Source: Podospora anserina
Taxonomy: Eukaryota
Assembly (NCBI GenBank): GCA_017654855.1
Contig: CM030335.1
Span: 2,728,001-2,792,000, forward strand
Length of the DNA stretch: 64,000 bases
Direction of reading: 5' to 3'
Shown piece by piece: positions 1 to 64,000 of the stretch. Every line of letters begins with the position of its first letter. Positions within the stretch are counted from its first letter, which is position 1. The notes below the pieces were generated by a model. The model searched no databases. It saw only the letters and a program-made list of their open reading frames with translations, and was not told the origin of the DNA. Position numbers and translations under genes: made by a program.

Positions 1-1253
1 TGGTTTGCAGGGCTGACTTTCAGGTTGCCCGACCGGCCCTGATTGGCGAGATCAAAGATGGGATGGTGTGTGTGCTGCACCAACAGCTCGTTTGGGAACT
101 CTCATAGCAAGCAGCCTTCCGCCGACCGGCTCTTGTCCAGTAGTCTGTCTCCAACGGGTCACCAGCAAAAGCGAGACCCCGTCGGCCTGCTCAAGGAACG
201 TATGCCAACGGTGGTACCACTCGAGTCGTTGTTCTCGAAGCCTTTGCGGGTCATCGCTGGTCAGGAGCACAAGGCCGGGGGCAGCCTTTCCAACTGGTTA
301 TGCGTCGTCGGGGCAAAGGACGTATGCACACCAGCTGCGGTGGCGCCAGCAGACCAAAACCAATATGCGGGGGACGCAATTCTTCTCCTGTCCTATCGGG
401 TCCGTCGTCAGCTTCTTCTGCACGTGTTCGGCGACCCGAATCGGCCGGTTGGGCCTTTTATTGAGCAGCAAGGCCTACAGGTGAAACCTAGAAATCACTC
501 GGGTCTAATAAGATGCAGGTCCTCCGTCGGGGATTCTTCAATTTTCGTGTGGATAACACAAGGTGACACGGGCCTTGCAAGGAGTCCTCGAAGGCCCTGA
601 GCACAGCAGGATGCCCGCTTGAGATGATATCATGAGGCCGATCATTTCAAGCGAGCCACCCGTTATCAATCAAAGTCTGTGGGGGTCACGATAATATGTT
701 CGATGTTTCAGTCTGTCGCGGTGACGTTGTTCAAAAAGTCCTATATTGAACCCTCGATATGAGTTAGAGCGATCTGCCGATCTCACGCTATGCCGATAAT
801 GGTACAGCAGTGCTCGATGGCTCATGCTGTGGCTGGTGTCAGAGATTCTCAAAGACTTCTCACAAGTACTGTAAGACGGCCAGACCATTATCCCGCACCG
901 AAAGACTCAAAAGAACTTGGTGATTTGGCTTCCAGAAAACCAAAAAATACAGGAGATTAGTGTTCCACTGGAATCCAAGAGGTCGGATGCGCTAAACCCC
1001 CGCGTTCTGGAGTTGGTAAATGCCCCACAATCTCTATTCGAGAGCTCCCACCGCCTTCCATATTTGGCCCTCTGTCATTTTGAAGTCAGCCTAGAGCAAC
1101 GGCCAGCATGTGCTCATTCGCAGTCGAATTATTGCCAGTCTCCAAGCACCATCGAATCCTTCAGCATTCAACATTCGGCAGCCATTGACCATCACAACAC
1201 ACAGCATTGCGACAGTCAACCCCATTTAACGATAATCGAGGATCACCATCCCC

Positions 1254-3467
1254 ATGTCCTACAAGCGTTCGCGCGCCGCTTACGAAGCCGACCTCACCAC
1301 CCAGCAATCCCCATACGTCTTCTTTGGGACTCCGCTCCCACCACTTGATCCCGATGTGCGAGACGACGGCTCCTACGTGCCAATATGGAAGCAGGAGGTG
1401 AGGGATGAGCGCGGGCGCAAGAGGCTTCATGGCGCCTTCACCGGAGGCTTCAGTGCAGGGTAAGCGTCCAGCCCTTACCCAGTTCCCTTATGCCCAACAG
1501 GCACCGACCATCTTCTCAGATATTTCAATACAGTTGGCTCCAAAGAAGGGTGGATGCCCTCGGCATTTGTATCTTCACGTACGAACCGCCGGAAAGATGA
1601 CCCGAAATCCGCTCAACAACGTCCCGAGGACTTCATGGACGAAGAAGATCTTGCCGATGCCGAAGAGGATCGGAGAATACAAACCAAAGCAGCCTTTGCT
1701 GGCCTGGGCTCCACCAAAAATGACGCGTCAAGAGCCACAGGGCTTATGGGCCTGTTCCGAGCTACCGGGGAGACAATGGGCGAAAAGCTACTGAAGAAAA
1801 TGGGCTGGAAAGAAGGGCAAGGCATAGGTCCCAAGATCAGAAGGAAAGCTCGCCTCGAGCTTCGTAGCGATTCGAGCGGCCCTGGAGAGACATATTTGTT
1901 TGCTCCTGAGAATGTGCCGATGATCTCCTTTGTGCGCAAAACAGACCACAAGGGATTAGGTTATGGAGGCCATGCTAGACTGACACCTATTGGATCTTCC
2001 AACAAAAACAACGGCGCCAGTCATTCAGATGACGAGGATGACGACGAAACTATGGGTGGCTTTGGAAAGCCTCGATATACACTGCCGACAGACCGCAAGA
2101 AGAAGAAGGACAACAAGCCGCGAGGTGGCATTGGCATAGGTATCCTGAACGACACGGGCTCTGATGATGAGGATCCCTACGAGATTGGGCCCAAGATATC
2201 CTACAACCGAGTGGTAGGGGGTGATAAAAAGAAGAAAAAGGCGACGACCACGATCAATCCTGCTGTCAAAGCGCCCCTGTTTAGGCCGTCGAAAAAGACA
2301 GCCCTAGAGAAAATCGCTCTAGGTGTGCGAAAATGTCACGATGGACGACTGCCCCTCGATGGCTTTGTGTTTGGCAAGGAACCAGATGCGCTGACCTCGG
2401 CTATCAGCAGCGAAGGCAAGTACCCGCCTCCTCAGGTTCCGCCAGGCTGGGTCTCTTCGAAGAAACCCAAATCCCCAGCGGGCGGTCCGGCGGAATTTGT
2501 ATCAGCAGCAGATGCCGCAAAGGCCTCGACGCTTGATCCAAAGTCCCGCGCAGCCATTCTCGGAGAGAAACAACTACCTGGAAAGTCAGTTTTCGACTTC
2601 TTGTCTCCTGCCGCTCGAGAACGGCTGGTTGCTGCTACTGGCCGAGCCGATCTCCCTCAAGCCAAGGGCGAAGTCCCAGCGGAATATGCGCTGAGTGAAG
2701 AGGAGCGTATGAACGAGTTGCTGAGTCGCGTTCCGAAACTCGACAAGGAGACAGCTGTCGCTGCTATTTCCAGGGGAGTCAGCAGTGGAGCGCCATATGC
2801 GGACGACGAGAAGAAACGAGCGAGATACATTGCTTTCCTCGAGTATCAGGCTGGATTCAAACCCACCCCAGGAACCCAGCCTCCAAAAATGAACAGCGAG
2901 GACTGGCTGAGAGAGCTGACCGAGTTTTACAACTGCGCTCGAATCTTCAAGCCGATGACTGGCTTCATGGCCAGCAGATTTACCACATCTTCAACAACGA
3001 AACGAGGCAGCAGAGGTGAGGCTGGTCAGAAGGATATCCTCTCCAAGCCTCCGCCAAAGCCCCAGGACCCTTCCGAGGAAGCAGCGAAGCTTGGTATGTT
3101 TGGACCCATGACGAGGTCTGTTACCGACTTTTATCCTACACGCCTTCTGTGTAAGAGATTCAACGTCAGACCACCGGAGCATGTCCAGCCAGATGAGGAG
3201 CATTCCACCAAACAGGCTCCTGGCGGCTCGTCAAGGTTTGATGTATATCCCGATCAACCGGTCTTTAGGCCTGAGATTTTGACAACAGGTGGTGGTGTGG
3301 GGATAAGTCGAGAGAGTTCCAATGGTGAGGGCTCTGGCAAGTCAACTCCTGCTCCTGAGCCAGCGATGGTAATAGATCCCAGCAGAAATGAAGCGCTGGA
3401 AGGGAAAAGGGCAGGAGAGGATGTGTTCAAGGCCATCTTTGGTGACAGTGATGAAGACGATGACTAG
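1254..3467 (+). CDS. G-patch domain protein (GPATCH1/DUF1604-like), 2 exons, intron ~1460-1519
   Basis: Exon 1 ends ...[21 protein letters not shown] and splices (GTAAGC...CTCAG) to [11 protein letters not shown]. It also contains [10 protein letters not shown], the G-patch [17 protein letters not shown], and the C-terminal motifs [10 protein letters not shown] and [10 protein letters not shown] typical of GPATCH1 homologs. Confidence 0.88.
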
Positions 3468-4711
3468 ATAGACCTATTACTATTAATCTTGTACGTTATA
3501 TGTTCCACTATGGACTGAAGCTATCCAGCATTCACAGTGATCCTGGTCCAATATGGAACGTCGCCTGTGTTGAGGTGATCAGATATGCAAATTGATTGGT
3601 CAGTGCTGGTGGGCGGCTATGGGCCCCACCTGCAGCGTGAATGCTCAATGCAGTCGCCAGGAAATTTGTTAGCAGCAATTTAGGGGCCCCAGCGGCCTAA
3701 TGTTGGGAATCCCTGACATGGAACGGGGGACCTTCAGCTACCAAACGACCTTTTTTACTTTGTTCTATACTTCGAAGAGAAACAATTATTCTGCTGATCC
3801 ATTGTATTGATCTCTCCTATGAGTCGTCCTTCTCGTCTGCTTGTTAGATAAGACTTTCGGCTGGTTTCTTAAGCTACACAGTTGCGGGCCATCAATCTGG
3901 GCATACCATCCATTCAATTTCCAGCATTCATCCGCCCATCTCTCCTGAGCAAGGCGACCAGGTACCCCAACCGAACCACTGCTACCTCCCGACGACAGAA
4001 CTCCATCAAGGTCGCGCCCACACATCCCCAGGGACCTCACCTTGCACCGTGTCAAGACATAGAGCCGCGCGAGCGCAGCACAAATACCCCACAGTCATAT
4101 CCAAGAGGCCAGCAAACACCACGGCAGTGACACGAGACCGCCCCGTCAACACCAACACTAGCACCACCTCGTCCGACTCACGGCCGTCCAGCCGCTCACC
4201 CACCCAACCGTCGCCAGCAATTGACAAGCTATCCGACGCCGTGGCTGACCCAGACTTGGTTTGCTTCACCGACGAAGTCAACGTTGAACTCCTCCACCAC
4301 CGACAGGCACCCGACGAAGCTTTAGCATCAGGCCAACGGTCGCCGCCACCCCAGTACCCAGCTTCAGAGGCTTCGGCCAGCGGCTCCAACTTTCGACCGC
4401 CACCTTCGTTCCAGTCCCTCTTTGCGCTTCCCAACCCCGAGGCGGCAAACCACAAGGAGTCCGCCCCCGACAGCGACGAAGAGGAAGCCAATCCCAGCAC
4501 TGCCGCCGCCCCAGCGTATGCGCCGCCCGACAACCAGGTAGCTCAATCATCCCACAGCAGCGCGTCCGCCGCCTCTCGCTTCCAAGACGAAACCAAACGC
4601 GCGCTCCCACGGGACAGCAAAGGCGAATCTTCGCGCAGCAAGGAGGAAGAAGCAGAACCACCACCAGCCTATTCGGAGGGATACAGTCCTCTCCACTCTT
4701 TTACCTACCTC

Positions 4712-6079
4712 ATGGCTGCCGCAGGAGGAGAGTCGAGTATTATTACTCAGGTCCAGCAAGGGGGGCCGCCGATTAATACCCTGTCAGGTTGGTGTTTTGG
4801 GGGTTGAGAAAATGAGATGGAACATGAAGGCTGACATGGGATTGTAGACATCAATGCCGATGAGACGATAACGATGGACCTGCGGTGAGATTGATCACGG
4901 TCATTGGGGGTGATGGGCATCGAATACTAACTTTTGCGAAGGGGCACCCGCTTCACGCTGTCCCGAGATGAGCTCTTGACGTTACCTGAATTCGTCCTGC
5001 TCTCGCTTTTCCCCAATGGCCTCTTCCCGGAAGGGCACATGGGCGGCGGCTTCCAAGACGGCGACGCCGTTCAAGTTGATGTGGGTACCACCGATTCCAA
5101 TTATTACTACGGGAACGACGAGGGCTATTATGGCAACGGTGCTGGTGTTGTTGGTGATGATGGCGGTGATGGAGATGGCGCTCTCTCCAATCCGATATAT
5201 CAACAGCAACCACCGCCGGGTCAAGGAAATGCATACGACGAGGACGACGATCACATAGGCGCATCCGCTCCCCGTGCCGCAGTCACAGTCGTCGCAACCC
5301 CCACCAGCCAGAATGCCTCTCACATCCGCAGTGTCCTCCGCAATCTAGAAATATACATAGCTGACCATTACACTCACACACAGTACGACCCGGCTTCCCT
5401 GCAGTACATGCTTGACTTTTTCCGGGGTGTCGCTTCTTCGATTCCTGCCACCACCAGCGAAGACGGCAGCGATGTGGTGGGTGTTGATCCTGCTGCGCGA
5501 GAGCAGAGGGACGACAGCAGCAGGCGCGCGGGCATTATTGTCTTGAGGGAGGATCTTGACTTTTATGCGATCCCGCACAAGCAGGACATCGGCCAGGAAG
5601 AGATGATGGATGTCAAGAGGGCGGCGGCGAAGAAGTTGCTGGAGCAGGGGGGGATCTTTAGCGGGTTGAAGAAGAGTGATGAGCCGGGGACGACGGAGGC
5701 GCATTTGATTGAGATGTTGACTGCCGGGTGTGTTTCCCCCCCCCCCTTGATATGCGATCAAGAAATTATGCTAATGATGAGGTACAGTGGTTTTAACCAT
5801 GATGATCACTGGGGTCATCGGGCTGGCGAGCCCAACAAGGCGGTCATCTGCAGCTTGGCGCTTGCGAGGCTGAGGTCGGATATCAGGGGGAACGAGATGG
5901 GGAATAATGCTGTGGGGATGGCGCAGAAGCTGCTGCTTTTCTGGCGGAAGCCGGCGAGGAGGTGCTGGTGGGAGGGGGTTGAGCTGGAGGGGGTGGAGGG
6001 GGTGCCGCAGGGGCAGAAGTTGAAGGTTTGGATTCGGAGAGTTTGGACTTTGGAGATGAGTGTAATTGGGTTGCGTTGA
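4712..6079 (+). CDS. WHI2: Whi2-family growth regulator (BTB-like domain, Psr phosphatase partner); introns ~4788-4847, 4885-4941, 5081-5383, 5728-5787; possible non-AUG N-terminal extension back to ~4049-4241
   Basis: The spliced product reads ITMDLRGTRFTLSRDELLTLPEFVLLSLFPNG...VQVDYDPASLQYMLDFF...IIVLREDLDFY...EAHLIEML...LLLFWRKPARRCWW...VWIRRVWTLEMSVIG, which are Whi2 family motifs. Canonical splice sites with branch points are present. Confidence 0.85.
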
Positions 6080-6944
6080 GGCCCGGGTGTATGAGGAGGG
6101 GGTGTTTCGCCCAGTAAACTGATGAGAGGCAGAGAGGGATGAGGAGATGATTCTGTTAAAAACTTGCTGACACATGGGTTGGGTTTGGTTAGTCTCTTGA
6201 GGAGTGTAGGTTGCGGGTTGCTGTGTGGTGTTTTCTGTTTTCTTTCTCTTTTTTTTGTAATGAAGTTTGCTGTTGGTTTTTATTTTACTTTTTCTTCGTT
6301 CTTTTTCCCAGATTCGAAACAGCACACACACACAATTTTTTTTTTTTTTTTTTCCTTTTTATATCCCGAATGCGAAAATGGGAGGTATACCTAGGTAGTT
6401 TGGGGGGAGGATGGGGTGAGTACTATAAAGCGAGAAAAAGATAGTGTATTTTTTGGTAATAATATCTATGATAGGGCAATGCTTTTGGGGATTATGGTGA
6501 GTGGTGAAGGGGAGGTAAGCGGATGAAGCACCCGGATGGAAGGACAGAGGATGTCCGAGTTGTTTCCGGTGATACAACAACCCTCGGCATGCGGCATCGG
6601 GACGGTGCTGTTTGTTCGGGTTGCCTAATATCCCAACGGCTCAAACTTGTTCCTGTGTCGTCGGTATTCTCGCTATAGAATTTCTCTATCAAGAAGAGGG
6701 GAACTTGTTGATAGGATTGGGCACCTTCCTGTATGGGATAGGGTGACACTTGGAGTTGCTTGTGCTCCACTCACTTACACGTTTGACTTACTTCTTGATA
6801 TTGACAGATAACCCATCACATCTTTCCAACCTACACTGTCTCTCACCAACCTTGACCCTTCTTTCATGTCACTGTCATTCTGCACCTCCCCAACAGCAAG
6901 TTTCCGTTTTCCAACTCATCTCCTGTGTGTTGTCCAAGACCACG

Positions 6945-7940
6945 ATGGCGGAAGCAACCGTCCCACCACCACCGCCACCCGGCCTCTGGGTCCCCTCGAT
7001 AACAACCTTCACCAACGACGACACCCTCGACCTAGAGTCCCAATCCCTTTATTTCCAATACCTCACCTCTTCCCACGTCGGCCTCACAGGCCTTTTAGTC
7101 CTCGGCACAAACGCCGAGCCGTTCCTCCTCACCCGGGAGGAACGCTCCCAGCTGTTGCACCTCGCAAAGAGTGTCTGCCCCCCGGGATTCCCCATCATGG
7201 CTGGCGTTTCCGGCCACAGTCTAGCTCAGGTAAAGGAGTATATCTCCGACGCTCAGGACGCAGGGGCAGATTACGTGCTGGTCTTGCCGTGTGCGTATTT
7301 TGGGGCGAAGCCAGCTGTTGTGGAAGGGTTTTTCAAAGAGGTGGGGGAGTATGTGAGGACACTAGGAAGGGAAAGGGGGAGGGAGATGGGGGTTGTGGTG
7401 TATAACTTTCCCGGGGTGACGAATGGGGTTGATATGGACTCTGGGATGATATCACGGGTTGTGAGGGAGAGTGGGAATGTGGTGGGGGTTAAGTTGACTT
7501 GTGGGAGTGTGGCTAAGGTGACGAGGTTGGCGGCGGAGTTTGGGAGGGATAGGTTTAGTGTTTTTGGGGGGCAGAGTGATTTTTTGATTGGGGGACTCAG
7601 TGTGGGAAGTGCGGGGTGCATTGCTGCGTTTGGGAATGTTTTTCCCAAGGTTATTGGACGGGTTTATAGGTTGTGGAAGGAGGGGAGGGGAGAGGAGGCG
7701 TTGGTGTTGCATAGGAGGGCGGCGTTGGGGGAGCAGGTGTTGAAGAGTCTAGGGGTTGCGGGGACGAAGCTGGCGGCGGGGATGTTTACGGGGGTGAGGG
7801 CTGGGGTTGTGCAGGAGGGTATGGAGGGGGTGGAGGAGAGGTTTAAGATGAGGGCGCCGTATGAGGCTTTGGGAAAGGGGGAGAGGGAGAGGATTTGGGA
7901 GGGGTTGAAGGGGTTGGATGAGATTGAGAAGGGGTTGTGA
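6945..7940 (+). CDS. Dihydrodipicolinate synthase/N-acetylneuraminate lyase-family class I aldolase (similar to fungal keto-deoxy sugar-acid aldolases)
   Basis: PPGLWVPSITTF, GLLVLGTNAE...LTREER, GADYVLVLP, VVYNFPGVTNG and the Schiff-base lysine motif NVVGVKLT; TIM-barrel length of ~330 aa. Confidence 0.88.
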   Translation: MAEATVPPPPPPGLWVPSITTFTNDDTLDLESQSLYFQYLTSSHVGLTGLLVLGTNAEPFLLTREERSQLLHLAKSVCPPGFPIMAGVSGHSLAQVKEYISDAQDAGADYVLVLPCAYFGAKPAVVEGFFKEVGEYVRTLGRERGREMGVVVYNFPGVTNGVDMDSGMISRVVRESGNVVGVKLTCGSVAKVTRLAAEFGRDRFSVFGGQSDFLIGGLSVGSAGCIAAFGNVFPKVIGRVYRLWKEGRGEEALVLHRRAALGEQVLKSLGVAGTKLAAGMFTGVRAGVVQEGMEGVEERFKMRAPYEALGKGERERIWEGLKGLDEIEKGL

Positions 7941-8789
7941 GACATCGAGAGATTTTGGGGTGGTGTTGAGGGTGGGTGGAGTTTGTGATGGGAAATGACC
8001 GGTACGTGGTGGGAATTTAATGCCCAGAAGAAATATAGATAAACGGTCAAATTAGCTTTACAATTGGAAGATAAGAATTGGGTCGCCTAGCTGTCGATAT
8101 AGTGTGATGGATTCTGCAGACACTGGCACAAGTTCTCGGAAGGTCAAAAGGAAGCACACCCCTGTTTGATGCCAAGACAATGAAATCCAATTTTTGGTGG
8201 GCCAGCCCAAACTCCCCCGCATGCTACCCCGCGGCATTGGCTTAACACCGAGTTTGACAGCCCGGGCAGTCCCTTCCTCTGCTGTCTTTGATCTCTTGCG
8301 ACTCCAAGTCCTGATTTTATTCATCTCATCTATGTTCTAATCATGTTTCACTATTCAACGTCACATGCTCCAGTTGGGCATGTAGTGCTGACCGCAACTC
8401 TGGTAGAGTCAAATCGAGATGATGCGTCGAGTCTCGGAGGTTGCAGGGCCACCTAGGAAATGAGGTTATCATGAGCCTAGCAGGAATGGAGCTTCGAGGC
8501 CAGGAGATAAAAAAAAGGTACAGGCGGGATAGATCCCACTCCAGCAGCTGAGCAACCACCAAGCACCCGATGACATCAGAGCTATAGACCGACTTCTTGT
8601 TCATTGTCTTGTCGTCTGAAGAATAATCTAGCTACCCCAGGAACCCACACTAATTCCACTACTAGCATGGGCCGACTAGAGGTCGTATCAGCTATTCTAG
8701 AACTGGGCTTTCGTAAAGAATCACATACTGGCTTGTGGCATAAAGGAGAAGCTGAAGAAATAGCTGTCGGAGGCCGTGAGGACAAGTTG

Positions 8790-8915
8790 TGGTCAACTCG
8801 GCTATGCGGCAGCTTCCCTCGATGACATGAGAGGCAAGACGTGGAAAGACACTCTGGGCAACAACAAACGTTTATAAGATCCCAAGACTCTGGGCATTCG
8901 TGGCAGACGGGATCC
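8790..8915 (-). pseudogene. Orphan ZZ-type zinc-finger-like fragment
   Basis: CHEC-x11-CPEC-x4-CLSC-x6-H-x4-H spacing. In-frame stops lie just upstream and there is no ATG in frame. Confidence 0.3.
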
Positions 8916-9229
8916 TTTCCAGTCACATCCTTTCATCATGCACGAGAAAAGAGCGGAGCGTAAGGCGCCATGAGGTTTCAACCAACAATGCTGTCCTTGG
9001 CAGGTAATCCATATCTTTTATGGGCAAGGTGGCTGACGACGACAGCATACATCCACCAAGACAAACACAGCTTGGCTTCCACTGCCTTTGTGTTTGTATT
9101 GCTACCTGGAATAAGTATAATAAGCACTAGCTGAACAAGGCTGGAACTATGGATCTTGTATCTTTGTTGCTCCCCCACGCTCTTGCTTTTCTGCAATCGA
9201 GCCTCAAGTGATAGCCTCACTCACTTGCA

Positions 9230-10847
9230 ATGCGTTTCCAATCCACCACTGCAGCCTTGCTGCTGCTGGGCGGTGTTCAAGCGCAAACTACGCTGCCACC
9301 TCCGCCGACTGAAACGTCATCGTCGGAGACATGCGCCATCAGCTTGACGCCGAGTTATGATGTTACCATAGCAAAGGGCTGGACGGCGCATCTGCTTGCT
9401 CGAAACCTCGGCTTCGCCCGTAGCATCAAGCTTGATGGCAGAGGCGGTCTCCTCGTTGTTTCTGCCCAAAGCGGCATCGTCCACCTCAACGTCACCGACA
9501 GAGCAAGCACCTGCCCCTACGTAATCAACAACACCACTGTCATCGAAGACGAACGAGTAAGCCCCCTTATCTTTCCCATTCCATCCTCACCATCACTAAC
9601 AGCCCCTCCAGCTCAACCATGGCATTGAACTCTCCCCCTCAGGCCGCACCCTTTACGCCTCCTCCCGCGAAAGCGTCTGGGCATGGGACTACGACCCCTC
9701 CACCGCCTCGGTGTCCAACCGCCGCGAGATAATCACCAACATGACCAACACCGACCACGTCTCCCGCACCCTCTTCCTCTCCCCCTCCCACCCCGACCTC
9801 CTCTTAGTCTCCCGCGGCAGCGCCTCTAACATCGACCCCTTATCCATCCCCTTGGAAAACGGCATCTCCCAAATCCGCGCCTTCAACATCTCCAACCTCA
9901 CCTCCACGAGCCCACCCTACAGCTACCCCTCCCAGGGCCTCCTAATCGGCTCCGGCCTGCGCAACTCAGTCGGAATAGCCGAGCACCCCATCACTGGGGG
10001 TGTATTCAGCGTGGAAAACAACATCGACCAAACCACCCGCCTCGGCACCGACATCCACAACGAAAACCCAGGCGAAGAACTCAACTTTCACGGCTTCCTC
10101 AACGGGTCCTTACCAGAAAACCGACACCACGGCTACCCGTTCTGTTTCCCGTTGTACAACAGAACCGACTTCCCCGACCTCAACACCCTGACCACGGGGG
10201 ATCAGTTCTCCCTGAATCAAACCGCCGAGTTGAACGATGAGACTTGCGCACGGGAGTATGTCCCCCCGCGGCTGACATTCAAGGCGCACATGGCACCGCT
10301 GGATATCAAGTTCAACAGTGAGGGGACGAGGGCTTACGTCTCGTTTCATGGGAGCTGGAATAGGGATGAGCCGGAGGGGTATAAAGTCGCAGAGGTGGAG
10401 TGGGATGCCGGGACGGGGCAGCCAGTTCATAGCGCAAAGAGTTTGAATGCCGCGAGGGATTTGTTGAATACGGGGGATGTGCACCGGTGCAGGCCGGATG
10501 GGATTGGTCTGAGGCCTGTTGGGTTGCAGGTGGATGGTCGAGGGAGGGTGTTTGTTAGCAATGATTATGGAGGGGAGGTTTGGGTTTTGGAGCAGACGGG
10601 GGATGTGGAGGAGGAAAGTTGGGAGGAGGTGAATTATGGGGGGGATGATGGCAATGATGATGGCAATGATGATGGAGAGGGGAATGGTGGTGGGAATGGT
10701 GGAACAGGAACAGATGATGAGGAGCCGGCTGAGACTTCTAATCCTGCAGTGAAGGGGGCTGGAACAGTAAGGACGGAGGGGTGGGTGGTGATGGGAATGA
10801 CAATTGTGTTGTCGTTTGTGAGGGGGATCTTTGTGATTGTTGCTTAG
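9230..10847 (+). CDS. Secreted, probably GPI-anchored PQQ-dependent sugar dehydrogenase (glucose/sorbosone dehydrogenase-like, CAZy AA12-like); intron ~9557-9611
   Basis: Signal peptide MRFQSTTAALLLLGGVQA; motifs LNHGIEL, HVSRTL, LLVSRGS, GLRNSVGIAEHP, NPGEELNFHG, AHMAPLDIKF, FHGSWNR, RPVGL; acidic Gly linker followed by a hydrophobic C-terminus. Confidence 0.85.
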
Positions 10848-11012
10848 AGGGGTGACACCCCCCCTTCTTCTCTGTTGTTGATGGTTGACATACACGACAC
10901 GACGTTCCAAGCCTGACTTTTGCTGTCATCTCAAACGCACTGCCAGTAAATAATAATATTTCTAAACCACGCACCACAACGCCCGCCATAATCATTACAT
11001 CTCATGCAAAAT

Positions 11013-12169
11013 TTACTCCTCAATGGTCTTGACGCACTCCCACTCGCCCTTAAGGTTCTCCTTCCACAAGGTAACCTTGTTGTCCGCCCCGCTGGCCGCA
11101 AGAACGTTCCCGCTAAGGGACCAGCTCACGCGCCAGACAGCGGCATCAAAGTTCAGGACCTTGACATTCCACTGCCCGGGGCTGGCAGAGTCACTCGTCC
11201 AGATCCGCACTGTCCTGTCCTGTGACGCAGAGGCAATATAGCTCTTCTGAAGCACCGTTGGGCTCCACGCCACATCCCTGACCCAATCGGTATGACCCGC
11301 CAAGGGCTCCCTCTCTTGCTTATAGCTGTTCGTAGCCGGGTCGTACGCCCAGATCTTGAGCTGGTTGTCGGAACCGCCAGTTACAAAGCGTCTGTTGCCG
11401 GCCGACCCTGGGCCGGGGTTGCTGCTGACGATGCTGCCGGGTGTGGTGGCAGGCGCCCAAGAAACCGAGTTGGCACCCAGACCGTGCGCGTGGAAGCTGC
11501 TGTGCTCCCAGCTGTTGTCCTTGAATTCGAGAACGCTGACGTTGCCATCGGAGGAAGCGCATGCGAGGAGGCAGCCGGCCTCGTGGGGGGACCAAGACAC
11601 TATGTTCACGCTGGCCTTGTGGAGGGCAAAGTCGAAGATGCGCTGCCACGAGCCGTTTTGCTCGCGCCAGATGAGCACCTTGCCGTCGTAGCCCGCGCTC
11701 GCGAGGATGTTGCCGTACTTGGGATGCGCCCAGGACACGCACCACACTGCGCCCTCGTGCCTAACCACCACCTGTCAGCATCGGGAATTGGAAACTGCCC
11801 GTGCTCGTGACGGGAAACATACCCCTTGAGTGTCTCGATCAACCGTTGTGACTCGCCCTCAATCTCGAAGATCTTGATGGTGCGATCCGACGAGCAGGTC
11901 GCTAACCTCCGGCCGTAGTAATCCAGGACTGCATCGTGCTGCCTTGCGTGTCAAATTCCAGAATTTAGGGTAATCGGTAGAGCTAATCGAGGAATCGCGG
12001 GGTACGTACGATCATGTCATCGTGACCGGTGTTGCTGATAACCTGGGCGCCCGCTGTCTGAATAGCTCCGGCCATGGTTAGCATGTGTCCACTGGGTTGG
12101 GGTCTCTCCCTTCGCTGGCGAAGCGAACAGCAGAGGGGCGGTGGGCGGAGGAGAGGGCGGGCGAACCAT
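11013..12169 (-). CDS. SEC13: COPII coat / nucleoporin WD40 protein Sec13; 4 exons (first exon is the ATG alone)
   Basis: The spliced product reads [43 protein letters not shown]...[26 protein letters not shown]...[13 protein letters not shown]...[13 protein letters not shown]. Confidence 0.96.
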
Positions 12170-12950
12170 TTTGTAGGTTTATTATTGCTTGTCGGGGTAT
12201 TTTATTGTTCTCCCAATCAGGTATTGTTTAAATGAGAGGAATGCGGGAGGTGTTGTGGTTGTTTTGGGGTCGCAGATGGGATCGAGAGGACAGGTCGGTC
12301 GCTGGAGGCCCAGGAGCTGGTGCCCTGCGTATAGCGTAATGCTCGAACCTACCCCTGTGTCCCACTGTCCAGCTGGCAAAGAAAATCAAGGTGAGCTCGG
12401 TATGGCCTTGTTGACCTTGACTCAGCGTTGGTCTCACCGCAGCCTTGTCCCACCCGAAATACCCCACACACATCCCGGCCCAGGAATTCGCCCTCCACTC
12501 CCCGCATGCGTTCACAAGCTGACTGAGCCACCGACCTTTTTCTTCGAAGAGTTCGCAACACCACGAAACACCGACTTTGGAAGGACCAAAACACTCTTCT
12601 CATCCTCCCAGAGCCTCAGGAGAGTCTCGTGACCAAGTGGGTCCCTTTCAATGGCGGTTTGGTCAACCACAACAATAGAATAATGCCTTATTTTTCTTTT
12701 TCCTATTCATCCCAGCATCAATAGTAATAACCGCCTCTCAAAGAGAGGTTCCCTTTTTGCCTAAGACATCCAGGGACCTCGGCTTCTTTTTGTAACTTGC
12801 GAATATCCTCACCACTGCTTTTCGCCCCCCGGGTTCCCATATCACATCGTCAATTCTCCTTCTCTCTCTCTCCAAGCCAGTCGCTCTTATCCAGAACAAA
12901 TCCGAGTTCCGGACCGTTCAACTCAGCGACTATTCCCTCTAGTCGTCAAG

Positions 12951-14166
12951 ATGGCTGACTCCATGTGCGGCCCATCCAACGGGGCTAAGAACCTGCTCGC
13001 GCATACCGACCGCGATCGCACCCTGCACCAAGATCGGCTCGTGAATGCTCCTCAGGCTGGTCCCGGAGCTGTGAGTGTCTCCATCAACGGCTATCGACAT
13101 TTTACTAACCATTCGACAGTCATTCCGGTCGCAGAATGCCGGTCCGAGCAACGCTGCCCAGAGAGCCTTTGAGGGTTTCCAGCAGGGTGGTCCGGTCAAC
13201 GCTGGCTTTGAGAACGGCCCTCTGCTCCCTGATATGAACCCGGCTGCCCTTCATCGCCCTCCTATGGCCATGTCTCCTGCTCCGATGGCTGCTCGCCTGG
13301 CCGCAGAGCATCATGCAGCTATGCGCCTCGAGTCGCCCGCCACCGGTGGAGTCGGGAACCAAGCCTGGATCAACGAGTTTGCCAGCATGAAGATTGCGAA
13401 CGGCAGTTCGGTCCAAGCTGGTCAAACCCCAGGCATGGCGATGAGCCACCCTGGTGTGCCTGTTGTTCAGCAGCCTATGATGCTCCCCACCACAGGTGTC
13501 AACAGTTTCCCCCCTTACCAAACTGGCATGGCCTTTCAGAGCTACCTACCTGCTCTCTCCGCCCCCATGACCCACAGCCAACTCCCAGGTCAAGAAGCCA
13601 CCGCCGCTGCCGCTGTACAAGTCGAAAGCGCCGAGGTCAAGGACGCCTTTGCCGATCTATTCGACCAGTACGAGCAGCAAGCCGACCAGCTGACCGACTA
13701 CCAGCGTCAGGAGCAGGAATTCGAGCAGGAGCAAGCCAAGTGGATGGCCGAGCATGGACCCAAAGCCCTTCCGCCTACCGATGCCGAGATGGCGGCGATC
13801 AACTCGGAGATGGAGCGGATTGCCGACGAGCAGGAGGAACACTCCCGTCGGAGGGAGAATGCGGACCTGGCTCGGGCGGCCGAGGACATCCTGAGGGCTG
13901 TTAGTGGCAACAACTCGGACAAGTTCAAGCACTCGAATTTCTTGGAGTTGATGAGACGGATTGCGGCGAGTGAGATTGTGGTGAATGAGGAGAATTTCAT
14001 CGATGCGGATACGGGGGAGAAGATTGAGACGGGGGATTTGGTTGCTGAGGGGCCGGTGAATGGCGGCGGCAGCAGCGGTGACGGCAATCCTGTGAAGGGG
14101 GAGAGTGGTGCGGTGGGTGGTGGTGGTGATGCGCCGCCGCCGCCGACTGCTCCGGCGAGCGCCTGA
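12951..14166 (+). CDS. PEX20: PTS2 co-receptor peroxin Pex20; intron ~13071-13119
   Basis: N-terminal conserved Cys (MADSMCGPSN), WxxxF motif (WINEF) and a C-terminal Pex7-binding box KFKHSNFLELMRRI. No TPR domain, which distinguishes it from Pex5. Confidence 0.8.
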
Positions 14167-14752
14167 TTTCCTTTTTATTTTCGACAACAACTTTGATGAT
14201 CTACTGACAACATACAACAACGTCCTGTCGACATGACCCCATGACCAACCACCACCACGACAACCCACGACCTTCTGACGACAATAGTTCTTACAGCAGT
14301 GTTATTTTACGTTTTTGCCTATGGTTTTTTTGTTGTTGTTTTTTTTACCTCTAGGCGAGTTCATGCTTTTGGCTTCTTTTTCTTTTTTTCTTTTTTCATA
14401 GTTTGTTTCCTGATATTTTTTTTCGTTCTTCAAATCAAACATTTGTATTTTTTTCTTCCTGTTTATTGTATTCGTTACGATGGGGAGATGAAGAGATGAG
14501 GAGATGAGAGGATGAGCATGTGTTGTTGATGACGATGGGGAATCATGATGATGATGAGCAACCAAGCAAGCATCATTACAGAAGAGCATTAGCATCGTAT
14601 TGTACTAGATATTGCATTTGAGGTGGCGGCGGCGGTGATGGTGTGGTTTGATAAGTGTATGCATTAGCATGGGGAACATTGTTATGGTCGTGGGTGTGGT
14701 GGTGGTTTTGGGGTCATGGTGGTTTGGTTGTTGCTGATGGTGGTAGGATAAA

Positions 14753-14824
<72 letters not shown>
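14753..14824. repeat. (TGT/GTT)n microsatellite, about 24 units
   Basis: Uninterrupted trinucleotide run. Confidence 0.97.
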
Positions 14825-15198
14825 CGACTCTCTTGACTCCTGGGTTTCTTTCTCTCTCTCGCGCGCGCGCGCATTGTGTTGTAGACGAAATGGCATGGGG
14901 TGCATGGATTTTGGCGTTTTGTTCTCAAGAGGGAAAGAAATGAGGGCGGATTGTGAACCTGGACTACTTACAGGATAAAGGGATAGATGATAGGCTTCAT
15001 GGCCGACTGAATATCACACTTTCGAAACCTTTTCGAACTCCCATGTGCCGTGAAAACAATGACAGAGAATGGGATTCACAACTGCTCTTTTGTTTGAGGC
15101 CCCACCTGCAGCCCAACATCTCTGTGGTGGAGACCCTCTCCCCTTTCCATCAACACTTGCTCCTGTCTCACCTCACCACCACTCACTACCTACCAAAA

Positions 15199-16428
15199 AT
15201 GGAATCTCTATCAGGTCAAACACTCCTCCTCCCTCCCACAACCCACTTCCTCCGCACCTGGAAATCATCATCACCTCCCCAATTCCCTCCTCCCGCCCCT
15301 CACCCCTTGCACAACCGCCTGACAGAGGAAGTCATAAACCCCATCCTTTCCTCCCTCATCCCCCAGCCAAAAGCGCTGCAAAAGGCTATCGAGTATGACA
15401 CCGCTTTGTTGGTCTGTGGGCTGTACCCTTCTCTTGCGGCCGGATCCGAAGATTTTGAAAAGCTGAAAACTGTGGCCGTGTGGGTGGTGTGGATTGTGCT
15501 TTGGGATGATGCTATTGATTCTGACTCTTCTGGGGGTATAAACGCGAGGGAGTATGTGGAAGTGTCGAAGCGGTATGTGAGGTGGTGTTTACTTCGGGAG
15601 GGGGAGGAGGAACCGGACGCGCCGACGAAGGTTTGTGAGTTGATGAAGAGTGCTGGGGGGAGGTTGAGGGGGGTGAATGGGTGGGGGGAGGGGGATGTGA
15701 GGAGGCTGTGGGGGGTGTTGGAGTGTTATATGGATGATTGTTTGGTGGAATATCGTGTTAGGATGTCGGGCACAACGGTTGCCGAGTTGAGGTTGTTGGG
15801 GGATGAAGTAGGGGAGCAGGAGTTTTGGGCTTGGAGGACGGGGACGAGTGGGGTGGGGGCTTTTTGTTTGATGGGGCGGGTGATGAATGGGGGTGGGGGG
15901 TTATCGGGGGAGGTTTGGGGGTGGGAGGAGGTTAGGGGGATGGAGATGATGGTTATCAAGTCTTTTGTTGTGTGAGTTTTGAGATGTGGGATGGATCAAG
16001 AGTGGGAAGGCTAATGATTGGGGCTAGGGTGAATGAGCTGTTTTCGTTGAAGAAGGAATTGGTGAGTGGAGAGGGTGCTTGGATGGGTCGAGAAAAGGTT
16101 GCTGATATGAGATGTTGAGCAGAAAGATGGCGCGGCTATGAATTTGGTATCGATAGCTATGCACGACCGGAACCGTGATCTCGCGGGTGCTGTGGGGGGG
16201 ATTTTGGGAGACTATGGGCATTGGGGCTGTGAGTTTCGGAATCTCGCTACTCGTTTCCGAGCAAGAGCGAAAGAAGAGCATGGAGGTGAGGTTATGGAGA
16301 TGGTCGAGAAGACCATCGAGGCCTACGAGGCGGTTGTGACGGCTATACTGGAATTTTCGGTCCAGAGCCCAAGGTACGGCATAAAACAGTACCAGAGGGA
16401 AGATGGGTATTTTGAGATACCTCTATAG
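15199..16428 (+). CDS. Class I terpene cyclase-like protein (sesquiterpene synthase-like); introns ~15972-16027 and ~16062-16101
   Basis: DDxxD motif (LWDDAID), effector region RTGTSGV, NSE-like motif VNELFSLKKE on a short exon, NLV after it, and a C-terminal RY dimer (SPRYG). Confidence 0.75.
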
Positions 16429-16870
16429 GTAGTGAAGTGTAGAACAAGTGTCTCGGCCCGGCATCTTGGCGGTCCCAACCCGGCGGGGCGGATCGGCTCC
16501 GCTTGCTCCCGCTCCGCAACGGAGGACCGGTCCGACCATCGGGGACTTTTCTGTGAGATATCAAAACAGCTACGCAGAACAAAACAAACCATCAGGCTTT
16601 TGCAACAGAAACAAAATCAGGTCCCAACGCATATCTCGCCAGAATTTGCATCCTTGACATCAAATAACTGTCCTTCTCCACGCTGTTGCACAACATCTGG
16701 ACGGATTGCGTCATGGCAGACTTTCATTATTCGCTAGGATCCCACGGGGAAGGGCTCCACAATTGTCCATTACCCTCACTCAGCTTCATCGTCGACTTAC
16801 AAATCCAGTATAAAACCGCCTTCTGCCGACCTTCTAGAATATCGATCGTGTTCTCTACACTCAATTGCAA

Positions 16871-17529
16871 ATGTCAGAGACATCAGAACAGAAAATGGCA
16901 GACGCACTCGAATGGAACTACACATCACCCTTGGCGGGGTATGAGAACGCCCCTCCTCTTCCCGATGAGCGCACCGATGACGGCAAGAGCTATGTCAACA
17001 ACCAGACGGGTGTGAAGAGCGTGGCATACGAAAGGTTCATTGAGCCGTTGGATAACGGTCGACGGGGTGGTTTGTAAGTTCTCTTTCTGTTCCCTCACCA
17101 TGACCCACCTCATCACTCACTATCCCCAGCGACATTCATGTCTATTACTTCCAAAACAACCCTCAACAAACCCAATATGCGAGAGAGCTCTGGCAGAGAA
17201 TCCGGCATGAATTCCCAGAACTACGTATCTATACCTTCTGGGACCGCCCTGTGGGACCGCATCCGGTCGCTATGTTTGAGGTGAACTTGTTCACTCCTGC
17301 ACAGTTTGGAGCCTTCATTCCGTGGCTAGCGATTTGGAGAGGGCCTCTGTCCGTGTTGGTGCACCCCAACACTACTCACGAAGATGACGTACCACATGAG
17401 TTGGAGAGGGAGCTGAAGAATCATACCGAGAGGGCGATTTGGCTGGGGGAGAGGATTCCGCTTGACGTGGGAAGGTTCAAGAGTTTGGTGGCGGCATTCA
17501 AGAGAGCAGAAAGTAATAAGGGGGAGTAA
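16871..17529 (+). CDS. DOPA 4,5-dioxygenase family protein; intron ~17074-17129 (start may be 16895)
   Basis: FDIHVYY...ARELWQRIRHEFPELRIY...PVGPHP..MFEV...F..FIPWL...GPLSVLVHPNT...H...AIWLGE motifs. Confidence 0.85.
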
Positions 17530-18530
17530 GCGGTGTTGTAAGGAGCGAGGTTGGATATTTTGACGAACTGAACGACTGTTGGTTATGTTATGATGATCTT
17601 GGGTTAGGTTTTAGGGAATGGGACAAAAATAACCATGGCTTGCAGGTTGAGGGCTTGCAGATACGGTGCTCCTGCCATTTCTCTAAGCGCGGGTATTGCC
17701 GACTGTGCTCTTGCAGAAATCCGATCTCTTCAGCTGCTGAAGAGTTCCCATCCGCTCGATGTTGCACCAGCTTTGGCTTCTCAAAGATTCCTTCTATCGG
17801 CGTCAATTTCCCCCGCAGCTGACAGGCAAAGATCGACACGCTCATGCACGGGGAAACTGGGGTCTTTTGGGCATCTCAACTCACACAGCAGCAGCCTTCC
17901 CAACAGTTCAGTGGAAACCTCATTTCCAACAGAATAATCACCAAGACCAGATGTCATGATGTCTTCTCTTGGAACACAGACTATTTTCATCCGCAATCGA
18001 AAAGTTAAGCCCAAAGCTCAAGCCACACATTTTCCCATGTCTTATCGCTTCCCGCCCGATCCCCCATTGGGCTGCCGCCTTTTCGGACCTCGTCTCCCAT
18101 TGGTGGCTTCGTTCAAGAGCATGAGCTTGAAGTTCGGTTTGGGCTTTTCAGCTTGCAGGGGTCTCAACACCAAACCGCCCCCCCTCTCCGCGGTTCATGG
18201 TACCTGCGTTGTCTGCAGTGCAAAGCCAGTCCAGTCCTTTTGAGAAAAGATGGGGAGCAGCCTGGTCCCCACGTCGGCCCCCTTCCTGTAGCATTTGCTC
18301 GCTTCCCTCATGACATGAACATGGATGGGGCAAAAGTTCTCTAATCTGGACGGTCTCCTTTTCTCTGTTTCTTTCTACCTGACCAACCGTGGTACCCATT
18401 CGGCTGTTCACACATAGCAGAAGTCACATCTGCATGTGAGGGATTTGGTGACACTCTGTTGGGAGAGCATTAGCGACTCCAGCTTCCATCTTTTTGAATA
18501 TACTGTCTTATCTTGTTGTCGACTATCAAG

Positions 18531-21018
18531 ATGGGCCGCCGATATCCCCCGGCCTCGATGCTGCTCGCCCTTTTGCTCTCTCAGACAATCACGTTCGTGG
18601 TGTCACAGTCGGTTGTCTACGTGACAGACTTGACCATCTTCAACTCTCTTGTACGCGCATCTTATCTCAGCTCCCAATGAATAGGGACCATATCTGATTA
18701 ACTGCGACTCACGACAGGCACCATGCGCATCATGGGCTGTGAGCTACAACATCCAGGGTCTAACGCGAAACGCCTGCCCCCAAGCCGTGACAGAGCTTCA
18801 ATCGTGTGTTTGCAGCAAGAACAACAACTTCGCCTCTATAGCGTCGGATATATCCTCTAGTGTCAGGTTAACATGCGGATCAACAGCGACCGAGGACCAG
18901 TCCTCTGCGGCGACTGTCCTGAGTGCCTACTGCAACCAGGCAACACCTGTTTCGTTCCCTTCTCCAACTGCCGTGTCTGTGGCAATCACTGATATCGCTG
19001 AGATGGATCTTTTGGCCCCATGCGCAAGGACGGCCTTGAGCTATGCTGTTCGGTAAGTCTCATCGCACGTTCAACTTTCCTCGTGCTGCTTGAGGACGCT
19101 TTGCTGATATCGTTGTGAACAGAGACCTGGTAGGCCAAATGCACAGTCTTTCTAACGCAGTTGGATACTAACGACAACCGGTGAATAGAGAGGGAAATGC
19201 CCAACAGATAACGCAGGCTATGCGAGTTGCGCGTGCTTCAAGAACCAGAACTCACTCTTGGTGAGCCAGGAAATCAACACCTCAGTCAGGCGAGCGTGCT
19301 CCTCCAACGCGGCCGATGTGTCGTCTGCCCAGGCCATGTTTGCTGGCTACTGCGGCCTGAACAACGGAACCTCGAACTTCCCCAAGCCGACAGACCCGCC
19401 TGGTGCTATGACATATTATGTCACCGACTTGCCGCAATTCCAGACGCTCGCTCCCTGTGCCGCCTCAGGACTAAGCTATGCTCTCCAAGGGGTAGGTAGA
19501 TCGGATAGGACGAGACAGAACAGGTGCTGACCATGGCTGGTAGCAAACGCGAGGGCTGTGTCCTGCTGGCCCCAAAGCATTGGCCTCGTGCGCTTGCTTA
19601 AAGGAGGGGATGACACTGGAGCTCTCAAGGGAGATTACTTCAAGCGTGAAGGCATATTGCAGGTCGACAGCAACGGAGGATGTTAGCTCTGCTATCTCGG
19701 TAGGGTTTCAAAGTCCTTATAGACGACAAGCCCGCTAACATATTTGTAGGTTTACAACTACTATTGCAGTGCTGCCGAGAACAAAGTGACGGCCGCCGGG
19801 GTCACGAATTCGGTTGACCAAACATATGCAACTGGGGTTTCTGGCGGCGTCCCCAGAGCAACAGGTGGCCCGGGTAGCTCAGGAGGCGGGAGTAGTGGTG
19901 GCGATTCAAACACAGATAACAACTCCTCCAGGACTAATCTCGGCATGATCATCGGCATTGCGGCAGGTGCCATCGGAGGCATAGTTCTCCTGGGTGCTCT
20001 GATCTGGCGTCTCTGCAAGTCCTCCCGGAACCGTCGAGAACAAGAGCGTTTGGCCGCGCTGGCTGCTCCACCACCCCAACCGTCGGTCGAACCCAAGCTT
20101 GCTCCCCCAACATACCGGCCTTTTGCGAGTCCCATTGCCGCCGTCAACAAGCCAACATTTGCGTCTGACGTCGTTGCTGCTCCTCCGCCGGTGGACTCAC
20201 CAGCTCCGAGCTCGACACTGCGAGTAAATTCGCCTGGAAGAACAGACAACGTATCACCAATCTCGACCACAGGGCCATACTCACCCCCGCAGAACCAATC
20301 TGCGGTCCACAGCGCGCTCTTCCCGCCAACGCCAGGCACCTCAGAACTTCACGCTCAAACACCGAGCCCCTACAATTCAACTTCACCACCAAACGCACCC
20401 GAACTCCACGGCCAAGCAGCTGCTTCCTCTCTCTACCCACCCATGCCGGGCACATCCGAGCTTCAATCGCAGAACACTCAACCAGTTCTCGCTCCGCCAA
20501 ACCCATATCACTCCCCAGCACAGCCAAGAGCCCCAGAACTGTACGGCCAGGGAGCCCCCCAAGCCAACAGACCAGAACTCCAAGGGCAAGGAGCCATGGT
20601 GCCACCTCCACCACATGCTCCGGAACTGTATGGTCAAGGAGCACCGATGGCCAATAGACCTGAGCTTGCAGGCCAAGGGGCGATGTACCCGGGGCAACCT
20701 CACTCACAGAACATGTCGGAGCTTCAGGGGCAGGGGTCACATTTGCATAATGTGAATATGAACAGGCCGGAGCTCCAGGGTCAGGGGATGATGTTTGCTC
20801 CTCCTGCGGCGCCGGGGACGCAGGAGCTGCATGGGCAGGGGGGACAATATGGGCAGCCTCAAGGGCAGCAAGGAGGAGGGTTCCAGCCGTATCAGACTGG
20901 GTACGTGCCGCCACAGTCACAGCAACCGCCAGCGCCGACTGGGCAGGCGTCGTGGCAGGCGGGCCCTGTGCCGGGGACGTATGAGATGGATGGGGAGGCT
21001 TATCATCGGGGGAGGTGA
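18531..21018 (+). CDS. Type I membrane protein: signal peptide, three tandem 6-Cys helical (CFEM-like) domains, one TM helix, Pro-rich tail with ~10 EL-x-GQG repeats; 4 introns
   Basis: MGRRYPPASMLLALLLSQ signal; three repeats APCA...CP...SCxC...C...YC across exons; TM GMIIGIAAGAIGGIVLLGALIW followed by basic residues; repeats PELYGQG/PELQGQG/SELQGQG; ends YEMDG... Confidence 0.75.
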
Positions 21019-21623
21019 TCTGGGCTACCAGGTATAAGTTATTATGAGAGGAAGGCGAGGTTAGACTTTGACTATTTCAATGTGTGATATTTAGCGAACT
21101 GGGTTGATAAGTTGAATTCCATTCCATAATGAATATTGGGATGGTCCACTGTGGTTGTTGAATTTTAAAGTGAGTGCTGCTGAGAAACCATTCAAAGACG
21201 GCCTACTTTTATCGAGCTCTTGGCGCTGTTTTTGAACAAAGAATTGGCGAGGCTGGCTGTGGTCGAACGGGCGATGCACAGACCACTCATACCAAGCGCT
21301 GTGCTGTCACACACTCCACTAGGTCCCCACTTTAAAGCGCGACTGGTTCCTGGCAGCAGCAGCCTTCCTCCGAAAACAGTCGAAAAAGAAGTCACCAACC
21401 ACAACCCGCGACCTTTCCATTTGCATATCCGGGGAATCTGAATCAACAAGACCCATCTCGTTTACGGAGTACTTCATCTCCCGCCGGCGACCTTCATCGA
21501 CTACGACTCGCCGCCTTCGATTGGCCCCTCTTTCTCGACCGGTCTTAACCACGGGCGGATTTAAACCAACAAAGCTCCTTCTATGCGCTGAGAACCAGGG
21601 CAAACACGCGAGCAGGAAACACC

Positions 21624-24600
21624 ATGGCCGCGGCCGAGGTGGACTTGGGGTACTTGTCGGCCAACGCCGGCATCCCAGAGCTCGACCTCAACACAGTCGT
21701 CACCGCGCCGACCCCAGAGCTTGTCACCTCCATCCTCCAAGCTGTCCTCACCAAGCTACGCGACTTGGAGCAAGAAAAATTCCAGCTCGAGATTGAACTG
21801 GAAGGCGCTATCCGGGGTTCGGAATCGCGCTGCGAGCAATTCAAGGCGACCTCCGAGAAGGCGCTGAAGGAGGTGGAAGAGCTTCGACAGAAGCTGCAGA
21901 GTGAAGGTTTGTTTGCGCGCTGTTTCAGCTGCCAGATAGGCTGAGCTTGGCTGACAATTCGAAACATCAGAATCTTCGAGACGATCAATCGAAAATGAGC
22001 TCCAGGCCCTGAAATCATCCGGATCAGCATCGCAGTCCGAAATTGACACATTGCGCGCTCGTATTGCCTCCCTCGAGACATCGAACCGCGAGACACTGGC
22101 CATCGTCGACTCCAAGACAACCGCCAATGCCACCCTTGCTGAAGAGCTCCAGAAGCAGCATCAGAAGATTCTGAAGCTTAACTCGGAGATCTCTTCGCTA
22201 AACCAGTCTGTCCAATCGGCTCAGACAGCCGCGAACTCGGCCAAATACCGGGAAGAGGCACTCAAACAGGAGCTTGAACTTGCTAAGAAGAACAACGAGT
22301 GGTATGATGCCGAACTCAAGACAAAGGCCGCCGAGAGCCTCAAGTTCCGAAAGGAGAAGGGCGCTCGTATTGCCGAGCTCCAACGAATGAACGAGGATGC
22401 GAACTCGACCATCGAATCGCTCACTCGGTCTGAACAACAGCTGCGGAAGAGGTTGGATGAAGCTCAGTCAAAGGCGGAGGAGGCTTTGAGCAAGGTCCAG
22501 CAGCTTCAAGAGTCCAATTCCCGTGCCGAAGAGAGCTTCAGGCAGGAGCTTGAGTCCCAGAAGCGTCTCGTCGACCTCAAGGATCAACAATCAGAGACTC
22601 ACCGCGAAAGGCTAAAGGAGGTAACGGATCGTCTGGAGCAGGTCAAGGATGACCATGCCGAGGAGATGCGCCGTGTGCGCCGGGAACTTGAGCAGGCGAA
22701 ACAAGATCTCACCCAAGCAGAGCAGCAAACACAGAACCTGCAGGCCGAGATCGATCGTTTGCGCGTGTCCGTCGTCGAATCCGAACAGTCTCATGGCGAA
22801 GCGCCGCAAACTCCAAGGGCCAATGGTTCTTTTATGGTTCGTCCTGGATCTCCATTCGGCACGCCACTCTCGGTTCGCGGCAAGCGTGCTACGGATACTC
22901 TGGAGGAACTTCTCAAGGTCAAGGCTCAACTCACGACTGAACAGCGCAAGAACCAAAAGCTTCAGCAGGATCTCGACGACGTGCTTGGTATGCTGGAGGC
23001 CAAGGCGCCAGAGTTGGAGGAGACCTTGGCTCAAAATGAGGAGCTCAAGGCCGATTTGGACAAGTACACCGAACTGTCGCAACAAGCATGGGAAACAGCC
23101 GAGGCGGCCAAGAAGGCCCAGCGTAAAGCTGAGGTTACTGTCGCATCCATCCAAGCAGAGAACAAGATCTTCCGTGCTCAGGTCCGTGACCTCGGGACCC
23201 AGGTTCACGTCCTTGTCTTCAACGCCCATGCCCAGGAGAAGGGCATGGATATGTTGACTCCGGACGAACAAGAACAGTTTGAACGGATGCAGCGTGGAGA
23301 GATCAGCGAGAACGCACTTGAGGATATGTCCGACACTCACCGCTTTATCACAGAAAGGTTTGTGGTCTTCAAGAACATTGCTGAGCTCCAGCAAAAGAAC
23401 GAGGAGCTTCTCAGAATTACTCGCGAGCTCGCCAATAAGATGGAGGATGAGGAAGCAAACACCAAGGCACGGGAAGAGGCCTTGGAGCTGGAGAACCCGC
23501 AGGAACTGCACAATACCATTCGCCAACTTCAAGAAGAGATCCAGACTCTTTTGGTCAAGTCCAGGAGCTACGTTCAAGAACGTGACATGTTCCGTCGGAT
23601 GCTGCAGCAAAAGGCCGACTCTGCTGAAATCAGACAAGCCCTTGGTATCGCCGGGGACGGTGGGCGTGAGGTGCTTGCTAGCATCGAACAACCTGCTCAA
23701 ACCGACGACAATCTTGTGCAGGCCTTTAGGGATCTGCAAGCTCAGTACGACGCATACCGGGCCGACCAGTCTGCTGACAGAAACGCCCTCAAAGATCAGA
23801 TCCAGAAGCTCTCCTCCGAGAAGGCCTCTCTTCAGAGCGAGATTTCACGCGTCTCCAGCCAGCTTACTCTTGCTGCCGAACGCTATAGCATTCTTGAGTC
23901 TAACTTCAAGGCCCTTCAAACCGAGAAGCAGGAGATCCAGAAGAGGAATCAGTCTTTGTCGGAGTCTGCTGCCAAGCAAGACTTGCGGACGCAGCAGGTG
24001 GCTGAGGATCTCGTTGAGGCTCGCGGGCTTGTCGAAAGCTTGCGGAGCGAGAACGCCAATCTGAAGGCTGAAAAGACATTGTGGAAGACAATTCAGGAAA
24101 GGCTTAGCGGCGACAACGAAAGCCTTGCGCAGGAGAAGACCAGACTTAACAATCTTTTGTCAAACCAGCAATCGCTACTTAATGAACGGGAACTTAGCGA
24201 GTCGGAAACCAAGCGCAGACTTCAGGGTCAAATCGATGCCTTGGATGCCGAACTTACCACAACCAAGCGAAAGCTTTCAGAAGAGATAGATGAAGGACGC
24301 AGGCTTCAACAGCGGAAGGAATACGACGCCCAACAAGCCCAGAAGCGCATCGACGAACTCCTAAGCGCCATTTCACAAGTCAAGCAGGACAATGCCCAAC
24401 TCAAGACAAGTCGCGACCATCTTCAGGCTCGTGTGAGCGAGCTGGAGATTGAGGTCAGGAACGCCCAAGAGCGTGCCGAGAGACTTCGTCCTCTGCCGAC
24501 TCCCCGACCAGGGACGATACACGACCAGGGCGGTATCAGTGCCGAGGCTCAGGAGCGCATTGATGAGCTGGACAACGAGGTTCAGGATCTCAAGAACCAG

Positions 24601-27600
24601 TTGGATTTGGTCAATATGCAGTTGGAGAATGCCAAGGAGGAGGCCGAGCGATACAAGACACATGGCCAATCCCTTGAGGATGAGCTGAACACTCTGCTCG
24701 AGACTCAACAGGAATTCACGGCGGAGTGGGAGAAGGACGCGAATGCTAAGGTGAGCACAATCACCGAGTTGGAGCAGCGCGTGGAGGCTCTCACGTTGGA
24801 GCTCGGTGCTTCGAATAACGAGCTTAACAAGCTTCGCGATTCGCAAGCCGATGTCGCGCGGAAATCGGAGGAGAAGGAGCGCATTCTCAACAGTGAGATT
24901 GCCCGGCTCAAGAGCGAGGAGGAGAAATACAGGGAAATCGCCAAGTATCATCAACAGGATCTGCGCACTCAACAGGAGATCACCGTCAAGGCTCAACAAG
25001 AGTACGAGTACGAGTTGGTCAAGCACGCTGAGGCCGCCAAGGCCCTGCAAGATATTCGGACAAAGTTCAACGAGCTCAAGATCGAGTCTGGCAAGTGGAA
25101 GGCTGAAGCTGAGTCGGCTAAACTGGCCCTGCGCCAGAGCGAACAATCCTGGGAGGAACGCAAGGTACAGCTTGAGCAGGAGATCACTGAGATCAAGGCT
25201 AGAAAAGAAGACGCCGCGGCGCAGAACAAGCTTCTACACCAGCAACTCGACAGTGTCACTGCCCAGATTGCCGCCCTTCAGCAGAACCGCGCGGACAGTG
25301 CTGGTGATGTCTCCGCTGGCGCGATCGCCGACACCGCTACCGAAGGCCTCAGAGAGCTCAACAACTACCTGCGCCGCGAAAAGGAGATTCTGGAAGTGCA
25401 GTACGACATTAAGCTGCAGGAGGCCAAACGTTTACAGCAACAGCTGGATTACTCACAATCGCAACTCGATGAGACACGTCTCAAGCTTGATCAGGAGCGT
25501 AGATCCAACTCGGATAGCTCACGCAACTCGGCTACGCACAAGGAGATTATGGATAAACTCACTGAGCTCAACATGATCCGCGAAAGCAATGTCACCCTGC
25601 GCAACGAGAACCAACGTACCCAGGCTCAGCTTGAACGCAAGACACAAAAGATTGAGGAGCTGGAGGCCAAGATCCAGCCTCTTGAGGCTCGCATCTCGGA
25701 GCTTGACTTTGACCGCAACTTCAAGGAGCAAGAGATCAAGCAGCTCCAGGAAGCCCGGGATGGCCTGCAGAAGAGAATTGAGTCTATTCTCAGCAAGTAT
25801 GGCCAGTCTGATCCCCAGGAGGTTGAGCAGCTCAAGGTCACGATCATGGAGCTTGAGACGGAGCGTGACGCTCTCAAGGCTTCGGGGCAGGCTTTGCAGG
25901 AGAAGCTCAAGGAGGCCGAGCAAACGTTGGAAACCAAGTCGAACGAGTGGAAGGCCCTCAGAGAGAAGTTTGCAGAGGACTTCAAGGGACGCTATAAGGC
26001 CATGAAGACGGCGCGCGATGAGGCTATTAACGACAAGGCTGTGCTGCAGGAGACGATTGACGGCCTCAACGCACGCTTGGCGGGCGTCGAGCAGGAGCTT
26101 ACTACGACGAAACAAGAGTTGGCCAGCGTGACAGAGAAGAAGAAGGAACTTGAGCAAAAGGCTGTGGCTCCAGCACCAGTGGCTGCTGCCCCGGTTTCAG
26201 TCTTCTCGCAGCCAACCGAAAACGGCGACAATTCCGAAGTGGTTGCACAACTCAATCAGCAGCTCGAGAGCCTCAAGTCAGAACTGGAGGCTGTCAAGGC
26301 CGACAAGGCTGCCACCGATGCTCAAATTCAACAACTGCAGACGGAGCTCGCGACTGCTGTATCTGAGCGCGATCAGGCTAGGGCTGCTGCCTCTGGTGGT
26401 GATGTCACAATGGAAGACGGCCCTTCTGCGGCCCCTGTTGGCAGCCTCACTGATGAGGAGCGCAAGGCTTTGGAGGAGAAGATCGCTGCCGCCGAGGCCA
26501 AGGCTGCTGAATTCGAGCAGAAGGCCAAGGAGTTGGAGGAGCAATCCGACGCCATCGTTCGCACCCGGTCCGAAAAGATGAAGACAGCCCTTAACAAGAA
26601 ACTGCAGGAGTCCAAGGAGAACCTGGAAAAGCAGGCTCAGGAGGAGAAAGCCAAACTGGAGGCCGAGTACCAATTGAAGTTGCAGCAGGAGATTGCTATT
26701 GTCAAGGCTGAACAGGTTACCTCGGCACCGCCCCAAAACGGCGTTCCGTCTACACCGGTCAAGCCGGCTGGTGAGCAACCACCAGCAACACCAGTCGTTG
26801 GTACTCCTGGCTTCGACATTGCGAACATTAGTGAGAGCCAAGTCCGCAGCTTTATTGCTAACAATACTGTTGTGGCCAACATTGTCAAGTCCAATGTGAA
26901 GAAATTGGTGGAGAAGGCAAAGGAGGCTACTGAGGCCTCGCTCAAGGCTGAATATGAGCAAAAGATTGCCACCGCCAAGGAACAGGCGTCTGCGCTGACC
27001 GAGAAGAAATCAGCTCTGCGTCTTAACATGCTCGACAGGCAACACAAGACTGCGCAGGCCAAGATTCAGATTGTTGAGACGGCTGCGAAGGAGACACCTC
27101 AGCGTCCTGTTGTGGAAGTCTGGGAGATTGCGAAGGACGCGAAGCCTCCGGCGCCAGCTCCTACGCCTACTCCGGCCCCTGCGGCTCCGGCTGCGGCTGC
27201 ATCTGCGACGGCGCAAGCTGCTCCTGCTGGTATGTTTCTTATCGATGCCGTCGACGTTTTGCGAAGACAAGATGCTAACACCACAGTAGCCACCCCAACG
27301 GAGGAGAAGCCTAAACCTCCGGCTCCTCAGATTCCCAAGCCAGCATCCACAGGCATCCCAGCACCTGGCTCAGCAATCCCAGCTCCATCGACAGGTCCCG
27401 CCTTTGCCCAAAAAGCAACTACCACCACCCCAGCGCCGAGCAATTTGCCTGTGGTCAACCCCTTCGGTCAGCCAGCTCCAGCTGCGCAAGCCCAGCCTGT
27501 TCAACCTCAACAGCAACAACAACAACAGATCCCACAGCCAGCAGTTAGAACTGGTATCCCATTGCCCAGAGGTGGCGCTGCCGCTGGCCGCGGAGGAAGG

Positions 27601-27864
27601 GGAGGTGTTTACCAGGCTCCGGGACGTGGTGGACCAGGTGGTCATCGCGGAAGGGGTGGGTTTCAGGGTAGGGGAGGCGCAGCGGCTGCTGGCAATGCTG
27701 GCCACTTGAACCCTGCTGCGGGAGAGTTCAACCCGAACCCATCGGCTGGTAACAAGAGGCCGAGGAATGATAGCGAGGTTGGGAGTGGGGAGCGGGGGGG
27801 GAAGAGGCCTAGGGGAGGGGGGAATGTTGGTGGTGGTGCTGGCGCTGGTGGCCAGCAACAATAG
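21624..27864 (+). CDS. MLP1: Nuclear basket coiled-coil protein Mlp1/Tpr; introns ~21907-21970 and ~27230-27286/9
   Basis: About 2000 aa of coiled coil with Tpr/Mlp motifs (QELELAKKNNEWY, FITERFVVFKNIAELQQKNEELL, ERDMFRRML, YEYELVKHAE, YLRREKEI, NMIRESNVTLR), plus an RG-rich, NLS-like C-terminus. Confidence 0.9.
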
Positions 27865-28526
27865 TATTATTGCGGTGGGCGGCTGGGGTATTATTGAGTC
27901 CTTCGAAGGGGTTTGGGGAACTTGTGTTGGGGATTGAGCGGGGGAGGAAACCTGTATTATATTCTTTGCGCTTTTTTTTAAAATGGGAATGGGGTCACAG
28001 GGAAAATTTTGGGAGAATGAGGAGTGGAGGGGTGTGATGATGGTTTAATGCATGTTTTGCTGTGAAATGGGATGTTGTGATATTGATGAGGATAGGGAAA
28101 GGAGGAACTTTTTTTTTTAGTTGCATATTGTTTAACTTGGATGACTGTAGTGATGGTTTGTTTGTTTTTGTTGTGTTGAAGGAGTCAGGGGTAGCATGTT
28201 AACCCTAACCCGCGACTGAGTCAGTCCATCATGTAAGTCGCCTTCCTGATTGGGATCGTAGGTAGGCTGTGCAACAGTGTTTTGATGAAGATTAGGTAAA
28301 TCCCAGATATGATGCGCTCATTCATGCTAGTGATTAGCTTTGTGAGATGATTGGGTCAAGTAAGAAGTTTACGAGCGGGCGAATGTCAGCGTAACGTTGT
28401 GATGAATGCCAGGGGTTGAGCAAGAAGGTCACATTAGCTTGGTGTCAGCATGAGGCTTGGCTTGGGGGAATGACTGACTTAAGAGGGGGATATTGCCAGT
28501 GTTGGATTCCATTGTGGGCATGTTTA

Positions 28527-28557
28527 TCGTTGTTGTTGTTGTTGTTGTTGTTGTTGT
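28527..28557. repeat. (TTG)n microsatellite, about 9-10 units
   Basis: Direct reading of the sequence. Confidence 0.85.
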
Positions 28558-28620
28558 GTTTTTCTCACTCACTCTCGCTTTCGTCTCACTTCTTGTCGCT
28601 CGCTATGATATATCAACACC

Positions 28621-29737
28621 ATGGGCTGGGCAAAGGGATTATTAGACTATCAACCCCCTAAGCAGCAACCCCCTCACATCAACACAAGACAAGAACCAGT
28701 ATTTTCAGCATCAGACATCCCCTCCCTCTGTCAAGACACATGCCGTAACGTCACCCCCCGACCTTCCTCCCCATTCCCCGCTAACCCTGTCCCCAGTCCA
28801 AGCCTACACCAAAACACAACAAACAGGCAAACAACCTCTCCTCTGCCAAAGCCCCGGCTCAGACTTTAGAGCCCTGCACTCCAACTGCAAAACGTGCTGC
28901 GCCCGCTACGTGTCCAACGTTGACTCGCTCGAACGGGCGAATAAAGCGCTGTACGAAAAGTTTGGGACGTATCTTGACTATTGCGAGGCCTTGGACGCCT
29001 TTGCGGTGTTTACCCCTGATCCGGCGGCGGTGGGGAGTGCTGCTACGACGGGAAGGGTGTATGCGGCCACTGAGTTGGCGGTCGTGACGGCTACTTTTAC
29101 GGTTACTACTCAGACTGTGGGGGTTAGGGCTACGGGGGTGGGGGTGGTGGTTGAAGGGGGGGATGATGGGGGGCAGAAGGTTAATACGGGGGTTATTGTT
29201 GGGGTGGTTGTTGGGGCGGTGATAGCGGTGATTGTGGTTGCGGTGATGGGGGTGCTGTTTTTGAGGGGGAGGTATAAACGGCGGGTGAAGGCTCTGGGGA
29301 AGGATAGGGGCGGGAGTAGCAGTGGGGGGAGTAGTACTACTATTGGGAATGATGTTGGGGTTGTTGAAGTGGAGAACAAGGAGATGGTGATTGCAGAGCT
29401 GGATGGGACGCCGGTGGTGAAGAGGGCGGAGATGGATGTTGAGGGGGGTTATAAGGAGCTGGATGTGGAGTTTGGGTATGGGGAGTTGGACGTGATGGAG
29501 AAGAGATTGTCAGAGAATGGGGAGAGGTACGGCGTGGATAGAGAAGAGATTAAACAAACCAGTAACAAAGAGAGAGGTGAAAGGGAAGATGAGGAAAACG
29601 CCGATGATGCGGGCGGTATGGTTGGGAAAGAAGAGCGGGCGGATCAGAATGGAGGACAAACAACGAAGAGCAAAAGGACATCAGCTGACATCGCACAAGT
29701 GGAAGAAATAACATATCAGACTAGTCACGAGAGATGA
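28621..29737 (+). CDS. Receptor-like family paralog P1: 6-Cys ectodomain, TM helix, acidic E[LM]D tail repeats; intron 28745-28796
   Basis: IPSLCQDTC|LQAY...LLCQSPGSDF...NCKTCC...FGTYLDYC; TM GVIVGVVVGAVIAVIVVAVMGVLFL-RGRYKRR; tail AELDG..RAEMDVEGGYKELDVEFGYGELD. Confidence 0.75.
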
Positions 29738-29899
29738 GAACATGAAGGTCAATCTTAGAAAAAGGCGACAAGGATATTTATAAGGCTTACTGTCCTCCAA
29801 GAAACACACACAAAATCAGCATAATTTGGGAGAAAGGCTGCCTAAGTAAGTAGCAAAAAGAAATAGATATGAATTCATCTATTTTGGCAAAAGATGAAG

Positions 29900-30018
29900 A
29901 CATACAACATCAGGGATTCCCCAGTCGTCACCGACCTGAGTACTGGTCTGACCCTTAACTGCTTGATGAGGGGAGAGCGGACGGGATCCCGTATTTTCAG
30001 CTAGGTATGGTCGTATGT
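29900..30018 (-). rRNA. 5S rRNA gene (divergent isotype A)
   Basis: 119 nt, ACATACGACCATACC...CCCGTCCGCTCT...AGTACTCAGG..GTGA..CTGGGGAATCCCTG.TGTTGTATGT, with a T4 tract shortly downstream. Confidence 0.93.
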
Positions 30019-30595
30019 GACGGTTCAGTGTGAAAATGAGACTTTTGTGTACTTGGTAGCATTAGATGGATATACCCCATGAAATTTACATTTATATTGG
30101 AGGAGACATCCCGAGAGAAATCAGCACTTAAAAGGAATATCGAGGAAAGGGAATAATCTAGAAAGCAAAGAAGGCTTTTGACATCGGACTTTACAGGACC
30201 TATGATCGAGTCCGAACACCGCAGGCATAAATCTGCCTGGCCTTCCAACCAATCCTACAACTGAAACGAGGTAGACTAACTACATAGACTTGGATTTCAC
30301 TTGCGGCGAGCACCTGGACCCCACCCTATGGATTAAATCCTAGTGGTCTATCGCTATGGCTGCTCGCTTTTAACTCTTAAACTTTACATAGCCTGTGAGG
30401 CTATGTTTTTGAGATGTCTGTCTATTGGTTCTGTTTTTGTAGAGTCCGAGGTCTACCAAACTATGGACTTCAGGCGTATTGTGTTTGACCCTCCGCTCGG
30501 TCTTTTAAGAGACCGGCGCCCGAAGTCAATTGCTGAACAAGATAGCTCAAATAGCCCAACTAGATATTTTTTTGAGAGGACACTTCACTAATACT

Positions 30596-31592
30596 ATGAC
30601 TGTCGCAAGAGAAAAAAGATACAATACCATGGTATTATCTCCAGCAATTACCGTATGGCTGCTGGGCAGTTTGCGGTATGTTCATGGCCATATTGCATTG
30701 ATTTTCAGCAAGATACTGAATAACAGGATTTCCAAAAAGCGCATACAAAGAAGCCCAAATCGACGACAACTTCCCCAGCATATGCAACCCAGAATCAGCA
30801 TATCAAATCAACTACAAGAGCTGCGATCTCTGCTGCGCTATGAACCAGCGGTACCATGACATCGCCGAGTCGAAGGATGTGGAAGTGTATTTGGAGGAAA
30901 TTTTCGGTAGCTACAACCGACACTGCCTTGACTACCAGAGCGGCGTTACAGTCACCGAGATAATTTCCAGAACAATTACTACTGCGACATCCAAATCTAC
31001 TGAGCCAGTTCTTCCCGGTCAATTTTCTACCACGGCCTCGGTCTCTGTTTCAATTTCTGACAGCTCCATTTTCCCCGAGACAACCAACTCCGATCTTTCA
31101 TCCAACGGCACCTTTTTCAACAGCAGCGATAGTCCAGCCAACAGTTCTGGCTTTGGTTTACATCACATGATCGTCACAGGTGTCTGTTCTGGAGCAGCAG
31201 CGCTTCTTGTAGGTTGTCTGGTATACTGGCAGCGCCGTCGGAGAAGAAGCCAAGGGCAACACTCGGAGCACCAAGCAAAACAAAAAGAAAAGGATCTAGA
31301 GAGCTCTCTCAAATGTCAGTCTATCATTGTAGATGTCGATGACAGTTCCATCAGGGATACAATCACCTTGGTTGGGTTAGACGGTGGCTCTTGGATGGAG
31401 AAAAATGGCAGTCCGCCGCCAAGAGTAGAAATGGATATTGACTCTGGGGCCTGTGAGTTGGACTTGGATAATGGTCATGGCGAGATGATCGTTGAGATGA
31501 GTTTACGGGTAGAATTGAGTACAGAGAGTGGGTATGGAGAGCTGGAGGGCTCTTTGAGTGGAACGAGGCCGGCGGCGTGGAACCAGGGGTGA
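30596..31592 (+). CDS. Receptor-like family paralog P2; intron 30676-30726; start unresolved (nearest ATG at 30596 is out of frame with the first Cys exon)
   Basis: LPYGCWAVC|G..SAY...ICNPESAYQINYKSCDLCC...IFGSYNRHC; Ser/Thr stalk; TM MIVTGVCSGAAALLVGCLVYW-QRRRRR; tail RVEMDIDSGACELDLDNGHGEM...VELSTESGYGELEG. Confidence 0.65.
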
Positions 31593-31668
31593 CTGGCACG
31601 GGAATGGAGGAAAGCACAGGCAAAGACTTTCGGAGTAAAGAGGAAAAACAGTGTAAAGTAGGGTAGAT

Positions 31669-32424
31669 TCATCGGTTTCCCGCGTTCAGTTTCGAATGCT
31701 CATTGGGAGGCTGAACATCCATCTCGCTGTAGCCACTTCCCAAGTCCAACTCGCAAGCCCTCTCCTCAACCTCCATCTCAGTTCTAGGATTTCCCTCTAT
31801 TTCCCGTATCATAGGTGAGACCTCTGCCTTTATTTCTGAGGGCCTATCAACCTCTGCAGTGGTAGATTGCGATTCGAGGTCTTTCTTCCTCAACTCCCGC
31901 CGTTTGCCCTCGGCCTTTTGCTCCAACAAGCGGGTGCGCTCGACCTTATCTCCAGAGCAGTTTCGATACGCAGTTACGATGCAAGCGAGAAGCAGTATCC
32001 CTCCCACCACGCCGAGAACTGTGCCAATAATATGCGCGAGAGTGAAACCGGAGCTGGATTGTGGTTCAGGTCTGTTGGCATTGGTCCCAGAGACACCATT
32101 GAAGTCATTGCAACGATTGGTGTACTCTCCAAATATGGAAACCAGCGTTGCGTTTATGCTGTTGGCTGTTTTATGGATATCGTTCGTCTGAGTTGTTGAG
32201 CAACAGACCAGACAATTCGAGTAATTGATCTGGTAGGAAGATTCGGGTTTGCAGTATTCTGGAAATGTCTCGAAGAGTCGGACTTGCTGGTAGGCTTTGT
32301 CTGTAGGTTTTCTGGTCAATTGGGGTTGAGGAACACAACTGCCGGATAAAGACATACTGCAGACCTCCCAGCATGGGGGCGGCAAATCTCGGAACTCCAA
32401 TGTTATACCGTTAGGATCACTCAT
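31669..32424 (-). CDS. Receptor-like family paralog P3; intron 32301-32357
   Basis: LPPPCWEVC|NKAY...YCKPESSYQINYSNCLVCC...IFGEYTNRC; TM IIGTVLGVVGGILLLACIVTAY; tail IREIEG.PRTEMEVEERACELDLGSGYSEMD. Confidence 0.75.
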   Translation of the reverse strand: MSDPNGITLEFRDLPPPCWEVCSMSLSGSCVPQPQLTRKPTDKAYQQVRLFETFPEYCKPESSYQINYSNCLVCCSTTQTNDIHKTANSINATLVSIFGEYTNRCNDFNGVSGTNANRPEPQSSSGFTLAHIIGTVLGVVGGILLLACIVTAYRNCSGDKVERTRLLEQKAEGKRRELRKKDLESQSTTAEVDRPSEIKAEVSPMIREIEGNPRTEMEVEERACELDLGSGYSEMDVQPPNEHSKLNAGNR

Positions 32425-33252
32425 GATATCGAAAGGTTTTTGGAGATAGAGTGAGGAAGAAGATTTGATGGGGAGTGGGCGTTAGGAAGCCGAGTGGACA
32501 ATCCTGAACATACGGATACAGATGGACCATGGAGCTCACATGAATCAGCCGACCTCTATCGGTCTTCAGAGGAAACTCAGCCCCGAAGCATTCACCGAAG
32601 ACATATCGACAAGGCTAGATGCCACATGTGGGAAAGATATAATAAGGTAAGTATCAATGATAACAGCACGATGTTGCGTTGCAATCTAAGAGTTGGGGGC
32701 CAAGTTCACCATCGCGAATGATATATAGTAGGTAGGTAGTGCTTAGCCGGGCGAAGGGCAGCTGACGTCAGTACCCGACTGAACTATACAATTGTGGCTG
32801 CTGTAGAATCTCTCAGGGGTTTAGTGCCCGGTGCTTCATTGTACTTGCTGGTTGCAAGACTGTTAACTGGGTGAGAAAAGCCAGGAGTACTCTACAGACG
32901 AGGAAAGGAATGACGGTGTATGTGGAAGTTTGGATACATTAGTCTAGCACTGAGTCTATGAGGATTCTGCAGCTTTTCTCTCTTCCAAATTCTCGTTACT
33001 TCAAATGCATCTGTTCAGCTTCGAGATACCTTAGACAGCTCTACACCCTTGGTTAGTGACCGAGACAGAGAAACCTCACGTCCCTTTTCCAGACAAAGAG
33101 GCTGGGGATACCCGAGGTTTTTCAGGGCGAGGTGGTATTATTCAGGCAGGTGGATGTTCATTCCTTCCTGCTCAATATCGGTGGTCTGACTGTGTCTCGT
33201 AGCCGTTTGTTCTCTGATCAAGTAATAGCCATGAACTCTAACAAACTCTATC

Positions 33253-33371
33253 ACATACGACCACAGACAGTAGAAAGCTCGGGATCCCGTCCGCTCTCCC
33301 CTAGATAAGCTACTGATCGCCAGACTAGTACTCAGGTGGGTGACCACTGGGGAATCCCTGGTGTTGTATGT
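33253..33371 (+). rRNA. 5S rRNA gene (isotype B)
   Basis: 119 nt, ACATACGACCACAGACAGTAG...GGTGTTGTATGT followed by a T-run terminator; TAATA about 30 nt upstream. Confidence 0.96.
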
Positions 33372-33951
33372 TTTTGCAATTTTTGTTGGTGTCTGTGCCC
33401 CACTTCAGGGGGCGGTCAGGGGTTAGAGCTCCACATTGTACTGGCGCCAGGTGCCTGCTGCCGCTGATGTTTGTAGCTTGCAAGCTTTGTGTTAGATATC
33501 TAGTAAAGCTGAGCTATATGGTACGTAGGTTTGAAGTTTCGAAGGTTAAACAGTTAGGAATGTGGCGTGGAGCTAGGACAACACGCTGCACCTAGATCAA
33601 GCACGCGGAGGTAACTGCCGTGAATATAACAAGTGCGGAACAGATCAAGTCACCGAGATTTTACCATTAAATCATTAAGTTTCCGTAGTGATGAAAGGGA
33701 TGGCATTGGTGTTTGTAGATGCGGGGCGCCTGGTGTGTAATATATCCTGCAGGCTGGCAACTACAGCCTGATATATCGGAATAGCTTTCGCTGGGTTTCT
33801 GACCTTCTTCTCAAACCTTCTACTCAAGCATGCCCCTAGTATTGTCAGTTTCGTGGGGTTCTTTACACATCCCCGACCTTAAAATCGCCTCCTGGTTTTC
33901 TTCTTTGATAACCCCAACGCAAAAAAAAGTAAAGCTTGTTCCCTGCCCAAA

Positions 33952-34461
33952 ATGAACTCTGAATTCAGTCAAGTCCGAACAACACACCCAAACTATGACA
34001 TAAATTCGACGACTCTCAGTCCCCATGCTAACACCCAAAACGAAGCGGTCGGTTTGGGGACGCTCTCCAACTCTCAACTCATAAGTGTCATTATTGGCTC
34101 GTCAGCTGCGGTCATCATAAACCAGTGTCTGGTTGCAGTGTGGTGGTGCAAATACAGGCGTAGACGATCGATATCGTCACACCATGCTGAAGCAAAACAG
34201 AAAGACGGTATAGGATTAGACGTGGAAAAGAAACTGGAAACAACGATGGGTGGAGATTCGCTAGCCATCCATGAGCTGGATGGAACGCCGATACGTGAGG
34301 TAGATGGGAAACCGGGGTCTAGGGTAGAGATGGATCTTGGACATGGGGCCAGTGAAATGGATGTGGTGTTTGGGTACGTGGAGTTGAGTCAGGGCTTTGG
34401 GTCTAGAAACCCTGAGACTTTTGGAAGAGGAAAAGATAATAACAAGGAGAAGGACGCATGA
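33952..34461 (+). CDS. Receptor-like family paralog P4, lacking the Cys ectodomain (truncated or stalk-only)
   Basis: TM LISVIIGSSAAVIINQCLVAVWWC-KYRRRR; HHAEAKQKD resembles P2 EHQAKQKE; tail IHELDGTPIREVDG..SRVEMDLGHGASEMDVVFGYVELS. Confidence 0.6.
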   Translation: MNSEFSQVRTTHPNYDINSTTLSPHANTQNEAVGLGTLSNSQLISVIIGSSAAVIINQCLVAVWWCKYRRRRSISSHHAEAKQKDGIGLDVEKKLETTMGGDSLAIHELDGTPIREVDGKPGSRVEMDLGHGASEMDVVFGYVELSQGFGSRNPETFGRGKDNNKEKDA

Positions 34462-35048
34462 TCTTTGCATAGGTGCCTACTTTGCCGTTAAGCTGCTTGC
34501 ACTTCAGCCCGCATTTGTCAACCATCATACTGTTCCAGAGGAGTACCCGCTTCCTCTAGGACCACAAACAGAATTAGATACAGATGAAATTTGCTGAGCT
34601 TCAACAGAATCTTGAGAGGCGCGTCGAGTAGCGCAAGGTTGCCTCAAAGCACTATGTGTAACCGCAAAAGCCAGTATTGGGGGCGCAGTATCAATGGGAA
34701 TCGGGTAGACTTAGAGGACCAGTTACGTCGCTTAGACTGGATGCCTTGTTTCTTTCAATTTCTCCAACCAGTGTGAACGTTAAAGAAGGCTGCCCATGTG
34801 ACCTCAGGGACTTGTGATAGTCTCCACATCAGTCAATCCTCGACAAATTAATGCTACGCCCGTAGGTCAAACTGATCTCAGGTGATAGATGGATACATGT
34901 TTCTTTTCTGGGCTCATGTTTCTTATATCCTTATAGACTTGTGGTCACCAAGACTGGTATTTCTGCTGAAAGAGACACCGCGCCGCTACCTTTTTCTGTC
35001 AGAATTGGCCATCCCTTGACTTCTATAGCTTTGGTTTCCCCTCTGCAG

Positions 35049-35810
35049 ATATGCTTTCGCTGCTAAACGACTATCAAGGGTGCCATGGAAGACTGCCTCC
35101 ATGGTTCGAGACAACCAGACAGAGTTGTGTGAGAAAGCCCTGGATTGGCAACCTGGATACCTCACATGCAAGGACTGCGTTCAAAAACTGTATCCTCTCC
35201 CAAACGTCGAGATCGTTGATGTTGAGTTTAGGGCTTTTCTTGAACCATGCCTAGACCAGCTTCTCCAAGTTCAGAACACCGAGGCTCGTGGGACAAGTAC
35301 TCCATTGCTGAAACAGTCTGTTCTTACTCTCAGCCCCAGCAGCATCATCACACCAACATTGACTTGGGAATCGTCCCCAGTATTTACTACCTCTCGACAG
35401 TTAACCTACTTCACAATGGCCACACAGATCCCAACAAGTACGACAGCGTCCCTTCCAGGCAAGTCAGATTTGCTTAGAAACCCCCATTATTCCCTATCAT
35501 GAGCGATTGCTGACTGGGTTTATGTCAGAAATGCAACGTCATAATCCCAACCCCCAACCCAGGCCTTTTAGCGGGTTCAATCCTTGGTACCATCCTCTTA
35601 CTGTCAATCACTTCCGCGGTTTGGTTCTACCGTCGCCGGAAACAAAAAGAGGGTGCCATTTTGTCACCCGAGAATAGATCGCAAGTCAACGAGTTACAAA
35701 CAAGGGAGAGGGTGGTGGAGCTAGGGCAAAGAGAAGTTGATGGGTAGTCAGCTTTGGGCTCGGTGCATGAGTTGGATGCGCGGTCCAATTCTCTAAGAAC
35801 AAACAAATGA
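35049..35810 (+). pseudogene. Receptor-like family paralog P5, probably degenerate
   Basis: ELCEKALDWQPGYLTCKDC...FRAFLEPC, then a Ser/Thr stalk. The TM exon (GLLAGSILGTILLLSITSAVWFY-RRRK) does not splice cleanly in frame. The tail VNELQ..VVELG.REVDG*SALGSVHELDA has an in-frame TAG at 35745. Confidence 0.55.
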
Positions 35811-38730
35811 CGGCTTAAGATCGTTGAGGATATGATGGACTCGGGCATTCTGTATGACCTCACACGCAACTACTGTCATTAGGAAGCTTTCCTCAGAGCA
35901 ATTCATCATGAGAGTCTATCAAAAGGGGTTCATGAGAAGCTGGCCCGCTGCAAGGGGGTCGACATGTTGAGAGAATGCTGATGGAAGAGGGTATGTCAAC
36001 GAACCATTCCCAAAGAACTGGGCTCCTTGGGATGTGTGTCATGTGCCGGATGTATCAGAACGGAGTTGATATCTTAGCAATCCTCATCCTCTCAGCTCCA
36101 TTAATTCTCAGCCACCAACGCAAAACAGATTGCATTCCTTCTGACATCGTCATTCGTTATCTAATCTTTCCACAGGTAAGGGCTCATCCATGGTACGCGT
36201 GATCTCCTCTGGCGCCACCTTGACGATATGTTGCATGAGGATTGCGCAAATGTTCACTGAAACTCCACCCGTATCAATCACGGACTCCGGACCTCGGCAC
36301 TCCTGATCGATGATGCCTTCATGGACCTCCGGTCTCGATTGGGGGAGCGTGTGTATAAGAAGTCTTCTGCTCCCTACCAGGAACCACACTTTCTCTAGCT
36401 CCTGATTCTCTCAACGACAGGGTCCCGCCAGCTTCATTCTTCAGCCTTGCGGCACTTACCTGTAGTGTTTCCATTCATTGCAATCTCTGAATGCCCTGCA
36501 ACGTTCAGAGCAGCTTTCTCTTGTCACGGACAGCCTAAAGCAACTTCTAACTGAATTCCAGGTTATTTTGTCGCCCCACGAGACATACAGCGACAGATGC
36601 GAGTTTTCAACTTTTTTGCCGTCCATTTCTGCACCCACGCGGATGCCCAGCCGGATTCTATTGGCACCCCACGATGTGTCGAGATGGATACCAGTGACTA
36701 CGCCTGCGACCATCTATCGACACGTCTCACAGAAAGCCAGGCATTCATCAGGGTCAAGCGTATGCCCAAGTCATGAGAACCAAAACCAAGGCCTTCCAAA
36801 GAGTCCACTAACCCCGAAGGATCCATTCGTTCAAAAGAGCATTTGACCAGGAATCGACTCAACAAGTTCACCCAGATTGCAATCTTTAAGGCCCCCATCC
36901 CGAGAGTCCACCCATCGAGATTCAACTGTCAACGCACGACCTAACGAGTCCGGTCCAAAGTCCAACTTGAACATCCCAACCACCCCGACGAACGTTTACC
37001 ACAGGTTCTCCAGGCCAGCCGGTGCCTACCATTGAGACCTGACACGTTTTTTGCCAGCCCAGTCCTGCCCTGACAATTCTCCATCCGATCGACACCGGTC
37101 AAACCCAGTTGTATGTCAACTTAACAGCTCTCGTGCTATATCCAGCCCGGAACCATTGTCTGCCGGCCCATCTCATAAACGCCCCCACAACCTTCCTTTC
37201 TGTTTCGGTGACTTGAGATCGAATGACCATCGACCGGATGTATTTCTGCCTACATCACGATGTGGAGATTGTTCGACTGGCATTGCTTCATAGTTCTTTT
37301 GGTTGCTCTGATTCGACGATGCCGAGATTGCGGACATGACTGACCATCCGAATCCCACGGCCGAATAAACGATTTCCACCCACCCGCCCGACGTCACGTC
37401 ACCATGTCCAACTTATTTGACCCCTGAAGGGCCGATGAGGTTGACTTGTGAGTGACTCAGTGACATGGACTTGCCATTTCCGCCCGTTTCCACTCGATCC
37501 GCTGAACCCACTTCCATTCCTTGACGATGCTGATGCCGTGTCAGATGTAATTTGCCCGCGTTCATGATTTGTCCAGCTTGTTTACCCCCCCGTTGATAGT
37601 GAGCCTCATCCATGCCAGCCCACTCACACCCATCCAGGTCTACTTTTCCACCCGCCCACCATTCCATCCGTGTCTTTGCGTCCTCCCACGCCCATCCCTC
37701 TATCCACGTTCATTCGTCTTGTTCCTTTTCCCGTCCACCTCCTCATTGTTCATGCATGTGCGTACTCAGCATTGGTAAGCATCCGCCTTGTCGACCGAAC
37801 CCTTCCATGATGATGCCAGAACGGTGAAGTATCTGCTACTTGAGCTCCCTCCGAGTCATTTCACGGCAAGCGTCTCAAGGTCTCTACTGATGCTCGATAT
37901 TACAGGCCAAAATGCGAAATGCCTTCATTGGGTAGGGCATACAAGGAGAGCAAAGCAGAAGAGCAACCGACGTCAGAGACTGGAAAGAGCCAAAATCATG
38001 TGACAAGGCTGTAAAAGTCTGACATGCGTCTCCCCATTACTTTCCCGCAGCATGTCTTTCAGCAGGACAGGGGGCTTGCCGTCTGTCAGTTTGACTGATG
38101 TCGACCAGGTACGTTCTCCTATTGGATCATTCCCTCATTCTCCTTCTCATAGGGCTGAGTCTCATGTTCCAAGATGTCAGACTGCACCGTTGAACGGCTT
38201 CTCCATGTCAGCACTTGGCAGGCAAAATGTGGGGCCTGACATCTCACTGTCGATAAGATCTGTGGCAGTGGCTTATCGGAGGACTCCCACGGTATTGGGT
38301 GAATGAAGGATTGGGACCGAACGATGCTCACAACCTCGAGGTGTGCCTGATCAGATGAGGCACGAAACACCGCCCTCGCGATGATTTCCGCTGGGATTTG
38401 AGGCCATCCAGCTGGCCGTAATATGAAGGTATGAAGGTGATCGCACAATACGAGCGAGCCACTGGTTGCAAGACTTTGACTGGCGAAGCATTGCTGCTGA
38501 ATAGGAGTGCAGATGTTGTGCCAAAGCAGCTTCAGACCTTGGAAACCGAAACCGAAAGGGAACAGGCCACGAAGAAGAAATTGGTAGACACACCGCTTCG
38601 AACGATGGCAGTCCTTCCTAAACAAGGCAAATGACAACATCCGGTTATCTGCATTGCCCTTTCGTCAATGCCACTCACCCCACGAGTTGCACAGTACTAT
38701 ACGCGTCGTCCTCAGGCTGTGTAATGTGAC

Positions 38731-38759
38731 AGTTGTTGTTGTTGTTGTTTTTGTTGTTG
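38731..38759. repeat. Short imperfect (GTT)n microsatellite
   Basis: Direct reading of the sequence. Confidence 0.7.
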
Positions 38760-41700
38760 CGACTTTCATCCCCCAACGACAACCACCCCCTGGTCTCCTT
38801 GACACACATAGACGGTCGGAATAAAGTGATGATCACAGAACTCTGAAAAGGCCCTTGACCAATGGCGGCTGGGGACCCGCGGAAGGAAGGCCATGTCCCC
38901 ACATTCGGGCCATCTGAAGTGGATTTATTTCGCAAGTAGAGGGATACCACGGGGATACCAGGGGGTGAAAATGGCGATGCAGAGATCTTTCCAGGGAACG
39001 AAAAAGAACCTCGCTCGGACTTTGGCCCTGGCTGTGGCCTCGCGGCCAATCCTTCTCCAAGCCGTCGGAAGGATGGCACGAGGTGCCGACGGTGTCCTGT
39101 TACAGATACAAGATTCGAGTATTTCTCGGTCTGCTCAAATGAAGTGTTTGAGGACATTCCCTACGGTGTTTGGCGGTGTGGATCAAGCCAGAGTGGAAAA
39201 CGCCGTTGGGATTTTGGCTGAAACATTCGAGACTCTTTTTCGGGTGCCGCTACCGCCCAGCAGGTCAGAAGCTGCAACGACGGTACATACATACCTACGG
39301 CGAGTACATGTGCCGGATCAGCTGCACGTTGGCAGAAAGAGGGTACATTCTGGGCATGGTTGTGTTGGTTGTTGGGAGCACCAGAGACGGGGAGCAACAC
39401 ACGGAGTTTGGGGGTGACGACGCAGCCAGTCGACTCGGAAAGATAGGACCGTGGACTGTGGATATGCGAGCGGACTTAACCATGCGATCAGGACCGTGTG
39501 TTGTTCATGTGCTGTGTTGTTGGCCATGGAGAGAGAGGGCCGCAGGAAAGACGTGGTTCAACCGGGAATCTCCATATCCTCAAGGACCAGAATCCCATTC
39601 CCAACTTGCGGTTTGTTCGAGGTCACGAAGCTGCATGTAATTGGTGAGTGGAGGTGTGACGGAAAAACGATGGTCAAAACGGGAATAAACTTTGACCAAT
39701 CAGAGCCCCCAGTGTCTGTTAGGTCCGAGGGTTCATCTTCACTTCAAGGGTCTTCAGTGCGAGAGAGAGCACGTTCCATGTCTGAACACCCCATCAACTT
39801 GGACTCGGCCGAATCCACGGTGAAGGACGACGACGTAGTATCATCCAGGCCGAGAAGTTCTCGTTCAAAGGACCGCCCCCTCCCCCCCTTCAAACTTAAC
39901 CGCAAACTTCCGAGGAACACAGGGGACAGAGATATCGTGCAGTGGTTCTGGGTCTTGTGAGTCCTTGTGTTCCAGAACCTGGTAACGTCTCCTCCAACTG
40001 TCCCAACGCCCAGTTCCACCTCTTTTTTCGACCAACAACCATTTCGGACTCGACCAACTGCATTCTGTTGGTATTTTCCCAGGTATATTATTATCTATAC
40101 TTGACAAGTCGCACAGCATAGCAGACTGTATTAAGGCCCTTTTCTACCCAACGAGTATCTTGATGTCTATCAGATCTCATTTATCAGGCACCGTTTCCAG
40201 GAGCAGGAAACCATCCCAACATTGAACCGTTTTCTTAGCTTCCTTCACGCCCTTTTTTCATCCAAACCAGGATCGGCCTTTTTTCACCCACTTACTGCAC
40301 AGGCATGGCACAGGCGAAAATGGAAGACCCGATAGAATATCCCTGGAATCGTACGCCGGGCGGCAAGGCTTCAGCTCTGGTTCGGCGCCGTCGGCCCCCA
40401 CACTCGCCCACCTAAAACCGCTCCGCTTCGTCCGTTCTCGCTGTGCCGTTGGGTTATTTAAGCGGAAGGCCGAGCCTCGCTGTTCCGTGTGGAGTTTTCT
40501 CCGTAGGGTGGTGGTGCTTTTTTGATACCTTTCCCAAAAGGGTTTCTGCTCAGAGAGGCGAGCCCCTGGCCTGTATTTTTGGGCCGCAAGAATCGAAGAT
40601 GGTCGTCGTGCTGCTTTTAAAACATTTGCGAGATGGGGAGGGGACGAGAAGGGAGCCGGTGTATCTCGGTATTCTCTTCTTCGGGCAGCAGGCTGGCTGG
40701 CAGAGACAAGATACCCAGATTCCTCCCCACTTTCTCTCCGATCAAACTCGGAATTTGACGTCCATCCCCACTTTTGAGGGTTGTCTACACTGGTGAAGCC
40801 TGCGCCGCAGCTTCTTTTTCGTTGCCGCCGGCGCCGGCCGAGGCTAGGCTTGGATGGGTAAATATTCGTAAGGCTGGTTGGTGCATTCGCCCCACAACTT
40901 GAGGGTGGTATTCTGAACCGGGTGTTTTCGCACGTTCGTTGTGATTTTTGCAGGAGAGCCGGAGGGTGGTAGCTTTGCGAGATCAGGCGAAGGCCTGGTG
41001 CGAGAGGCGTAGCATAGCCGAGTACCTACCTGGAGTTCTGAGTTGTGGGGCTTGAGAGAGAGAGAGACGGGATATAACTGGATTTGGAGGCATTCTCCAA
41101 GTGGACGTTTGTGCGCCGCGGGGAGCACGAGTCTGGGGTGTCCGGGGCGGTGGGTTGTTTGGTACAGTTGGCCGTTTTGGTAGGCTTTTTGGCGTCGGCA
41201 TCATGGTTGGGAGAACGCAAACTTTTGCGAGGTGGAAAAAGATGAATGATTGCGAATGTGGGATAGAAACGGTGAGTGTTGGATTTGTCAGAAACTGAAT
41301 TGTCATCAACACAACACCATCGTCCATGATCACGATATCTACCATTTGTCAAATCCGGCAGAAATTCGGACTCTAGTCTCATTAAATGTCATCGTCTTAA
41401 CACTAGTGTCCGCTTTTCCGCGCGGGCGGGTAGCCGTTGAGCTCCGCAACGACAAGGCAAAGAGGTAAGCACTGATGCAGAGAATGCTGACACAGTCAGC
41501 AGTTTAACTTGGACTTCTAGCTCCTCCGCCAAGATCCATCATCACTCATTGGGGGGGAAGAAGTGTGGTATTTTAACAATTTTGTTGATTCTTCAAAATG
41601 TGAGAAGACTTGGACTTGCAATCCAAAATCCTGATAAGAGGCTACAAGAAAAGAGCAACGTAGAAGTCGCTGCCACAAAAACGCTGCGGGCAAGCACGTG

Positions 41701-42053
41701 CTTTCCTCCCAGAAAACACCTCAAAAAGCAGAGAGTCCCTCCCAACCAGCCTGGCCCTGATGAATGCTGTCCCTGATATCCCCAAGTCCCTGAACCCCGT
41801 GAAAATGCCGATCAATTCGTTGCGTACGGGATGCCGACCCCTCCTGAGAGTGGTGGCCTTTCCCCACCACGCCAGTACTGGCATAGTTGTACCGATAATC
41901 TGTTGTTGTGTGGTGATTGTTGTTTTTTATGTTGGCGGTTGCGTATATATGTGTTGTGAATATCCTTTGCCTTGAGGCGTCCCTCTCTTGTATCCCTATT
42001 TTCCCTTGCCCTTGGTGTCCAAACAATCTCCAAGCGAAACAAAAAATCCATGC

Positions 42054-43041
42054 TTATTGCTGTGGACCATAACCAGGCGAGCCAGGCATGGACAGCGGCG
42101 TCTTCGGGTACTCGGTGTAGCTACCAGAGTCCGAGCAGGCCGCCGAGTGTTCGAGAGAGTGTGACAGAGGCGGAGTCTGTGTCAGGCACCCATCAGCAAC
42201 GGTGATCTTCTTGAGAGTTTTTACGGGCCACGATGAAAGTTTTGAAGAGGAGGAAGATGTGGAGGAGGTGTAGTAGCTTGGTTCCGAGAGGCACTCACAT
42301 TCGGGGTCAGATGCTCGAAGGGAGGAGGGTGGCCTCCGTGCATGGGCATCCCTGGGAAGAAGCCGTTGTTGTAGCTATCCAGGGCTTGCATGGATGGCAG
42401 AGAAATGGTGTTTGAGTACTCGGCGAGTGTTACGACTGGATCTTGGGGCATTTGGTGGAAGTTGTAGGGAGTGAACATCTCGTCGCTGGTAGGAACAGGG
42501 TAGCCAGTCTGGTAGTAGGGGCCCACTGGGCTGGTGGATCGATCTCTGTCATCCTCGTAGCTGTGGCTGAAGAGGTACTGATCGTGCTGTCCATAGGATG
42601 GAGTTGTGAAGTGAGGAGCGACAACCTGTCTGCCGGTGGCAGGTGGCGATTGCTTCCGTGCCTTGGTCGCTGGGGCGCGCTTCGCAGGCTTGGGTGCTGG
42701 GCTTGTCTTCTCACTGCCGGGAGAGGGGGATTCGTCTGATACTCCGGCCTTGCGCTCCAGCTCTTCCATGCGCTTCTTCAACTTCTTGCCTGTACCCAGC
42801 TGTTTAGTGTTTGCACTTGGAGTGTCGTCCCATGAGGCTACGTACGATAGTTGCGCTGGGCAATGCGGTTCTGTATCCTCCTCCTCTCGGCAAGGTCTGA
42901 GATCTTGGTCCAGTCCTCGTCGGGGTTGGCTGAGGGGCTGAAGGCGCTGCTGGTGCCGTGCGAGAATTGTCTTGCGGGCGCCATTGGGGCCTGCTGGTAA
43001 TGGGTATATGTGTGCGGGTTGAGCTGGAACATGCTGGCCAT
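42054..43041 (-). CDS. bZIP transcription factor; introns ~42790-42845 and ~42177-42299
   Basis: SAFSPSANPDEDWTKISDLAERRRIQNRIAQRNYR|KKLKKRMEELERKAG forms the basic region and zipper. The final exon is TPPLSHSLEHS...YPKTPLSMPGSP...QQ*. Confidence 0.9.
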
Positions 43042-46000
43042 GGTGAACGGCGTCTTGTAAAGCCAGGTAAGGTTTGGGATGAGAAGAAGTAAAGTGGTGA
43101 GGTAAGGTGAGATGAGAACCGTGTGCCAGATCCGAGAGGATGGGACGAACTATATATCCAAGTTGGTGGGTGCGGCGTCAAACGTCTATCTCTACGTCGG
43201 AGGGAGGGGGAGATCAGTCTTTAAGAGCTGGCCCAAGAAGATTCACCAAGTCGAGGTACTCACAAGCCCACATGCAGGGATTCCATGGATGGTCTACGGC
43301 AAATTGGCTGGTAAGTATCCTTGGACACTCTTGCTGGTTATTCTGCAGCCTGGTTGTGAGGTACCCGCTACAGACCCACCCGCAAGGATTCTTGGGTTCA
43401 TGGGTCGTCGTGTCTTGGACCGGGGGTGAATATGGGGCCATGCATGGAACTGGGCGTGTTGGTTGTTGAAGATGTACCTGGGTACTTCGAGCATTTCATG
43501 ACCGTGGAGGTACGTACCAAAAGCCTGGTGTGGTGTTGCACACCCCCTCCTCTCCCCTTCCCTCCATTCCGTCCACTGGGCCGGTACTGAGCTCTGAGGT
43601 TGAGGAGAGGAAAAGCTTCATGGGGCAGAGAAGCGCGGTTTGTTCCTAGCTGATGCTCATCTTGCAACCTAGGGATCCTGGGCCACACTCGATACCTGAA
43701 GAAACACATTCACATGTAGAGAAAAGAGAACCTGGAAGGGAGAAAGAAGAGGTTCAGCGGGGTCTTCCGCATGCCCGCTCCAGTTTACGAGGCACCTCAA
43801 CAGCTGGGTGGAATGCAACGGGCACCAAGAGAGAAGAAACGGTGGAGTTTGAGCAATCAATCCCCCCCCGTTTTCAGGCAGCCGTAAATCTCTGTGTCGT
43901 GGGTTGGCGTGGGTAAAATTAGCCCTGATAGCGCATTTAGCCCAGTTGTGGTGGGTGGTGGCTGCAAAGGACCGCAAAAGCAGCGTCCAGGGTTATTTTC
44001 GGGGGCCTGGCGGTGAGTGGGCCACCAATGACAAGCCAAGTGCCCTGTCCCTTGTCTTCCGAAAATGCTTCCCCTCAAACTCGCGTTCTTATTGGTCAAG
44101 ATCCCGTCGCCGGTTGGCCCAAGCTCACGTCCCCGGATCTCTCCACCACCGTAGGGCTGGGTTGCTATGCGCTAGTCTCTTTTAGGGCAATCCTAAAGAG
44201 AAACAGCCATCTCAGTCAACATCCACCGGTCCTTCCCCGGAGACTTCAGATGTGGCAGTGACAGAAATGTCAAGTGAGGATGATTCAAATCTATCTAGCC
44301 TTGTAACTAGGCTCGCAGACTCGGTGGTTCTCTCATGAGTCCCTCGCCGACAACCCGGAGCTTCCTCTCGAACTCATCTCTGGGGGCGGCTTGCAGCCTC
44401 ATGGTGCAGCTGGAGATCACACTGTCGTTTTGCGGCGCAAACCCTCGGTGACACAGGCCAGCTTCGAGAAAAAATCTTGGCCCGTCTGTGCATATGTCGG
44501 GCCCGGTGGTTGCGTGATTGGGACCGATTCTCTGGGCCAGTGTCGAAGGGTGGTTTAGTCGATCTTCTTGTTTCTCGACTCTACAAGCTTCCAAGAAATG
44601 GCATTCAGTAATGAAGTCGCAGGATCTCAGGAGCATCGGGCTAGGTGAGGTGGCCGGTATCGCAGTGTTGCAACTGCTTGTTTTACATTTTACATTCGGA
44701 GGGTGAGGTTGACGGCCTCAGCGGGACTCACGTGCTTCCCTGTGCTTGATAAGAGGCAGGCCCAGAAATAGAGTCCTGACAAAGCACCTTGTCGATCAGT
44801 GATTGGCTGAGAGGACTGGGGGTAATTGGATTAAGGTTTTGTGTCTGGTGGCCTCTTGGCACATCCAGGGTAGTGGATGTGGCGTCCGTGCAGCCAGTCC
44901 TGATCGGCCGAATTCTGCTGCCTGGTTTTGAAGTGTCGATGGTCTCGACGGCAGACGGGTATCATCGTTTCAATCTTGCCCTGGCTCCATCACCAAGCTC
45001 TCTCCCGTCGCCCCGCATTCAATCATCGCCGACGATTGATTTTCCTAAAGAGAACTAACCAGGACCCGCATCGACCCCCGCTACAAAGTACTGTACATTA
45101 GTGTTTTTCCTCTTCGGCCCCCGCGCGTGCGGTCGTGATCAGTCATCGCCCTTTCAGCCTTCGTCCTCACGGCCATTTGTTTGAGATCGTGTCCATCGTC
45201 CGATCATACTGCTTGGCCACTACGCTGGCCGGCGAGTCCACAACTCTTTTGATCCTTCGTTTTGGTCACGGCATCACAACTTGGAAGGCTGTCTGGGTCA
45301 AGTTTGGTGCTCCTTTCACCTGCAGTTTTCCATCAAACCGCCTTTACAGAAGATTAAGCGTGGGAGGTCGTTGAAGAGACCCGCTATTTTCTGTGCCATT
45401 ATCCAATCAGGTTAAATGGCTCGTAAAATCGGGAGCATTCCCTAGCGGCGCAATCTCCCGCTTTTCCCAGAGCCTTGGCTTCACTTTCATCTTGGCATCT
45501 GTCTCGATGCCTAACCTTAAACCAGGGCCCTCAGCCTTGTGGTCGCCGAACCCCTATGCAGTTTGGAGTAGTGGCTGCCAATTGTTTGCAAAGCGACGAT
45601 GTTCAATGTGATGTTATTCACAACAGGATTCGGCAACCCTCGCTTCAGCTTACTGACGGGCCTCGAGGTTGACGACTTTGCTACATCCTTGACGCTAGAG
45701 ATCACAGGCACCCATATTTCCCTCCAGGAGGAACTCATCTCTCCCGATATAGCATCACATGGTTCCTTTACCGACGCCCGAGTGACAAGTCAAGCCGATC
45801 ACCGACTCGACGGCTTCTTGGCCGGCTCCGAGTGTCTAGACATCCTGCTCAGTCCAGATGTGGAACACTTTCCAGAAAGGGAACTCGAGTCCAGACGTTA
45901 GGAATTCGGATCAGCCCCGTTGGAGTATCACAGGTCGGCCGCCGACCATTCCCGCTTGCCGATCGTTGCATTCAATTGTTACTAGCCGTCCCCGCAAGAT

Positions 46001-49000
46001 ACCCTCCGACGCCACAGGATGCTTGTTTCAACAGTTCATGAGATGGTTACAGCTTCATGCGGCCCTGTTTCCTGAGGGGAAAATGCAGGCCGGGAACGTA
46101 CAGAACGCATGTCACAGATGGATATGATTGGAGGGCGCTCGAACGAGTAGTATCTCTTTTGCCTGAAGTATGGTTCTGCGGAGATGCCGTCCAATGCGAG
46201 GGCGATATCGAAGCTACCTACCTATCCTCAGCGACAGCAAACAGATATCAAGCCATTCAGCGAGACATGACTAAACTCAGACAATCTGGAACACATCCAT
46301 CTGCAACATATGACACTGCAGCTTCAATGATTTTGGCAGATAGCTTCCGAAAGTTCCCAAGATCTATGGCAAATGCTTCAGCGATGCTGTCGTAACATCT
46401 CCAGCTAGTGATGAAGAGCCTCTCTGTCTCCTAATGAGCTCAAGAAATTGGCAGGCACGACACATGTACGGGGTAATTCTGTGCTGACAGGTTCAGATCT
46501 CACCCAGGGTGTAGCCGTACGGCGGTGCAAGGGCGCGGTTAGGTCTCTCCACCGGCTTGGAACGGAAGCTCGTAGGGCTAGTAGAGAAAGTATCGTCCGT
46601 GTATCATTTTGACCGCTTTTCTGCCGTTGAAGACTAAGAGGATACCTTCCCACGTTTCAGCTCCATATATAAAGTGCTGACCGCATCAGGCACCTTCTCA
46701 CCTGCCCACCAATACCTCCATTCGTCTGGAAAGCCACAGGGGCATCAATCTGTCTGAGGCAAACCTATTTGTTGCGGACGTCTGTTTGGGATGAAGCAGG
46801 AGCAACGGTCGAGTCCCTTTTCGGCCAGTCACAACCTCAGACCGGTTGATATATTTTGAGATGCGGCTTCGAGCAAGAGTCCCTGGCATTCTTGGCATTC
46901 TCGCAAAGCGATCCCAGGTTTGAGAATTAGCCCAGTTACGTGGCCATCTTCTTATTCTCCTAGGCGACTGACTAACTCGTTGCCTTGGACCATTTTCTTT
47001 CTCACCACGATGGGGACCTTCTCACATCATGTCAACGAGCAGCCAATGCCTTCACTCGAATCGTATAAAACCTGGGCATTCCCACCATCTCGACCGGACA
47101 GCCTCGTAAACCAGCCTGACAAAACGAGGCGGACTTTTTTTCTCGGGCGATATCACGGTTACAAGCGCACACGCACGTCACAACAAACGGGGACGGTTCA
47201 ACCGCCCCCCGCAAGAGATTCACGAGGTCGAACGACCACCAGGGAAGGGTTATTACATACACCCTTTGTTGCACTAGGCGACTATTAGCGAGCGGACAAG
47301 AGCGGGTGTAATATCAACCACTAGGTAACCCCCAATCTCCAAATCTTGGACTCCGTAGCCCCCGAAATGTGAACTGTTCCTAAAGAAGGACCGAGAGCGA
47401 CGTCTTCGAGGGACAGGCACAACAATTGACTGGCGCACAAAGTAGCCCCTTGCGCGGGGAGGGGGCTAGCTGCCGTTGGGTTGATTGTTGAAGTGCTTAT
47501 GTCAGAATCTACTTTGCTGGGTCCGGAGGGGTACGGAGCAATGGGGAAACGTAGTAAGTGGTTTTGCGGCTCCAACACTAGTAGGGGACAAGAAAATCTT
47601 ACGAACGGACGAACCATATTTGCCGGAGGTCTGTGGGTAGGGGGTGTTTTGGCGATCGCATCATTGATGATAGGCACCTGAATTGTTAGGGTTGCAGTTT
47701 GGAGGGGTTGTTTTACGAGTGCTGATATCGGAGACATACATGGTCGGTAGAAACGAGTTGGACTAACCGATAGTGTGGCAGAGCAGCCGTTTTGTTCATC
47801 AATCCCCACGCCATGGTATCATTGACCTCGTACTTTGACACGACTTCCTACCTGCTACCAACCATCGAAACGACAAAGGATACCTCGAAGCACCAAATCA
47901 GGAAAAGTGTACAAAAGAACGCCGGATGACGCGTCCAGAGTTCGTACAGACAAAAGTACTGAGCCATATCGGCATGTTTGAACCTTGGGACGTGGGCTAG
48001 ATTTGGAATGGGGAGGGTGGTGACATTTTTCGTTAGGGCAGGGGGGGGTGTGTTGGTTGGGTTGGTGGAACGGAAGCTCGCAGTAGCGCCGTGGGCGCTT
48101 CTTCTTGATGGAAGTATGGTTGTTACTGATGGAGGTGGCATGTCTTGACACTATCAATGGCAGCAAATGCCCGCGCATAGGTTAGCTGTCATTGCTTCTG
48201 TTAAAGATAGAGGAGTGTCGATCAGTTTCTTAGATGGGAAAATAATAGGTAGCTAAGCATGCTTAAGGTAATTGGAACCGCTGGCACTATCTCCCCACTC
48301 ACCCCCCCATCATTGCCAGCAACTTCCACATAGATACCTAGTTAGCTACCACCACCAACATCAACTTGAACATACACTACTGGCTTCAATCAACTTCCTG
48401 ATATCTCTACAAGAAAAAGGGGGCATTATGACTCGCTAACATAAAAAACCCTCATACACCACCGTCCTGAAACAAGAAATTTCGTTGCCTATCATCAAGT
48501 GGATTTACCCACTCAAACGAGGCGCTCTCGTTCTTGGGTAAGGGTCGCTCCCAGAAATTAGCCCACTTCACCTCCTGGACTCTGGACCCCACTCAAGTTT
48601 GTTCACTAATCATGTGGAGAAAAAAAAACGGGAAACGGCCGCCAGGTTCAAACCGGTGGTTCGTGCGCCGGCCGTTAACTGTGGATCACCTAGATCCCAC
48701 CTTGGATTGGTAGCAGTCCAAAAATCTTGGCGACAAACCCTTCGCAGCTCTCTTATTGCGACAAATCAGAATGGGGGAGGGAAGGTCTGGTTTGGTATGG
48801 AGAAGGGTAGTATCCCGCCTTTATGCAGAGATAATGAGAGAGCGATATAAAATTGCGGCTATGTTCGGTAGCTAAATGTCTTAGTATTCATGGAAGGCTA
48901 CTGGTCACGTTGGGTTTTGGAGAGGGTGGGTGTTTTTTGTTTTTTGTTAACCACTGGGTAGGTGAATTCATTAGGGGTGTATCCTGCGGTCTTTAGATCA

Positions 49001-52000
49001 GGCTAGTGTGTAAGGTCACCAGATCTTGACCATCATTTATCGAATGGTGTTTCTTGCCCCCAAGTTTCAGGTAAAGATCTTCAACCACCCCCTCGGGGAC
49101 CATAGCGACTTTCCATCTGCTTTCCAAGTGGTGAAACTTTCTGCAGAAAAATAAGAGCTGTGCCGCTGCCATCCCCGGATTGTTGATGCCTAGAGAGATG
49201 TGATATGAGATCTGCCCGCTCATGCATGGAAAAAACACAAAGTGTTGATATCTTACTGGGAACCACGGAGCATGCATTTTGCTAGAACCAACTCCCCGTG
49301 ATAGGCGGTAAGGCAAACCTCTAGATGGGTGACGTGCCAGCTATTCAGGGGTTCAAGGAGGCCATGGTGGGTGGTTCGGATAGTTGGGTTTGTCTCTCGT
49401 TGACGGTGAAATAGGGGTCTCGACCGGCCGAGGCACGGCGCATCGGCTGATGATCTGCAACAACCAAAGACTTGACACTCGACGCGTCCCTCCTCCCCAT
49501 TGTGGATAGATGTTGGCGCCCTCGACCGGTTTCGGATTGTTCAACAGACTGGTTCTGGCAGTCAGGGGTAACAACACCCCGTTTCCCGCTCAATGAAAAG
49601 GGGGTTGCGCCACCACAACCATCTCCAGGTCCCAGGTCTGCAAAGGTCTTGTTCCCGAAAGGATATGCTTATTGCCTGCAGCGGTTAAGGCTCTCTCGGG
49701 GGTGGGAGGGGTGGGTGAGTGCGTGTCAGCCGGAACCTGCTGCTTGGTGACGGCATCAGTCAGCATCTGCAGGGACTCGACCTCATGCAGATTTAATTGA
49801 ACCCCAAGAAAGAAGCACAGTTTTCAGCGTTGGGGTTCATGGGGGAAATAGACAATACGAAGAGGAAAGAAGAGGAAGTTCATAGTCCCGGCGGTGAACG
49901 TTACCGTAACAAGGCCGAACCACACGGGACAAGACAAGAGGATGACCCGAAGTTTCTGTCGTCCCAGCTTTGGGCGGCCGCTCCAGTTCATCTTGGGCCG
50001 AGATGTTGTTTACGTGTGAGAGGCTATACCTTGCTCTGATATATGGTTGGCGGGAAAAGGCCACAACCATCCTGTCGGGTGGACAAGACATCGACTTGAC
50101 CGCAAGGCCATTGCTTCATACCAGCTCCAACGCCTTGCTGTCAGGTCTAGAAGTCATAACCCATCTCGAAAACAACCTCTGACTACTTGTCAGGCAAGAT
50201 TTCCGTCGCGGGCCGGCTGTGCCAGAGTAACAGCTCAAAGTTCGTCGGCCCACGAGTCATCCGGTGAGTGAGTCGAGATGAATTATGTATTACTGATACA
50301 TTTCCATACATAGCACCCAACGAAGCCCGTGATGGATGTTGCGGCCGCCGACGCTGCTATTCTTGAGCCTCATCATGTTGGGACCCACCGCTGTCCAGGC
50401 ACCCGCATCGTCTCTTCGTCTGCTACCCAGTGACTGTGGTCCTCCGAAAGCCGTCACTTGACGCTAGTTACCCGACAATTCATTGTCCATGTGACTGGAG
50501 GAAGCCGTTGAGGTTGGGGAAGGCGTGATATGATACTACAGCAACCCTTCACGGGGACACCCGGCTGCCCGCGTTAACGGAAGGAAATCAAGCCAGACTC
50601 AAAGACGCCACTCCCTTGCCATCCACGAGTAACCGTCGAGAGCTTTAGTCAGAAGGGTGTATCGGTAATGGGATCGGTCAGCAAGACGACAATAACTAAA
50701 GTCCTCAACTCAGATTGTCGTTTGATAGACTTTGTTTGATGGGGCCGTCCGCATCAAAAGATACCACCAATCAGAACCTCTCGCTCGTGTAAATGAGCCA
50801 GGGCCAGAATCCAGTCCCATGTCCGTTTGGTCAAGCCAAAGAGGGCAAAATAGCCGCTTTCGGTAACCTCAAAGATAGCCCCACCGTTTTGGGAGATAAC
50901 AATACCTACCGGAGGCTCCGAATTGCTAAAAGGTTTCGAAAAGACCCGACAAATACAAAATGTTGGAACCTCCCACAGGAAACGCAGATGTCTCAGCACA
51001 TGAGAATGATGGCCTCATACCAAGGACTTTGATGGCAAGTATGAATAACGGAGGGGAGCATTGGGTTGGGGATGAGCGCACACCATCCGTGCAATCAACA
51101 CCCCACCCCCAAAACCGAGAATGTAGCGGTACCTCGACTGGGAACTGACAGCGGTTGCTCATCATGCCCATGCTCACACCTTCATAGGGCTGGGTGGCTT
51201 TGCCTCCTTCTCCACAAAACGAAGCTTGACGTGTAAGCTCTGCACTCCCCCACGACGCGGATGCACTTCCGCAACAAGTGTCTGGCAGCAGTATCAGTAT
51301 TTGAAATCCACTCCGTGGCTGTTGATACTCCAAGGTGACTGAGTTCTGGCGGCCGAGTGCGGTTTGACTCGCCAGGACAACCGTTCTTCGGCGTTACATT
51401 GCTCGCCTGCTCCGCCGACCCAGAAGGCTCCCAGGGTTGATGCCCAGTTTGGGCTGTATTGGCGAACGGCTGGCGATAACAACGACGAAGGCGTCGAGCG
51501 CTCAGTAATTTACAGACAGCGAGGTGCAGATCTCGTTTGGACAGCGCAGTTTTCCACTTGATCTGGCATGCTTGATAGTGGTTTGGCGGTGTGGAAGAAT
51601 ACCGTGTTCCTCAAACGACTCGGATGTTCATGATGGAGGGTGGTGTTACATGAAGAACCGTGCATGAGTTGCATGAGAGGGTTGAGATGAAGTAACCAGT
51701 ACCGCATGACAGGAACTGGATGCAAGAGGACCTTGCCAACGGGCCGACCTCCAGACAATTTACACATACGCTGAGGATGGATGCCAAGACGTACCTGACT
51801 GCCTCCTGTTAATCCCGTGTTCTAGCGTATCTTGTTGCCATTTCAAATGGAAATCCTCCTGCGTAAGGCTGTTAGCGCAAGCCAGTCGTATATCATTAGT
51901 ATCATCACGTTCATGCTTATTATCATGAAGAGGCCATATCAAACTTGGTGATGGAATTTGAAATGGGCTGCAATGGGACCTTCTCGAGACCCGTGCAGCT

Positions 52001-55000
52001 GGTGAATTGATGCCTGGATGCAGGCCCAAATATCCAGTAACGCCCGAGGCGGTCAATGGCATCGGCAGCGTCATTAGAAGGTGGGTGTGCCTGTCTACCG
52101 TCGGGCGGTTGTGATGGTGCAGTTGAACTGACCTCTGGGAGCATATCCGGCGCGCAACACCATGCTAAGAAGCTTCCACCACCGAGGAACCGGAGCGCTT
52201 GGGCCAATCATATGGCGAGAAAGAACGACTTCTGTGCCTCTCCCGCTTTCCCGTCCTCACAGCTCTCGTACCCGATCCCTCGGAAGGGCGGCGTCAGGCC
52301 CTCGCACCTCCCCGTGAAGCAGCACACCAGGACGCAGTTATCACTAATCCCAAGCCATGGACCAAGAACCCTCCTGGTTGCGTTGGTTTTGAGCGCATTT
52401 CGTAGTGTGATAGAGCGACAGACTGGCCATCCAGAGCCGGGTATTGCGGTGACTGGAGACCGGTGTTCTTGTTTTGAGTCCCAGAAAGCAAAGAGCTGCA
52501 TCAATAACTCAAACGCCACGAGAGGGGAGAGCGGCGTCTATTGCGTGGGACAGGATATGAAGTGCCTGTGCAACAGCTTGTGAAACGTGATACCAGGAGA
52601 GGGTGTCGTCGGCAGTTCTTGATGGGCCATGGTTCTGGACGGAAAAATGCGAGCCTTGGCTGTGGAAACTGGCAATATTCTGGAGCGCCTGAACACATCG
52701 CACAAGCGGGCGTTTTTGTGTGACCTTCGTTGAAGGCAAGCGCCGTGAGGGACCGCGTCTACCCCGCCGCTGGTGAACTTGTCCGAATCCCCGATGGCCA
52801 CGCACCCGGCAGAAAGTCGGCCGAGCACCTAGGGCAGAGTGCTTTTCGTGCCAAAAGGGGTGTTGATGGACAGTCAGGGTAGTCCCGTATCTCGACGAGT
52901 CGTAGGGCCGAACAGCTGTCCAGGGTCGTTCGTGGGTAAATTAGCAAGCGAATATCTCGGTGGTACTCGTGAGGATGTTGAACCTGTGACAGAGACAGGG
53001 CAGAGCTGTATCAAAGGCCGAGGGTTAGGCGGCTGCTTGGCGACAGCGAGGCTCAGGCGGACCACGGGGCTGGAGCTGCACAGCTCTGGCTCTGTTGATG
53101 TCGATGGGAGATCGCAGACAGAGAAGCGGGCGTCGCATGTCGCAGTGCAGGTTGCAGTCTGCATTGGCGTTCCCCAGAGGGGCGCAGCATCTTTTGCAAT
53201 TCCCGCCTGTTCTGGGTGCACCAGCACCAACGTCCACCAGGAAAGAGCGGGATTCCAGCAGAAGGGGCGGAGAGACAGGGGTCCAAGGCCCCCTTGTCCA
53301 TCGCTGCAGAATGCGGCACGCCCAGTGCCAGCGCCAGCGGGGTGGGGCACGCCAAGGGCCCGCTGCTTCCCGCGTCCCAATGTCTTGGCCCTCGACACCT
53401 TTCTTGGGTGTTCTTGGAATCTCCTGAGGTCTTTTTGAAACTTCCCAATCAGGAAAACATATTCGAATCAGGCAAAGTGCGGCTTGACCCCTCGGTCACC
53501 AAAAAGGGTCTTGTTCAGAGTTGCCATAACGGACTGTCTGCAAGGGCGCTTTGAAGACCACCAGGGATCACAGCCCGTACCCTCCGAACAACCAAGCAAC
53601 AATCCAAGCCATCTCCGAATGCGCAATTCTGACGACGACGACCACCACCACCATTTCGGACTACTATCCCCGCTGATCACGCACCCTCACGTCAACATGG
53701 CTGGCGGGAATTACGTGCACATGGCTGCTGCCCCTCGCCCGGCCCCGCGGCGCCCGCTCTGTCCCGTTTGCCGAGAAAGATGTGATATCAAAGTCACAGC
53801 CACCAATCTGATATTCGAGCACCCCGCAGCTACCGGAACCTCTGTGTAACCCCCTCCGAGCCCATCCATGCCATCTTCGCCGTATTCCCCCGCCAGTTGT
53901 TATCACCATCACCACCATCACCGCCATCACCATGATGATGTTGGTGATGAATTGCTCCTAGACCGCCGGATGTTTCCATCAGGGAGGGACGGAAGCAGGC
54001 GACTAGTTTTCGATGTCAGGGCCCCTTTGCCGATGATTATCATGGTGCCCCTCCTCCAAAGCAACATTTCGACCAATGTTCCAAAAGTACAAGTTGGCGT
54101 CGAGGCTGGTGTTACACATGCACATGAGCAGCCCGGTCTCACAGAATCAGGCTGTTGGGTCCCAAGGGCGCACACGCGGCATGGAGTTTTGCAACCGTTA
54201 TCTCCAGATTGACTGGCACTCTCGCTCCAAGGGCCCATGTGCTACGGCTTTGTGATCCGAAGCGGACCTTTCTCCGAACACTTGTCCTACACCTCTTCTC
54301 CCTTCTTGGTCCTTCACGCTCCCATTGCTCCCCTTGGGTATGGTGGTGACGCCACGTGCGGACTACTCGGACTTGAACAACTGGAATAGAAGCTCCGCTC
54401 CCACCTCGGAGTAAGTTGACACGGAGACTTGTCGGATTCCGCTGGATTCGTGCTTTATGACTTGATCTGGCAGCGCGAGCTGGAAACATGAAGCTGGACA
54501 TCACGAGGAGAACAACATTCTATATATCCTCAAAGATGGACTTTTAACAAAAATGAGGTAAGAATCCCATATATCTATCTATCTATCTGATGATAACGTA
54601 AGACCCAAGGCAGTGGAACGCCAACCCCAAGTTTGCTCACAGTCAGAACCCAATCTTATCTTGATCTCCCCATCAGCTCAGCTGAAGAAGGCAAAGCAGA
54701 AATGATTTGGGGGCAGAACGTCAAGTCGGTATGGGGGTAAGGTAAGGTGTGCAACGGTGTAGTTCGGTCGGAAAAGCGGCTGAAAGAAGAGGAGAAGGCC
54801 CCAAAATTCGCCGATGGATCGCAGGTTCGCAGCCCCCAACCGTAACAGTGTAACCAAATGGACACAACGTCCTTCCGTGCACCTACTCTGAGCTCCCAAG
54901 CATCCTGTTCGCTGGCTCGCAACTGGTTCTCCCAGGGCTGTCTCGTTCGTCCGCTCGCTGTCAAGATGTTATTTTCCATGACAGCCTCGGAAGTTATGAC

Positions 55001-56257
55001 CAAGTTTTCGGGTACATCAACAGCATTACATCACAACTTGCTCTCTCAGCTTCAATCTGCAGTGACCCAGGCCACGAGAACTGAGAACTGGCCCGCTGGA
55101 GGGCACGACACAGGGCTGAGTCGCTGTTGTGGTAGGTTGGGAGTTTTTGATCCCGCATGGGTTTACGGAGAAAGAGAGATAAAAGTGCTGGCAGTAAGGA
55201 GCCTGCAGGTTAATCTATGCGGTGTTACTGCCCACCGTTTTGTTGCTCTTTGGTTTCCGGGGAGTGGGTGATTGTAGTCTTGTGACAGGCTCAGTGGGGG
55301 ATGTAACCAACCCAGCTTGATGGGCAGACAGAGACGGTTCGGTTCGAGTTGAGTCACGGCGTCCCTTATGGAGGAATGGGCAAATGTCAAGTTGCGGTGA
55401 GGCGGGCGTTTTGGCGATGGGGTTTGGGGACTGGATGAGGCTGTGTGGAGAAGCGAGGAGAGCCGCGTGATCAGGTTCTTACGAAGCAGTTTGGGAAGGC
55501 TTGGTAAGTTGGCATTTGGGGAGTGTCGTAAAGGTCGGGAATGCTAGATGGCTGTGGTATTTTGACGCGGGGTTGGGGTTGTGTAACTAGATTGGCGAAA
55601 TGAGTCCGTGACCAGGCTCGAGATGACAACGGCATTGCTTTAGAGATTTGGGCAAGGAAGGTTAGGCAACGCAGAGTCTCGGACTGGTTGGAGGGTGCTT
55701 TGCAGGAGGAAACGTTACTTGCTTGCGGGGATGGTGCTGAAAATAGGGAGTTAATTTGAGTAAGGCTGCTGTTGGGAGTATAGTTGCTCTGTTAAGAAAG
55801 TGCATAAGGGGGCCAAGTTCGGTGAGGCCACACAAGCTTGTGGTATGAATTCTATCAAGAAAGCAAGAAGACAAAGACCGTTTTATCCCACGACACAAGA
55901 TTGACGAGCAGGTAAGGTGCCGGAGGAACCATTATATTATATGCAGGCGACCTTGTATTCTACGCTCTAGCTCGCACTTTTATCAGTCATCACGTCTTGA
56001 ATGATGTTGATGTATGAAGTCGGTGCCGTAAGCTTACGACAAGCGTTCTGAGCCCCTGAGCCCCTGATATGGCACCTGGCTCTGAGGAGCGCGTCATCAA
56101 GTTGAAGACATGACATACTTCCCTAAGTTAAGTCGAGAAGATGGAAGTAATGTATCTCAGTTATGTATCTATCCTTTAATCTCCTCTCCATGATCCTTTC
56201 TCTGTGTTTGTGAATATTGCTCTTTCTACCGCTTGCGAGACTTACGATCCTTTGAGC

Positions 56258-57301
56258 TCAGAAGCGATATTGGACTTCAGTACCATGCTCACTCGATCCT
56301 ATCATCTGGGCTTCACCTAGCTCCCATTTTGTGTCAGTCCCCCCTTTAACACTATACAGTTCCCTATATCCAGAATCTACACTCATTTCCACATATTTGT
56401 TCTCATCCTCGCGAACATGATGTTGTCTTCCAACTCCCGGTTTAATATCTTCCTCAATAATGTCAAGCCTAGATGATACCTCCAATTCCCTATACTCAGA
56501 ATCTTCACTCACTTCTGTGTGTGTTGGAACCACATCCATTTCCTTAGCCTGCGCTTCGGTATCGAGCTTAACTCTAGGCGAAGCCTGACCAGATATCTCC
56601 CATATCGAGCTTCCGTCAGTTGCCCGCGCTGATCTCCAGTCTAGTTCTGGTTATTCATCTAGGCCCATATCCCAATTTGCTAGCGCTTGAGTTTTGAGAT
56701 ATGCTCTTGTTTGCTGTCGTGACGATTTGAAGATTTGAAGTGAGACTAGAAAGGCGATGAGAAGTACCCCGGCTGCGGAACCCAGAATGGCGCCTGTCAA
56801 TTATGATGTGTTTAAACTTGAGCCCCCAGACTCAACAATCAGGTCAGGTGGGCCGGTGCTCTCTTTATTGGTAGAATCCGGGCTAGCTGCAGTGGTAATG
56901 GGTGCGGTGGCTGTATTTGCTGGCCTTGAGGTGGCTGTCACGAAACTGATGCCACAGCTGTAAGCTGTGGCTGGCCAGGGCTGTGTGGATGGGGTCAATT
57001 GACAATATCGGAAGTAGTCTCTGAATATATGCTGCAAAGATTCCTCTGCGGTTCCCGGATCGAACTCAAAGGTGCACGAGTCGCATTTGGAATAGTAAAG
57101 TTGATAGAGAGTGTTCAAATCGGAAGTGCACAATCGATCTCCGCCCAATGTTAAGTGCTGGAATGCGGTTTCTATGAAGCGTGAATGTTAGATAATACTC
57201 GATGGAGACAATTAGAGGCCGAGTCTTTGCATACCACAAACTGCCCAGCATTCCGGTGGGAGTAGATTCTGAATCTCTGAGTTGATGCGTGGTGAAATCA
57301 T
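56258..57301 (-). pseudogene. Receptor-like family paralog P6 with two in-frame TAA stops (56801-56803, 56651-56653); intron 57172-57234
   Basis: MISPRINSEIQNLLPPECWAVC|ETAF...LCTSD...YYSKCDSC...IFRDYFRYC; after the first stop the frame continues into a TM (LTGAILGSAAGVLLIAFLVSL) and the tail KEMDVV...YRELEV...VEMSVDSGYRELY. Confidence 0.75.
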
Positions 57302-57782
57302 TTTCTCCCGCGGCCTTCATGATGGGCAATGATCTTTGTCAGGGGGTGCACTCTTGGCCATAGCTTCCTTACTGGAGTATTTAGCAAAGTGCAAGGACTG
57401 CAGAGACAACTGAGATGATGGGAACAGATTTTTGTTCCCAACATAATAATGCCATTGAGTCTAGGATTTGTCATACACTGTCAGCTGATGTGGTCTGGTT
57501 AGGCACCTATTTAGGGAAGTTTGAGGTCACAATTGCAATAGCAACGACTCTCAGCATGTACTCTTTATATTAACATTGTGGGGGCGGGAAATATCATGTC
57601 TCTTCCGCCTCGCTATCTCCCGTACATCTCTAAACTTTGCGCAGCTTCGTTTCGAACCAGCCTAGCTAGATGAAACCTTTAGCTGCCTATAACCAGGTCC
57701 CCGCTCATCTCAAAACGAACTTGCTTCCGCTTTTATCAGGAGCTCGCCTCTTCCCCCTGGCTGGCTTGGGGTTTTCTTGTCT

Positions 57783-58708
57783 TCAATCTTGTCCAGAAAT
57801 CACCTCTAACTCTTCATATCCAGACCTTTCACTCAGTTCGGCGCGTGGAAACATCACCTCCATCTCGCAAAACCCCGGTTCAATATCCATCTCGATTCTA
57901 GGTGGCGGGGGGTCGTCTAATTCGTTGATAGAGATTCCATTCATTTTCTGTGTCCCTTGTGATTCTATTTCGTTCAAAGCCTCCTCTTTCTTGCTGAGCT
58001 GTGATGCTCGTCGACGGTAGCCTGCCAGCTTCCAACACGCCAGTGCAGCCAGCAACAGAACAAAAACGGTTCCGGCACCAGATATTATTCCTATGAGTTG
58101 CAGGGAGGAAAGATGACCGCTACCAAGATCTTGGTTGTCTCTCCCTTGATGGTTGTCGATCTGTTCATTATCAACAGCGTGAGTAGGGGGGTTGTCTTCA
58201 CTTGTTGTTTTCCAGTCAGAGGTCGTTGCTGTTGTTGATGTTGTTGCAGGGTACGTGGTGGTGCTCAAAGCTGTCTCGGTCGGTAATTGAACAATGAATG
58301 GGGGCGAGTCGAGTACTGGCTGGGAAAGATTGCAGTACTTCAATGATTCATCAAAGATTGCCTTCAGTCCCGGATCGGGATTGTTTAGGTTGTATTTGAA
58401 AGCTGTTCCAGCCCAGCAACCATCGGCTGAACAATATGTGCAGGCTCCGACGTTACAGTATATTCTGTCTTGGCCCAAAACACAAACATGACATTGTTTG
58501 TAATGGAACTCAAATTGAGTGGTTGAGATGCACAGTTCAGGAGTGTTTCTGTTTTTTCGGACGAGCTCATGGGCAGTGTCTGGTTGATTTCAGTCGGATA
58601 AATATATTGAAGAGAATGATACAGAGAGGCAACCAAATACGTACCGCATTCTTTCCAGCAAGATGTAGGGAATATCGCGTGGATATCAGGGTCGAGTCCG
58701 CGGCTCAT
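57783..58708 (-). CDS. Receptor-like family paralog P7, with an extra Cys-rich insert; intron 58580-58644
   Basis: IFPTSCWKEC|DTAH...ELCISTTQFEFHYKQCHVC...(YCNVGACTYCSADGC)...IFDESLKYC; Thr stalk; TM LIGIISGAGTVFVLLLAALACW; tail INELDD.PPRIEMDIEPGFCEMEV...AELSERSGYEELE. Confidence 0.75.
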
Positions 58709-59081
58709 TTTGAGGGCGACACAGAGGTGTACCACTCAATTTTCAACTGCCGAGATGTCCTTAGAAGAATCTATTGGGGATTTTATAACTTGACATGGAA
58801 GAAGTTAAGAATCTAGAATAAGTAGTGAGTTCATGTATAGGTACTTTGCAGCTGAGTAAGGTAGCGTCTTCATAACAAGGCTCCCAGGCTGCCACTAAAA
58901 CAGCGAGGGTGATACTGCACGTCAAGCGGGACAGATGGGGGCCAAACCAACGACCACGAGCCGTTTAGACATCTGGGAACAGATACTGTCTCAAAAAGTG
59001 AGTTCATGCAAGTACCTAAGGTAGGTAACAACCAACCTGGCGACCAAGGGCTGGCATATCCACCACTGAATGTTGTAGATA

Positions 59082-61034
59082 GGTTGGATGACCAGGAAAT
59101 GGACCACATGTGGATCTGGTCCACCACCACCACACCAGCCACACAACCTTGTTGAGATTACCCCTGAATGATCACACTGGCCACAACAAGACTAATATTG
59201 GGTCAATTTCTATGGGAGTTATACCAAAATGTAGCTCAATCACTGTCAGAGTCAGACATTGCATCTGCTTCTCGCTTGCGCCTGGTTTGAACCCGATGAC
59301 GTGCGCTGCGCCGCACAGGCTGGGCTGGCTCTGGCTGCTCCACATCCTCCTTGGCTACCACTTCTTCCTCCACCACCCTCCCTTCAATGCGGGCCTCTTC
59401 CAGTTCACAGAGCCTCACAAACTTGGAATTCGAGTCTTCTCTATTCAACTTACGCCTTTTTCTTGCCTCCTGGGCCTTCTAGGCGTTCTGTTGGTGCCTT
59501 GCCGCATCAGCTTTATAGATAGATACCTCAGATCTCAGTGTGAGTATAGTACTAGTGAGAGTCCTTACCGTAAGCCGTTTTCCGGCCGGCTTATGGTTCT
59601 TGAGTAGGTCCCTGACCTTCTTAGCCACCTGGGAATCCCCCACGGTATAGAAAGTAAGTATTTTTGAAGAGAGATCTAACGGTACCACAGGGACTACCAC
59701 CTGGCGTAAAAAGAGCGGTTTACGCCTACGTATAGGCCGTAATCCTATCCCACGCCAGCCCAGTAATATTTTTTTTCCTAAAGCCCTACTTACAGGCAAG
59801 GTTATATAGCCGGACCAAGTCGACTTTACCGTTAAACGTATAGTTAGTAAGGGCGTCGTTTATAGCTATAAGCCTTTTATATACCTTCTTTATATTAGAA
59901 AAGCAGTTAATATTAAGGGGTTAAAGGACGTGAAAGTAGTAGGGGGGTAGGAAAAGAAGGTAAATATTATTCCTATAGTACCGGATTATAAAATCGTTAA
60001 TAATATATAAACTATAATTATTATAAATAAGAAAACGGGGTTCTAATAAATCTTTAGGTTTAGTCTTTAATATAAAAACCTTTTTAAACTAACTAACGGT
60101 AAAATTATTATTAATCCAGCTATTTTCTAATATAACTATATATTAATCCTTATTTAATTAGTCCTTAAACCATTACTTTTAAAGGTCTTTACCTTTAAAA
60201 ATAACCTCCGGGGGGAGGACTCTCCCGTATTATAAGATATACTTAAATATAGTGGTCCAGGTCCTTCTTCCGTTCTGTTTAACGTATATAAACTTTTTAT
60301 TCCGCTTCGAAGACTTAATAACTAAGCCGTTTTTTCCCTAGCCTTCCATTATATTTATTTTATCGTGGTTATACCTATACTTAAATTTAATCTAATTAAT
60401 AGTAAAATATAGGTTAAAGAATTTATTAATATTCTCCGGAGTAACTTCGTTAACTCTAGCGTAATTAATTTTCTTTTTAACTTTTATTTTAATATCAGAA
60501 TAACGGCTAATAAAATATAATATTTAGAACTTACTAAGGGGGTTAGGATCGCCTTATTTAGCTAGTAAACTGGCCGTTAAAGTCTTTATATTAGTATGGG
60601 TAGGAGCGTAGTTAAAGCTTTCCTAACGAAGGATTTATTAAACAATAAGGTTTTTTTGGCCGTAAGAAAGTCGCTATTGGTTTTCATGGGCAAGGTTCCT
60701 TGGTAGGGTACCATTAATGCGGTGCTTCAGGGTGAAACGTGGAATCCCGTGCTTATTGGACGCTTTTCGCTGGCTTATACCAGCGGCAATGTCTTTCTGG
60801 GCATTTTTAACATCCTCCTCGGTATATTTGGCCATTGTTGGGTACCTGGAGCAAAAAAAAGTAAAAGAAAAGCTTTATTTTTGGTCTCTGTGGGTGGAAT
60901 ATAAAGTGTGTGTTGATATCGGGGGGCTTTCGGAGGTCCAGGGTTGTGGAGGGTTTAATGTGGGTAGATGGCTTGGGTAGTTCAAACTTACCTGGGCCAC
61001 ATCCATATGTGGTCCACTTCCTTGTCATCCAACC
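59082..61034 (-). mobile_element. Tc1/mariner superfamily (pogo/Fot1-like) DNA transposon, full length, RIP-inactivated
   Basis: TIRs of ~42 bp (GGTTGGATGAC[C/A]AGGAA[A/G]TGGACCACAT[G/A]TGGAT..., 37/42 match by eye); TA on both flanks (59080-81, 61035-36); length ~1.95 kb; transposase relic inside. Confidence 0.92.
59236..60835 (-). pseudogene. pogo/Fot1-type DDE transposase pseudogene
   Basis: N-terminal HTH MAKYTEEDVKNAQKDIAAGISQRKASNKHGIPRFTLKHRING; a relic HVL*PLN motif (canonical HxLQPLD); many stops in an AT-rich core rich in TpA and depleted of CpA/TpG. Confidence 0.88.
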
Positions 61035-61462
61035 TAGGCCAACGTCTCTACCTAGATTTGCAGAGGCCGAGTCTTGACTGTTTGAGCAAGTTCAAGCCAA
61101 TGAAGCCTCTGAACGCAATTCTTAAGGCCTTACCTGATCCGAAACGCACACTAGAAGAGGTCCTTTGTGCCCTGATGCTGACCGCACCATAAAACAGGAA
61201 TCCCCCCTTTCCCACTCTCCTCTCCCCCTTTTCCCACTCTCCTTTCCCCCCCAAACCACCAGCTCAACAAGATATCCTAACCTTTCAGCCACGTCAAGTC
61301 ACACTTCAAATGCCTGCTGACTTCCATTTCAACGAGTGCACAAGTCGAGGCAGTCCCAATCAGGGAAAAAAAGAAAAAGCCTGGGTGTAAGTCAGGTTCT
61401 GGTGGAGTCCTAGGCCCACCGTGGGCCCAGCCCAAAAAAAAGCCACCAAAAGAGACTGGAAC

Positions 61463-61581
61463 ACATACAACACCAGGGATTCCCCAGTGGTCACCCACCT
61501 GAGTACTAATCTGGCGATCAGCTGCTTGACTCGGGCAGAGCGGACGGGATGCCGTATTTTCAGCTGTCTATGGTCGTATGT
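61463..61581 (-). rRNA. 5S rRNA gene (isotype C)
   Basis: 119 nt, ACATACGACCATAGACAGCTG...GGTGTTGTATGT; TATATA about 26-31 nt upstream (61607-61612); T tracts downstream. Confidence 0.96.
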
Positions 61582-62455
61582 GCTTGTGCTCATCAGATTC
61601 CTCAACTATATAGCAACGTTGTACTGTTGTCTCCCCACCCAACACCCCTCTGCCACACATTAAGATGACATCCTCTCCCTCTTTTTACACCCTCTCTGTC
61701 TCACTAGAATGTGTCTGACTATCGTATCCCCTTGCCACAAATACCCAGTGTGCCGACTGACCGAGCATCAGACTCATACCACACACCCTCGGCACGCGGG
61801 TCTCCTTCTAGCTATGAGTCTGATCCATCTCCCGGCGTGAACAGCGCGGGGTTGGTAAGAGAGTTGCCAGTGGCACCCTCGAACGCGCTGTTGCTGCTGC
61901 TCTTTTGGTTCGGCGGCCAAAGTACAGCCTACCGTGTGTAAGAAGCAGGGCGACTCCAGCTAGTGAGCCGGCTACGGCGTTGGTTTGAGGAGTTGGCTTG
62001 TTTTGGGCTTCAGAGGATTGTGGGGTACTGCCTGGTCGAAGGGCTAGAAGTCATGAGTCCCTTACCTATATCCGGGCATGTAGGTTGAGGTAGGCAGGGG
62101 TGTAATGGTCTGATGTACCCTAGCTTGCAACCTTTTGGAACAAAAACGTGTAGTATTTGTGAGTGAAATATCTTTCATGAATATTTATCTTCTGATGCCG
62201 TAGACACACTACACACTCATAGCCATCATAATCCCAAAGCTAGCTCTAAAAAGCGCTTCCTGGCTTTCTATGCCCTCATACCCCAGCCCCTATATTAACA
62301 AATAAAGAAAATGTATATATCTGAAAAAGAAAAAAGAAAACCAAAACGTGATGGTATCTGGCTGTAGCACAATATAACAACAATTGAAAAGAAATCCCCC
62401 CTGCCCATATGTCCAATAACTCCCCACCTTCATCTACCCCACCTCTTTAACCTCT

Positions 62456-64000
62456 CTAAGAACACCATATCTTCGGCCACCTCCACTCCCCCCCCTGCCA
62501 CCACTTCTTCACCTTCTTATTCTCATACCCCTCCTCCCTAACATTATGCCTCCCCACCACCGTCAAGAAAACCTGATCCAGCGTCGTGGGGCTGACACTG
62601 TAGTGCTCCACCCCCAACAGATCCCTATTCTCCTCCAGCAACACCACCAGCCTCCCCACGGCCGAGTTCTGACTCAGATCCCCTCCGGTCCTGGGGTCCT
62701 TCTCCCCGGACACAACCGCCGAGGCGGGAACCTTGAACCTCATCTGTCCGTGGTACGTCTTCTCTTCCACCTCCGCCCCCTCGCCAAACTGCTCGGCGAC
62801 CCATTGTCTAATCTTCAGAATCTGAGACTCAGGCGTGTGAGGCGCCCCCTTGCAGACAAGGTGCACATGGATGAGATCCCCAAACTTGTTCCGGAGATGT
62901 TCAATGCTTCCCATGGCGAGCATCCTCTTGGCGAGGATCCCCGCCCTCCCGGCTAGAGCGTCCGCTTCCTCCATCGAGTGGGTCGTCAACAAAATCGAAC
63001 GGCCCGGGACGGTGGCAGCAAGGGTGCGCCACATGATTCTCTTCGCGGCGGCGTCAAGACCGGAGGAGGGCTCATCGAGGAGGATGACAGAGGGGTTACC
63101 CATGAGAGCAATACCAAGAGACAGCTTGCGCTTGTTACCACCTGACAAAGCGTGGGCTTGGCGGTCGCGGAAGAGTTGCAGGCCTACTGCGTCGATGACG
63201 GCAGAGACTTGAGCGTCGATGTCGCTGATGCCACGGACGCGAGCGTAGAAGCGGAGGTGCTCGGCTACCGTCATTTGGTCGATGGCGTCGAATTGAGGGC
63301 AGACGCCGAGGTGGCGGCGGGCGACGGAGAGTTGCTGCGTTACCGAGGCGTCTTCGACAAAGACGTCGCCGCCGGAAGCACCGCCGGAGGGTTTGATGTC
63401 ACCGCGGATGACGGAGATGGTGGTGGATTTACCTGCTCCGTTGGGGCCAAGGAGAGCAAAGACTTCGCCGTGGGGGACACCGAAGGTGACATTGTCGACC
63501 GCAGTGTTGGAGCCGAAGGACTTGGTGAGGTTGATGACGCGGAGGCCGTCGGTGATCTTGGTGTTACCACCGGTGGCCGAGGACTTGACACGGACGAGTT
63601 CGTTGGCGACTTCTTCATCCGACATGGCGGCTGCTTCATCGGGGTTGGCGGCCTTGGGCTTGGAACGGAAGAGGAGTTTGCGGAGGCTGAACCCAGCGCT
63701 GCCACCGTCTGCCCAGACGAGGATGAGGAAGAGGACAATAATCTGGATGACGAGGTAGAGGATAGGACCGCCGTATTGAAGGATACCGCCGGGGTAAGAG
63801 GCCAGGGCATCACCATCGCAGGCTGTAGAGAACAGGTTCATGGCGAGGAACAGCGCACGAGTGAGCGATATGATCGGTGCCAACACTGCCAGAGCAAAGT
63901 GGACAATGATCAACAGCTTGTCGACCTGTTGAACCGGTGCATAAGTGATAACCGACATGTAACCAAACAGGTAGACAATGAACATCACGAGCTGGCCAGC
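62456..64000 (-). CDS. ABCA-subfamily ABC transporter, C-terminal part (runs off the window end)
   Basis: TM segments followed by an NBD: Walker A GPNGAGKST, GVCPQFD, signature LSGGNKRKL, Walker B ILLDEP, LTTHSMEEA, and the C-terminal TTLDQVFL typical of ABCA. Confidence 0.93.
   Translation of the reverse strand, partial: AGQLVMFIVYLFGYMSVITYAPVQQVDKLLIIVHFALAVLAPIISLTRALFLAMNLFSTACDGDALASYPGGILQYGGPILYLVIQIIVLFLILVWADGGSAGFSLRKLLFRSKPKAANPDEAAAMSDEEVANELVRVKSSATGGNTKITDGLRVINLTKSFGSNTAVDNVTFGVPHGEVFALLGPNGAGKSTTISVIRGDIKPSGGASGGDVFVEDASVTQQLSVARRHLGVCPQFDAIDQMTVAEHLRFYARVRGISDIDAQVSAVIDAVGLQLFRDRQAHALSGGNKRKLSLGIALMGNPSVILLDEPSSGLDAAAKRIMWRTLAATVPGRSILLTTHSMEEADALAGRAGILAKRMLAMGSIEHLRNKFGDLIHVHLVCKGAPHTPESQILKIRQWVAEQFGEGAEVEEKTYHGQMRFKVPASAVVSGEKDPRTGGDLSQNSAVGRLVVLLEENRDLLGVEHYSVSPTTLDQVFLTVVGRHNVREEGYENKKVKKWWQGGEWRWPKIWCS

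What the first reader, a model, noticed from the sequence alone, without database searches (positions are those of the whole stretch)
28621..58708. Seven-member, fast-diverging family of single-pass receptor-like genes in two clusters
Seen in sequence: five copies at 28.6-35.8 kb and two at 56.2-58.7 kb share an architecture that the ORF track splits across exons. It consists of an ectodomain P-x2-C-(W/Q)-x2-C...A(Y/F/H)...C...C-x2-C...F-x2-Y/F...C, a Ser/Thr stalk, one TM helix, a basic stop-transfer cluster and a tail of acidic E[LM]D repeats. In P1, P2, P3, P6 and P7 a phase-1 intron falls immediately after the second Cys codon, which is strong evidence of paralogy despite very low identity between cysteines. 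Copies occur in both orientations and range from intact to ectodomain-less to stop-interrupted, and none shows an obvious cleavable signal peptide. Inference: this is a birth-and-death array of surface sensors with variable ligand domains and a conserved intracellular docking module, as seen in recognition/immune receptor arrays. I do not recognise a described function for it.
Basis: partly seen in the sequence, partly recalled or inferred. Interest (0 to 1): 0.8.

Follow-up and report, generated by a model that had tools for sequence, protein, structure and literature searches.

The report
Clustered fungal single-pass surface proteins
Seven neighbouring genes of a Podospora-type fungus, three of them damaged, encode small membrane-spanning surface proteins that belong to a large, still unnamed fungal family whose job is unknown.

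Summary
Seven copies (P1-P7) share a six-Cys head, stalk, one TM helix, a basic cluster and an acidic E[LM][DE] tail. P1, P2, P3, P6 and P7 have a canonical phase-1 GT..AG intron one base after the second Cys codon. An RNA-type contig shows the P1 intron spliced exactly as predicted, and contigs cover parts of P1-P5.

P6 has two in-frame TAA stops. P5 is frame-broken between stalk and TM. The P2 start codon is one base out of frame. P4 lacks the head.

The copies are not orphans. A profile found 1091 representative proteins at E<=1e-3. Every named hit is a "hypothetical protein" of Sordariales or a lichen fungus, and no local Pfam model covers the head.

AlphaFold gives a confident three-helix bundle without a specific PDB match. 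The same head sits in one exon of long Thr-rich proteins ending in a short hydrophobic, GPI-signal-like segment, so it is extracellular.

The immune-array reading is only partly supported. The duplicates are old, and heads do not diverge faster than tails between orthologues. My best reading is a signal-peptide-less, N-out surface glycoprotein with a multivalent cytosolic docking tail. Function is untested.

The parts
28621..29737 (+). P1, intact. Exon 1 is 28621-28744 and ends one base after Cys2. The intron is 28745-28796 and exon 2 is 28797-29737. The protein is 354 aa: six-Cys head at residues 37-104, TM at 174-192, then RGRYKRR and a tail reading ELDGTP..RAEMDVEGGYKELDVEFGYGELDV.
   Evidence: An RNA-type contig in run X1 joins 28744 to 28797, skipping 52 nt with GT..AG ends. 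The T. verruculosa orthologue P0003 reads CQDPC-S-QAY across the same junction.
30596..31592 (+). P2. The ATG at 30596 is one base out of frame with exon 1 (open 30600-30675, carrying LPYGCWAVC). The A6 run lies at 30612-30617. The intron is 30676-30726 and exon 2 is 30727-31592. The TM reads MIVTGVCSGAAALLVGCLV, followed by RRRRR. This is either a frameshifted 5' end or a homopolymer error.
   Evidence: Orthologue P0002 (T. setosa, 331 aa) is 58% identical in both head and tail. A contig of run X3 covers 30839-31701.
31669..32424 (-). P3, intact, 232 aa. Exon 1 is 32424-32358, the intron 32357-32301 (57 nt, so the ORF track reads through it) and exon 2 32300-31669. The stalk is short.
   Evidence: P0158 (P. 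pseudocomata) is identical in 69 of 69 head residues, and P0008 (T. verruculosa) is 78% identical. A contig of run X2 covers 31689-32301.
33952..34461 (+). P4, 169 aa, without the head. It has a 42-aa N-terminal segment, a TM, YRRRR and a full tail reading HELDGTPIREVDGKPGSRVEMDLGHGASEMDVVFGYVEL.
   Evidence: The A4 profile scores 2e-11 on the TM and tail only. Contigs of X1, X2 and X7 cover 33810-34602. It is 100% identical to library protein P0009.
35029..35747 (+). P5, a pseudogene. A degenerate head lacking the first two Cys, plus stalk, lies in ORF 35029-35502. The TM with RRRK lies in ORF 35514-35747 in a different frame. The tail is cut by a stop after ..ELGQREVDG. No exon 1 was found.
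   Evidence: Low-depth contigs of X1 lie at 35110-35455 and 35592-35742. One weak joint runs 35455 to 35526 (70 nt, readable as GC..AG) and does not bring the TM into frame (my own frame arithmetic).
56258..57301 (-). P6, a pseudogene. Exon 1 is 57301-57235, the intron 57234-57172 and exon 2 57171-56258. Two in-frame TAA stops fall at codon 146, just before the TM, and at codon 196. The basic cluster is weak and the tail degenerate.
   Evidence: The A4 profile scores 5e-8 on the head.
57783..58708 (-). P7, intact, 286 aa. Exon 1 is 58708-58645, the intron 58644-58580 and exon 2 58579-57783. The head carries an extra Cys-rich insert (five more Cys). The tail reads ELDDPPPPRIEMDIEPGFCEMEVMFPRAELSERSGYEELEV. 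The protein ends 33 aa earlier than P0007.
   Evidence: P0007 (319 aa) reads CWKEC-D-TAHE across the predicted junction and is 97% identical in the head.
29899..30018 (-). 5S rRNA gene between P1 and P2. It is context, not part of the family.
   Evidence: 87.4 bits.
33253..33372 (+). 5S rRNA gene between P3 and P4. It is context, not part of the family.
   Evidence: 88.4 bits. Very high contig depth.

Best explanation
P1-P7 are a locally duplicated, partly decayed sub-branch of a very large, unnamed Pezizomycotina family of small single-pass membrane glycoproteins.

Shown:
- The shared architecture and the shared intron.
- Splicing of P1.
- Three damaged copies and one copy without the head.
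- Family size, and the absence of a local Pfam model for the head.
- A confidently predicted three-helix-bundle head with six conserved Cys.
- A tail in which E[LM] dipeptides are about four times over-represented, within a P-x-[AS]-E-[LM]-[DEP]-[GA] context.

Inferred:
- The proteins insert without a cleavable signal peptide. The TM acts as an N-out, C-in signal anchor (type III, as I recall for yeast Fus1 and Opy2).
- The disulfide-stapled head and the stalk are outside the cell.
- The disordered acidic tail is cytosolic. It offers several copies of one short linear motif to an unidentified cytosolic partner, either a signalling adaptor or sorting machinery.

Functionally I place them with fungal surface sensor or anchor proteins of the Mid2/Wsc/Opy2 type, not with polymorphic recognition receptors. 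The Podospora copies share derived features: W/Q after Cys1, loss of the family's K-A-Q-L-H-x-D box, and an R-x-E-M-D..E-L-D..G-Y-x-E-L tail.
For: Family membership:
- Profile A3 found 1091 proteins at E<=1e-3, 42 at E<=1e-10 and 7 at E<=1e-30 among 1.84 billion representatives.
- Of the 152 proteins held, 64 carry the full six-Cys pattern, 100 carry the C3-C6 pattern, and 90 have the C3-C6 pattern and a TM helix; in 89 the pattern lies before the TM.

Head:
- The AF2 model of P0008, the P3 orthologue, used a 72-row alignment. Blocks of ten residues across residues 11-100 average pLDDT 73-96, mostly above 90. Helices span 16-31, 44-58 and 64-99.
- C39, C52, C55 and C86 are invariant in the alignment.

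The head is extracellular:
- All 11 metagenome loci examined, of 19 returned, have the same domain in one ORF.
- It is preceded by KR/RR-D in 10 of the 11 and followed by a Ser/Thr/Pro-rich stretch.
- In the 9 that reach a stop, the ORF ends in a hydrophobic, GPI-signal-like segment.

Topology:
- In 87 of 89 family members the 15 residues after the TM are more positive than those before it (mean +4.78 against -0.21).
- Only 4 of 59 have a hydrophobic 9-mer before Cys1.
- All window copies show the same charge bias.
- The X1 contig runs unbroken from 28568 through the P1 ATG, so no upstream exon is missing there.

Tail:
- 490 E[LM] dipeptides were seen against 127 +/- 9 in shuffles of 134 tails, and 124 of the 134 tails have two or more.
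- The tail is disordered in the model, with pLDDT about 50.

Expression: the P1 intron is spliced, and contigs lie over parts of P1-P5 in four runs from four studies.

Age: each intact copy with a head has an orthologue in another genus or in a sibling species.
Against: - No experiment bears on location, topology or function.
- A 110-180-residue N-terminal domain translocated without a signal peptide is unusual.
- N-glycosylation sequons on the N-side are no more frequent than composition predicts: 172 seen against 176 +/- 11 expected. P1 has none.
- The tail partner is unknown and the motif matches no recognition motif I can name.
- "Sensor" rests on analogy of architecture only.
- The RNA status of the runs is the tool's guess. 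Only the spliced P1 contig shows it directly.
- The tree of heads uses 65 columns and is poorly resolved, so a single origin of the seven copies is not shown.
Confidence: 0.55

Rival explanations
1. The array is a birth-and-death set of recognition or immune-type receptors. The heads diversify to bind varied non-self ligands, and the tail is a conserved signalling module.
For: The copies are clustered in both orientations and mix intact, head-less and broken forms. Paralogue heads are only 19-39% identical. Branches are long for P2/P3 and P6/P7. P7 has an extra Cys-rich insert.
Against: Between orthologues the head is as conserved as the tail or more so: 54/49, 58/58, 78/61, 100/96 and 97/94%. 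Within the Podospora species complex heads are 97-100% identical. The duplicates predate the Podospora-Triangularia split. Tail blocks of paralogues are barely more conserved than heads, 23-43% against 19-39%. No NLR, HET or other known recognition domain was found in the ORFs scanned between and beside the clusters.
Confidence: 0.1
2. The proteins are passive structural or adhesive surface glycoproteins related to CAP22-type wall proteins. The head acts in the wall or matrix, and the tail serves only as an endocytic or sorting signal rather than for signalling.
For: The same head occurs in long Thr-rich proteins that end in a hydrophobic, GPI-signal-like segment. The Atlas places the head of P0033 nearest to "CAP22 family" clusters, with scores of 0.80 and 0.75, which is a weak lead. 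CAP22 is described as an appressorial cell-wall protein (passages read in PMC6064131). The Podospora tails contain Y-x-E-L units, which fit the YxxPhi form of sorting signals (a motif I recall).
Against: The CAP22 link could not be tested. No CAP22 sequence was to hand, and no model in the local Pfam copy matched these heads. A tail motif conserved and multiplied across the family argues for a specific partner. In most family tails, and in several window copies, the Y position is not Y.
Confidence: 0.2
3. The topology is reversed or the proteins are internal. The Cys-rich N-terminal domain is cytosolic and binds a metal through CX3C and CX2C, and the acidic C-terminus is lumenal.
For: There is no signal peptide. 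The spacing CX3C...CX2C could form a four-Cys metal site. Sequons are not enriched.
Against: The charge bias in 87 of 89 proteins puts the C-terminal side in the cytosol. The same domain lies behind dibasic sites and ahead of GPI-like ends in secretory-type proteins.
Confidence: 0.04
4. The whole cluster is decaying. Even the open copies are functionless relics that are still transcribed at a low level.
For: Three of the seven copies are damaged and one lacks the head. Contig depths over the genes are low, 2-15. In sibling species only the C-terminal half of P1 is annotated (P0004, P0005).
Against: P1, P3, P4 and P7 keep open frames. The heads of P1, P3 and P7 keep all six Cys, and all four keep the TM, the basic cluster and the tail motifs. 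Orthologues in other genera keep them too. The P1 intron is removed precisely.
Confidence: 0.08

Closest known systems
Fungal single-pass O-mannosylated surface sensors (Mid2/Mtl1, Wsc1-3, Opy2, Fus1); recalled knowledge, plus Pfam Mid2 PF04478 and SKG6 PF08693
   Same: Small proteins with a head or Ser/Thr-rich stalk outside, one TM helix, a basic juxtamembrane cluster and a disordered cytosolic tail that recruits partners. As I recall, Fus1 and Opy2 also lack a cleavable signal peptide.
   Different: The head is a different domain, a six-Cys three-helix bundle rather than WSC or the Opy2 Cys knot. Pfam Mid2 and SKG6 match only 3 and 4 of 72 members (best E 0.02 and 3.4e-6), and the other matches of this kind lie on the stalk and TM stretch. 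The tail motif P-x-A-E-[LM]-[DEP]-[GA] is not one I know from those proteins.
CAP22 (Colletotrichum appressorial wall glycoprotein; Pfam 38.1 PF28223, as named by the Atlas)
   Same: It is the nearest Atlas cluster to the head of family member P0033, with scores of 0.80 and 0.75. It is a fungal extracellular protein (PMC6064131 and PMC8896106, passages only).
   Different: The score lies in the range that shuffled proteins reach a third of the time. CAP22 is described as secreted and wall-located, not as a TM protein with a cytosolic tail. Homology could not be tested here.
CFEM domain proteins (PF05730)
   Same: A fungal extracellular Cys-rich helical domain that starts P-x-C-x3-C. CFEM-labelled clusters are Atlas neighbours of P0002 at 0.87.
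   Different: The head has six conserved Cys, not eight, with different spacing after Cys2. CFEM is not among the 25 Pfam families matched by most of the 72 members; every family not shown matched 3 members or fewer. No CFEM structure appears among the Foldseek or VIA rows shown.
Unnamed Thr-rich fungal proteins with a GPI-signal-like end that carry the same six-Cys domain (metagenome loci L001-L019)
   Same: The head domain is the same: 44-80% identity to family member P0062 over about 75-110 residues. A dibasic-D-x-T-[IV]-[VT]-P lead-in comparable to the R-[RD] seen before Cys1 in many TM-type members is present.
   Different: The head lies deep inside a long ORF, at residue 271-507 of the seven ORFs that are not cut off at the locus start. 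There is no intron after Cys2, no TM with basic cluster and no acidic tail. These proteins end in a hydrophobic, GPI-signal-like segment.

Membership tests
Unnamed Pezizomycotina six-Cys-head / TM / E[LM]-tail family (defined here) | Head pattern C-x3-C..C..C-x2-C..[F/L]-x2-[Y/F]-x(2-4)-C | tested here: met
   P1, P2, P3, P6 and P7 match the full pattern. P5 matches from the third Cys on. P4 lacks the head.
Unnamed Pezizomycotina six-Cys-head / TM / E[LM]-tail family (defined here) | One TM helix followed by a basic cluster, then a tail with two or more E[LM][DEP] motifs | tested here: met
   The C-flank charge is +2 to +6 in all seven copies. Tail blocks were aligned.
Unnamed Pezizomycotina six-Cys-head / TM / E[LM]-tail family (defined here) | K-[AP]-Q-L-H-x-[DE] box after the basic cluster | tested here: not met
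   Q[LI][HD] occurs in 60 of 134 family tails. It is absent from the tails of P1-P7 by my reading. The window copies are therefore a derived sub-branch.
CFEM (PF05730) | Eight-Cys pattern recognised by the Pfam model | tested here: not met
   Six conserved Cys. No CFEM row for P0002 at E<=10. CFEM is not among the 25 most-matched families of 72 members.
CFEM (PF05730) | CFEM helical-basket fold | tested here: inconclusive
   No CFEM chain appears among the rows shown by Foldseek (0 hits at E<=1e-3) or VIA-align (best Z 7.0, generic bundles).
Mid2-like sensors (PF04478) | Match to the Mid2 model above its cut-off | tested here: not met
   3 of 72 members match, best E 0.02. No Mid2 row appears for the window ORFs.
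CAP22 (PF28223) | Match to the PF28223 model | not testable with these tools
   The only link is an Atlas lead of 0.80. The local Pfam copy returned nothing for heads of either architecture.
Type III (N-out signal-anchor) membrane proteins | No cleavable signal peptide, and a positive C-terminal flank on the only TM helix | tested here: met
   from sequence only. The P1 5' end is continuous in an RNA-type contig. The actual topology was not tested.
Polymorphic recognition or allorecognition receptor arrays | Ligand domain evolving faster than the signalling part, with high divergence among close relatives | tested here: not met
   Head against tail identity is 54/49, 58/58, 78/61, 100/96 and 97/94%. 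No codon-level or population test was possible.

The most novel reading that the evidence does not exclude
The window exposes a Pezizomycotina-wide receptor system that has never been named. It consists of signal-peptide-less N-out single-pass proteins. A new disulfide-stapled three-helix head senses an extracellular cue. A cytosolic tail signals through multivalent P-x-A-E-[LM]-[DEP]-G motifs bound by a dedicated, still unknown adaptor. The same motif recurs in tails of other single-pass proteins, such as the gene at 19750-21015 with about ten [PS]-E-L-x-G-Q-G repeats. The Podospora array would be a retooled sub-branch, with a new tail grammar and a new intron, used for a lineage-specific biotic or developmental signal.
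Probability: 0.2. Interest if true: 0.7.

Novelty: new variant of a known kind. Interest (0 to 1): 0.45.

Why it matters
Filamentous fungi have few characterised surface receptors apart from GPCRs and the Wsc/Mid2/Msb2/Sho1 set. This family counts more than a thousand 50%-identity clusters. It has a confidently predicted head with no specific structural relative in the PDB searches made here, and a strongly repeated tail motif. No name for it turned up in the searches I could make.

Defining what binds the tail motif, and what the head does in both its TM-anchored and GPI-type settings, would open a widespread piece of fungal surface biology. The Podospora cluster offers a tractable model organism. 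Its natural allelic series comprises intact, head-less and broken copies, and two small clusters can be deleted together.

If the family proves to be merely structural wall or matrix proteins, the finding is ordinary.

Tried and rejected
**Domain and fold searches**
- Pfam found nothing above a cut-off on the window ORFs or on P0002.
- Pfam on 34 and then 72 family members gave only matches to TM or stalk-type models such as TM_ErbB1, TMEM154, Psg1 and SKG6.
- A profile search of PDB sequences matched only TM segments of unrelated receptors.
- Foldseek against PDB gave 0 matches at E<=1e-3.
- VIA-align wide gave a best Z of 7.0 on generic helical bundles, which is below the tool's own noise bar for helical models.
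- The Atlas structure rows all had TM below 0.5.

**Literature**
- Searches for Podospora Cys-rich TM proteins or IDC2, for gene numbers Pa_4_7240-7270 and for tail-motif strings found nothing about these genes. One hit concerned Pa_4_7260, a different gene.
- CAP22 papers gave no sequence features.

**Expression**
- No RNA holder is listed on record for the stretch.
- Parts of the stretch without contig cover, such as 30148-30675 including the P2 5' end, say nothing.
- The P5 joint has depth 2.3 and side 29, which is too weak to build on.

**Intron conservation across the family**
- The metagenome scan pattern CN[ND]A[YN][LI]EA spans Cys2, so genes with the intron could not be found.
- The intron-less state of the 11 loci examined therefore cannot be generalised.

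**Other**
- The tree of heads is poorly resolved: 44 of 68 inner branches are open.
- No genome is held for the window.
- The records behind the metagenome loci are not held.
- Supplements of the bioRxiv transcriptome paper were not read. They may hold expression values for these genes.

Full report
**What is there.** Stop-to-stop ORFs and three-frame translations show seven related genes. P1-P5 lie at 28.6-35.8 kb and P6-P7 at 56.2-58.7 kb, with orientations +,+,-,+,+ and -,-.

Five copies start with a short exon that ends one base after the second Cys of P-x2-C-(W/Q)-x2-C:
- P1: IPSLCQDTC
- P2: LPYGCWAVC
- P3: LPPPCWEVC
- P6: LPPECWAVC
- P7: FPTSCWKEC

Each exon is followed by a 51-65-nt intron. 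The introns begin GTAACG, GTATGT, GTATGT, GTATGC and GTACGT, have a CTAAC-, CTGAA- or TTGAC-type branch site, and end in YAG. All are phase 1.

Splicing the models by coordinates gives P1 354 aa, P3 232 aa and P7 286 aa. Each has a six-Cys head, a stalk, one TM helix, a basic cluster and an acidic tail.
- P4 (169 aa) has only a 42-residue N-terminal segment before the TM.
- P6 has two in-frame TAA stops, at codons 146 and 196.
- P5 has its head and stalk in one frame and its TM in another. No canonical intron joins them, and a stop falls early in the tail.
- The P2 ATG (30596) is one base out of frame with its Cys exon, at the A6 run 30612-30617. The Triangularia setosa orthologue P0002 reads through. 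This is either a real frameshift or a homopolymer error.

**More than chance.** A profile of 72 proteins from other fungi (A4) was run against 1586 six-frame ORFs of the window. E-values ranged from 5e-30 (P1) to 9e-8 (P5 head). The copies do not resemble each other at DNA level: one search found no direct repeat of 30 nt or more. Their heads are 19-39% identical and their tail blocks 23-43%.

**Whose genome.** The closest named proteins are "hypothetical proteins" of these species:
- Triangularia setosa and T. verruculosa
- Cercophora samala
- Podospora comata and P. pseudopauciseta, where only the C-terminal half of P1 is annotated
- P. pseudocomata, whose P0158 is identical to P3 in all 69 head residues

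The window therefore comes from the Podospora anserina species complex or very near it.

**Expression.** No run is on record as RNA. Four runs were guessed to be RNA and were laid on 28300-36200.
- One 499-nt contig in X1 (depth 15.3) joins 28744 to 28797. It skips exactly the predicted 52-nt GT..AG intron of P1.
- That contig is continuous from 28568 through the ATG, so P1 has no missing upstream exon that could carry a signal peptide.
- Contigs also lie over P1 (29355-29795), P2 (30839-31701), P3 (31689-32301), P4 (33810-34602, three studies) and, thinly, P5.
- A weak joint in P5 (35455 to 35526, readable as GC..AG) does not bring the TM into frame.

**The family is large.** Profile A3 found 1091 proteins at E<=1e-3, 42 at E<=1e-10 and 7 at E<=1e-30 among 1.84 billion representatives. 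Of the 152 proteins held, 64 show the full six-Cys pattern, 100 show the C3-C6 pattern, and 90 have the C3-C6 pattern and a TM helix; in 89 the pattern lies before the TM.

The typical member reads as follows:
- about 24 residues without a hydrophobic core
- [VI]-P-A-V-C-Y-D-x-C-N-N-A-Y-L-E-A-Q-x-x-G-K-x-P-x-L-C..S-x-F..Y-x-x-C-x-x-C..L-x-P-x-F-x-x-Y-I-D-Y-C
- a Ser/Thr stalk, the TM helix and RRRR
- K-A-Q-L-H-x-D-S
- several x-E-L-[DEP]-[GA] units, often ending A-E-L-P-A-R-E-P-V-G-S-E-M-D

Every named hit is a "hypothetical protein". Sordaria brevicollis and Copromyces each have two members on one contig, so clustering is not unique to this window. One protein, P0045, looks like two neighbouring members fused in a gene model.

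**No known domain.** Pfam found nothing for the head in the window ORFs, in P0002, or in 34 and then 72 family members. Only models of TM segments or mucin-like stalks matched. The PDB sequence profile search matched TM segments only.

**Structure.** The AlphaFold model of P0008, the P3 orthologue, has ten-residue block means of pLDDT 73-96 across residues 11-100, mostly above 90.
- Three helices span 16-31, 44-58 and 64-99.
- A helix follows at 111-163, which runs through the TM segment.
- The tail is disordered, with pLDDT about 50.
- Cys18 and Cys22 lie on helix 1, Cys39 in the loop, Cys52 and Cys55 on helix 2, and Cys86 on helix 3.
- That arrangement would allow three stapling disulfides. 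This is inferred, because no coordinates were available.
- Foldseek found no PDB match at E<=1e-3.
- VIA-align's best Z was 7.0 on generic bundles, below the tool's noise bar for helical models.

**Leads on relatives.** The Atlas put P0002 near CFEM-labelled clusters at 0.87. It put the head of P0033 near "CAP22 family" (PF28223) clusters at 0.80 and 0.75. All of these are below the tool's bar.

CFEM membership fails on Cys number and on the Pfam model. The CAP22 link could not be tested. I read only passages of PMC6064131 and PMC8896106, which describe CAP22 as an appressorial wall protein and a candidate effector.

**The head is an extracellular module.** A metagenome scan returned 19 loci, and I examined 11 of them. 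In all 11 the six-Cys domain lies in one ORF. Ten of the 11 have a dibasic site before it, such as L-S-K-R-D-[DE]-T-I-V-P-A-V-C. In the eight ORFs that extend well upstream, long Thr-rich repeats or a second Cys-containing region lie ahead of that site.

A Ser/Thr/Pro-rich stretch follows the domain in all 11. In the nine ORFs that reach a stop, the sequence ends in a short hydrophobic segment, which looks like a GPI-anchor signal. Pfam names none of these proteins. They have no intron after Cys2. However, the scan pattern spanned Cys2, so intron-bearing genes could not have been found.

**Topology.** In 87 of 89 family proteins the C-terminal flank of the TM is more positive than the N-terminal flank (+4.78 against -0.21). 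Only 4 of 59 have a hydrophobic 9-mer before Cys1. All window copies show the same bias.

Together with the GPI-type relatives, this points to an N-out, C-in signal-anchor protein. Against that, sequons are not enriched (172 against 176 expected), and translocating so long an N-terminal domain without a signal peptide is unusual.

**The tail.** E[LM] dipeptides number 490 in 134 tails, against 127 +/- 9 in shuffles. In 124 of the 134 tails there are two or more. The context is P-x-[AS]-E-[LM]-[DEP]-[GA].

The window copies lack the K-A-Q-L-H box. Instead they share E-L-D-G-x-P..R-x-E-M-D-h-x-x-G-x-x-E-L-D-h-x-x-G-Y-x-E-L. Library protein P0010 has a similar tail.

A different single-pass gene 8 kb upstream (19750-21015, P0160) has about ten [PS]-E-L-[HQYA]-G-Q-G repeats and ends Y-E-M-D-G. 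The motif is therefore used beyond this family.

**Evolution.** Head against tail identity between orthologues is as follows:

| Pair | Head | Tail |
|---|---|---|
| P1 / P0003 | 54% | 49% |
| P2 / P0002 | 58% | 58% |
| P3 / P0008 | 78% | 61% |
| P3 / P0158 | 100% | 96% |
| P7 / P0007 | 97% | 94% |

The head does not run ahead of the tail. In a 65-column tree, P2 and P3 group together (SH-aLRT 92), P6 and P7 group on long branches (82), and P1 sits in the family polytomy. The shared intron and the shared tail grammar argue for one sub-branch, but the tree cannot show it.

**Verdict.** The interpretation as an immune-like, fast-diversifying receptor array is not supported.

These genes are an old, partly decayed local array. 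It belongs to a very large, unnamed family of fungal single-pass surface glycoproteins. The family has a head domain that the local Pfam copy does not cover and a multivalent tail motif.

The most likely mode of action is a surface sensor or anchor whose tail docks a cytosolic partner. That rests on architecture only. Function is unknown.

Noticed in passing
window 29899-30018 (-), 33253-33372 (+), 61462-61581 (-): Three 5S rRNA genes (87-90 bits) lie in 64 kb, two inside cluster 1 and one about 2.8 kb beyond the P7 start. The similarity between the first two ends at the gene borders (124-nt inverted pair, 80%).
   Followed up: partly
window 19750-21015 (+): Another single-pass membrane protein ORF (P0160, 422 aa, no Pfam match). 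Its cytosolic tail holds about ten [PS]-E-L-[HQYA]-G-Q-G repeats and ends Y-E-M-D-G. It uses the same kind of E-L-x-G motif as the family tails but has a different N-terminal part.
   Followed up: partly
window 61808-62050 (-): An 80-aa ORF with a Ser/Thr/Pro stretch, a weak TM, a basic cluster and R-E-M-D hits the TM part of the family profile (E 1.5e-4). It lies next to the third 5S gene. It may be an eroded eighth copy or an unrelated TM gene.
   Followed up: no
window 28518-28567: A trinucleotide repeat that reads as runs of Cys, Val or Leu in the three frames lies just upstream of the P1 start. The read-laying tool masked it as a repeat, and the P1 transcript contig starts at its edge.
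   Followed up: no
window 57783-57785 against P0007: P7 stops after ..EELEVISGQD. The near-identical library protein P0007 runs on for 33 more residues, so the C-terminal end differs between close relatives.
   Followed up: no
loci L001, L007, L010, L014, L017, L018, L019: These are long fungal ORFs with Thr-rich repeats. They carry a conserved block W-G-C-x-P-G-[YF]-V-C-N-x-P-K-P..Y-Y-P-x-T-[ED]-G-Y-F-N, then a dibasic site, the six-Cys domain and a GPI-like end. No Pfam family matches. This looks like an uncharacterised wall-protein architecture.
   Followed up: partly
window 21955-27864 (+): A 1969-aa uninterrupted ORF, rich in coiled-coil-like sequence, lies directly upstream of P1. A preprint calls gene Pa_4_7260 of P. 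anserina a Cik1-like protein. Whether that gene is this ORF was not checked.
   Followed up: no
window 36000-56000: The 20 kb between the two clusters holds only short ORFs. The ten ORFs of 136-318 aa that I scanned have no Pfam match.
   Followed up: no
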